From contig OX597821.1 of the NCBI GenBank assembly GCA_951406725.2, positions 106,950,001 to 107,014,000 on the forward strand: a stretch of DNA of 64,000 bases, in the 5' to 3' direction. Positions 1 through 64,000 of the stretch are shown here, one piece after another. A program made the translations under genes and the position numbers. The notes beneath the pieces were generated by a model. The model did not search any database and had not been told where the DNA came from. It saw nothing but the letters and a program-made list of their open reading frames with translations. Source of the DNA: Octopus vulgaris. Its lineage: Eukaryota. Each line of letters starts with the position of its first letter. Positions within the stretch are counted from its first letter, which is position 1.

Positions 1-48
1 CTTTGTCTGAATTACCACAAGTATATAAGTAATGAAACTACCAATCAT
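1..48 (-). CDS. GRL/7TMIC chemoreceptor, constant exon 4 (TM7b), copy 1; runs off the window edge
   Basis: Minus strand reads tctgtttttcag|ATG ATT GGT AGT TTC ATT ACT TAT ATA CTT GTG GTA ATT CAG ACA AAG = MIGSFITYILVVIQTK. It has a polypyrimidine/AG acceptor and a GR-family TYhhhhhQ motif. Confidence 0.85.
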   Translation of the reverse strand, partial: MIGSFITYILVVIQTK

Positions 49-819
49 CTGAAAAACAGAAAAGAGACGTTATATATATGCTATTTTCAGTGAATGAAGA
101 GAATTATACGGATTGAAGGTCATTATGTACTACTTATACTAGAAGAATAAGCTGGTTGTTTCAGTTAAGCAACCGCAAGTTTTGGGCACTAAACATTTAG
201 GTCATGATTTCAAGATCTTCTGATATATTCGTTACCGATTTTCATTAAGGCGCCCATAAAGTATTATGGTTGAGTCAGGTGTGCCACTGAACCTCGAATC
301 GAAATGTTAAGCAGGCAGATTTTGCTCTGTGCATTATGACCGACAGAATGTCAAGACTGGTAACGTTTGAACTCAAAAGATAAACGGTTGTAGCAGTATA
401 TTGCAAACGTTTTATAAAATCAGGAAGTATAAAACTCATTTCATTGCGAAGGTTTATTTTAAGAAGCTATATCTCGGCCCCAAAAAGTAACAAAGCATAT
501 AACAAATACATTCTCCTTCGCAATATTTTCCTTTCGATTTATTTGAAATTCAATTCTTTAATTGTATTATATACTCTTTTTATTTTTATTATTCGCGTTT
601 TATTTCTTATTTATCGCTGTGGTTGAAGTTGTATTCACGATCTTTCATGAGTCACTAATAAACCAAATACATTTTTATCTTAAAATAGCTAATGAAAATT
701 TTGATGTATTTCAGCAAGGGTTTCAGTGGGATATCTTGAAAATTGCGTAGGCGGTGGCTTTCATAAGCTGGCCTAGCTGCAATGGGTCTTAAGGTTAAGT
801 CATCTGGCGTTTGGATAGA

Positions 820-1260
820 CGAGTATGACCCTGAGAAAAATATCCACTCTACATAAAGAGCAAATCCGTTTCCCGCAATACAGGAAAATTCCTCTCAGTG
901 AACATATACAAAATTATGCAGATAACACCAAACCAAATTTCACAGACTTCCCTTTCTACAAGTGCAAAGACACAATCTCTCCACAAGAACGTTTAAATAA
1001 ACAAGCTTTTTTCATTGAAAAATACAGAACATTTCTTAATATGCACGTATAACCAACTTTTATCTTTTAAAATATTTCAATTCACAATTACATCACTGTA
1101 CATAAATCCCCTCACTAAACAAATTTTTCGAAACCCTTTCTTTTTGTCTGTACCCCTACCCTTACCGAAAGCCGAACAGTTATCTCCCTTACCAACAAAA
1201 ATAACAATAATAACGATAACAGAATACCTCCCCTTATTTTTTCTACTTGTGAAGTCATTC
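820..1260 (+). mobile_element. Penelope-like element remnant (C-terminal part of the GIY-YIG region); duplicate at ~21940-22290
   Basis: TLRKISTLHKEQIRFPQYRKIPLSEHI...KPNF..FPFYK...ERLNK..FFI.KY aligns with the GIY-YIG ORF at 18724-19098. Confidence 0.65.
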
Positions 1261-1426
1261 ACTCGTAAATATCATTACACACAACACGGGCAAAATTTCG
1301 TCTTAAGAAAATAGATATTCAAATAAGTAAACCACAATATCATGAATAGAGAAAGCGAACTGTTGATATATTAAAAATTATATTAAAACTATGTAAAGTA
1401 TGTGTATTTTCCTTAGTTAATTTCTT

Positions 1427-1475
<49 letters not shown>

Positions 1476-2167
1476 TATATCTACTATGGCACTGTTGCAA
1501 TTATATCAGTTGCGTAGTTGTTTACTTGGTAATTTTAATAACGATAATAGGTTTGAACATTTTTGCAATCATAACAATCCGCTTTCCAGGTAATGTGCTA
1601 TTATTTTCTAGCTACGATTTGAGTGGATAAAATGTCTGTTTGGGGTGAACAGCGTAAATCACATCAAAACATCTCGAACATAATATATCATTGTATGTAC
1701 TGTCTTTTATATTTCATTTGTTGCAATCAATACACTGGGGCCATGCTGGGCCACCGCCTTACAAATTTTAAGTCTACCTCACTACTTACTTCTTTATTTA
1801 CTTATACTACTGGCCGGAATTGCTGAACCGCTAAGTACGGATACGTTAACACAGAAACACCGATTGTCAAGCAATTGAGGGGTGGACACACACACACAAA
1901 CACTCTCACATATATACATATATATATGAATATACATACATATATATATATATATATATGAAAAGGATTCCTCTCAGGTTCTGTCTATCGAATTTACTCA
2001 TTGATTTCTTTGGTCGGCCTGAGGCTAGAGTAGAAAGATTTTGCACTAGGTGTCACGCTGTGAGTCTGAAGCCTAAGTTATACAGTCGAGAAGCAGAACT
2101 CAGGACCATGCCTGCTAATTTGTATGGAAAAATATGTAAAATATGCACTAAATACTGTAATATTTAC

Positions 2168-2257
2168 CGTAAGTGTTGACGAAGGAGTTATTACGAAACA
2201 GCCACCAACATCAATTCCATGAGATTCAGTCGTTAGTCGATTTAGGAAAACTAATAT
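2168..2257 (-). CDS. GRL constant exon 3 (TM7a region), copy 1
   Basis: 90 nt between ttacag| and |gtaaat, encoding ILVFLNRLTTESHGIDVGGCFVITPSSTLT. This carries the GR/GRL-type 'G.F.IT' motif and is phase 0 at both ends. Confidence 0.85.
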
Positions 2258-2825
2258 CTGTAATACATAAGAAGACGAAAAATCATAAACAGAGACGGTT
2301 GAAGAAAAAAAAATCCTACCAAATTTTCTCATATATTTGATGTCCGTGGACACATCGTCATTTGATTCAGAAAAGGATTGGTTAAAAACAAATGCACATT
2401 TAAGGACTTGATGAGGAATTCCTACTTGTATTGATGGAAATTCAACGATGATTATTCGCATGGTTATATATAAAACCAGAAAAGAACCTAGGGGAAAATA
2501 TAATAGCGATACCAATAAGGATGGGACAACTGGCACCAACGAGTTAATAATTGATGTGAGGAAGATCAGAAGATTTTAGATGAGTTGCAGGAAGTAATGA
2601 ATAAATAGGGAAGAAAAACATTGCTAGCTTTAAAATGCACCAACAACCTAAATGATTGTTCCGGAGCATATTCACCATCTACTTCACTTATTACCTCCCA
2701 TTCGCTCTGCAGACGGTCAGACTGTCATTTAAAGTTGTGTTTGTTAAATATTGTTCTTGTTTTTGTTGAAAAAATTTGTTGGAAAGAAAATCTGCAATAA
2801 TTATGCACCAATCAAATATATATGT

Positions 2826-3039
2826 GGAGGCGGGTTGCCTAGAGGTTAGGGTGTCAGCATCATGATCGTAAGATTGTGGTTTCGATTCCTGGACCGGGCG
2901 ACGCGTTGTGTTCTTGAGGAACACACTTCATTTCACGTTGCTCCAGTCCCCCCAGCGGGCAAATAGGGCTAAGTCTGCGATGGACTAGCGTCCTGTGCAG
3001 CTGGGGAACACATACGCCATAGAAACCGAGAAACTGGAC

Positions 3040-3042
<3 letters not shown>
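2826..3042 (+). mobile_element. tRNA-derived SINE (copy at 23620-23870)
   Basis: A-box-like GGCCTAGTGGTTAG in the 23.6-kb copy, B-box-like GGTTTCGATTCC, followed by TGTGTTCTTGAG...CACTTCATTTCAC. Confidence 0.7.
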
Positions 3043-3074
<32 letters not shown>

Positions 3075-3160
3075 ATATATATATTTATATATATAATGAG
3101 CTGATGAATAACTTAAAATTGTAGTTAGATAGGAGAAAATCAACCATAAAATTTATTTAC

Positions 3161-3230
3161 CTTCGCAACAACCTCCTGGTCGAAGCCCTGAAAACTGCAT
3201 ATAATGAATACTTTGTGTAATGCTGTGAAC
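3161..3230 (-). pseudogene. GRL constant exon 2, copy 1, with a +1 frameshift in a homopolymer (real lesion or assembly error)
   Basis: tctag|GTTCAC...GCGAAG|gtaaat is 70 nt versus 69 nt in copy 2; ccctgAAAActgc versus ccctgAAActgc. Confidence 0.75.
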
Positions 3231-3299
3231 CTAGACGCGAAAAAGAAAATAATAACGATAATAATAATCATCTGTAATAAAGCTGATATAAGAGTTACC

Positions 3300-3900
3300 C
3301 ATATCCCAAACGAATTCCCTAGTCTTCCCCAAAACCACAACCAGCTGTGGCGTTATGATCCGGTAGCAAAAGAGCTGCATGGGAAACTGTGCAGAAAGTG
3401 TGGGCTAGAGAGAGGCAAGACCTAGTATGAGTACAACCCACAGAGAGTCGGAGACTAGCAAAATTCTCTACGATTTCCCAATCAAAGGAGATCAGGTGCT
3501 AGAGCACAACAGGTCAGAGATATAGATCGTCAAGACGATATACCACATATGCTATATAGTTGATGTTGCATGCCCCTTTGACCAACGAATAGTCGAGAAG
3601 GAGAGCGAAAAAATAAATACAACCCTCTTAAATGCGAAATAGCCCGGCTCTGGAAAATAAATGTGCAATTAGTGCCAATTAGTGTTGGGTCCTTGGGAAC
3701 AGCATATCAAGGCATCAAAAGGAATATCGAGAAAATTGGAATAGAGTACCCAGTAGAACTGTTACAAATAGTTGGTCTCCTTTGCCCGGCCAGAATAATC
3801 AGGAAAGTATTAGATAGCTGAAAAAAACGGATAGCAAGGTAAGGTAGGCTGCAGGTAGTAAGCCTGCTATGCATGCAAGAACCCAAGAGCTCCAACAAAA
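3300..3900 (+). mobile_element. Decayed non-LTR retrotransposon 3' end with a restriction-like endonuclease (R4/Dong-like); truncated copy at ~24090-24310
   Basis: Fragments VAKELHGKLCRKCGL, HNRPEIQIVK..CYIVDVACPFDQRIVEKESE and, in another frame, VPISVGSLG. Confidence 0.65.
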
Positions 3901-5304
3901 CCTGTGACGGTTCGGCTTAAATAACCGATAGAATACGTACTAGGCTGAAAAACAATAAGTCCTGGAGTCGATTTGCTCGATGAAACGTGGTGATCCAGCA
4001 TGGCTTCTGTCAAAATGACTAACAGAGGTAAGAAAATTAAAGAAAATAATAATTAAAGCATGAAGCAAAATTATTTTTTTAATAAATATTTTAAACAGTT
4101 GTGCATCAGCATGGCCACTGCTCTGAGCTGAAACTAGATAAAATAAATATTACTTAAACAGCAATGCAGTTTGACGACATTTCAATGAAGATAATGTCGT
4201 TTCTAACCACGAGAACCAGAAATGAATTACAACGTTCTACCTGGAAGCAACTGTCTCACACGTGAAGTTCAAAAAGGTTTTTAAACGGATGAACATAAGG
4301 ATAAACGTTTCTTTCGAATTTTCACTTCATGTTTCAAGGAAGATTCAGACAGTGAATATTGAAAAGAAAACCAGATACGGTTTACCAGCTGATGATCGGA
4401 AAGGAAACACGTAGCTCGGAGTACTGTAAATTGTAAGCTTTCAGTTTTTATTAGATGTTGTAAGTATTACAACAGTTTTAAAATGCTGAGCACTCGTCAG
4501 CCAATTGTAGAGGTTTTCCATTAATAAAAAAGTTTTCATATCAAGTAGCAACATTATAGAGAAGGTAGATATGTAGACAAAGATGTAGATTTAAATTTTA
4601 AGAATATTTCAGGTAGTGGAGCCCATCAACTGACTGACTAAGATTCGGTAGATCCAGACGACTGTAAGGTTCAGAGAGGGAAGAATAAGTGGAAGGAGAC
4701 AATACAGATTTACTAATTATAGAAATGAGGTAAAAGGGGATTTCAGAGCTCCATATAAGGAATTTATGTAGAAGACAGCATTGTCACTACTAAATGCCAA
4801 TTACTACTATTTGATGAACAGATTCGGCGCGCTCACATACACTCACAAGACAATGATAAAAGAAATCCAGACAATTTTTTGTAAGATAATATTTACCCTG
4901 CTTGGAGTGGTCACGTGGGTTTGCCATTTCTAAAAGCCAAGAATCATTTCCTACTGAAAGAACTGACCAACTGCTAAGATGTCAACAGATTTTTGTCTTC
5001 TTTCTTCCTTCTTCCGTTCCTTCTTTTTTCCATGGACACCCGTTTCCGATACAAAAGGACACACACACACACGCACTCCCTCTCACTTTCTCCCCATTCC
5101 TCACCCTCTTGTACTATCTTATATCTCTCTCCACCCCTACACACTCAATAATACTATAAAAATAGACAAATCTCCTGAAAAAGTTCAATCTGAAGACTCC
5201 ACTAGAGTGGACGCAAGCGCTAATATATGATTTATAAGAACATGTTTCATATTAATAAATATCTGTAAATATAATTCCATCTAGATTTCTGAGTACCTTA
5301 TTTC

Positions 5305-5349
<45 letters not shown>

Positions 5350-6527
5350 GTGTTTGTGTGTGTATGTGTAAAATGAAATATAACAGAGGATGGAAAGTTG
5401 TCAGCCCATTCCTGCTGTTTCTTATACATCTTTTTAATAGAAGAATGAAAACATTACTATATTACAAAAAAAAACAATAATCATCACACGAAACGTAATT
5501 TTCACCTGATGCTGAAAGTTATAGAATATCTCAAGAATACGGCAGAGATCTGACTGAAGTCTGTCAAGGCCAATAATGAAATGGAAGGATGAACCACAAA
5601 GTTTGACGTTGAGGTTGAGAATATAATTCGTGAATATGTGTAACATGATATCTAAGGTCAGCAACCCGGGTGAGATATGGGTCTGCTAGACTGGTTCTTG
5701 GAGTGGAATGTAGGTGATATTTCATTATAATATCCTAAGAGCAACGGGTAACAATGAGACAACCGAATATAAATTAGGAATAAAGAGAGAGGATCAGGAA
5801 GAGGGTGAAGAAAATGTACAAGCCAGCTAAGCATAGGGCCGAGTTTAGGGTTCACTAACTAAGGTTAAAGCACAAACAGAAGAGAGCAGAGATACAGAGA
5901 ATTTAGGGATGTTCTGTGAATATCGGTTGAATTCTTGGGGAGGGTACAAAGACAATCAAATAATATGATCTAACTTTTATGGAATTGCAGTGTTAAGATG
6001 TACAGTGTTGTATATGGGTTAGATAGGACCAATTATAATATTAAAACATGTTTGCCTGGAGAGGGTAAAGCTGCTAGAGATAGCTGAGTACTATTTATCA
6101 TTGAGGAGTACTAGTTATCAATGAGGAGTTTAAAGTGGAAGGGTGTCATATAATAAACTACACTTGGTAAGGTGTTACAGTAAATGCCAAGTCGGAAATC
6201 ATAGAAAGCTGTAGGGAGTAGTCTAATGATTGACAATAGGGAATGTTATATAAATTCCGTAGATATAATTTAATTAGATTGTATAATCACCATTGTGTAA
6301 ATCACACAAAGCAACTCTGATAAATAGTCGTAATAGGTGTGGATAGTGTATTTATTATTTGACAAGCGCAGGACACATAACTATCTTTGTATAAGGATTA
6401 GTACCTAGTGGAATTGGAAAAGAAATGATTAGAGTGTGCAGGTTGCTACTTATAGGTTAGATATATTTGCTATCGTTATTGCATAATAAAAGGTACGTAA
6501 TACAAGGTACATTGCTTAGTTCTTTCG

Positions 6528-6753
6528 AAGGCGGCGAACTTGCATAAACGGTAGTACGCCGGGCGAAATTCTTAGCAGTATTTCGTCTGCCGCGACGTTC
6601 AAATTCCGCCGAGGTCGATTTTGCCTTTCATCCTTTCGGGGTCGATTAAATAAGTACCAGTTACGCACTGGGGTCGAATATAATCGACTTAATCTGTGTC
6701 TGTCCTTGTTTGCCCCCACTGTGTTTAGCCCCTTGTGTGTAGTAAAGAAACAG
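6528..6753 (+). mobile_element. SINE of the GGCGGCGAGCTGGCAGAA.../GCCTTTCATCCTTTCGGGGTCGATAAA family (other copies at 31285-31509, ~48970-49175, ~51620-51770 and 54301-54534)
   Basis: Recurrent ~230-bp unit with a tRNA-like head (GTTCAAATTCC) and a conserved central domain. Confidence 0.8.
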
Positions 6754-9748
6754 GTTAGTTCTTTCGATATAGCGTACCATGCAAGTATAGTAAATGTGGT
6801 TAGAAAGTAATGGTAAAATGACTGTATCCTCTATTCCTTTGGTATTTTGTCCATCTTACTTCTTAAAATTGACTTCTTTGAAAAATCACCAGCCCTTTTA
6901 AGAAAATGTGTTTATTTACAAACATGTTGATAGGTGTACAATGGAAAGAAAAAAGAAAGGATAATGAAAAAAATTCTTTGTAATGAAATTTCAATGAATT
7001 GTCCACATCAAATTTGAAAGAAATATCTATATATCTAACTATCTATCTGTCTCTCTGTCTGTCTAATTATTTATCCATCTATCTACATATCTATCCATCC
7101 TTTCCCCCATTGTATATTATTTTTCTCCTCTTACAGGATTGTCCTGAAACCTCTCTCTCTCTCTCTCTATTTCCCGCCCTTTGGATTTCCGCCTTTCTCC
7201 AAATCGCCTAAACTTTATGCTTGTATAAATATTAGATACGTAAAATCCATTAACTATAATTAATACTTGCATAGTCTACAAGATGATTTGTACAGTACAA
7301 AAGCATATTACGTGTATATGTTTTTTAATTGTATTTATAATTCTCACCTTAAAAATTATTTTTTCATATATTGGCCATTGATAAATTTTCTCATAATATA
7401 AGCATACATACACATATATACATATGCAAACACACACATACATACGTACATGCATGCATGTATAGGCACACACACACACACACACACATACACACACACA
7501 CTGACCCACACACATGCGCACACACAATCAAAACGGAAAGCAGTGTAAATAACGGACAGAGTCAACACTATTGAAAAATTTGCAAGACGCAAAGAAAACT
7601 TTAGAAAAATAAAAATAAGATAAAAGTGAGTATTTTACAGGTGAGTGTGTTATATTATAAGGCACAAAAAGAAAATAACTCTCCCCAGACACAACAGAAT
7701 TAATCTTTATATTAGAAGTAAATTCGGCCTGATCGTTTAGCCAGCGGTGTCGCGTCGTTTATGGCTAAAACAATGCGAAGCGCATTGTGACCAGCTATGT
7801 GTAGCAACATCTGCTAGCCTGGTCGATCCCGTAATCACAGTGATATTAGAAGTAAATTAATTCTCATTCGGTGCTAACTTTATTTTTATCAATTTCTGTT
7901 AGCTTGCTTTCCTTCTTTCAATACGTGGTGTAATATTACAGACGATTTAGCGTCTTTTTTCTGCAAGTTGGAAATAATTTTTTGTTCCTTTGCCCCTATT
8001 TACATATATATATATACCTACTTATATATATATCCTATATTATTAGTAGTAGACTTATTACTGCTTGCTATAGGGACTGGTAACCATTACAATTTGTAGC
8101 GCCGAAAAGGCAACATGTTGTTCTGAGACTGACCGAAGAATTTTTATTTTTAGATATAGCTGAGGTACTTATATGTACATATGTTCTTTGCTTCGGGTTT
8201 TTCCATAGGCGCATGTTCTCTCGTAATGTTCCATAGGCGCATGTTCTCTTACTTATATTCTCTCGTAAGCTCTAACGTTGAAGAACAAATCCTTTATGTG
8301 ACTAATTCCGAAATTGATTCAATATAGAGATAACGAAATTTAAATATTCTAACAGTTAGTTGGCCGACTTCAGTTCTATTTTTCTGTAGCAAGTGGATTA
8401 TATGTGGAAAATCAGTATATTGGCTTTGGAATAATCTTCTTTAGCCCTTGCTTATAAGATATACATATATATATATATATATATATACATATAATATAGG
8501 ATAAAATTTTGGGGAAAATATTCTATCTTTGGCCAGCATATTAAAAGATACCTTCAAAGGTTAAATTTATAAACAACATATAAACAAGGGCAAAAGAAAA
8601 GAATTCTAATGCCAAATATGCCGAAAATAGACAAATCATCAATAACCATATAATTCAGCACTATACGCACGCGTCTCGAAATAAACCGACAGACATTTCT
8701 AAAAAAATTCCGTTATTATCTTATCGGCCCCGATTTCAGATGTAATTCATACGAATTTTCTCCTCGTCAGTGATAAATACGGTAAGAAATAAATGAAATA
8801 CTTACATATACCCATGGAAGAAGCAAACACTAAGTCATGAGCACAATTAAGTACCTCAAATATAGCCAAAATAGAAATTTTTCAGCATACCTCGAAACAC
8901 GTGCGATCGGACTGAAAACTGTCGTAGAGTGAGAGAGTCCGGTAGTGAACACTATTAAATTTGCATCTAATATAGGATGAAATTCTTTGGAAAGAATTCT
9001 ATCAATGGCCAGCATATTAAAAAATATCTTTAAAGGTTAAATTTATAAACAAATTATAAACAAGGGTAAAAGATATAAATTCTTAAGCCAAATATGCCAA
9101 AAATAGACAAATCGTCAATAACCAAATAATTCATCACGGCCACGATTTCAGAGTTAATTCATAAGAATGTTCTCCTCGAGAATAAATAAGAATTGTTTAT
9201 AAATTTAACCTTTAAAGGTATTTTTTAAAACGCTGGCCATTGATATAATTTTTTCGGCATGTTAAATGAACCATTATGGGTAAACTTAAACAATAATATT
9301 TATAATTATGCGAATAATTATAATTAGGGTTCAGCAAAAAAATGCCTCAACACATACCGAAATTTAGAAATAGCATTCAAGAAAACTAGGTGTGGTAGAG
9401 AAATAGCTAGTTTTCTTGGCTGCTATTTCTAAATTTCGGTATGTGGTGAAGCAAATTAAGGGCAATTCCTTTCGAGTTGCTTCAGATTAATCATCTAAAC
9501 TTTTGTAACAGTCGGATTGTAATACAGCCTGTTATACTCCCACTTGTCACATTCTCCAGTTCCAGGAGGATCTCTGAAAATATTTTTCAACTTACGATTA
9601 CATAGTCACTTGACTAATAACCGAACACTTACTATCAGCCACTAAGATATACAACCTATAATCAACAGCTCTGTTTGATTTCGTTGGTTTCCTAAAAATA
9701 CAAATATTAGACAGAACTGATATCAAATAAATATCATATAAAACTTAC

Positions 9749-10698
9749 CGATTTATTTAAACGAATTCCACTCCAAATCATTATGATCTCATACATCAGA
9801 TAAAAGGATGCCATAGATATTAAGTAAATGAATTTATGTAATTCATTTTCGTATGATTCATTTATAATTCCGTAAGTTGCAATACAACATCCTATAACAC
9901 TGCTAAATACGACATATGCTGTGGAAAGACGTAATGATTCATTGAGTAATTTCAGCATTCTACTCAAAGTATCATGAGTTTTACATATTTCTGTAATCTC
10001 TATCTCTCTCTTGAAGAAAATAAACTTCTCTGATTGCTGTCCCTTTACATAGCGTTGAACATCACTCGTCACTTTGTTAAACTCATAATCCAGTGTGCTT
10101 CCGATCATTAGATTTACGTAAAAGTCAAGATGCAGGGAAGCGATTGACATGCAGTTAAATGCAAGATATAGTGCGAAATATAGAAGGTGATAAGTATTGT
10201 TGATTGGTACAGGAAATAGAATGAAACGCATCAAATCATGATTGGACTGTGTAAAAATATAATCTTGAATCGTGAAAACAGTTAACGGGAACAATATAAA
10301 AAAGCATAGTGATTTATACGAAAAGAATATATTAGAGTTATAGAATTTTCTATCATCTTCTTCAATTTTAAGTTCGGTGAATGCTTCAATTAGTTGTTTG
10401 TCGTTCGGTTTCTTGAAGAGTTTCATCAGACCATACATTGTTAAAAAATCTGGTAAAATATCGTATAAATATAAAAAAGTGTTTCATCAGTTGATCTATT
10501 TTGCATTTGTATTGCACTAATAGTGTTTAAAATTGGAGCTACAGTCAAATATAAGCAGTACACAGCGTAAAAACTATAGAAAAATATTGAGATAAATTTG
10601 TGAGATTTTAATGACGTTGTATTCGCAAACGATTTCCAAATATTTATTTTACGATAAAATTCCAGCAATTTAAAGATTTGTGTTTCATTTGATTTCAT
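9749..10698 (-). pseudogene. GRL variable first exon A (TM1-TM6), with a -1 frameshift at 10443-10448
   Basis: ORFs 10441..10698 and 9734..10438 join into 317 codons if one base is added to the 6-nt homopolymer. Contains family motifs YEFNK, EITEIC..HDTLS, NES, ATYGIIN and W.GIRLNKS|gtaagt. Confidence 0.8.
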
Positions 10699-10773
10699 GC
10701 TTATTCTAATTTTGTGACATCCAGAAAATTCTTCCCATTTAGCAAACGAAATCCTTAGAATAGAAGAAGCAGG

Positions 10774-10780
10774 TTTTATA
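10774..10780 (-). promoter_or_regulatory. Putative TATA box of variable exon A
   Basis: GATATAAAACCTGC lies ~76 bp upstream of the ATG; a similar motif at similar spacing precedes exon B. Confidence 0.4.
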
Positions 10781-11196
10781 TCTTAATGAGTTTAATAATC
10801 CTTGTATGTGGAATTATAATACAAATTATTAAAATCCAGATATACAATATTGACAAATGCTTGATATTAATTTTGATATTTCATTTAGAGAGAAAAATGT
10901 CTGCAATTAATTTCGGGGGAATCACTAAGATTCTAATATATATGTGCTCCCATGTAGTTGTTAGATTGTTATAGGTAAAAAAACGTTGCATATAATTTGC
11001 TACACAATATATTCTCTATTCAAAAGGAAATAGATTTGATTAACTTCAGTAAGATGCATTGACTGTCGACTGCATACAACGGTTCAGTTGCCTGTATGAT
11101 TCTATTAGTAATCTATGAAAAAAGCTATTAGTCCTTACATTCGATAAATATACGCCTGTATATGTTGTTTTGCTAGTGTTACCTGCATATATATAC

Positions 11197-11245
<49 letters not shown>

Positions 11246-11659
11246 AACACATATCAATATATACATATACATACATATGTGAGTAGAGGGTGTTTCTAAG
11301 TATAACTGCAGGTACATATATATATTTATATATATATATATATATATATATACATGTGTGTATGTGTGTGTGCATGTGTGAGGGTATATGTGTGTACGTG
11401 TGTGTGTTTGCTGCGGCAAGGAACTTTCAATATGAAATTTCCGTCCTTCAGGGGGGGGATTTAATGAATTAACGTTATATTGCCGTCAATATATTCCACG
11501 TACATGAAGCATTAATATGCAATACATTTCATTGTGTTATGTTAATAAAACAAATTATTCCTATTGGTAATTAGATATGTGTACTTAAATCATTAGTACA
11601 ATGGTTTATATTGATGACATGAGAGTAGTTGATATTTTTGAACCCTGATATTTCTGAAC

Positions 11660-13650
11660 AAACACACAGTTCTCAACCTGACGAATACGCCTTGAAATAT
11701 TTAGCGAATGGTTTTGAAGAGTCAAAACAGAATCCCCGGAATGCTGAATATTATTTCAAAACCCAGAAAATGATTTATCCAAAAATCTTCTAGGTTTGCA
11801 ATCAAGCCCCTTGCTTGATTTTGTTATCCACTCTGATTCAATTTTTGAGTAATGGCTCTTCAACAAATCTATATTTTCCAATGTTAAAATATACTTATAT
11901 AGGGGAAAGGAGGGAAGACATTTCTCAAGTTAAGGGACCATCGTGATTACCCAACTTCTCTTAAAAGATTTAAGCGAATAGAAAATGTATCTCAACGGCA
12001 GTAGAAAATTTGAAATAGAATGAAATGTAGAGTTAGTTGCGTATTTCTGCATCTGTGCCAATGTATATTTGCAAGAAAGTGTTGCATACATATAGTGTTG
12101 AATTAAAGTTAATTCCGTTTTGGGATTGGTTTTGCAAGATTCTTTATATGAGTTCGTGTGTTGAAGCATATTCTGTTGTGCCTGGAGAGAGGCAATTTTT
12201 TGTGCCTTATTATTTAACACACACACCGGTAAAATTTCCACTTATCTCTTATTTCTATTTTCCAAAACTTTTCGTTGCGTGTTGCAACCTTTTTTGTAGA
12301 GTAAAATCTATTGAAATGTTTGCAACACACAACGGAAGTTTTAGGAAAATAAAAGAAAGAAATAAGTGGAAATTTTACCGGTGAGCGAGTTAAATAATAA
12401 GGCACAAAACAAAATGATTCTCCCCAGACACAACAGAATAAAGTAAATTCATTCAATTGAAATTCTGATCTGTCAAGATGAAGCCGAAGAATCAAACAAA
12501 AGGGGTAATTTTGTTTTTATATGTGAAGAAAAGAATAAAATGATGGTTTAAAATCGTATTTTAAAATCGTGTATGTTTGTGTGTCTCTGTTTATCCCCCC
12601 AACATCACTTGACAACCGATACTGGTGTGTTTACGTTCCCCGTTACTTAGCGCTTAATGTTATTTGTATCCATTAAGATTGATGAGACTATACACACTCG
12701 AATGAATTCTTAATTGCCATACATTTTGTCATGTGTTGTTGAGAAAAAAATTTCAAGCCAAGTTTTTGAGATTCGCCGATGTCAGGTTTCAAACTTAGCC
12801 AAAACAGCATCGCACAAACTTATGATGGAACGAGCATGATTGCCTAGACTTCGAGCTTTTGCAGAAAACAATAAATGAGAGTTGGGCGTGAGCATCACAT
12901 TGTTATGCATTTTCACTTAATTTGATATTCTCTCAATCAGCTTCAAGTATTCGCGAATGTCGAATTTTCCAAACTTTGAAAATACTGTTTTTTTTCTCAA
13001 ATTTGACGGCTTGAATAGCTGTATACAAATGAAACCGACGGAGAGTAATTTCTAACGTTACCTGAAACAGTTTTGAATTATACATTTCGACAATTATTCC
13101 TTTTCCTCAACAAAATTGCTGTGTTTTCTCGGGTATTTTGAAACGTATTAGAATGTCCATAGTATTGGAGTGCTTCAGAATTAGAACAGACATAGGAATT
13201 AATTACAATCCAAGATTTTCAGTTTAAAACTTATTGCGGTTTTTGAAGCAAATATTCAGTGGCCCAGCGATTCTGTTTTCGATTCTTCAAAAACGTTCCC
13301 AATATTTTTGGAGGCGTATTTCTCAGGTTGAGAAGGTCAAAAGACAATCTTTTGGTATTCTGGCGGTATGTGTATTTGTTGTATTAGGATGGCTTCATAA
13401 ACTACAAACAAAACAAAACTCTTAAATATTTAAAGCCAGAGAAGACTGAACATGAATACATAAATTATCAAATCCTCACTGGCGGAGAGACTGGAATACA
13501 GGAGTAGACTTATAAGTGATGTCCCAGTCATTAGTTATTTCCAAGACTTAACTGCAAATTCTTGTTGATTCTACGGCCTTGATTTAAAATACCATTGTTT
13601 GAAATCTTTGAGCTCAGATTTGTTGACTTGTTGAATCCGAAGATTTTGCA
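11660..13650. mobile_element. Two decayed hAT (ZMYM1-like) transposase fragments in opposite orientation
   Basis: Plus strand ~12810-13330 gives QTYDGTSM, HCYAFSLNLIFSQSASSIRECRIF and FLKQIFSGPAILFSILQKRS. 11670-11770 is an inverted diverged match to 13240-13335. Confidence 0.55.
12169..12440. repeat. Imperfect palindrome (~130-bp arms) of a repeat also present at ~7570-7700 and ~33095-33222
   Basis: TGTGCCTTATTATTTAACACACACCGGTAAAATTTCCACTTAT versus ATAAGTGGAAATTTTACCGGTGAGCGAGTTAAATAATAAGGCACA. Confidence 0.75.
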
Positions 13651-13764
13651 GGCTTAGTAAAAAAAAATTTCGTGAAATACTACAATCATACATACTGCAA
13701 CAATACTAACCAATTGTCTTTCGAATATATATTTTATTTTTATTTTTTTATTTATTTTATTTTA

Positions 13765-14255
13765 TTTAGTTTCAGCTCACAAGGTGTTGCCATGCTGGGG
13801 CACCAACATTTGGTGTTGCTACATGATTTTACTTCACGAATGCTTTTTAGCAAATGCCATCTGGTGCATGAGAGAGTTCGATGCAGCTGCGCTCATCTGC
13901 ACGTCCTGCCGAGAAGTTGGTTCATCTGGGACACCTGACAAGAAGAGATCCAGTTTCATTTTAAAGACATCTGCATCCACCCCATACATGTCTCTTAAGT
14001 TCTTCAGGAAGATATTGAAGAGCTGTGGGCCTCGGAAGCCCAGGCTATCACAGTATCTCGTCCTACATATTGAGGGCAAATTTGGAGTCCTTGGCACTAT
14101 GCAGTGGCGCCGAGTTCTGGCATTTGTGTAACTCTCGATGCCAAAGTTTGGGACAAGTCCTTCTAGGATCTACCAGATGTATATTATGGCATATCTTTCT
14201 CGCCTTCACTCTAAGGAATAGAGTCTCAATCTCTTGAGTCTTTCCCAATTGCTTA
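13765..14255 (-). mobile_element. LINE (CR1-group-like) 3' end
   Basis: RTRYCDSLGFRGPQLFNIFLKNLRDMYGVDADVFKMKLDLFLSGVPDEP, with a CCCCAGCATGG...GCTGAAACT tail; second copy at 43093-43520 (+). Confidence 0.75.
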
Positions 14256-15024
14256 TATGCTATATATATATATAAATGAACAAAAAAGTAAATAGAGGTG
14301 ATAAATTGTCTTGATGGGTGCTAGCTATAATGTAAGTAGAATATGTTTGTAAGCTGTATAGAAGCATAAAATGATTAGTGTAACTACATGAAGGTTTAAA
14401 TATTAAGCCAAGTGGTAGGAAAACACTACGATTGTATAGCTGTGTAATTATAATTAAGTAGAAATAAAAACAATGGGAGGTGGATAAGAATATGCGTAAT
14501 GGCTTAATATGGGAGTTATTAACCTCTGCACCTTCTTATCAAGTTAATAAAAAAATATTTTTAGGTTTAAGCGAAAAACCTTTGATTCTCTCTGTAAAGT
14601 TCCCACTACTTAATCATAGGTATGAGCGAAATAAACTTGTTTGCACATGGTAAAGTTTCTTTTCTATATATGGATAAATCCATAATTGGTTATTCTGATT
14701 CATTTTGCTACTATATCAAGACTAACTCGTATATCCGATCCGATCCTTTTCCAGGCTTCATATTGATTTTGAACCCTTCTTTTTGTTCCTCCACATTTGT
14801 ATTTACTTCTGCTCATTTATAATTACACAGCTATCCAATCATTGTATTTTCCTATCACTTTGCTCAATACTTAATCGTTTATGCATTTATACACATCATT
14901 TTAGACTTTCATACACATTATAAACATATTCTACTTACGTTATACCTTGTACCTATCTCATAGAATATTTTATTATCATTATCAATTTATTATTTTTATC
15001 ATATTTATATTATATATTTATTAT

Positions 15025-15127
<103 letters not shown>

Positions 15128-16191
15128 CTGGAGATACATCGGGGTGTAGAAGGCTGGTCTGAGATATTTTGAATAAATTTGTCTAATGAACATTTGAATT
15201 TTATGGGATCCGTTTCCGTTTGGACATATTTTGGTAAGGTATTAAAGGGAGCTGGACCGGTTGAGGTAAATTAATTGTTATGTAATGTTGCTATTGATAT
15301 TTCTGTTATTCTCATTCACTGGTTTCTCAACCCCTGTTATTATCTCTTCGTATCATTTGATAGTTATACTCATATTTTATCACCTTTATTTATTTATATC
15401 TCATATACACATATTTTTTACTTCTCTTTATTATTCGTGTATTGTATCATACTGTAAATATACTTCAGACTAACTTGTATATTTGTTTACCACATTTTCT
15501 GGCTCTATATCGATATATGGATATATCGATATATGAGATAATGATATATTGATATGTTGATATGGAATTCTTCATTTCTCTTATCCCAACCCACTGTTTA
15601 TATTTCTACTAATCCACAATTTTAAACCTTTGTATATATTATACCAAATTTTACTTACATTTCATATTAGTTACTTAATTTCATGTATTTTGCAACATTA
15701 CCTCTCTTTGTTTGAAATTCATCGCAGTGTACAATATAATATGGAATATAAACTGTATTTTTCTGCTTTTTAATTTGTTTATCAAAATCTTTTTTTATTT
15801 TTATTAATAAAAATTGCATATTTTAATAATAAATATTGCATGTTATCAAGTAAACCTTAACTCAATCAAATTTAATGTTAAGTTTCAAATTTATATAGTT
15901 ATATAAAAATTATCTTATGGTATTATCCTCTCCCCCGCCATCTTATTTTTCTCTCTAAAATAAATTTCTTCTCCAAGTATCGAAGCCAACCATAAGTTTA
16001 AAATCATCAGCTACAAGAACATCATCTCTGAGTGGCCTGAATTTGTAGTAGCCACTGAGCTTACCAGGGTGCGTTATTTCTGGAGGGCCGTTGGCAAACT
16101 TCTTTGAATGTGTATATGGAGTGAGATGCAGATTCTGGTACTGTTAAAGTGGTTAACGTTTTATAGGAATTGACATTTTATTTCCTCGCTG

Positions 16192-16252
<61 letters not shown>

Positions 16253-16938
16253 TGCATGTATGTATTTATTTATATATGTATGTTTACGTATACATGATTG
16301 AATATGTCACCTTGATCCAGGAATGATAGAAAAATACAATATCACTATTGAATTGCTACTTCAGGATTAAGCTTATAATAATGTTTTCCACTTAAGAGGA
16401 AGAACTCGATGTACAATAACTAAATTATATACAACATATCAAAAGCTAAATTGTTATGCCTCTCAATCTCCTTCTCTATCTCCCTCTATCTCCTCTCTCT
16501 CTCTCTCTCTCTCCATCTGTATATTTATATAAATATATATATACATTCATAAATGATGTTATATATATATATATATATGATATGAAATTCATTCTGTCTG
16601 TCTGTGTGTGAGTCTTCTAGGATCTCGGGCATCCTCCAGCCGATTGCACTCAAATTTGATACGTACATACCGACGGTATCAGGGCGTGTATAAACCATGA
16701 AGAAAATTACAATAATCGATACCACGTGAGAATGCGACCGATAAAGTGAATAAAATCGTTTTTTGGGGAATAGAAAAAAGTCTATCTTTATTTCTTCTTT
16801 TGCCGGTGTCTCAAATTTAGGTTAAATCAGTGTTTCTCAAAGGGGAGGCCATGGAATGGTCGGACAATTTGCTTTGAGAAAATTTGGTTCCAATGTATAA
16901 TACCTCAGCACAGTCCATTGGACGGGGGAGCTGTTGCT

Positions 16939-17600
<662 letters not shown>

Positions 17601-17602
<2 letters not shown>

Positions 17603-18567
17603 TCCTCCGAAAAGGAGAACCAAATTTCACCACGGCCGCTACTTCAAACAGACACTCACTCTGACGGAAATATGCCTTAGTAAAAAAGGGAAAAAAATTC
17701 TTTCGTGCAAATCTGACCCTGATACATACGATACAGCTAAGGGTCAGACCCGATTCTGATTGGTCAACAAGTTGATGACGTCTAGCTCTGCTAGAATGGA
17801 CAGGATACAAACAGGGGACAGTCATTAGTCAGAATATTGATGACGTCCTTTTCTGCTTGAATAGTCACCTAACAAGTACAGACAGGGGGCAGATCTAATG
17901 TAGCTATAAGTCGTGATTGGGCAGAATCTGGATGACATCCCGCTATGCTTGACTAACGAAGCGACTGGTCAAGACAGGAAACAAACAAGAGGGAGTTATA
18001 ATGCAGCGATTGGTCAAAATAATGATAACGTCCCGTTCCACTTGATTAAAGCCACCTAACGAAACGATTGGTCAAAACATTGATGACGTCACGCTACGCT
18101 AGATTGACCACCTAACAGGCATTATAAAACCAAGCATTTCACAAAAATTCACTAGAACCACCCAGCGAACTTCCACCATGGGTCATCACAATTGCTTAAG
18201 GTAAAAATGAATTCCTCGCTCTTTCGGAAACATCAATCTTCTGTATTGACCGCTTTCCACTACTTTGATCGGTTTTTTGTATTGAATACGTATCGCCACC
18301 GTGGGCCACTGCATCGAACACTTTGAACATATACTTCAAACTATATATCAACTATACATGACCTATATATCAACTATACATGAACTCTAAGATGTCTGAC
18401 TCCGTTGTGTATTATAAATGAATTTCTTGTGTTTGACGGCATGAGATGTCTCTTTTTTTATATAACTTTTTTTGATAAGGTTCATTTCAGGAACTGAAAC
18501 ATGTTATAATGTATATATAAAAATTAAAAATTGTATAATACAGCAGCATTTTCGAACTTCATTTTTT

Positions 18568-18611
<44 letters not shown>

Positions 18612-18613
18612 TG

Positions 18614-18683
<70 letters not shown>

Positions 18684-19135
18684 TGAAATTTGGTTCTCCT
18701 TTTCGGAGGACTTATCTTTTGTTTTAGTATTCCTGGCCCAGGGTGTTTAAACTTGGTCTAAATTTTTTTATGAAATATAGTTCTTTATTTTGGCGTTGTG
18801 TGAAGGTTGCGTTGTCACTGAATTTATAGAGCGGGTTAGTTGTAAATTTCGGATTTACATTTCCAGCACATCTATCTATGTGTCCGCTGACCGGTATTTT
18901 GCGGTAATCAGGGTTTCTAATTTGTGATTTATGCACCGCCATCCTGTTACGTAAGCTATTTTTTGTATGGCATATATACTGCCTATTGCAGCCTGCGCAT
19001 GTTATGACGTAAATTAAGTTTTCTGATGCGCAGGTGAAGTTTGTTCTAATGGTGAACTGGTGGCCTTGTTCCAGTATAACTTCTGATCCTTCTTTCAAGA
19101 TGACACAGATTCCGCAGTTGGGCCTTCCACATTTT
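17601..19135 (-). mobile_element. Penelope-like retroelement: GIY-YIG endonuclease fragment plus an inverted terminal copy (pLTR-like)
   Basis: ORF 18724-19098 reads FTCASENLIYVITCAGCNRQYICHTKNSLRNRMAVHKSQIR. 17601-17632 is the exact reverse complement of 18681-18712. Confidence 0.8.
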
Positions 19136-19157
19136 CTATATATTTATATATATGGTG

Positions 19158-19220
<63 letters not shown>

Positions 19221-21177
19221 CAGTTTGGAACTTCTTTAGGCTAACGTTATAAGAAACATTCTCTTCTGTTTGGAATGTATTGAACTCAAAAGAAGATATT
19301 GTTTTAAGCCTAAGCTTCATCATAAATATCTCTCTTTAGTCGTTGACTTCGCTGATGAATTTTACTAAAAATGAATTGTGTCCTGCTATATACCATAGTG
19401 AACATTTTTTCTAACATATAGTGGAGTGTTTTGAATTCTTTTAATTTCTCCACGCTTTCATTTCATTGAATGACTCTGTCGTCGATGTATGTTTCCAGTT
19501 TTATAGTATATATTTGAAGAAAATATTTCTGAATATACGTAGTCATATTTGTAATTCATAATCTTTACTTACCCCATAAGTAACTTCTCAATAATTCAAA
19601 TTTCCATTTTTAAATATGATACTTGAAACTATTTTTGGCCATGGTTTCAACAGAAAAAAGTAATTCATATTTACAGCTGCATTTTCTTCAGATGGTACGG
19701 CTTCTGCGATGAAATTACAACGTATCGCTATAGAAACAAATTCCATCACCAAATATCAATCATGCTTGTCTATCGATTGCTAAACCAACCACAATCTTTG
19801 TTTTAGTTGCCATAAACATGCTGAAATCATCGGTAAATTTGCCACATCTACTGGTAGTGGTAAATTGCTTGACATTACACAACCGATTGACTTACCAACA
19901 TTCCAACTGATGCGGCTACCGGCTGCCACACTTGTCACTGCAACTAGCGACGGCCACTCAGGCTGCTATTGTTGCGAAAACCACCACGACCAGGTAACAT
20001 AGAAAAGTAAACAAAACAACGGCAGCATGTGAATTTCGTAAAACAAAAAGTGAGATTGAAGAACTAATATCATGGAACATTGATGAAATACAATTTATTC
20101 ATTTTTTTGTTAAAATTTCATCATGACTAAATCGTCATTCTACAGCAACCGAAACCGTTAGGATAACTTCTTACTTTTATTCAAGACAGTGCTCAGCCAC
20201 TTGCACGTTAATTTCACGAGCAGGCTGTTCCGTTGATCGGTTCAACTGGAACCCTCGTCGTCGAAACCGACGGAGTGCCATGATTATAGCAACATATAAT
20301 AATAATATACAAGCAAATGCTCCGCTCGAGACGTTGATTACTCCTTCTTTCTTTCCTTTCCTGAGCGTCCATGAACACTATAATTGTTCCACGTCCTCGC
20401 GTTGTTGTGTTTTCTGTTTGTTCATGTTTGGATTAACCATATAATTAAGTATCTGGGTCTTACCACTCACGTTACCCATACATGCAATCATAGTTTGTTA
20501 TCTGAGATTGAACTAACTGAGATAACCTATATCTGCTAATTTCATCCTTGCTGCATAAAATGACATATGCATCACTTAGAAATAAAAGGAATCTTTGCCT
20601 TGAAATATTTGTTTTCACTTTGATGCACATACATATTGTAAAGTAAATTAAAACTGAACTCAGTAAGTCGTTTCATTATGATATTTTATTTCTAGAATAT
20701 ACGAAAGATTAAGTTTGGAAATGCAAGGTTGAGCATTTATAATGTATTTTCTGTAATATATTGCTGTTATTTATTTATGTAAGTGAGAAAAAGTGACAAG
20801 TAGAACATGTGCAGATGTGGTAGCAGGAAAATTACAATAGAGACTGAAAAATCATTGTGTGAATATATATATTTTTATACAATTTTACTTAAAAGATGCC
20901 GGACAGTTATAAATAATCGGCTGAAAAATCAATGGCTGCCTGACTGATAATAAAGAGTATAGAATCATCCTAAGGTTTCACCTGGTAGAAGGCGTTCGAT
21001 CTCGCTTCAGCATTACCCATCTTTACCTTTTAAGAAAAAATAATCTTGCTTGAGAAAGTGCAGATGTGCCCAGGTTCCAAAGGTATTTAATGGTGAAATA
21101 GTGAGGTAGTGCTGCAAAAGGCTTCTTCGTACTGAATTTACTTACAATCGAAAATGCATAATAAAATGAGATATCGT

Positions 21178-21234
21178 TTATAATGGCTTTGTCTGAATTA
21201 CCACAAGTATGTAAGTAATGAAACTTCCAATCAT
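21178..21234 (-). CDS. GRL constant exon 4 (TM7b, terminal), copy 2
   Basis: ttttcag|MIGSFITYILVVIQTKPL* with TAA at 21180-21178. Only synonymous differences from copy 1 over the shared 16 codons. Confidence 0.88.
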   Translation of the reverse strand: MIGSFITYILVVIQTKPL

Positions 21235-22476
21235 CTGAAAAACAGAAAAGAGACGTTATATATGTGCTATTTTCAGTGAATGAAGAGAATTATACGGATT
21301 GAAGGTCATTATTTACTACTTATACTAGAAAAGTAAACTGGTTGTTTCAGTTAAGCAAACGCAAGTTAATTATTTAATTAAGTTTTATGGTTGAGTAAGG
21401 TGTGCGACTGAACCTCGAATCGAAATGTTAAGCAGGCAGATTGTGCTCTGTGCAGTATGACCGACAGAATGTCAAGACTGGTAACGTTTGAACTCAAAAG
21501 ATAAACGGTTGTAGCAGAATATTGCAAACGTTTTATAAAATCAGGAAGTATAAAACGCATTTCATTGCAAAGTTTTTTTTTTAAGAAGCTATATCTCTGC
21601 CCCAAAAAGTAACAAAGCATATAACAAATACATTCTCCTTTGCAATATTTTCCTTTCGATTTATTTGAAATTCAATTCTTTAATTGTATTATATACTCTT
21701 TTCATTTTTATTATTCGCGTTTTATTTCTTATTTATCGCTGTGTTTGAAGTTGTATTCACGATCTTTCATGAGTCACAAATAAAACAAATACATTTTGAA
21801 CTTAAAATAGCTAATGAAAATGTTGATGTATTTCAGCAAGGGTTTCAGTGGGATGTCTTGAAAATTGCGTAAGCGGTGGCTTTCAGAAGCTGGCCCAGCT
21901 ACAATGGGTCTTAAGGTTAAGTCCTCTGGCGTTTGGATAGACGAGTATGACCCTGAGAAAAATATCCACTATACATAAAGAGCAAATCCGTTTCCCGCAA
22001 TACAGGAATATTCCTCTCAGTCAACATCTACAAAAATATGCAGATAACACCAAGCCAAATTTCGAATTCTTCCCCTTCTGCAAGTGCAAAGACACAATCT
22101 CTCCAAAAGAACGTTTAAATAAACAACCTTTTTTATTGAAAAATACAGAACATGTCTTAATATGCACGTATAACCAACGTTTATCTTTTTAAATATTTCA
22201 ATTCTGTACATAAATCCCCTCACTTAACAAATATTTCGAAACCCCTTTTTTTTGTCTGTATAATAACGGTAACTAAATACCTCCCCATATCTTTTCTACT
22301 TGTGAAGTAATTCACTCGGAAATATCATTACACATAACACGGGCAAAATTTCGTCTTAAGAAAATACATATTCAAATAAGTAAACCACAATATCATGAAT
22401 AGCGTAAGCGAACTGTTGATATATTAAAAATTATATTAAAACTATGTAAAGTGTGTGTATTTTCCTTATTTAATTT

Positions 22477-22547
<71 letters not shown>

Positions 22548-22965
22548 ACTATGACACTGTAGCAATTATAGAAGTTGCGTAGCGGTTTACTTGGTAATTT
22601 TAATAATTATAATAGGTTTGAACATATTTGTCATCATAACAATCCGCTTTCCAGAAAATGTTCTATTATTTTCTGGCTACGATTTGAGTGGATAAAATGT
22701 CTGCTTTGGGGTGAACAGCGTAAATCACATCAAAACATCTCGTACATATATATATATGCAAATGATTCCTTTCAGTTTCTGTCTATCGAAATTGCTCATT
22801 GAGTTCTTTGGTTGACCTGAGGCTAGAGTTGAAAATCTTTGCACTAGGTGTCACGCAGTGAGTCTGAAGCTTAAGTTATACAGTCGAGAAGCAGAACTCA
22901 GGATCATGCCTGCGACTTTGTATGACAAAATATGTAAAATATGCACTAAATACTGTAATATTTAC

Positions 22966-23055
22966 CGTAAGTGTTGACGAAGGAGTTATTACGAAACAGC
23001 CACCAACATCAATTCCATGAGATTCAGTCGTTAGTCGATTTAGGAAAACTAATAT
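22966..23055 (-). CDS. GRL constant exon 3, copy 2
   Basis: 90 nt, AG/GT bounded, encoding ILVFLNRLTTESHGIDVGGCFVITPSSTLT; identical in nucleotide sequence to 2168-2257. Confidence 0.88.
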
Positions 23056-23963
23056 CTGTAATACATAAGAAGACAAAAAATCATAAACAGAGACGGTAGA
23101 ACAAGAAATCCCACCAACTTTTCTCATATATTTGATGTCCGTGGACACATCGTCATATGATTCAGAAAAGGATGGGATTAAAACAAATGCACATTTAAGG
23201 ACTTGATGATGAATTCCTATTTGTATTGATGGAAATGCAACGATGATTATTCGCATGGTTATATATAAAACCAGAAAAGAACCTAAAGGAAAATATAATA
23301 GCGATACCAATAAGGATGGGACAACTGGCATCAACGAGTTAATAATTGATGTGAGGAAGATCAGAAGATTTTAGATGAGTTGCAGGAAGTAATGAATAAA
23401 TAGGGAAGAAAAACATTGCCATCTTTAAAATGCACCAACATCTTTAAATGATTGTTCCGGAGCATATTCACCATCTACTTCAATTACTACTTCCCATTTG
23501 GTCTGCAGGCGTCAGACTGTCATTTAAAGATGTGTTTCTTAAATATTGTTTTTGTTTTTGTTGAATAAATTTTGTTGGAAAAACATTTGCAATAATAACG
23601 CACCAATCCAATATATATGTGGAGGCGAGTGGCCTAGTGGTTAGAGTGTCAGCATGAAGATCGTAAGATTGTGGTTTCGATTCCTGGACCGGGCGACGCG
23701 TTGTATTCTTGAGCAAAACACTTCATTTCACGTTGCTCCAGTCCACTCAGCTGGCAAAAAGTGGTAAGGCTGCGATAGACTGGCGTCCTGTCCAACAGGG
23801 GAACACATATGCCATAGAAACCGAGAAAATAGACCCATGAGCCTGGCTAGTCTTTAAAAAGGGCGCATTTATTTATTTTTATATATATACATACATAATG
23901 GGCTGATGAATAACTTAAAATTGTAGTTAGATAAGAGAAAAATCAAGCATAAAATTTATTTAC

Positions 23964-24032
23964 CTTCGCAACAACCTCCTGGTCGACGCCCTGAAACTGC
24001 ATATAATGAATACTTTGTGTAATGCTGTGAAC
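23964..24032 (-). CDS. GRL constant exon 2, copy 2
   Basis: 69 nt, ttcgcatccag|VHSITQSIHYMQFQGVDQEVVAK|gtaaat, phase 0/0. It joins LN.S of the first exon to ILVFLNRL in frame. Confidence 0.82.
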
Positions 24033-24339
24033 CTGGATGCGAAAAAGAAAATAATAATGATAATAATAATCATATGTAAAGGAGCAGATATAAGCATTGC
24101 CAATATCCCAAACGAATACCCTAGTCTTCCTCAAAAGCACAAGCAGCTGTGGGGTTATGATCTCTACGATTTCCCAATCAAAGGAGATCAGATGCTTGAG
24201 CACAACAGGCCAGAGATACAGATCGTCAAGACGATATACCACATATGCTATATAGTTGATGTTGCATGCCCCTTTGATCAACGAATAGTCGAAAAGGAGA
24301 GCGAAAATTTAAAATTTAAAAGAAGAAGGAACAAAAAAT

Positions 24340-24349
24340 AATAATAATC

Positions 24350-24439
<90 letters not shown>

Positions 24440-24994
24440 GCCCTGATGCAGTACCAGACAGTGGTTCTCATGGTTTCTGATCTTAACTGATTGGAAGTTT
24501 TATCTTGTACATTGTTTTTTCTTGGTACAAAAGTTGGACTGCAGCAAATATTCTGCTCAATACCACAGATTTGCTTGTCAGTTGTTAGACCTTAACCAGT
24601 TGAGCATGGTCCTTAGAGGCTGACGATATGTGCATCTCTGATCACGAGAAGAAGTAGTGGGGAGCATCATAGCCGTATGTTGAAAGGAATTCTTTAGGGT
24701 TTGAATAATTCACCACTGGAAACATCATTAAACAACCCGTATTCAGGGACATTTTGAGCGGGATGGGTAACTCGACCTGAATAAAATTCTAACTGGGTCC
24801 CACCTGTAAGGTCATGTGCTGTTTATTTTGATATGAGATCACCATGTCGGGCACATATGGTTGTGATGCATGTGCCTCGTGTACCATTATCAGGCGGGTA
24901 GTAATGATGGGTATACTGGGCTTCGTATATTTTACCCCAGTGTCACTTTGATGGCATGTACAACTCTCTCACTAAATAATAATAATATTATTAT

Positions 24995-25069
<75 letters not shown>

Positions 25070-25105
25070 TATAATAATAATAATAATGATAATAATAATA
25101 ATGAT
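24340..25105. repeat. (AAT)n microsatellites flanking a ~540-bp insert
   Basis: Long AAT runs at ~24340-24437 and ~24976-25103. Confidence 0.8.
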
Positions 25106-25679
25106 TTCATAGTTTGTCACAAGGCCGGCAATTCCGGTGGTGTTTGTAAGTTGTTTACATCGACCCCAGTGCTCGACTGGTACTTATGTTATAGACCTCG
25201 TAAGAATGAATAGCAAAGTTGACCTCGTTGGTACCAGAACGCAGAACGTAAAAACAGAGGTAATTTAAATGTTGAAGTGAATCTAATGGTTTTGTGTATT
25301 TCTTAAATATCTTATAAACACCTTCCACGACGCAATTGTATATATATATATAAATTAGATTCACCTCAACATTTAAATTTATTTTCCCAAATTTATATTT
25401 GTTGCGGTCTCCAAGCGACGAAAATATACTGGCAAATGAAATTTAAATGTTGAAATAAATCTAATGGTTTTGTGTTTCTTAAATGGCTTCTAAACTCCTT
25501 CCACGCTGCAACTGCTTTCGTTCCAGCACACCATCTCAGATATATATATCTATAATACTGGGTAAAATAAATAAATTAATCAATCAATTGATTAATAATT
25601 AATAATTTTACCAAGTAGTCAGTAAGTTAAAATGACCTTTTTATGTGAATTACACAAAATATTTTATAATTATATATGT

Positions 25680-26190
25680 AATTACAATTAGGGGTCAGCG
25701 TATTGCTTTGCCACGTACCGAATTAGAAATGGACGCACTTATCTTTACAACTACCATAAATATCTCCGAGACAGAAACACACTTTTTACTCCCTGATCGA
25801 ATCTACAGTTTTCTGCGGGAGTGTTCGTAACACACACGTGGGTATAATGGATAAATATGTATTCACATTCGGCTGTATATTTTTGTGAGTGCGGTTGAAT
25901 ATTAGTTATGCGATGACGCTTGATCGCGTACATATCGAATCCTAACAAACGCAAATATATCCCTCGAATTAACACATTGAGGAGTAAATTAGGTAACTAT
26001 AATTTACTTTAATTTCGAAACACGTCTGTGGTTAATCGAAGTCGTGTAAATTCATCATTTTTTTTTTTTTTTTTGCTTACAAAAAATGTGTGTTACTGTC
26101 TCGGAGATATATATGGTAACTGAAAAGACATTAGCGTCCATTTCTAATTCGATACGTGCGGAGCAATTAGCGGAGCCCTGATTATAATTA
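25680..26190. mobile_element. MITE-like element with ~110-bp imperfect terminal inverted repeats
   Basis: CGAATTAGAAATGGACGC...TACCATAAATATCTCCGAGACAG versus CTGTCTCGGAGATATATATGGTA...GCGTCCATTTCTAATTCG. Confidence 0.7.
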
Positions 26191-26211
26191 TGTGTATAGT
26201 GTAGAACATTT

Positions 26212-26248
<37 letters not shown>

Positions 26249-26779
26249 ATGGCTGTGTGTGTAAATATATATATGTGTGTGTGCGTGTAAGTTATGTGTG
26301 TGTATGGTTCTCCCTTTGGGATTAAGACTCAATGTGTAAATCACTAAAACGAATGCCACCTGCCATTTATTTAGTCCGCCAGTATCTCTACTATTCCAAC
26401 AGCATAAATAATTGCTCCCTATCAAACGGGCAAATTTGATGTCTATATTGATGTCATTGAAGAAATCGAACACTGGTACACGAAGCATATTGCCTCAATG
26501 TAAGAGATCCGTTAGTGAGATACGACTTTGCTCCATAGAGCAAAGAGAAAATTATGCGATTCTATATTTCTGATAGATTCTGAAGCGTTGGTACTAAAAG
26601 TTATTTTAATACCTGAACGGATCACCACTGTATAGAGGCCAACATAAGATCGAAAGCTAGATACCACAATAGCTTTGTGATTAAATATCCTACCGAAATT
26701 CCTAATAGATATACATGAATGAATGTAGATCGTGTCATAATATAAAGTGATGCCATCGGACAGGAAGGATGCGACGTAG

Positions 26780-27190
26780 ACAGAGGTTATCGAAGGATTC
26801 TAGTCGCTTAATATCTTACACCCTCATCGGCCATTACTCGCTGCCGTAAAGGAAAATCGTTCGCACTAGTGCTTGGTAGAATTCATCTACAAGTGCTTGG
26901 AGAATTTATTTACGAAGCAATTCCCCCAGCTCCCCTTCAGGGTTGGCAAAACGATGTGGTGGACAGCGAAAAACCTGGCTTCTGTCAGTCAAGGCTGATC
27001 TGGAACAAGACCTAGGCCCCCATATCTTCGACGTTCGCTGATGGAATAAGGAGTGGTTGGAGAACAGGCGGTCGTTAGCCTCAAATCACCAGGTCTGCTC
27101 GGCGTTTGTGCAAGCTGCAGCATTGAGGATGAATGAAGTCAGCTCAACCCACCCCGGAAGAATGCTGTCTAAAGACAAGACAAGACATAA
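26780..27190 (+). mobile_element. Probable RTE-type LINE 3' end with (AAGAC)n tail
   Basis: GC-richer tract ending aaagacaagacaagaca; coding remnants are weak. Confidence 0.35.
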
Positions 27191-27444
27191 TATAAACCGA
27201 CCATCTACCAACTACAAGTTAAGACGATCCTAATTTGCGGAATGTAAGAAAACCGAGGGTACGAAATTTGGATTCCATCATTCACCAAGTACCGATGAAA
27301 GAAAATGGATCAGCGATAGTGCAGCTATATCAAATTCGGGGCTCGAGCATGACTACAACCTACACACTGAAAGAAGTAAGCGATGAAACATAAAAAGATA
27401 AAATTAAGATTTGATATTATGAAGTTATCGTAAAAGATACTCAC

Positions 27445-28396
27445 TGATTTATTCAAATGAACTCCACACCAGAACAACAGTATCAAATATATGAAGCACC
27501 CTATCATCACCATTGCTAAATATAGGTGTTGGCTGATTTCAATACTTGGTGAGTCATTTATAATCACGTAAGTTGCAACGCAACTGCAAAGAATGGAAGA
27601 AAGTACGATAAATCCTGATGTTAGTTGTAAAGATTCATTTACAAATTTCAATTTCCTACTCATAATATTATGAGCGTCACATATTTCTGTGATATCTTTG
27701 TGCTTCTTGATGAAATTTGAATGGTCGGATTGCTTCTCCGTTACAAATCGTTCAGCCTCGTTTGCCAACTTGTTGAACTCATAGCTGAGTGTAAATCCGA
27801 TTAACAAGTCTACGTATAGATCAACTATCAAACAGACAGCGGAAATGCAATTAAATGTAGCTTGTATTGTTAAAAAGGAAAATTTGAAGATATTGTTTGA
27901 TATCGGATATGTAAAATATTCATACAAGTCTTTACTAAAGCATGGCAACACGAAATCTATAAATATGTTAGAAGAGATCGTAACGCATATAAATGCATAA
28001 AATACCGTAAATGAATATAAAAGAATTAACTTGCGGCATTTTCTACCTTCATTTTCAAGTTTGATTTCGGCAAATTCTTCAGTCAGAAGCTTGAATTTAG
28101 ATAGGTTGAAGATTTTCAACAAAGTAAAGATATAAATACAAACTCTGAAAATGAATATGTAACTGTACACAAACAGTTCATTAGTATTACTTTTTTTTAT
28201 ATTGTGCTAAAGTAACAATGTGACGAATAGGGTTTATAATCACATACGTACAGAACAGAATATAAAATGCTTGCAAATAAACTGTTTTAGATTTTGGTGA
28301 TTTCAATGATGAAACAGTCATACTCGATTGGCTAAAGTGATCAAATTTCTGATATAATTCCAGCAGTTTAAACATCTGAGTTTCTTTCACTTGCAT
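27445..28396 (-). pseudogene. GRL variable first exon B, with a +1 frameshift in an 8-nt homopolymer (28191-28198)
   Basis: MQVKETQMFKLLELYQK... joins ORF 27325..28170 into 317 codons if one base is removed. Ends WCGVHLNKS|gtgagt. Confidence 0.8.
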
Positions 28397-28478
28397 AATT
28401 CTTCAAATTTTATCTCCTTCAAAGTTTGTTTATGAAAAAGAAGACTTTTTAAGTAGTTCTTGATAGGTGCGATGCAGC

Positions 28479-28484
28479 TTTATA
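28479..28484 (-). promoter_or_regulatory. Putative TATA box of variable exon B
   Basis: AATATAAAGCTGC lies ~83 bp upstream of the ATG, with CCAAT/ATTGG pentamers just upstream. Confidence 0.4.
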
Positions 28485-28932
28485 TTTCCTTGTGAACTTA
28501 TTTGCCAATCAACGCGTCTATTAAAGATTGGGCAGTATAACTTAATTTACTAGGAACAACGAATCAGTAGCAAGGAGAGAGATAGAGTTTTTACTAATTT
28601 CTTCCATATATTTTGTCAATATCAAGTTCAAATAATGTATGATGGTCTAACTCTAATTAATACTAGTGTTGACTCTGTCAGAGAAATCGAACTAGAAATG
28701 CTTATAAAATCCGTATAGAGAACATTGCTTGATTTCAATTATCCTATAACGAATCAACACTGATTAATTAATTGATATGGTGCTTTTGTATTAAGAGAAT
28801 GCATTTGATTTATTTTCTTTCACATATCAAGCATATATATTAATTCAAAATATATTATGAACCTCTCTCTCTCTCTCTCTTTCTTTGTGTGTATGCATAT
28901 AAATACATATATACATATATATATATATCCAT

Positions 28933-28988
<56 letters not shown>

Positions 28989-29034
28989 CTATATCCAGCA
29001 ATATATCGAACTGTCTATCTACATCTCTAAGTCA

Positions 29035-29144
<110 letters not shown>

Positions 29145-30061
29145 AAACAAGCAACGAAGAATGACTCCGGTAATTTGGTACAATAGCTTAGTACTACATC
29201 ATTTTATTAGATGTTGTATTACAATAGTTTTAAAATGCTGAGCACTCATCAGCCAATTATAGAGGTTTTGCATTAATACAAAAGTTTTCATATCAAGTGG
29301 CAACATTATAGAGAAGGTAGATATATAGACAAAGATGTGGATTTAAATTTTAAGAAAATTTGAGGTAGTGGAGCCCATCAACTGACTGACTAAGATTCGG
29401 TTGTTCCAGACTACTGTAAGGTTCATAGAGGGAAAAATAATTGGAAGGAGACAATAAAGATTTACTAATTATAGAATTGAGATAAAAGGGGATTTCAGAG
29501 CTCCATATAAGGAATTTAAGTAGAAGACATCATTGTCACTACCAAATGCCAATTACTACTATTTGAAGAACAGATTCAGCGCGCGCGCACACACTTACAA
29601 GACAATGATAAAAAGAAATCCAGACAATTTTTTGTGAGATAATATTTACCCTGCTTGGAGTGGTCACGTGGATTTGCCATTTCTAAAAGCCAAGAATCAT
29701 TTCCTACTGAATGAACTGACCAAGTGCTAAGATGTCAACATATTTTTGTCTTCTTTCTTTCTTCCTTCTTCCGTTCCTTTTCTTTTCCATTGACACTCCT
29801 TTCCGATGCAAAAGGACACAGACACACACACGAACTCTCTCACTTTCGCCCCATTCCTCACCCTCTTGTACTATCTTATATCTCTCTCCCCCCATATACA
29901 CACAATAATACTATAAAAGGAGACAAATTTACTGAAAAAGTTCAATCTGAAGACTCCAGTAGAGTGGACGCAAGCGCCAATATATGATTTATAAAAACAT
30001 GTTTCATTTTACTAAATATCTGTAAATATAAAACCATCCAGATTTCTGAGTACCTTATTTA

Positions 30062-30110
<49 letters not shown>

Positions 30111-33100
30111 GTGTGTGTGTGTGTATGTGTCAAATGAAATATAACAGAGGATGGAAAGTTGTCAGCTCACTACTGCTGTTTCTTATACATCTTTCTAATA
30201 GAAGAATGAGAACGTTACTATGTTACAAAAAAAAACCATAATCATCAGACGAAACGTAATTTTCATCAGATGCTGAAAGTTATAGAATATCTCAAGAATA
30301 CGGCAGAGATCTGACTGAAGTCTGTCAAGGCCAATTATGAAATGGACGGATGAACCACAAAGTTGGACGTTGAGGTTGAGAATATATAACGTGAATATGT
30401 GTAACATGATATCTAAGGTCTGCAACCCGGGTGAGATAGGGGTCTGCTAGACTGGTTCTTATGTATGCTAGACTGGTTCTTGGAGTGGAATGTAGGTGAT
30501 ATTTCATTATAATATCCCATGAGTAACGGGTAACAATGAGAGAACCGAATATGAATTAGGAATATAGAAAGTGGATAAGGAAAAGGGTGAAGAAAAATGA
30601 AAACGTACAAGCCAGCTAGGCATAGGGCCGAGTTTAGGGTTCACTAACTAAGGTTAAATGACAAATAGAGGAGAGCAGAGATACAGACAATTTAGGAATG
30701 TTCAGTGAATATCGGTTGAAATCTTGGGGAGGGTACAAAGACAATCAAATAATACGATCTAACTTTTATGGAATTGCAGTGTTAAGATGTATGGTGTTGT
30801 ATATGGGTTAGTTAGGACCAATTATAATATTAGGACATGTTTGCCTGGAGAGGGTAAAGCTGCTAGTAATAGCTGAGTACTATTTATCATTGAGGAGTAC
30901 TAGTTATCAATGAGGAGTTTAAAGTGGAAGGGTGTCATATAATAAACTACACCTGGTAAGGAGTTAGAGGAAATGCCAAGTCGGAAATCATAGAAAGCAG
31001 TAGGGAGTAGTCTAATGATTCACAATAGGGAATGTTATACAAATTCCGTAAATCAAACAAAGCAACTCTAGAAAATGGTCGTAATAGGTGTGGATAGTGT
31101 GTTGTATTTATTATTTGACAAGCGCAGCACACATAACTGTATCTTTGTATTAGGATTACGTACCTAGTGGAATTGGAAAAGAAATGACTAGGGTGTGCAG
31201 GTTGCTACTTCTAGGTTAGATATCTTTGCTATGGTTATTGCATAATACAATGTACACCACATATAGAATGCTTCGTTCTTTCGAAGGCGGCGAGCTGGCA
31301 TAAACGGTAGCAGCCGGGCGAAATGCTTTGCAGTATTTCGTCTGCCCTCACGTTCAAATTCCGCCGAGGTCGATTTTGCTTTTCATCCTTTCGGGGTCGA
31401 TTAAATAAGTATCAGTTACGCACTGGGGTCGATATAATCGACTTAATCCGTGTGTCTGTCCTTGTTTGTTCCCACTGTGTTTAGCCCCTTGTGGGTAGTA
31501 AAGAAATAGGTTAGTTCTTTCGATATAGCGTCCCATGCAAGTATAGTAAGTGCTGTTAGAAGTAATGGTAAAATGGCTGTATCCTCTATTCCTTTGTTAT
31601 TTTGTCCATCTTACTTCCTAAAATTGACTTCTTTTAAAGGTCACCAGCACTTTTAAGAAAATGTGTTTATTTACAAATATGTTGATAGGTGTACAATGGA
31701 AAGAAAAAAGAAAGGAGAAAGAAAAATATGCTTTGTAATGAAATTTCAATGAATGGTCCACATCAAATTGAAAATAAATCTCTATCTATCTAACCATCTA
31801 TCTGTCTCTCTGTCTGTCTAATTATTTATCTATCTATCTACCTATCTACCCATCCTTTCCCCCATTGTATATTATTTTTCTCCTCTTAGAGGATTGTCCT
31901 GAAACCTCTCTCTCTCTCTCTATTTCTCTCTCTCTCTCTCTCTCTCTATTTCCCTCCCTTTGGATTTCCGCCTTTCTCCAAATCGCCTAAACTTTCTACT
32001 TGTATAAATATTAAATACGTAAAATCCATGAATTATAATTAATACTTGCATAGACTACAAGATGATTTGTACAGTACAAAAGCATATTACGCGTATATGT
32101 AAGCACAGAAATAAAAGTATAAGCGATATGTGTACCACGTTTGAAAACATTAATTGAAAAAAATAGCAAAAAGCACTTAGCGAAAAAAAGCTTATATTCA
32201 ACACATATACAGAGATATAGCGCTCTATTGCTATATATGTCCTGTATTTATTCTGCTCGTTAGTCAATTCTGCCAGTTTACATTGCAAAGTGCAAGAAAA
32301 GTACGAAGAAGTGGTTATTTTCAATAGCGAATTAGGACACTTAATTGACAGCAAAGTTAATTTATCTTTTCCGCCGATTTTGTCACAATCAGGTGATAAT
32401 AAAACGAACAAGAGCAAAACAGCTCTTAAATGTAATAATTTGTCAACATAAAGTGGTGAACTGGCAGAATCGTTATCACGATGGGCAAAATGCTTAGCAG
32501 CATTTCGTTCGTCCATACTTTCTGATTTCAAATTCCGCCAAGGTCAAATTTGGCAATCATACTTTCGATATCGATAAAATAAGTCCCAGTTGTATATCAG
32601 GCCTTGTGTTTATAGTAGAAACCAGTAATGCAGTGAGCTCGTAGAATGGTCTGCACACCGGTACAAGATATGAAACGGCATTTAAATCTCGTCAGTCATT
32701 ACGCCCTGATTTCAAACGCCTCCACCGTCAACTTTGCATACCAAAATTTCAGGACCGATAACATAAGTACCAGCTGAGCTCTTGAGTCCATATCATCGAC
32801 TTATACTCCCCACTTTCTTGCTTTTCCAGGCCTTTTTACTTTTACCCTTATCGATAATTGTATTTATAATTCTCTCTTTAAAAGGTATTTTTTCATATGA
32901 TGGCCATTGATAAATTTTCTGATAATATACGCATACACACACATATATACATATGCAAACACACACATACATACGTACATGCATGTATAGGCACACACAC
33001 ACACACATACACACATACACACACAAACTGACCCACACACATGCGCACAAACAAAGAAAACGGAAAGCAGTGTAATTAACGAACAGAGTCAAAACTATTG

Positions 33101-33727
33101 AAAAGTTTGCAAGACGCAACGAAAATTTAAAAAAAAAATAAGAAAAAAGTGGAAATTTTACCGGTTAGTGTGTTATATCATAAGGCACAAAAAGAAATTG
33201 ACTCTCCCCAGACACAACAGAATTTGGCCTTATCGCTTAGCCAGTGGGGTGGCGTCATTTGATGGCTAAAACAATGCAAAGCGCATTGTGACCAGCGATG
33301 TGTAGCAACATCTGCTAGCCTGGTCGGTCACGGTAATCACAGTGATATCAGAAGTAAATTAATTCTTATTCGCGAAGGGTAAGAAAATTTCTAGGGAATT
33401 TCTGTTCGTATATATTTGGGGTACTTAAATGAAATTCTTGACTTTGCATCCGCTTTTCCGTGAATATGTTTAAGTATTTCATCTATTTTCATTTGTGTTT
33501 CTCGCTGATGAAGGAAGAATTGTTAGGAGATTAATCAAGAAATCGGAACCGATTCGGTGCTAACTATATTTTTATCAATTTCTGTTAGCTTGCTTTCCTT
33601 CATTCGATACGTGTTGCAATAATATAGGTGAAAATATGTTATTTGGTGAGATGATTTAGCGTCATTTTTCAGCATATTGGAAAAGAAAATTTTTTCCTTT
33701 GCCCCACGTTATATATATATATATATA

Positions 33728-33769
<42 letters not shown>

Positions 33770-35431
33770 CCTACTTATATATATATATATATATATATAT
33801 TAACACATAAGATGGAGAGAGACACGCACACATAGATGCATAAATACATATACATGAGTATACATATCCATATGCATAGATATGTGTATAGTTATATTTA
33901 CATATGTATATGCACACACACACGTACACATGCATGTATGTTGTACTTCTATGTTGCATAAAAATTCTCGATTCCTTATTTCGGGATCAGCACAAACACT
34001 TGGCTATTTACATTTCAGGATTGGTACCCAAATTTAAACAGGTTCAAAATCTGCAGTTCTTTACGTTGGCTAAAAGTGGCATGTAAGATGGTTGAATTGT
34101 TACTTCTATGTCGATGAAATACAGAAAATTTCAATGCAACAGAAGTTTTACACCCAGTTAAAATTTTCATTGTTTTTTTGCGTAAAGTTTAAAGACTTCC
34201 TTCGGTCATGAGTTGCCAAGTAGTTAGAGCAGCGGACTGGCGGTAGAGGGATCGTGGGTTGGAATCTCAGACTGGGCGGTGTGTGTGTTTATGAGCGAAA
34301 CACCTAAGCTTCACGTGGCTCCGCAGAAGTTAATGGCGAACTTCTGCTGACTCTTTCGCAACGACATTCTCTCACTCTTTCCTCCTGCATTATGCAGTCC
34401 ACCAGCGACCGACTAGCGTCCCGTCGAGGTGGGGAACCTATCCGCCAAGGAAACCGGGAAACCGGCCCTTGTGAGCCAGGCATGGCTCGAGAAGGAACAA
34501 ACAAGGGATTGCACCTAAAATGTTCCACTCCGAGGCACAAGTCTGGGCAAGGTAATTTATGGAATAAAATCATTCACCCATGCATATCAGCCTCTGGACT
34601 CCAGGCCACCAATGTTGTCCAAGGGAAAGGCAAAAGCCGATGCAGCTTGGTACTAGTGACTTATTTTTAGAGCTGAGTGAAATAAAGTAACAAAAATTAA
34701 AGTATCTTATTCAAGAACGCACCCAGCTCAGTCTAGGAACCGAAATCACAACCTCATGATTTTGAGACCGAAGTCCTAACCACTGAGCCATGCATCTTCA
34801 CTTTGATTACTCTTTATATAAGCAACCCTGTTCAACGCTTCTCATACAACATAGATTGTTATAAGATACCATGCTAAAAGTCTGATGAGGTATACACCAA
34901 CGTTTGTAGATTTATCACGCGCAGTTATCTTACATAGGCGTAGGTGTGGTTGTGTGATAACAAGTTTTATTTTCAACTACATGGTTCCGGGTTCAATCCT
35001 ATTGCGTAGCACCTTGGTCAAGTGTCTTCCACTACAGCACCGGGCCGACCCAAAGTATCGTGAGTGGATATGGTAGAAAAAAACTGAAAGAATCCCGCTT
35101 CATATATATATATATATATATATATGGATCGGAATTTACACACCATGGACAAGAAGCATCTTACCCACTCTACACAGCACATTCCTTGCATAACGGAAGA
35201 GCAACTTTAACATCCAAGTCTTATTTTTATTTTCATTTTTCCTTTCATACTTCCAGTGTCTCCCCCTCTGCAAAATAACTTATATAATGAACTCTACTAA
35301 TTTCTTCTATTGAAACTCTCTTAATACGTCTCCAATTATAGAACATCATTTATCCCCCTGAAACAGCTGTAAGATCATATTTCTCTTTATAAATATCCTA
35401 GTAAATATTACGTTATTTTGGTCTTGTTATT

Positions 35432-35488
<57 letters not shown>

Positions 35489-35628
35489 TCTTGACTGAAG
35501 ATAAAAGGCTTCGAATGACCCGTCCGTGTTTCTTTTTTGGTGGGTATCGCCTATTTGGATGTATTGTTGTCACCTCTTGTATCATCTAGTTGTCCGGATG
35601 TTTTGCGTTCTTGTCCCATTTTATATTT

Positions 35629-35665
<37 letters not shown>

Positions 35666-35793
35666 GCGGGCTTCTTTCAGTTTCTTTCCACCATATCCAC
35701 TCAATAGTTTGACCAAGGTGCTACGCAATAGGATTGATCCCGGAACCAAGTTGTTGAGAATAAAACTTGTTACCACACAACCTCACCTGCGCC

Positions 35794-35854
<61 letters not shown>

Positions 35855-36176
35855 GTTTGAATATACAGATACAATACCAATATCAATTCCTTCTGGAAAC
35901 TATCTTAAGTATGTCCTTGAGAACGATTATTTATGTAGTAATATTTTGTGCCCAATATTTTAAGGAACTTGTTGAACTTTTTTATGTCCTTAACATGTCC
36001 CTGTTACCAAAGACTGTATATATGTAATGTAGCAATTTGCAACAGCCAAAAATTAACGCAACCAAACTTCTACATGTTACTTTTGGCAATCTTTTTCCAA
36101 TGAGTGAAACCGGTAAAGTAAATAAACATCTTTTAAATTGCATTTTCAAACCTTCTTTCGTATATATATGTATATA

Positions 36177-36276
<100 letters not shown>

Positions 36277-37893
36277 TATAGATATAGATAGATGGATATA
36301 TAGACAGATAGATAGATAGATATAGATATAGATAAATATAGATAGACAGATAGATAGATACATAGATATATGCATAGGTATGAGTGTGTGTTTCTTTGTG
36401 TCTGTTTTTGTCGCACATCGTTGCTTGACAACTGGTGGTGGAGCGTTTACGTCCCTGTAATTTAGATCTTCTGGCAATAAATGACACAAAAAATATCAGG
36501 TTTTACAAAACAATAAGTACTGAGGTTGATTCGTTTGGTGAAAAGCGATGCCGCAGAAAGGCTGGCCGGAGTCTGAACACAGAAATTGACTAATTTATCA
36601 ATTTATCAGTTTAATGATTGATAAATGATAAAAGAGAATGTGGTTTGGAAAATGGAGAATACTGAGAAAACAGTAACTAAATATTATACTTGGGCTACAT
36701 TGATACTTTCCCTTCTTCTCTGATTTATATGTGTGTGTGTGTGTGTTTTTGCCTCTGTGTGTGTGTGTGTGTCTGTCTGTGTGTGTGTGTGTGTGTGTCA
36801 TTTATTCTTTAATTTCTTTTACCCTGCTTCTCACATGTGACTACGACGACCCTGAGGCACCGCCTTGAAGAAATTGTAGTCGAATAAATCGACCCCAGCT
36901 CTTCTACATCTTAATCCTAGAGCTTAAAATCGAGATAAATGAAAGAAGGAACTTTTCATGAGCAAATAAAGACATTAAAGGTTGTCAACATTAATGTCAA
37001 CACAAAAAGGCCAGGTGTATATATTTTAAATGTAAATGCTATGCAATTGAACTTCAACTTTAGGGAAATAACTGTCTTCTCGCCGTAAAAACACCAATAC
37101 CATTGAAACAATTACACAATTATAATTAAAAATGCAAAAGTGTCGCATTTTCATAAAAAAAAGGTCAATTGTAGGTTAATTGTGTACGTTTAGAAAATGC
37201 AAATATTGCACGATTAAGAAGCGAGCAAATAGTCTTTTGCTTCTAAAATTAAAGTATTTTTACTACATGCACCTTGAAATAAAGCTCAAACAAACTTGAT
37301 TGAATACAATAACGGTTTTCTTTCACTAAAAAAAAATTTTTTTCTTGTTTTGGTTTGAAGCTCTAAGGCAACAAAAATCATTTATTGAGTATGAAAATAG
37401 TATTTTCTTCCTTGAATGAAAAGCAATCACTGGTTTCTTTTTATTAAAAAATAATTAAGCATCCCTTTATTTCAATAAAATTTTTGGTTTTGTTAAACGA
37501 AGTTAAGGCAAAAATGAAAAAAACTTCATGAGAAACAAAATAGTCTTTCCTTCCTTCATGCCAAGTTTGAAGAAAATATCTCTTTCGCATCTTACTTTTT
37601 TGGTCTCTTAAATATGCTGCCTATTGTGGCATTATTTCATGCAAGCCGTTTTCCACTTTTTTGCGGAAACTGCAGGTGCATTTTTCTCACGTACGCGTAT
37701 TATCGATCGCAACAGCTGATGTACTTGCGCGTACAAATGCACGATCCCACGGCTTTATCTATTGCATTCTCACCTGGAATCGATTTTTGTAAATTTTACA
37801 AGACATATACACGCCCTGATACCGTTGTTATCTACACATCAAATTTGAGAGCAATCGGATGGAGGATGCCCGAGATCCTAGAACACACACACA

Positions 37894-37925
<32 letters not shown>

Positions 37926-38137
37926 GACAGAACGATTTTACATAATATATAGAGTTGCGGCCCAAATGTTCAGAACGGTATTGTTTTCGCCAGAAAAGTA
38001 GGTATAAGTTTTTTTTCAAAGTTGTTTCATTTTCTATAATTTTCACAAACAATACATACAATATTAATTGTTATTGTCTGAGGACGTTGAACAAATATAG
38101 TATTATTGGACACTCAGGAATGAAGGGAAGAATGAGG

Positions 38138-38172
38138 GTTTGACGTTTCGAGCGGAGCTCTTCGTCGGAAAC
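38138..38172 (-). ncRNA. Minimal type-I hammerhead ribozyme motif within a Penelope-associated repeat (second copy 51158-51192)
   Basis: GTTT-CCGACGA-A-GAGC(TCC)GCTC-GAAA-C-GTC-AAAC: stem I GTTT/AAAC, core CYGANGA...GAAA, palindromic ACGT stem III, GUC site. Confidence 0.55.
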
Positions 38173-38237
38173 ATAGGAGAAGGAAAGATCCAGAGAAGGG
38201 AAGACAGAAGAAAAAAAATCGCCTTCGAGGTCACATA

Positions 38238-38295
<58 letters not shown>

Positions 38296-38299
38296 CATA

Positions 38300-38632
38300 A
38301 AGACCCCCTTCAGTCATGAGTGACCATGGGTTTGCACCTAGAGAGTTACCCTGTGAGGCACAAGTCTGGGCAAGGTTGTTTTTATGGAAGACCAGTAGTC
38401 GCCCATGCATACCGGCCTCCCCTCTCCACGCCACCAGTGTTATCCAAGGGAAAGACAAAGGTCGATACAGCTTGGCACCAGTGACGTCGCAACTCATTTC
38501 TACAGCTGAGTGAACTGGAGCAACGTGAAATAAAGTGCTTTGCTCAAGAACACAACACGCAGCCCGGTCCGGGATTCGAACTCACAACCTCACGATCGTA
38601 AGCTCGACGCTCTAACCACTGAGCCATGCGCC
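38300..38632 (-). mobile_element. tRNA-derived SINE
   Basis: Minus strand GGCGCATGGCTCAGTGGTTAGAGCG...GAGTTCGAATCCCGG (A and B boxes); related sequence at ~34480-34800. Confidence 0.75.
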
Positions 38633-38690
38633 TGCATACATACATACACATATATATATACATACATATATATATATACATACATATATA

Positions 38691-40273
38691 CAGTTGCGGC
38701 CAAAATGTTCAGAACGGTATTGTTTTCGCCAGATCAGTAGGTATAAGTTTTTATCAAAGTTGTTTTATATTATATAATTTTCACAGACAATAAATGCGAT
38801 ATTAATTGTTATTGTCTGAGATGTTTGTGTAATTTGAGAGGATAATACAAAAGTTATGGATGATTTAGTGATTTACTGCAAAACCCATGGCGGCCAAAAT
38901 GATCAGAACGGTTGAAAAAATAACAAAATAATCAAAAATGACAGAGAATACTGGAATTATTTAATATTTAGTGTGAAGCCCTTTAGCTCCAATCACACTT
39001 TGACATCTTCAACTGCATGAGGAAATTAAATTTTCAATTTCTTGCTAGGTGAACTTATTCCATTCTTCCTGAAGGGCATTCCATAATTTCTCGTTTTTTT
39101 TAGGATTTCTGGCTTTCGAACGTTCTCTTAGAATATTCCACATATTCCAATCCATAATAATAACCTTTTCAGCCTTGAGGAAGTTCATGACCACTTTAGA
39201 CGTGTGACATGGGGCATTGTCCTGCATGAATATGGGTGGTCGCTTAGTTGAATTTCTCAGCACAGGCAAGACATGATCTTTTACAAGTTGTTTATAAACT
39301 CCTGCATTTACCTTTCCATGTAATCGCACCAAAGGGCCCACACCATCTCCAGATATCATCCCCCAAACCATGACACTTCCTCTACCGAATTTAACACTAG
39401 TCTTATAGCATTTAGGCGACAATTTTTCACCTACTTTTCAACGAACGTACCTTTTCCCATCTGAGCCAAATAATATAGACTTAGATTCATCACTGAAATG
39501 CTCCGTTTGCCATTTTTCTTGAGACCACAACACATGTTCGGTTGCAAAGGTAAGACGACACTTTTTATTTTTGGAGCTGATCAGTGGCTTCACTGCTGGT
39601 GATCTTGCTTGTAGGTTATGTTCAACTAAACGATGAGGCAAGTTTTTCGAGATAACGTTTTCTTCAGTACAATGCTCATTTCCTGAGAAACAGCAGCAGC
39701 AGTTTTAAATCTGTCCTTTTTAACCAACTTTACCATAGCACGATCTTCTCTCTCGGTCGTTTGTCTTGGCCTATCTTTAGACTTTCTTGCTTCACACGAA
39801 CCACAATCATCGAAGACCTTAAGAATACCGTGTACAACACTTTTTGACTTGTTAACAATCTTTGCAATCGACCCAATACTTAAATTATCCTTCTTTCAAA
39901 GCTTAATAATCTACTGATGAATTGATAACGGAGTAAGTGGCATTATATTAACAAAGTACACTGCAGATATTCTTACTAAACGAACCGTCACGTAAACACA
40001 CTCAAAACATTAGAGTTCGCCGGTTAAATATACGAAAACATGGAGTAAAAGCAACCTTTCTGATCATTTTGGCCGCCATGGGTTTTGCAGTAAATCACTA
40101 AATCATCCATAACTTTTGTATTATCCTCTCAAATTACAAGAAAAATCTCAGACAATAACAAATAATATTGTATTTATTGTCTGTGAAAATTATAGAATAT
40201 AAAACAACTTTGATAAAAACTTATACCTACTTTTCTGGCGAAAACAATACCGTTCTGAACATTTTGGCCGCAA

Positions 40274-40276
<3 letters not shown>
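38691..40276 (-). mobile_element. Full-length Tc1-family DNA transposon with inactivated transposase
   Basis: TIRs CAGTTGCGGCCAAAATGTTCAGAACGG / CCGTTCTGAACATTTTGGCCGCAACTG, TA flanks and ~220-bp inverted repeats. Fragments FSDESK, GSVMVWG and FMQDNAPCH. A solo TIR fragment lies at ~37953-38082. Confidence 0.92.
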
Positions 40277-40369
<93 letters not shown>

Positions 40370-43007
40370 GGTACTCTTCCATTTTCCGTCTACCAAATTC
40401 ACTCACAAGGCTTTGGTCGACCCGAGGCTAGAGCAGAAAAATGCCGCTTTGGACCCGTACCTAGAAACTAGAACCATGCGGTTTAGAAACAAGCTTTTAA
40501 CCTCACACACACAAAATTATTCATAATCCAATTATATTCATAAACGGATTGAACAATCATCATTTTGGGCTCTATATATTTGCTATAAAGCATAAAATTT
40601 CAAATTTGACGAACATTTCACAATTAAATAACGCTCAATGGCTGTTTCATTAGTAATAGACAATAGCTACTAGAGTAACTCAACCGAGATATGTAATTAA
40701 TATCAGTAAAATGAAATTGCTTTAATTTCAAAGCGATGTTTATACAAATAGGCGCAAGTGTTGCGCCGTAGTAAGAATCTGCAGTAAGCAGGTGTGGCTA
40801 TGTGGTAAAAAGTTTGCTTCCCCGCGCATGCATTGGTCAGTGTTTGATTTTTGCACTGCTAGGAGTCACAACACTAACGTCGTGAATTATTGAACAAGGG
40901 AAGCACAAGTACAAGGTGAGACATTTGTTTTTTTTTTTTGGGGGGGGGGATTCAGTGGGGGGGTTGTTGCTCGTGTCTAATTATTTTGTCGAGCAAGAAA
41001 TATCCACTGAGTTCCGGGTATTTGCCTGCCTGTTGTTGTGTTTAATGTCTCACTTAGCGGTGAGAATTGTGTTTTGGAGGCGTATCCCTCCGCCGATAAT
41101 TGTAATTATTTTTTACCGATTTTTGATGAAATTGTTGTGCAACTGTTTTGTGCCCAGGATTACCAAGGGAATTACCGATTTGGCCAGGAGTATCAGGACA
41201 GCCAGAATAGTTTGCTGTGTTTTTGAACTGTTTCTTGTCTTCTTTCTTCCTTCCGTCCTTCCTACATTTTTGTGTTTTTTTTACTCTGAATTTTTGTTTG
41301 CTGTGAACTTTTTTTCTAAAAAAAACATGGCAAAAAAGATAAAAAAAACATTACGTTGTACTGAGAGATTGTCCAACCGAAACAGTGGATGAAAGACTTT
41401 GAAGAGAGGACGGTGGTGTTAAGGACTTACTCGAAGTCGCTTGACACCATCGCCCTCTAAAAAGACGCAAATCGAAAAAGAGTTGGCAGAGTATTCGCCA
41501 ACTATTAAATTCATCTCCAAGGTGGGTGCAGTATGCAAAGGTGTGGATGCTATTTGACACCCCGGAGTGGTGTCGCAAATTTGCGAGCCAGCCCTTAGAG
41601 CGCGGGCTGCCACCCGGGATTGAACCCCAATAGATAGAGTATACTATCCGCCGGGGATTGGGTGGCAGCGGATCCAAGCTGCTTAATGTTCAAATTTTGC
41701 CGGCGGCTGATTGGGTTGGGTCAAAAGCTGTATAGACCCTCTGGACCCAATTAGTCAAAAATCTGGTCTTTCTAGATTTTTTGAAAATGGCCGGTTGCAG
41801 GTACCCGGTGATACTTGAAGGATGTCCCGAACCAAGTGTCACCTGAACCTGGAACTGGGCCACATTAAAAAAAACTGTCCCCAATAGGGTCCTGGAACAG
41901 TTGGCTGTGGAAAAGCTCTCCCTCTTCCTCCGAAGGGAGAAATGCTGTTAGTTGTGGAGGTAAAGACCTCCCCGTAAAAAAAGGGTAAAATGTAAGAAGA
42001 TGGGCAACAATGGTTGCTCACGGAAGGACCCCAAAGCTGTGGGAGGGGGGGATGATACTCCGGTAAAAGAATGGGAGAGTGCCGGTGGTTAGCAATACTG
42101 TGCCGGCATGTCCTGAAACCTCATCGGTGGGAATTTTGCCACAGACGGAGGAAACTGTTTCCCCTCCAAGTATAATAAATGAGAAATTTGTGATCTTTCT
42201 TGAGAGAACTTTGTGAGGAATCTAGAAGGCCGGGAACAAGCAGTCCTCCCCTGTATTGAAAGCCCGGATTGGCCTCCGAAGTTGGCTGCAGAGGTCATGG
42301 CGTAAAATTATTTCTACAGACTCCTTTAACGAGGATGAATACAATTATCTCTTATGGGGCTTGCGATTGCTGCCTTGCCTGCAGGCGGCAAGGGACCTAT
42401 TCGGGGAGGTAGCATAAGAGGTCTTAGTGCCTCGATTTGAACTTGGTGATTTTGGTTGAATATATTTGCTGAACCTTGGTTGGTAAGAGGCCCAGGGCCT
42501 CAATTTGTAACTGGTGTAAGAGGTTCAATACCTCATTTGTGTTTTTTAAAAAAAAACAATGTTATCGGGAAGTAACAATCGGCGGTCATTGGCTGCTCCC
42601 CCACCAACCTTCTCTTTTTTCATTCCATCATCATCAATCTGTTTGTGTCCAGCCTGCGAGCTTATATCTGTATTATGCCTTTATGGCAAATGTGATGAAA
42701 TAAGGAATCTTGCTTTCCAAACGCAGGGTTGTAGGTTCAGTCCCACTGCCTGTCACCTACTTATATTTTATGTAGTGTTTAAATACTACACTTAGTAGTA
42801 GTGGATATGTCATTTCATGAAACTATGCCTGTCAACATATCTAATTCCATTCGCATTGAACCAGCAACATCAGTGATAGTTGTTAAAGCCGAAAATTTCC
42901 GTTGCCTAACTTTCGGGGCGCCCTATATATGTGTGTATGTGTGTGTATATATGTCTATGTATATATAAATGTACATATATAAATGTATATGTGTATATAT
43001 ATGTGTG

Positions 43008-43092
<85 letters not shown>

Positions 43093-43094
<2 letters not shown>

Positions 43095-43520
43095 TGGAGG
43101 GAAGTGTCCTGAACTTTGGCATCGAGAGTTACGCAAATGCCAGAACTGGGCGCCACTGCGTGGTGCCTAGGACTCCAAACCTGCCATCAAGATGTAGGAC
43201 AAGATTCTGTGATAGCCTGGGTTTCCGAGGCCCACAGCTCTTCAATATCCTCCCGAAGAACCTGAGAGACCTGCATGGGGTGGATACAGATGTCTTTAAA
43301 ATGAAGCTGGATCTCTTCCTGTCAGGTGTCCCAGATGAACCAACTTCACGGCAGGAGGGGCAGATGAGGGCAGCTGCATCGAACTCTCTCATGCACCAAA
43401 TAGCAGTTGCTAGAAAGCCTCCATGAAGTGAAACCAAGTAGCAACACCAAATGGCGGTGCCCCAGCATGGCCACAGCTCATAAGCTGAAACTAGAATCAA
43501 TCAATCAATCAATCAATCAT
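43093..43520 (+). mobile_element. LINE (CR1-group-like) 3' end with (AATC)n tail
   Basis: RTRFCDSLGFRGPQLFNILPKNLRDLHGVDTDVFKMKLDLFLSGVPDEP; homologous to 13765-14255. Confidence 0.75.
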
Positions 43521-44112
43521 ACAACTTCTTAATTTCAGCGGAGGCAATGCAAGCGGAAACTAGAGGTACATAATTAAGATCCACACTCGAAAATCAAATG
43601 CATACATATATTCATATATTCTTCCATATCTACAAAACTGATATATAAATTCCAAATATATAGATATAAAAATATTACCTAATTTCATAAAAACATGGGA
43701 ATATAATTAAAGTGTAATAATGGATTCGTCTGGGTGGAAATTAACATATGAACTTTACCATACTTTTTGGAGTATATGCTAATTAGGTAATATTAGATAA
43801 CTATAAAGGTTGTTAGTGCAATGTCATAACGCACCACAGATGACTGGTAATTGTATAATAGTATTTCTGCATTTGTTTTCGTATATTGCGTGTAAAAACA
43901 TCCTAATAAAGGGAGTGTAAGTTTTGAAAATAGGAAATATATCATATTACTTGGCACAGCTCTGAAACTCCCCGTAGATGGAACGTTAATTCTTTGTATT
44001 AAATTGTTGTATTATTTTTAGGAGGATTTAAATACTCCTTTTAAAGTCTTATCATCACAAATGTTTATTTACAGCAAAGTTTTATAACTTTCAAATGTAA
44101 ATTCACTGTGTT

Positions 44113-44157
<45 letters not shown>

Positions 44158-44188
44158 AATCTATCTATCAATCTATCTATCTATCTAT

Positions 44189-44258
<70 letters not shown>

Positions 44259-44261
44259 GTG

Positions 44262-44307
<46 letters not shown>

Positions 44308-45024
44308 TATCTATATATTTGGAATTTATATATCCGTTTTGTAATAATGGAAGAATATATGAATATAAGTATTTATCTGATTTTCGAGTGTGGATCTTAA
44401 TTATGTTCCTCTAGTTTCTGCTTGCATTACCTCCGTTGAAATTAAGAAATGGAATATAGCTCACTTGTAGCAGTACAACACTAGTCTGTATTTTATTTGC
44501 GAGTATTGTTTAACACTAGCAATCTCAAAATAAAGCTGTGTATTATATATATATATATATATATATATACAGAGCGAGAGAGAGAGAGAGACAGGCATCC
44601 TTCAATTTTTGCCTACCTATTTCTAGTGTTGTAGAAAACTCTACTTTTCTTACTGAAATTATGGGGCAGGCAAAAGTGCTGTCTTCCGTATAGTTTTTTA
44701 TGATCATTATAGATTTCTGCTAGAATTATATATCATATGTGCTGAATAGGAATGTAGCTTTAAATGGAATTACACAACATAAAACAAAGATTGTCGTATT
44801 GGAAGTCGCAAAATTAGAACAGTAAATTCATTTTCAAGCGTTGCATGCATCACAATATCAGGGAATAAATGTATTACAGTCACGTTACTCTAATCAAACA
44901 AAGATGTATTTTATAAATTATATTACAAGACAAAACTCCTTAAATGCGCACTGATATGAAGTCTTTTAAATTTACAGGAAAATTTCCATATAATAGGAAT
45001 CTATTATTTTGAAAAGAAACTTAC

Positions 45025-45960
45025 CGATTTATTTAAACGAATTCCAAGCCAAAACATGAAAATCAAATTTAAGAAGCCAGCGCAAGTCAGTAGTGTTATA
45101 TAAATGAATATATAGGTGTTATTTTTGAATGAATCGTTTATAATGCCGTAAGTTGAGATACAGCAGTTAATAATAGAACTAAGTGCAATACATCCAGATT
45201 CACACCATATTGACTGATTCAGTAATCCCAGCATTGTACTAAGCGTGTCGTGCGCGTTACATATTTCTGTAATATCTCTGTCGACGTTGAAGAAAAACTG
45301 ATTGTCTGCTTGCTTTTCCTTTACATATCTTTGAACCCTTTTCGCCAATTTATTAAACTCATAAGTAAGTGCAAATGCGATTATAAAGTTTATGTAAACA
45401 TCAAATATAGAGAATTCAAGGGCGATGATGTTTAATACAACCTGTATTATGAAAACCTTTATTTGATGTATATTCTTCATAGGTAGAGCATATGTAGCGA
45501 AATTCAGCAAATCCGTACTCAAAATTGGTAAAATGGCCTCAATAATTATATTCCAAATAGTTAAGAGAATACTGAATATTGATAGTGTCATAAATGAAAA
45601 TATAACATTACTGTTATAAAACTCTCCCTCGCCGTCGTCTAGTTTAATTTCTCTGAATAATTCAATTAGATGAGTGTTTTTCCCTGGGATGAGCAGTTTC
45701 AAGATAATATGGAGAGATATGGTACTTCGAAACCATATTATATAAATATACGCAAATGCTTTATCTCCTGTAATAGAGTCCAGTTGAATTAAACCATAAA
45801 TTTGTAGAATGGGGTTTATAACCAAATATATACAAAGCAATCTGCATAAAATTTGCAAACATATTGTTTTAAATTCAACTGATTTCAAGTGTGAGATTTT
45901 CGTAGCTTTTCTTTTCAAATCATGCATTTTTCCATGAAATTCCAGTAGTTTTACGAACAT
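45025..45960 (-). CDS. GRL variable first exon C (intact, 312 codons from the first ATG)
   Basis: Open frame with family motifs (KLLEF, INPI, YEFNK, DITEICNAHDTLS, STYGIIN) ending WLGIRLNKS|gtaagt. The codon aligning with the paralogs' start Met is AAG, so the next ATG (MFVKLLE) is the likely start. Confidence 0.85.
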
Positions 45961-46356
45961 TCTTTCTTTTGGATCCTTGATTTTTTGGGTTTTGTTTTTC
46001 ACAATCCGCCTTCTTCGTTTTAAGTTCTGGTATAATACACCTAGCTCACGTGCCGTTTACTTCTTACTGCGCAGGCTATCGAACTACTAGATTGCTTACA
46101 CTCGTGCAGAAATAATATAAATATCGAAATATGAATCAATTAGTATATTGATTAAATTCCTTTCAATTCATCCAAATGGTCCTGGTACAAACCTCTGATG
46201 AATTTTCAATAGAATCTTTCCGGTTTACTAAAATTTACGTTTATTCAGAGGCGTGAAGATGTTACCGTTTAACAAATATTACTTTCTAATATATGCTTGT
46301 CACAATAGGGAAAACTAAATAAATATAGCAAATACAGAATTTATTTACTTCCATTA

Positions 46357-46380
<24 letters not shown>

Positions 46381-46387
<7 letters not shown>

Positions 46388-46499
46388 TCAACAGTAGTCA
46401 CAATATACATTAATGAATATTGCTTCATTATTGGAAAGAGTTAGAAACTAACTTTTCCCTGAACAAACATTTACAAGATCACATTATTTTTCAATTTGG

Positions 46500-46533
<34 letters not shown>

Positions 46534-46652
46534 CCAAATTGAAAAATAATGTGATCTTGTAAATGTTTGTTCAGGGAAAAGTTAGTTTCTAACTCTTTCC
46601 AATAATGAAGCAATATTCATTAGTGTATATTGTGACTACTGTTGAATACATA
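46381..46652. repeat. Near-perfect ~270-bp palindrome centred on (TA)n
   Basis: Arms of ~122 bp with one mismatch seen (CATTAATG versus CACTAATG). Confidence 0.9.
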
Positions 46653-47164
46653 CACAAATAATTAAAATGAATGTGTGCGTATACACATACACACACTTAC
46701 ACACATACTTACATGCATGTATGTATATATATATATATATATATGTTCTCTTACTCTTTACTCTTTACTCTTTTACCTGTTTCAGTCATTTAACAGCGGC
46801 CATGCTGGAGTACCACCTTTAGTGGAGCAAATCGACCCAAGGACTTATTCTTTGTAAGCCTAGTACTTATTCTATCAGTCTCTTTTACGGGGACGTAAAC
46901 ACACCAGCATCGGTCGTCAAGCGATGTTGGGGGGGGGGACTGAGACACACAAACAAACACATACAGACACACATATATATATATATATACATACATATAC
47001 ATATATATGACGGCTTCCTTCAGTTTCCGTCTACTAAATCCACTCACAAGGCTTTGGTCTGTCCGAGGCTATAGTAGAGGTTACATGCCCAATCTGCCAC
47101 GCAGTGGGACTGAACCCAGAACCAGGTGGTTGGTAAGCAAGCTACTTACCACGCAGCCACTCCT

Positions 47165-47255
<91 letters not shown>

Positions 47256-47844
47256 TTCATACTTACTATAAAGTAAAAATTAGGAGTCGAAAGCAACACT
47301 AAGTACGGTTAGGCAGCTTTTCAATCGCTAGAAAGTTTTCGATACATATAGATCCTTGTATATACAGGATTTAAAGTTAAGTTTACGTTTCAATTAAATT
47401 ATTTAACGATTTACTTGTATAAGAAGATCTATATGTATCTCCTCAGGCGATGGCAATCTAAACTTGCTTACTTAGACGCCAACTGAGTATCACCTGAGTA
47501 TATATATATATATATATATATATATAGGTAAATAAAATCTTCGAACAGAGACGGTCGGTAGCGACACCTGCGGGTCTGACTACGCTGCATTGATAAAGGG
47601 CAACAACCCTGAAACATGTCTGCAGCTGTCTGACTAGCGGGATGAAGCGGCTGCCCTCCCCTGTTCGAAGGTTTGTAATGGACGCAGGTTGTGTGTCAAA
47701 TAGCTAGCTAGAGGCGGTGGCCTCTTGGAGCTAATCAGCGACAGCTTTAGTCTTATATTCATAAGACTGCCATATTAGTATGGCGATAATTATTAATTTC
47801 CAGTAACGCTGCCGTAATCTCCTTTAGAGAGACTTAGTAATTTT

Positions 47845-47948
<104 letters not shown>

Positions 47949-48390
47949 GAGGTAAATCGTTAAATGATTTTATCTAGACTTCTGTATGCACCGAAACATT
48001 TGTAGCGATGAAAAAGCTGTCTAACCGTACTTACACTTACTTTTGTCTCTTTTACTTTTTACTTTTTATTTTCACACACGAGGAATACCTAAGCCTAGCA
48101 TACCATAAGAATACTACCGGCTATATTGGAATTGTAAGGGTGAACGAACTCTATTTGTACTCTTATACGTTCTAAAAAGACACACCTAACCTATATATAC
48201 ATACATATATATATATGGCTTCTTCACTTTCCATCTACGAAAACAATTCTGAAATCTTTCGTGGTCCTGAGGCTCAACTAGAAGGCATTTGTCTAAGGTG
48301 TTACGTAGTGGGAATGAACTTCGAAACATGTGGTTCAGAAGTAAAATTCTTACCATAGAGCCACGCCTGCGCCTATATATGTGTGTGTGT

Positions 48391-48430
<40 letters not shown>

Positions 48431-49187
48431 TTAAGAGTATAGCAAAAGGCCCGATTGAAGGGCAAACCTTCCGAGATCATTTAAAAGATTTAGGGTAACT
48501 AAAGATCGCAGCAAGAAATGTGTGATTCTGAGAGGGGAATATGTTGAATAAAAATCATAAATTAAGTGATCTGTCTGTATTTTGTTTTACCTAACCCCGG
48601 GAGCTTTTCTTCATAGCCAACACTCACTATACGCTTATGAAGGTGTGTGTATGTGTGTGAGTGTGCGTGTTTGTTTGCGTATCTGATTATAAGTAAGATG
48701 TGTGCTATGTGAGTAGCACTATTGTATGTATGGACAAAATTAATCATACATTGTACATTAGTATTAATTTACATCATTTCCATATAATATTCTATCACCC
48801 ATTAATCGAAAATTCACTTAATTCGTGTATATTTATTGAGTAGAGTCCACACTTAATGGAGTATACTCATAAAACTAATTTTCTCCATATGCTGATGTTT
48901 AATATTTGATTATTATTATATTTATATTGTTGTTCTGCTTGTGGTGTTATCTTTATTGTTATTGTTAATAAGGTAGCGAGCTGGCAGAATCGTTAGCAAG
49001 CTGTATTTCGACCATCGTTACGTTCTGAGGTCGAATTCCACCGACGTCGACTTTGCCTTTCAACCTTTCGGGGTGGATAAATTAAATTAAATACCGATGA
49101 AACTCTGGGTTCGATGTCATCGACTAATACCTTCCCAACAAATATCAGGCCTTGTGCCTTTAGTAGAAATGGTTATCATCTCTTTTC

Positions 49188-49245
<58 letters not shown>

Positions 49246-49468
49246 AGTTTCCAAATTCTGACACAGAAACAGCAATTTCAGGAAGGGGATTAAATGGATT
49301 ATATCAACCTCAGTATCCAACTGGTACTTATTTCATTGAGCCTGAAACTTTCAAAACTAAAGTCGATCCTGGCCGAATTTGAACGCAGATCGTAAAGACG
49401 GACTAAATACCAATAAGCATTTTCCTTGCTTGCACACGATTCTACCAGCTCACTTTACTATTGTTATT

Positions 49469-49499
<31 letters not shown>

Positions 49500-49574
49500 T
49501 TATTATTATTATTGTTGTTGTTGTTGTTGTTGTTGTTATTATTATTATCATCATTATTATTATTATTATTATTC

Positions 49575-49912
49575 ACTAGTTTTATTTTTATAGCGTGCTT
49601 TCACTTCACTACCGAGCGCAGCTCTGTGTGCCCTGGCTATGTGTTGGGATTTGTTGTGATGCTCTGAGGGTTACTGTATTGAGAGTATTTTGCGTAGGAT
49701 GTGTGCAGTGCCTAGTAGTGCAATTTTCTGTATGTTATATGTGTTTGTAAGTCCTGGTGATATTGTTATGTATTTGTATCAAATGCACCTACTATGATAC
49801 GAATTGTTTCTGTTTTTAGATTCCACATTCGGGTTACCTCGATTTCCAGTTCTTTGTATTTTGAAAGTTACTCCATTTCTTTTAGAGACACGTTGTCAAT
49901 TGCTGGATTTGA
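49575..49912 (-). mobile_element. R4/Dong-like non-LTR retrotransposon 3' end inside a (TAA)n microsatellite
   Basis: Minus strand PAIDNVSLKEME*LSKYKELEIEVTRMWNLKTETIRIIVGA...YNIQKIALLGTAHILRKILSIQ*, flanked by (TTA)n on both sides. Confidence 0.75.
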
Positions 49913-49964
<52 letters not shown>

Positions 49965-50030
49965 TTATTATTATTATTACTATTATTATTATTATTATCA
50001 TTATTATTATTATCATTATTATTATTATTA

Positions 50031-50086
<56 letters not shown>

Positions 50087-50313
50087 ACTACTACTATCAT
50101 TGTTGTTGTTGTTGTTGGCACCTACAGCGTCTTCAGGCGTTCACAGCCCTCTATCACGATGTCAATGGGATCGGTAGTTGTTCTGCTTTAGAAATTTATA
50201 GAGGATTAGTGGCGGGTAAGTACGACGACGTTCTTGAGGAGATACAAACACACACACACACACACACTAACTAACTAACTAACACACACACATATATATA
50301 TATAAAGAGAGAG

Positions 50314-50400
50314 TTAGATAGATAGATAGATGGATAGATAGACAGATAGATAGACTGATAGATGAATAAATAGACAGACAGACAGACAGACAGACAGATT

Positions 50401-50497
<97 letters not shown>

Positions 50498-50575
50498 GTA
50501 GATAGATAGTTGAATGGATAATTAGATAGATAGATTGATTGTTTGATTGATTGAATGATTGATTGATTGATAGAT
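50314..50575 (+). repeat. (GATA)n/(GACA)n microsatellite; the window also has dozens of (TA)n, (CA)n, (CT)n and (AAT)n tracts
   Basis: Direct reading of the sequence. Confidence 0.95.
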
Positions 50576-50937
50576 TTCTTTATTGGCCACGCAGGGCTAA
50601 ACACAGAAGGGAGAAAATACAAACTAGAAAAAGAGAAGGGGAAAGAAAAAAAGGGGGGCAAGTTCCGATGAAAAAGAATCGTGAAAGTAAAAAAGGGAGT
50701 GAAAAAAAGGGGAGGTGAAAAGGAAATAGATAGGTAGGTAGAAAGATAGACCGGGCAAGTGAGATTATAGACCATAAGGCGACATGCTTAGGGTCTGATC
50801 ATATGCTGTAAAGCTAAGCGCTTTATAGACGCGAAACCCAGGATAGCCCCATAGGCTAGCCATATGTATCTTTATCTAAATTTTCTACTGCTCTATAACT
50901 TAGAGTGAGTTTACGTTTTTAATTTATGATGATCCAG

Positions 50938-50976
<39 letters not shown>

Positions 50977-51026
50977 TGTATATGTGTGTGTGTATGTGTG
51001 TGTATCTATGTATCTATATATATTTT

Positions 51027-51060
<34 letters not shown>

Positions 51061-52265
51061 ATCCAAACATGAAAACACAAAGAGAAAACACAACAACGCG
51101 AGGACGTGGAACAAATATAGTATTATTGGACGCTCAGGAAGGAAGGGAAGAAGGAGGCTTTAACGTTTCGAGCGGAGCTCTTCGTCGGAAACTTAGGAGA
51201 AGGAAAGATCCAGAGAAGGAAAGACAGAGGAAAAAAATCGCCAACGGTACACACGCGGTCAATCCAGCATGCCGACAAAGAAGATTCCCTGAGAGAGAAA
51301 AACTTTTTATGAAACCCAAATCAAAGGTCGCAAACCGGTTGAAAACACAATTGAATAATAGGGAGATGTTTACTTTAATACAGACAGTCCTAGAAATCTC
51401 CTAGAAAGAAAGATCAAACTCTCTCATGAAAAGGAAATAGCATACGGAGGGAAGAGATCTCTGGAATGCATAAAAACGAAACCTAAAGCTTTTACAAAAG
51501 AATCAGCCAGAATACAATATAAAATAGGACCACTGTTCGAGGGTAATGTCTCACTAACCGCGAATCGAGACAGAATAACTGAGCACATTTGTTAGGAGTG
51601 GACTAGTTGATGATATCAAACACAGTGTTTCACCGGTACTTAATTTATTCACCCCTAAAGGATGAAAGGCAAAGTCAACCTCGGCGGAACTGGACCGCAG
51701 ATTGTTGCGACGGGCGAAATACCGATAGGCATTTCGTCCAGCTTGCTAACGATTCTGCCAGCGCGCCGCCTTATGAACAATAACAATAATGATGACACAA
51801 CAAAGGTGTCTTCTACTATCTGTGTGTCTGTGCTTGTCCCCCATCACCCACCCTACCATCGCTTGACAACTGACATTGGTGTGTTTACATCCCCATGAAC
51901 TAGCGGTTCGGCAAAAGATGTCCGATAGAATAAGTACTAGGCTTACGAAGAATAAATCCTGGGGTCGATTTGATTGACAAAAGGCGGTGTTATAGCATGA
52001 CCGCTTTCAAATGACTGAAACAAATAGAAGAAAGAAAATAAAATACTGTAGTCTTCTATAAAGCCATTTCGATCAAATCCCCCCAACGAGTTTCTAAGGG
52101 TTAAACAATGTAGACAATGTAGACTTCATATAATCAAGATGTCCTTGGCCTGAAGAGTAGCTTGGAGTCTACCCCTCTTTTGGTTAATTTATTACTTCCG
52201 AGTTTCAGCTCACTAGGAAGTATATACAGCCTCGATTTTGTCAACTCCATTCCCTAAATTATATA

Positions 52266-53547
52266 CGAGGGGCGTTCAATAAGTAATGCCCCTGACCCAC
52301 TTCCCATAGCAGTAGAGCAACGAAACTTGGCACAGTTATTAGTCTTTTTCTACATAGGAACCACCAAGAGGTACGCATTTCTCCCATCATTTGATGCAGC
52401 TCTGGAGACCGTTTTTGTAGAAGACCTCAGCTTGGTCCTCCAACCACGACGTGACTTCAGAAATCAAGGCTGCATCATCTGGGAAATGCTTCCCTTTCAA
52501 AAACAACTTCATGGCTGGGAAGAGGTGAAAATCAGAGGGTGCAAGGTCAGGAAAGTAGGGGGGATGGGGGAGGAGTTCTTAGCCGCACGCATGTGCTTCT
52601 GATCTGGCGACACGCGAGTTGTGGACCGGAGCGTTGTCCTGCAAGAGGAGGATGCCTTTGCTGATCTTGCCCCGCCTCTTGATTTTGATAGCTTCTCTTA
52701 ATTTCCTCAAAAGTGAAGCATAATAGGCTTCTGTATTTGTGGTACCCTTTGCCAGGAAATCTGTCATCACTACTCCGTCCTGGTCCCAGAAGACTGTGAG
52801 CATGACCTTGCCAGCGGAGGGCTGCACCTTTGCCTTCTTTAGAGGAGGTGAGTCATGGTGCTTCCACTGCATTGACTGGGCTTTGGTCTCTGGATCATAG
52901 TGATGGACCCAGGTTTCATCCTGTGTAATCAGTCTTTTGACTCATCTTCTTGGCACATCTCCAAATTCATCCTCGAGCACTCGACGCGTTCTTGCTTCTG
53001 GAAAGGTGTGAGCAACCTGGGAATCCATCTAGCAGACACCTTTTGCATATGCAAATGGTCATGAATGATAGTTTCCACAGACCCGGTACTAATCTTGATC
53101 TCATGGGCTATTTGGCGAATAGTTATGCGTCGATCTTCCAAAATGGCAGCCTCAACTTGACGGACAGATGCCTCATCAATAGCAGAAGGGGGCGACCAGA
53201 TATGGGATTTGTTTCCACAGAGTTCCGACCATGTTTGAATTCACGATGCCAGCGTTTTACAAGGTCATATGATGGGGCATCATCACCATAAGTTACTTTC
53301 ATTTCATCAAAAGTCTCCCGTGGTGTGCGTCCTTTCAAATACAAAAACTGGATCACTGCTCGACACTCAACAGGCTCCATTTCACACTTGACTCAGTTCA
53401 AACACCTGTAAATCAGAAACTACAATTAGTTCAGAGCTGTAACTTTTCACTCAATCTATAGAGATATGAATAATTGCACATGCAAAATTTCAGCTAGATC
53501 AAATAACTGCAAGTGGGTCAGAGGCATTACTTATTGAACGTCCCTCG
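52266..53547 (-). mobile_element. Full-length mariner transposon (~1.28 kb) with frameshifted transposase
   Basis: TIRs CGAGGGGCGTTCAATAAGTAATGCC / GGCATTACTTATTGAACGTCCCTCG with TA flanks. Motifs WIPRLLT, KVMLTVFWD and LLQDNAPVH. Confidence 0.93.
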
Positions 53548-55463
53548 TATATAGGGAATAAAATTTCCAGCGTCACAGGAATTCAAATAAATTGAATTAT
53601 TCTCGATTACAAAATATGTCATTTAGAAATAGAAATCCCCATGCAATTCATCAAATCCTAATATACATCACACCATTTCATAGAATTTTATTTTAATACT
53701 TACTATATCAGTTCTAAATTTCTCTTCTACTCATGTTTAATGAGGTGCGTTTAATGTTCTCGAGACCCTCAGTCTTTTCCAGAAACATGTCTTAACTGCA
53801 ACCCCAATCATCAGGACTCTCCATAACTTATTTATAATTCTATAACTATTCCTATATTTTTTAATATTTTATCAGTTACGAATGTAACTAACAAACATGC
53901 GGGTGTGCAAATAAATTCGCCGAACCTTACTATGCAAGCCATAATTTAATTAATTATAATTTTTAAACTAAAATCAAACGTGACTTATGCCTAGGAACAT
54001 ACATACGAATTAAGAATATGTAGGAATGAAAACTATGATATAATAATGAAAATAATATATAATATAATAATGATAAAATAAACAGCGACAAAGAAATATA
54101 TATTCGAATAAATAATATAGATAAAAGTGGACGTAAACAAAAACGAATGAATGACAAAATACAAAAAGTATAAAAAGTACAGAAAGATATATAACGAAAT
54201 CTACGCAGAAAAAATTTTGAAATGATAAAATATAATAATCTTAAGTTAAAAAGTAAAAGTTAGAGCGTTATTATAACGTAAAAAATATCGTAAAGATATA
54301 TTTCTTTACTACCCACAAGGTGCTAAACACAGAGGAGATAAACAAGGACAGACAAACAGATTAAGTCGTCGATTATATCGACCCCAGTGCGTAACTGGTA
54401 CTTAATTTATCGACCCCGAAAGGATGAAAGGCAAAGTCGACCTCGGCGGAATTTGAACTCAGAACGTAACGGCAGACGAAATACGGCTACGCATTTCGCC
54501 CGGCGTGCTAACGTTTCTGCCAGCTCGCCGCCTTTAATATCGTAAAGATATGCATGTTCAATCTACCGCTGGTCATAATTCGAGCTAACTTCAACTTAAT
54601 ACCGCAGGTTCTGCGAAAGTATCTACACTCCCACATACTTGCTGCTTCTTTTAAACTATTACTTAATTAGCCTATTATCTTAATACTAACGATGCTGGAG
54701 GAAATAAATAAATTCATTTTGGGGGCATTACTTTCTTTTATTTCTTATTATTACCACGCTTTTTCACACTCACCGCACTACTATACCTCGCCACATCGAA
54801 TGTTAAGTTAATTTAAACTAATACGTTCATATTAAATAATAGTAGTATTAACATTACGTACGGATTAAATTTATTTCTGAAGTGTTTGATTAATAACGTC
54901 CAACCCTAAAATAAAGAAATAAATTTAATTCGCACGTAATGAGTGAGTGAGATGTGGTGAGAATGAGATGTGGAATGAGTGAGAGGTGAAGTGAATGCGA
55001 GATGGTGTGAGTGAGAGATGGAGTGAATGAAATGTGGAGTAAGTGAGTCATGGAATGAGTGAGGTGGAAAGAATAAGAGGTGGATTGAGTGAGCGGTGGA
55101 GTGTGCGAGAGGTAGAGTGTGTGAGTGGTAGTGTGAGTGAAAGGTAGAGTGAGTGATAGGTGGAGTGAATGACAGGTAGAGTAAAAGTGAGTGAGAGAGA
55201 GGGGGAGAAATGGAAGTAGAGAAGAGAGTAAGAAGGTGAGAAAGATACAATATTAATACACTATAAGCTCAAAGGTATCACGTGGTCAGTAGAAGGGAGA
55301 GGCAAAAAACGAGAGGAAAATACGGCGAGAGAAAAAGAGAGCAAGAAGTGTTAACAATAAGCTGTAAGATGGGGAAGGAAAGATAAAGGGAAAGTGATAT
55401 GTTTAGGATTCAATATTTAGTAGAGGGTGATGTTCTTGTGGTGAGGTTAAAGAAAGGCAGATA

Positions 55464-56372
55464 GAGAGAGATGGAGGGGGAGACAGTTATATTGACAGAA
55501 AGAGATAGGCACATAGCCTTTGCATTTTCAGAGTAGAGATGCATGGACGGCAAGAAAAATTAGATATAGACAAAGAGCTGAAATGAAATGAGCTTTGTTA
55601 CTGAAAACTATAGTGATGATGATGATGATGATTATGGTGGTGGTGGTGGTGGTGGTGGTAGTTTTGGTGACGGTGATGGTGGTAGTGTGGTGTTGATTGT
55701 GAAAAGAATTTTTTTATTTAATTAAATGTCTAATATTTTTTCTTCTATCAGTTCGTTCACACGTTACGCTTCAGTTTGTTACAGATGAGGAGCGGGGGTG
55801 AGTGAGAGAGAGAGAAAGAGGGAATGTGAGAGTCTGCGAGAGAGCAGACAGGCAGCCGAAGCATTTTGCTGTCACTCATCTGGGGAGTGGAAATCAGAGA
55901 TAATGAGAAAGAGAGTAATGTTAACGAAATGAAAAGGAGAATTACACGGTTAAAATGTTTATTGAAGAGTTGGAGGAAAAGAGAGAAATATAAAGTACTC
56001 AACAGTGGAAAATTTTAAAATTATATATTTTTGTAACTTCGAAGTGAAATCAATTAAAACAATGAAAATATAAATGCAAATCGAGCTTTCTTAAATAGCT
56101 TATCTTAATGTTCTTCGTTTTGTCGAAGTTCCACTAGTTGTATAAATAACAAAACCTCTTGTGAGAACAAAACAATTGCGGTTTTCTTATACAGGAATAC
56201 TTCCGTTCTCTGTAGTAGGGACAGGTTTTAAGAAAGTTAAAATGAGAGAGATGGAGGGGGAGACAGTTATATTGACAGAAAGAGATAGGCACATAACCTT
56301 TGCATTTTCAGAGTAGAGATGCATGGACGGCAAGAAAAATTAGATATAGACAAAGAGCTGAAATGAAATGAG
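55464..56372 (+). repeat. 129-bp direct repeat pair (55464-55592 and 56244-56372)
   Basis: Identical apart from one base (tagcc/taacc); offset 780 bp. Confidence 0.85.
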
Positions 56373-56623
56373 TTGTCAATTTCGAACACACCAGTTCTAG
56401 CCCGATAACAGCCCAATTTCCAGTTTCTATCTTGGGTTTCTTGCAGTCTTCCATTCGGTAAAATTGAGCCTGAACAAGATAGGTTTCTGTAAAATGAGCC
56501 TGCGAAATTTTAAGTCGCATAGAACCGAATCAAGTTGCTTCAAATATTAATATAAGTCCTTCTAAATGTGTGTGTGTGTGTATTTGAGTGTGTGTGTGCG
56601 TTGGCACGTCTGTGTATGCATGT

Positions 56624-56657
<34 letters not shown>

Positions 56658-56740
56658 TTGTTTGTGTGAGTGTGGGAGTGCGAATGCATGTACATAGATC
56701 AAATACGTAATCGTATATATATAAATCTTATAACACTTAC

Positions 56741-57697
56741 CGATGTGTTTAAACGAATTCCACACCAAATCGTTACAATCAAATACATTATGTTATTGGC
56801 TGTCATCAGTAATACGTAAATAAATTTGTACAGGTCAGTTTCCAAATAATTATTTATTATACCATAAGTTGCAATACAGCTGCTTATTATGCTACCAAGT
56901 ACAATAAATCCAGTTGTTATTTGCGCTGACTCATTGATAAACCTCATCATTCTGGTTAGGGTATCGTGCGTGTTGCATATTTCTGTAATCTCTCTGTGTT
57001 TCTTCAAAAAAATTGGCTTACCTGACTGCTGTTCCTTAACAAATCGGTGAGCCTCCTTCGCCACTTTGTTAAACTCATAAATAAGTGTAATACTGATTAT
57101 AAGGCTTATATAGAGTTCTAATAAGACGTTCGCCAGTGAGATGCAATCGGATAAGATTTCTATTGCAAAACCTGGAACGTAATAATATGTATTATTTGTT
57201 GGTACAGGGAATGTTATAAACATAAGAAAATCGTTGCTGCAGAGCGGCAAAATCAGTTCCAAGCATATTAAGAAAATGAGAGGCCCGAATAAATATACAT
57301 ATAATGCAGTACGTGAATATATTAGATTAGTGTTATAATATTTTTTATCTTCTTCTTCAGTTTCAAGATGGGCGAAATTTTCAATTAGTTTCGTGTCGTT
57401 AGAATCTCTGATGAATTTCACCAAACAGCAAAAAGATAAATAACACTTGAAAAATATTACGTAAGCATACATAAATATGTCGCCTGTGGTAGTATTCGGC
57501 AGTTGTATTAAAGCCACAAGATATCGAATCGGGTTCATAATCAAATACACGAAGTACAGCAAGTAAAATGCAGACAGGCAAATTGCTTTAAACTCGAGTG
57601 CTTTCAGCATTGATTTATTCATGATATATTTCCGAATATTCCGAATATTTCGATATAACTCCAACATTTTAAAGAATTGTGTTTGATTTGCTTTCAT
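56741..57697 (-). CDS. GRL variable first exon D (intact, 319 codons)
   Basis: MKANQTQFFKMLELYRN...WCGIRLNTS|gtaagt. Spliced to the constant exons it gives 390 aa, a typical GR size. Confidence 0.87.
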
Positions 57698-58116
57698 GCT
57701 TAGTCTAATTTCTTTGTGTTGATAGACGTTTGCTTTCACACAGATGAACACTTTGTCCGGGACCACACGATGTGTAAATGTGTTTTTAATTCCCCACTGT
57801 TTCTACTTGGAAATTTCTGCTTGTAATTGACTCCACCAGGGAAATATAATCAACATCCGATAGCAAAATAAAATATTTATCATTTAGACAGTATTACAGT
57901 TCTATAGTTACGGCTCTTTATAAAATATATCTGGTATTAGGTTGTAACACTATTAAAACCATTTCGAGAAGAAGAACTGCGATGACGTATTGGTCTTAAT
58001 TCATTATATCTATACGAACAATAATTAATTTTCTCGTCTTATATATTATGTACGTTGACGAAATAGGAATAATAATTATAATACTAATAATGATGATAAT
58101 AATAATGATGATGATG

Positions 58117-58191
<75 letters not shown>

Positions 58192-58459
58192 TTAATAATA
58201 ATAATAGCAATTGTAGATAATGTTGATTGGGTGCCCTTGTTTTGAACATTTTATTGTCATGTAAACATAATACGTGTCAGCACTTACTAAGATAATCAAT
58301 ACCAATTTGTTAAATGAAAATCAAATACATTTTCGTATTTACATTTGATACATAAACAGTTATGCATCTGTACGAGCACAAGTACACATACACATACAAC
58401 TATATGTGTATGTACGCCTATACGGGTATACATAGCCATTTCTCTCTCTCTCTCTCATG

Positions 58460-58600
<141 letters not shown>

Positions 58601-58799
58601 CATATATATATATGTATATATGTATATGTATATATACACATATATATATATCTTTATACTTGTGAGTGCATGTATAAAAGCAAGTGTTTACTGTGTGGGT
58701 GTGTACTCATCATGAACGATAATTAAGAAATCAAAATTATAGATCTCTTTATTGACAATAATTATAGGTGTCGTTAATTAAGAACCAGCCTAGGCATGT

Positions 58800-60800
58800 T
58801 TCTTTATTAATGAAACCTGCTAATAATAAAACTGGCAATAAAATGCAGGCGGTTGAGCAGATGGATCCTTAGAACTTACAGAACGATTGAAAAAAAAATC
58901 TTTGATTGCTCTTTGGGGTGCATTCGTCCCCAGTCGTTTGACAACTTCGACGAACTATGGTCCACACAAAATGAAGCTAATGAAACTACACAAAGAATAT
59001 TATATAAATGCTTGTCATTAGTATCCTTCGACCAATCTATGGTTGGTCTGAACACCATTGACAGCCCTTTTCCACACTATATGGTCCTGCATTGCTGTGT
59101 TCAGATCTCTAATATGCAGCACTGAGTCCCAAGATAACTTATCTAGAAATGTCAGTTTTCCGGAGAAAGTCCTTTGCAAAAGGCCTTTTGGGGGTCTACT
59201 ATGTGTGAAGCTACGTATTTGAAGTCGTCAATGATTTTGATTGATATATTATTGAGCGATTTATGTTCCGTTAACTTGGAAGAGGTCGTGGTACACTCTA
59301 TCTTACTTCCGTTGCAATATAGGCCGACCTGCTTTGCTGTTTTTTCTAGTGCATGTAGCAAATATTTTGCATCTTTAAAACAATGGGATATCAAGGCAAG
59401 ATCGTCACCAATGTCAAAATCAGTTAAATAGTGTGCACAATGCCGCCTGCTCTGGCGGGGTTTTAAATGGAGTCCTTTTCCTCCATACCGTCTTTGGAAA
59501 TGAGCAGAACATAGTCGAGAATAATGATTGACAAGAAAGGAGAGAGTGTGTCAACCTGCGGTACACCTGCTTCAACATCAAAGGAATCAGTCTCTCCATC
59601 AGGAGATATAACTGTTGCAGTGGTGTTTGTATACAGCGCTCTGATAGCATCAACAATCCTGGGGGAATACCATAGAGTGCAAATATTTTAAGTATAAGAT
59701 CTCTGCTGATGGAATCAAATGCCTACTGAAAGTCGACAAAACCGATTATGACGCTCTTGTTAAACTTTTTCATTTCTTCCTCTATGTGTCGGATGGAGAA
59801 GATTTGAGCAGTTGTTGACCGACCCGTTCTAAATCCATTCTGATTCTTACGAAGAAGTGGATCGAGCATAGGTGCAATGCTATTAATCAGAAGTTTGTTA
59901 TAAACTTTTGCTGTAATCGGGATCAGAGTAATGCCTCTGTAATTTACAGCACTTGTTATATCACCTTTTTTTTTTGGGGGGGGGGACAATTCCCCGCTCC
60001 AACCAAGGTTATGGAGGTCAATGATGTGCATATGTGTCATTGCAGAAACCAAGGAAGGTTTCATGAAATATTAGATCCCTCCACAGTAATATTGGTATGT
60101 TATCGAGTTCTGGAGACTTATTGTTAGCAAAAGTACTGAGAGCTACTTTGAGCTCATCCAACGTGGAAAGCTTCGTGTTCATGTCTAATACATTCGATAT
60201 TTGGCATAGAGGAAGTGGACGACCGCTAGTTGGTGGTGGTTCTCCAAAAAGTTTCTGTAAGTGGTCAAACCAGTTGGCGAAGCATCTTTGAAGTTATTTT
60301 TATCAGGCCTCACTTCATCTCAAATTTCGATGTTTGTAGATGCTTCCTTGCTTCTCACACACGGACATCTGCATGAATTGAACTGAGCGTTATTCTTACC
60401 TTCTTTAGTAGTTTTCAAAGGTCAATTTCTTATGTGGGCTGCTATGAGCTTATCATATTGTGTTTCAATGTTGTCAGTGTACTCTGAGAGCATTTCAAAA
60501 CGGTTTTTAAAATCTATTGCAAATGAGTGTCCTAAGACTTTATCTGATGATACTTTGGACCAGACTATCTGCTTCATGGGGTTTGGGACTGGTGGTTTTG
60601 ATGATCTGAGCCAATAAATGCGAAGGAGGAGTATTTCTGTGGATTTCGGGCACTATTCTTCCACTTGTTTCTTACAAGTATGTAGTCTATTTGTGCATAA
60701 GTTTCAGATGGGTGCTGAAATGCCCACAACCGTTTTGGGTGTTTCATGAACGTTTTTGGAACTCTGAGAAAAATCTGATTTTGGAACTCGTGAAGAAAAT
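58800..60800 (-). mobile_element. Decayed LINE (RTE-like) reverse transcriptase
   Basis: KKGDITSAVNYRGITLIPITAKVYNKLL...LRKNQNGFRTGRST..QIF...FVDFQ; LEKTAKQVGLYCNGSK...DDFKY. Confidence 0.85.
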
Positions 60801-63139
60801 CATTCCATTTTATCCTGTTGTGGTCAGTCTGCTTGCTATAGGGGAAGAGCGAATCATCCCTCCATATTTGGCCATTAAAATCACCTGCTATAACAAGGAG
60901 GTTGTGGGAAGGGACACGTTCCTATACTCCCTTCCTCATCACATGTGCAAATTTCTCATCACGTGGGCAGTAACGCGCAATTAATGTGGATAGAGGATTA
61001 ATACTCAGCTCGGCAACAATTTTTATGTACTTCTACGTGTATTTTATTCTCTTATCTCTATTTTATCTTCGTGTTTCTATCTATCGGCAGTCAGATATTT
61101 TCTCAACAGAGAGCAAGTTCTCTGTGGCTCTTGGAGACAGGAGTATACCAGCACCGCCTATAGTGGAGCCCAGGGAGTTTTAATAGCAGAGGTCGTAATA
61201 AGTTGGTATCTATCAAGATTGGTATACTTCAAATCTGCATCAGGGTGATGATTCTTGTGTTCTTGGGTGTTCAGTATATCAAATTTGTTCTTGTTTTGAT
61301 AAAGTTCGTAAATTAAAAGTGCTGCAGGCAACAGGTCTTTTGCACTTTATAAGTTTGTTGGTTTATCCTGCATCTACATCTACCTCTTCACAGCTACCAC
61401 GCTCTAAGTGTTTAGAAGTAGCTGGTCATACATCACATGGAAAAAAGATGAGAATTTAGAACTGAAGAAGCAGGTGCTCGAACCCTGGCGCTGCAACTGG
61501 ACGCTATGGCAATTCTTTCTGTAGCTGATACAGAAGCGGATCGCCTCTCCTACATCCAGATATTTTTTACATACGAGACACCATCTCAAGGGAGATTACC
61601 ATCCAAGGCTTATATGACTCATGTGTCAATTTCTCAACAGTTTATACACACACATATATATTAGTATTTTGTGAATTTAACAATGCCTTTGGGCGGCCCG
61701 ATGCTAAAGACGTACGCAATTTCCTAACATACCACACAGTTGGACTGAAACCGGAATCACGTGGTTGTTAAGCTAGTTTCTTATCATTTGGCCATGCCCC
61801 AGATTCGTAGCTATTCAGAACTCATATCAGACGTAAAATATTCTAGGGAACCATTACCGTATGATAAAATCAAAAGAAAAATCCCTAACAACGCGAAAGA
61901 CCATATACTAAATGTCACAATAAATAGCTGTGCATATCATAAACAAAAATCAATTCTACATTAACGAATGAGATTGTTACTCATAATTCAGGAAGAAGGA
62001 ATTTGTTGTCCAAATAAATCTGTTTAAATGCTGGGGGCAATGACAAGGAGGAAGAAATCTGGGAATAAATTTTAAAATCCTTTCTACTGGAAGGACATGG
62101 CTTCAAAAAATAAATAGTGAAATAAATCTCTCTATATATAAAGCTGAAGTTGTCTGTGTATGGCAGGGTTGGTAGACTTCAACTAACTCTATCTCCTCCG
62201 AGACCCTGCGGTGCAAGTTGACCAAAATTAAAAGTATGATAGAAGAAGGCTTGCTCTTCTTTCTGTAGAAGAAAAAAATCAAATCGGACCATGTTAACAC
62301 CAAAAATTATTTACATCAAAAGGTACTCTTTTTTTCTATGAAAAACCCTATTTTCTACGATTATTTGACTGCTGTGCCGCCATTTTTCGGTGTATTTCAA
62401 CCAGAAAAATATTCACTTAAAGAGAATAACAAAATGCATGATGCAATTTTTTTTACTTTTCAAAAGTTCCAATTCTAAAGGGTCGAAACAAACCCGAGCA
62501 ACGCCGGGCTATACTGCTAGTCGAATATAAATTTGATACGTAACTTCCAATCTCCATTAAAATCGTGAATAATAGAATGACTACCAAGGAGTATTAAAAG
62601 GTGTTTCTGTATCAATAGTATTTTCTATTTTTCATTTCACATCTTGTCACAAGACCAGCGGCTTAGATGCTATGAGTGGATCACGTCGATCTGAGAGTTC
62701 AAGATGAGACTTACTTTATTGGCAGGTGTTGTTAGAAGTGAAATCTCAGACCTTGCAAGACCCTGTGACCCATCTTGCCCAATAAGAGCCCACTTTCGAG
62801 TTGCCATCTTGGTCTCCCTCTGTTCCATCATTCTGTAAAACCAAAGCCAAAATAAGCTAGGTTTCTGCGAAAGTTCAAAGTCGCATAGAGACGAATCAGA
62901 CTGTTGGAAATAATAAAGTAAATATGTCACCTGGTAAATCTATGCATGTGCGTGTGTCTGTGTGTGAGTATGCCTATGTTTGAATATTTGTGTGCGTGAG
63001 TGAATGTATGTACATTGAACAACCAGCTACTCGTATTGTGTTTGTGTGTCTGTGTGCTTCTTTGTGTGTGAGTATCTGCGTGTGAATGAATATACAAAAC
63101 ATCAACTAGGTTATCATATAGAAAACTTATAACACTTAC

Positions 63140-64000
63140 CGATCTGTTTAAACGAATTCCAAGCCAAATCATTCCCAACAAAATGAGCAGCATAACGTTT
63201 ACATTGAATAATACATAAACATATGTATATAGGTTAGTTGTGAAGGAATAATTTATCATTCCATAAGTTGCAAGGCAGCAGCTTATTATACTATAGAGTA
63301 CGATAAATCCGGATGTCATCTGCAGAGATTCGTTGACTAGTCTCAGTACTGAGCTTAGAGTATCGTGTGTGTTACATATTTCTGTAATCTTTTTGTGTTT
63401 CTTGAAAACACCTGTATTGTCGGATTGCTGTTCCGTTACGCACCTTTGAGCCTCCTTCGCCACTTTGTTAAATTCATAAATAGCTGCAATACTGATTATA
63501 AAGTCTATATAGAGGTCTAATAACACAATCACCAGAGAGATGCCATTGAATATAGTCTGTATTATTAAAACTAGTATATGATATTTATTGTATGTTGGAA
63601 GAGGAAATATTAAAAATGTCAGAAAATCGTTGCTGCAGAGCGGAAAAATGATGTCTATACAGACATCGAGAAAGAGAGGGGTGAATATAAATACAAAGAA
63701 AGTTGTATGTGAATATACTGAATTAGTGTTATAATATTTTCTATCTTCCTCGTCAGTTTCAAGTTCGGCAAAATTTTCAAAGAGTTGATTGTCGTCAGAA
63801 TCCTTTAACATTTTCGCGAAAAAGAAAAGAGATAAGTAACACCTGTAAATTAATATGTAAAAATACACAAGCATTCCACCTGTGGTAGTATTCTGCTGTT
63901 GTATTATATCCACAAGATGTCGAATCGGGTTCATAATCAAATACACGAGGTACAGCAAGTAAAATGCAGACAGGCAAATTGCTTTAAACTCGAGTGCTTT
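63140..64000 (-). CDS. GRL variable first exon E (5' part outside the window)
   Basis: Open frame KALEFKAICLSAFYLLYLVYLIMNPIRH...WLGIRLNRS|gtaagt; closest paralog of exon D. Confidence 0.85.

Follow-up and report, generated by a model that had tools for sequence, protein, structure and literature searches.

Structure of the locus and the surrounding cluster

The window (the whole stretch of 64,000 nucleotides that was analysed) comes from an octopus of the vulgaris group and not from an arthropod, in keeping with the cephalopod source proposed by the original prediction, since its exon D5 shares 99% identity with isoform X1 of LOC118764608, a RefSeq protein of O. sinensis. It holds five first exons of ~320 codons (D1-D5) on the minus strand along with two sets of three small constant exons (Table 1), and phase-0 introns are used for joining throughout. 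D1-D5 have a mutual identity of 36-59% (tblastn) and all stop at the same aligned codon, after which a phase-0 GT donor follows. E2, E3 and E4 have AG/GT ends and lengths divisible by 3, therefore the three introns are of phase 0; the exon ends, the lengths and the observed joints (see below) all agree with the three consecutive 3′ phase-0 introns that had been claimed. On splicing D4 to E2, E3 and E4, a single frame of 390 aa is obtained with seven hydrophobic regions, in agreement with the multiple hydrophobic segments noted in the original prediction. The exon sizes of 957/936 (D4/D3), 69, 90 and 57 nt match the GR-type C-terminal pattern as far as intron number and phase go. Each of the two peptides quoted in the original prediction occurs at two minus-strand positions (DVGGCFVIT, 23010 and 2212; GSFITYILVVIQ, 21228 and 42). 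In this assembly, the reading frame is shifted by 1 nt in D1, in D2 and in the second copy of E2. The one in D2 is placed by an intact copy at G000:C8:106891245 (925 identities), and the break pattern of D1 recurs in sister copies at G000 106.81, 106.84 and 106.86 Mb.

Table 1. Exons and duplication mapped in the window (G000 denotes genome coordinates).
Feature	Position	Strand	Remarks
Recent tandem duplication	1..33705		1-3617 matches 21187-24313; 4446-7996 matches 29202-33705; mostly 86-96% identity
D5 variable first exon, intact	63140..64000	-	318 codons; donor GTAAGT; start codon at G000:C8:107014093, outside the window by 93 nt
D4 variable first exon, intact	56741..57697	-	319 codons, predicted to encode S0-S6; donor GTAAGT
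D3 variable first exon, intact	45025..45960	-	312 codons; donor GTAAGT
D2 variable first exon	27445..28396	-	+1 frameshift in A run at 28198; donor GTGAGT intact
E2 first constant exon	23964..24032	-	69 nt, 23 aa; predicted cytosolic S6 end and S7a start
E3 second constant exon	22966..23055	-	90 nt; predicted S7a and beta-hairpin; contains DVGGCFVIT
E4 last constant exon	21178..21234	-	57 nt including stop; predicted pore helix S7b with TYILVVIQT
D1 first exon, next tandem unit	9749..10698	-	1-nt deletion near 10447; donor GTAAGT
E2 copy, second unit	3161..3230	-	70 nt; +1 T at 3194, a frameshift
E3 copy, second unit, intact	2168..2257	-	Contains DVGGCFVIT at 2212
E4 copy, second unit	1..48	-	Final 6 nt and stop beyond the window edge

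The expansion that had been predicted is confirmed at the scale of the whole cluster, which spans 1.26 Mb and contains 62 intact D exons and 17 penultimate (E3-type) exons, with 34 of its 96 D units broken. An in-frame donor is present at the D-exon end in all 62 intact cases (GTAAGT in 50), where about 1% per exon is expected by chance. Eight similar units lie at G000 106.80-106.98 Mb, the duplicated stretch of the window being one of them. Upstream of the constant set 24032-21178, 34 D units (19 intact, 15 broken) extend over 267 kb, and this set is the only one found downstream of them; tblastn, a splice-bounded HMM scan and nhmmer (best match E 2.2) located no constant exon on the minus strand at G000 106,974,033-107,240,000. 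This is a layout of the Gr39a type, in which a number of large first exons precede a single common set of small 3′ exons. The 19 intact units keep the ATG, the full frame and a GTAAGT donor and are 33-92% identical among themselves; for the 62 intact variable exons the median identity within one array is 43%. Elsewhere, three divergent sets (E3 at 106284480, 106352542 and 106363962) yielded neither E2 nor E4, and a fourth (E3 at 107282556) yielded only weak matches to them. Searching the genome with five distant relatives (P0031, P0034, P0035, P0039, P0056) and P0021 returned only this cluster and one weak C4 match (E 0.012), results that are lower bounds on the GRL content.

Splicing of variable exons onto the shared exons

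Different D exons are spliced onto the same E2-E3-E4. RefSeq isoforms X1, X2 and X3 of the single O. sinensis gene LOC118764608 carry D5, D4 and D3, respectively, with the same tail (the last 70 aa of D4 are 100% identical to isoform X2, those of D3 98.6% to isoform X3). In contigs of public runs guessed to be RNA, the E3-E4 joint falls exactly where it was predicted in 3 of 4 runs from 3 studies, and the E2-E3 joint does so in 1 of 4; D-E2 joins are present in 2 of 4. A contig of run X1 has a D2-type end joined to E2. In a contig of run X4, E3-E2 is joined to a D end that matches G000:C8:107076116 in 30 of 30 letters (next best 27 among the 77 D ends compared), where the comparison covers 30 letters of each contig end and the runs with joints are only guessed to be RNA. 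In G000, the D exon used in X4 is frameshifted in a run of G (G000:C8:107076818); it lies 102,083 nt from E2, beyond 11 other D units. As E2 is identical in six tandem copies, 102 kb is the minimum distance in this assembly. Splicing to the shared exons has been seen for 5 D types only (3 sister-species RefSeq models and 2 contigs), none beyond 102 kb, and for these 5 the transcripts are of the Gr39a type, that is, different first exons on the same constant exons. A total of 13 runs guessed to be RNA, none of them registered as such, contain part of the stretch. Run X7 covers introns without exon joints and is DNA-like, and run X9 had no joints in the D-E2 search. In the search for E-exon joints, the loose ends listed were taken up by a SINE. 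Other data sets also contain close relatives of several D exons.

Fold and family assignment

An AlphaFold2 model of the spliced O. sinensis orthologue (140-row alignment, without templates) reached a pLDDT of 90.5 and a pTM of 0.88; a single-sequence fold model was set aside (pLDDT 42.7). The model has a 7TMIC fold in which S7a (helix 336-351) is followed by the beta-hairpin (strands 356-358 and 362-364) and by S7b (helix 366-385), an arrangement described for GRs (PMC12635824). Its helices match those of OR/GR chains and the spliced frame has seven hydrophobic regions; the cytosolic N-terminus of the superfamily is taken over by analogy. In the comparison with Orco and insect GR structures, which the original prediction had named among its checks, insect ORs/GRs took the first 8 places among 48,161 chains, with Z 22.5-27.0 and an rmsd of 3.8-4.3 over 315-371 aligned residues, and the next match had a Z of 8.0. 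The predicted whole-chain fold is shared with the solved 7TMICs Orco (8z9a_A, 6c70), MhOR5 (7lic), DmGr64a (8jme), BmGr9 (8vc1) and DmGr43a (8jm9), but the octopus protein has 8-14% sequence identity to the solved OR/GR structures and carries T instead of the gate F. Foldseek agrees, the best 22 matches listed being all OR/GR, and the best matches in the ESM Atlas are GRs at 0.96. A Cys-loop fold with a large extracellular beta domain does not describe the model, which consists of helices and a single short hairpin; the best 50 fold-search matches listed include no Cys-loop chain.

Profile searches gave a divided answer. The gathering cut-off of 26.6 of Pfam 7tm_7 (PF08395) was passed by P0004 (30.3), P0005 (27.4), P0021 (31.7) and P0032 (35.0) and not reached by P0009 (25.1), P0010, P0013 and P0014, while full-length P0002 did not match 7tm_7 at E<=1. 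Of the 54 alignment members, no more than 4 matched it at E<=0.01. The profile evidence proposed earlier for the family is thus present in some members and absent from P0002 and the window ORFs. None of the 7 window ORFs matched 7tm_7 in Pfam, as expected if the family signature is hidden in micro-exons; nearly all candidate receptors are missed by gene models because this signature lies in distant micro-exons. A genome-wide PF08395 search had no match, and likewise none in its controls, which makes it uninformative. The sequence-profile search of the PDB returned Gr43a alone (E 0.55). The TM7 motif (T/S)Yhhhhh(Q/K/E)(F/L/M), regarded as diagnostic but not definitive (PMC7746228), reads TYILVVIQT here. 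Of the TYhhhhhQF motif stated in the original prediction, the T, Y, five hydrophobics and Q stand, but the gate F is replaced by T, which occupies the final position in 14 of 14 last exons found. On the basis of the model and the structure searches, the claim of a GR-like 7TM ion-channel family is supported.

Selection on variable and constant exons

For the 19 array exons, the inner 208 codons gave an omega of 0.57 (2dlnL 59.8 vs 1) and the outer codons 1.07, which is not above 1. In the 9 youngest exons, the outer 110 codons, predicted to form the pocket, gave an omega of 2.31 (2dlnL 14.9), with the young clade picked after the pairwise values had been seen and with an omega model that is without gene conversion; the rest of these nine exons gave 0.76, not significantly below 1. 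The outer value of 2.31 was equalled by 1 of 52 shifted masks, and that mask overlaps 92 of the 110 codons. The constant exons are conserved, with 11-16 silent vs 5-12 changed codons of 69 in the four paralogous sets compared.

Comparison with known receptor families

In Drosophila Gr39a, four large exons are spliced to three small conserved exons (PMC2204066), and five isoforms are described for Gr28b (PMC12635824). The octopus locus resembles Gr39a in its large variable first exon, its three small shared exons and its exon gain, loss and pseudogenisation; it differs in being molluscan, in having 19 intact and 15 broken exons over 267 kb and in having several such loci adjoining. The two layouts are probably convergent. 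In size the single-locus repertoire is like that of Tribolium TcasGr214, with 30 splice variants, and AglaGr99, with 17 (PMC6720082), which are putative bitter receptors of beetles, unlike the octopus exons. In a quick tree, from which 14 near-duplicate D exons and most matches were left out and which is unused for dating, the octopus exons group together, apart from the one insect OR, and the molluscan GRLs fall outside the group of all 48 sampled G000 exons (SH-aLRT 90). GRLs are already known in Mollusca (PMC7746228). The nearest named relatives by profile search are Argopecten XP_069122622.1, Littorina XP_070173750.1 and Saccostrea XP_062595237.1 (E 9e-13 to 4e-7). Many unspliced molluscan matches share the break after the first long exon, and the scallop protein also shares the octopus QT ending; no report of shared constant exons in molluscan GRLs was found in the literature searched.

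To our knowledge, the characterised octopus chemoreceptors are the nicotinic-derived chemotactile receptors (CRs). These derive from nicotinic receptors, form pentamers and have a demonstrated function. Up to 26 of them are present in O. bimaculoides (PMC11526382). The likeness to the CRs lies in the octopus lineage-specific expansion of ion-channel receptors, whereas the D-exon products have a predicted OR/GR fold and are candidate chemoreceptors.

Discussion

We read the locus, with a probability of about 0.6, as an octopus GRL (7TMIC) locus in which alternative large first exons are used on one shared three-exon set, the products being likely ligand-gated cation channels and probably chemoreceptors. 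A conserved phase-0 donor closes the D exons, and joins of different D exons to the same E2-E3-E4 are seen. Each D may have its own promoter, giving one D per mRNA as in insect Gr39a. The D exon is predicted to supply S0-S6 and the extracellular pocket, and the constant exons the S6 end, S7a, the hairpin and the pore helix S7b. By homology, the subunits would form tetramers, which the shared anchor would let isoforms mix in, and ligand binding would open the S7b gate. D exons would arise and disappear by tandem duplication, with selection diversifying the pocket side in the way expected if outside chemicals are sensed.

The same channels, spliced in the same way, may instead detect cues that are internal or non-chemical, such as metabolites of the gut or blood, microbes, heat or light, or have a part in development rather than in smell or taste, an option we consider unlikely. 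Haemolymph fructose, heat and light are all detected by insect GRs, and GRLs may have a developmental role (PMC6150509, PMC5850775); non-arthropod GRLs are without a demonstrated chemosensory role in the account of PMC5850775, where NvecGrl1 acts in patterning. Also, the runs are coded samples without a tissue label and the gate residue differs from that of insect GRs. Yet the number and diversity of intact exons, the birth-and-death turnover and the faster outer-side change fit many-ligand recognition better than heat, light or patterning. It is distinctly improbable that only the D exons near the constant set are used and that the distal array consists mostly of orphan, decaying duplicates. 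The 15 broken units of 34, the absence of joints for exons beyond 102 kb and the inner omega of the youngest clade would suit such decay, but 19 units are complete from ATG to donor, the inner codons are constrained over all 19 exons, the outer omega of the distal clade is >1, which is unexpected for dead DNA, the X4 join already spans 102 kb and several D exons have close relatives in other data sets.

The promoter step bears on a further alternative, whereby one upstream promoter and a shared non-coding first exon serve all D exons and D is chosen by mutually exclusive (Dscam-like) splicing. In its favour, a motif scan found no motif common upstream of all 62 D exons, and the transcript data at hand do not extend to 5′ ends. 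Against it, alignment of the 450 nt that precede the 19 array exons brings out no conserved splice acceptor, and a 14-nt element lies 230-500 nt upstream in 13 of the 19. In several of these a TATA-like word follows about 100 nt closer to the ATG, a picture that suits repeated promoters better; we give this alternative little credence. An assembly artefact or arthropod contamination, for which the near-identity of the eight tandem units and the frameshifts that fall in homopolymers might speak, is hardly credible, given a contig of 118.9 Mb with zero N across the 1.26 Mb, units that differ by 4-14% and in their breaks, array exons that are 33-92% identical and orthologous proteins annotated in both O. 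sinensis and O. bimaculoides.

The most striking feature, absent from the original prediction, is the use of many first exons on one shared constant set. Insects have this layout too (Gr39a, TcasGr214), and GRLs have been described from molluscs. The octopus set is so far unnamed. UniRef already gives one O. bimaculoides fragment the label 'Gustatory receptor', and no account of cephalopod GRLs was found in the literature searched, mainly open main texts, whose supplements may list octopus GRLs. The earlier description of a 'second' ionotropic chemosensory family is an undercount, since IRs occur in molluscs (PMC11526382). The GRL reading can be taken further, tentatively and at odds that we put below even, to a protocadherin-like system built independently from an insect-type taste receptor. 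About 60 pocket exons and few pore modules would then be combined by cell-by-cell choice in sucker or olfactory neurons, with tetramer mixing via the identical anchor and a threonine gate unlike that of insect GRs, forming a missing smell/taste receptor family beside the chemotactile receptors.

The cluster supplies 62 intact candidate receptors with exact exon coordinates, and one constant-exon probe or knock-out would test the whole array together. Channels with identical pores and different pockets, as modelled here, would be a natural set for studying gating without the usual phenylalanine. If the GRL reading is true, arthropods are not alone in having a large GR-type repertoire, and the many-first-exons design has arisen a second time. 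Octopuses, which use touch for tasting and follow odour plumes, would gain a large candidate set of chemical sensors from interchangeable exons.

Exon structure of the window and layout of the cluster

Each peptide quoted in the original prediction was found twice on the minus strand of the window, and self-comparison of the window gave five related large first exons (D1-D5) and a duplicated block with small constant exons (E2-E4). In D1-D5 a GTAAGT or GTGAGT donor follows one common end codon, and the small exons listed below bear out the three phase-0 introns noted near the 3′ end. D3, D4 and D5 are intact, D4 forming a single 390-aa frame with E2, E3 and E4, while D1, D2 and the second E2 copy each carry a 1-nt frameshift.

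Constant exons of the window
Exon	Position	Strand	Exon ends and frame
E2	24032-23964	-	AG/GT ends, phase 0 kept
E3	23055-22966	-	AG/GT ends, phase 0 kept
E4	21234-21178	-	AG/GT ends, phase 0 kept

In both O. sinensis and O. bimaculoides, some RefSeq isoforms are spliced to an internal acceptor of the paralogous E2 (the site corresponds to window 23990) and lose 14 aa of predicted cytosolic S6; in the second E2 copy this site directly follows the extra T (3194), so its short form could keep the frame. D5 is 99% identical to O. sinensis XP_036361421.1 over 318 aa, and exons of the cluster match a protein recorded under O. vulgaris at 92-100%; on such similarity the DNA is assigned to the Octopus vulgaris group, and an arthropod source is excluded.

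The window occupies 106,950,001-107,014,000 of contig C8 in genome G000. The fetched region around it (G000:C8:106,100,001-107,364,000) holds 96 D units, 62 of them intact, against only 17 E3 exons. On the minus strand above the window E2, an array of 34 D units (19 intact) reaches 267 kb, and three methods found no constant exons among them. The remaining constant sets have 19, 8, 6, 5, 3 or fewer D units each, counts which assume that every D belongs to its nearest downstream set. Below the window, a unit of one or two D exons and a constant set recurs in eight similar copies. In the eight recent tandem units at C8:106.80-106.98 Mb the D exons are mostly broken, with 4 of those below the window intact; at 106.803 Mb E2 and E4 are present and E3 was not found. 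A lone plus-strand D at C8:106755497, its closest same-strand constant set 527 kb distant, has five close relatives 495 kb off at 107250612-107275791 (+), and because the entire minus-strand block (106.76-107.24 Mb) stands between them, an inversion or insertion is suggested to have split a plus-strand array. A near-palindromic 14-nt element, expected 0.01 times per exon, lies 230-500 nt before D in 13 of 19 array exons (C8:107024709-107223040) and in 3 of 43 other D exons, and is absent before D3, D4 and D5; it could serve as a promoter element or reflect mere shared ancestry. Introns at window 18727-19143, 39048-39437, 52582-52941 and 59726-60921 contain mobile-element remnants (GIY-YIG, DDE_3, Transposase_1, RVT_1, Exo_endo_phos). 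An inverted pair of 417 nt (87%; window 13756-14172 and 43088-43504) has open frames, matches nothing in Pfam and is probably a dispersed repeat.

Family assignment

Sequence support for Pfam 7tm_7 membership is borderline: neither the window ORFs nor full-length P0002, a related protein, matched, and four octopus relatives passed the cut-off. A 54-sequence profile found 144 of 1.84 billion proteins, and many of 79 scanned (75 of these and 4 RefSeq isoforms) have 7tm_7, 7tm_6 or Trehalose_recp; the three distant matches that could be named are from snail, oyster and scallop. The predicted TYhhhhhQF motif holds up to the Q, reading TYILVVIQT, with T in place of the final F in all 14 last exons found and in one scallop relative; this F is the closed-state gate of insect gustatory receptors (GRs; PMC12635824, excerpt). 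Among molluscan GR-like (GRL) records, P0037 (Littorina, 778 aa), P0044 (Saccostrea, 813 aa) and P0074 (803 aa) are of double length with two 7tm_7 stretches; either these are fused in tandem, or the gene model has run two first exons together. Outside the cluster, G000:C4:144928464-144928913 (+) weakly resembles P0039, a distant GRL (E 0.012), and is a possible GRL itself.

The family question is settled because the modelled structure matches insect odorant receptors (ORs) and GRs. AlphaFold2 with a 140-row alignment gave pLDDT 90.5 and pTM 0.88, and in a fold search of 48,161 chains the best 8 were insect ORs and GRs (Z 22.5-27.0 over 315-371 residues), the next match having Z 8.0; Foldseek and the ESM Atlas agree. 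The model ends in S7a-hairpin-S7b, as reported for GRs (PMC12635824, excerpt). Membership is almost certain, and by fold and introns the protein is a variant-motif member of the seven-transmembrane ion channel superfamily.

Splicing and selection

In RefSeq, a single O. sinensis gene has isoforms with D5, D4 or D3 and a common tail, and a second joins two other D exons to a paralogous tail 60-70 kb off (G000 coordinates). Among four public runs guessed to be RNA, contigs of three contain the E3-E4 joint at the predicted bases and contigs of one the E2-E3 joint. In run X1, E2 runs on into a D2-type end (30 letters of loose end), and in run X4 into an end matching the D at 107,076,116 in 30/30 letters, the runner-up among 77 D ends having 27/30. 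Between this D and the nearest E2 lie 102,083 nt and 11 other D units; with E2 identical in six copies, this distance is a minimum in this assembly. In G000 the reading frame of this D is shifted at a G run. Alternative joining to constant exons is demonstrated for five D types, and alternative first exons are very likely across most of the array.

The 19 array exons share 33-92% identity, with omega (nonsynonymous/synonymous rate ratio) of 0.57 for 208 inner and 1.07 for 110 outer codons, a split drawn by analogy. For the 9 youngest, a clade picked after seeing pairwise values, omega is 0.76 inside and 2.31 outside, the latter above 1 (2dlnL 14.9) in a model with no gene-conversion term; of 52 shifted masks one reached 2.31, and it shares 92 of the 110 outer codons. 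Constant exons across four sets have 11-16 silent versus 5-12 changed codons of 69.

Proposed mechanism and comparison with known systems

The fold-level membership and the exon layout we regard as established. In the model, S6 has completed its membrane stretch before the splice position, and the GR pocket comprises S2-S6 (PMC12635824, excerpt), so D would contain the entire pocket and E2-E4 would supply the anchor end and pore. Each D may have its own promoter, and the products would form tetramers, possibly mixing isoforms, that carry a ligand-gated cation current in a putative chemosensory role. Sensing of outside chemicals is fairly probable, and we place the joint reading (family, use of alternative first exons over most of the array, outside chemosensation) at about 0.62.

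Drosophila Gr39a has three small exons serving four large ones, and the octopus locus operates like it (PMC2204066); in scale it equals TcasGr214, with 30 variants (PMC6720082). GRLs were already known from Mollusca (PMC7746228, excerpt); the main text of PMC5850775 does not mention octopus, and the literature searched, which excluded subscription papers and supplements, gave no account of cephalopod GRLs (also drawn on, in part: PMC11526382, PMC9998090, PMC6150509, PMC11682238). In a quick tree all 48 sampled G000 exons fell in one group with the named scallop protein outside (SH-aLRT 90); on this basis the expansion seems specific to the lineage, and the shared-constant-exon layout is probably convergent with insects. 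The cluster is real and richer than originally predicted. Its protein family and its gene design are both known ones, seen here on a large scale in an animal group for which we found no description of either.
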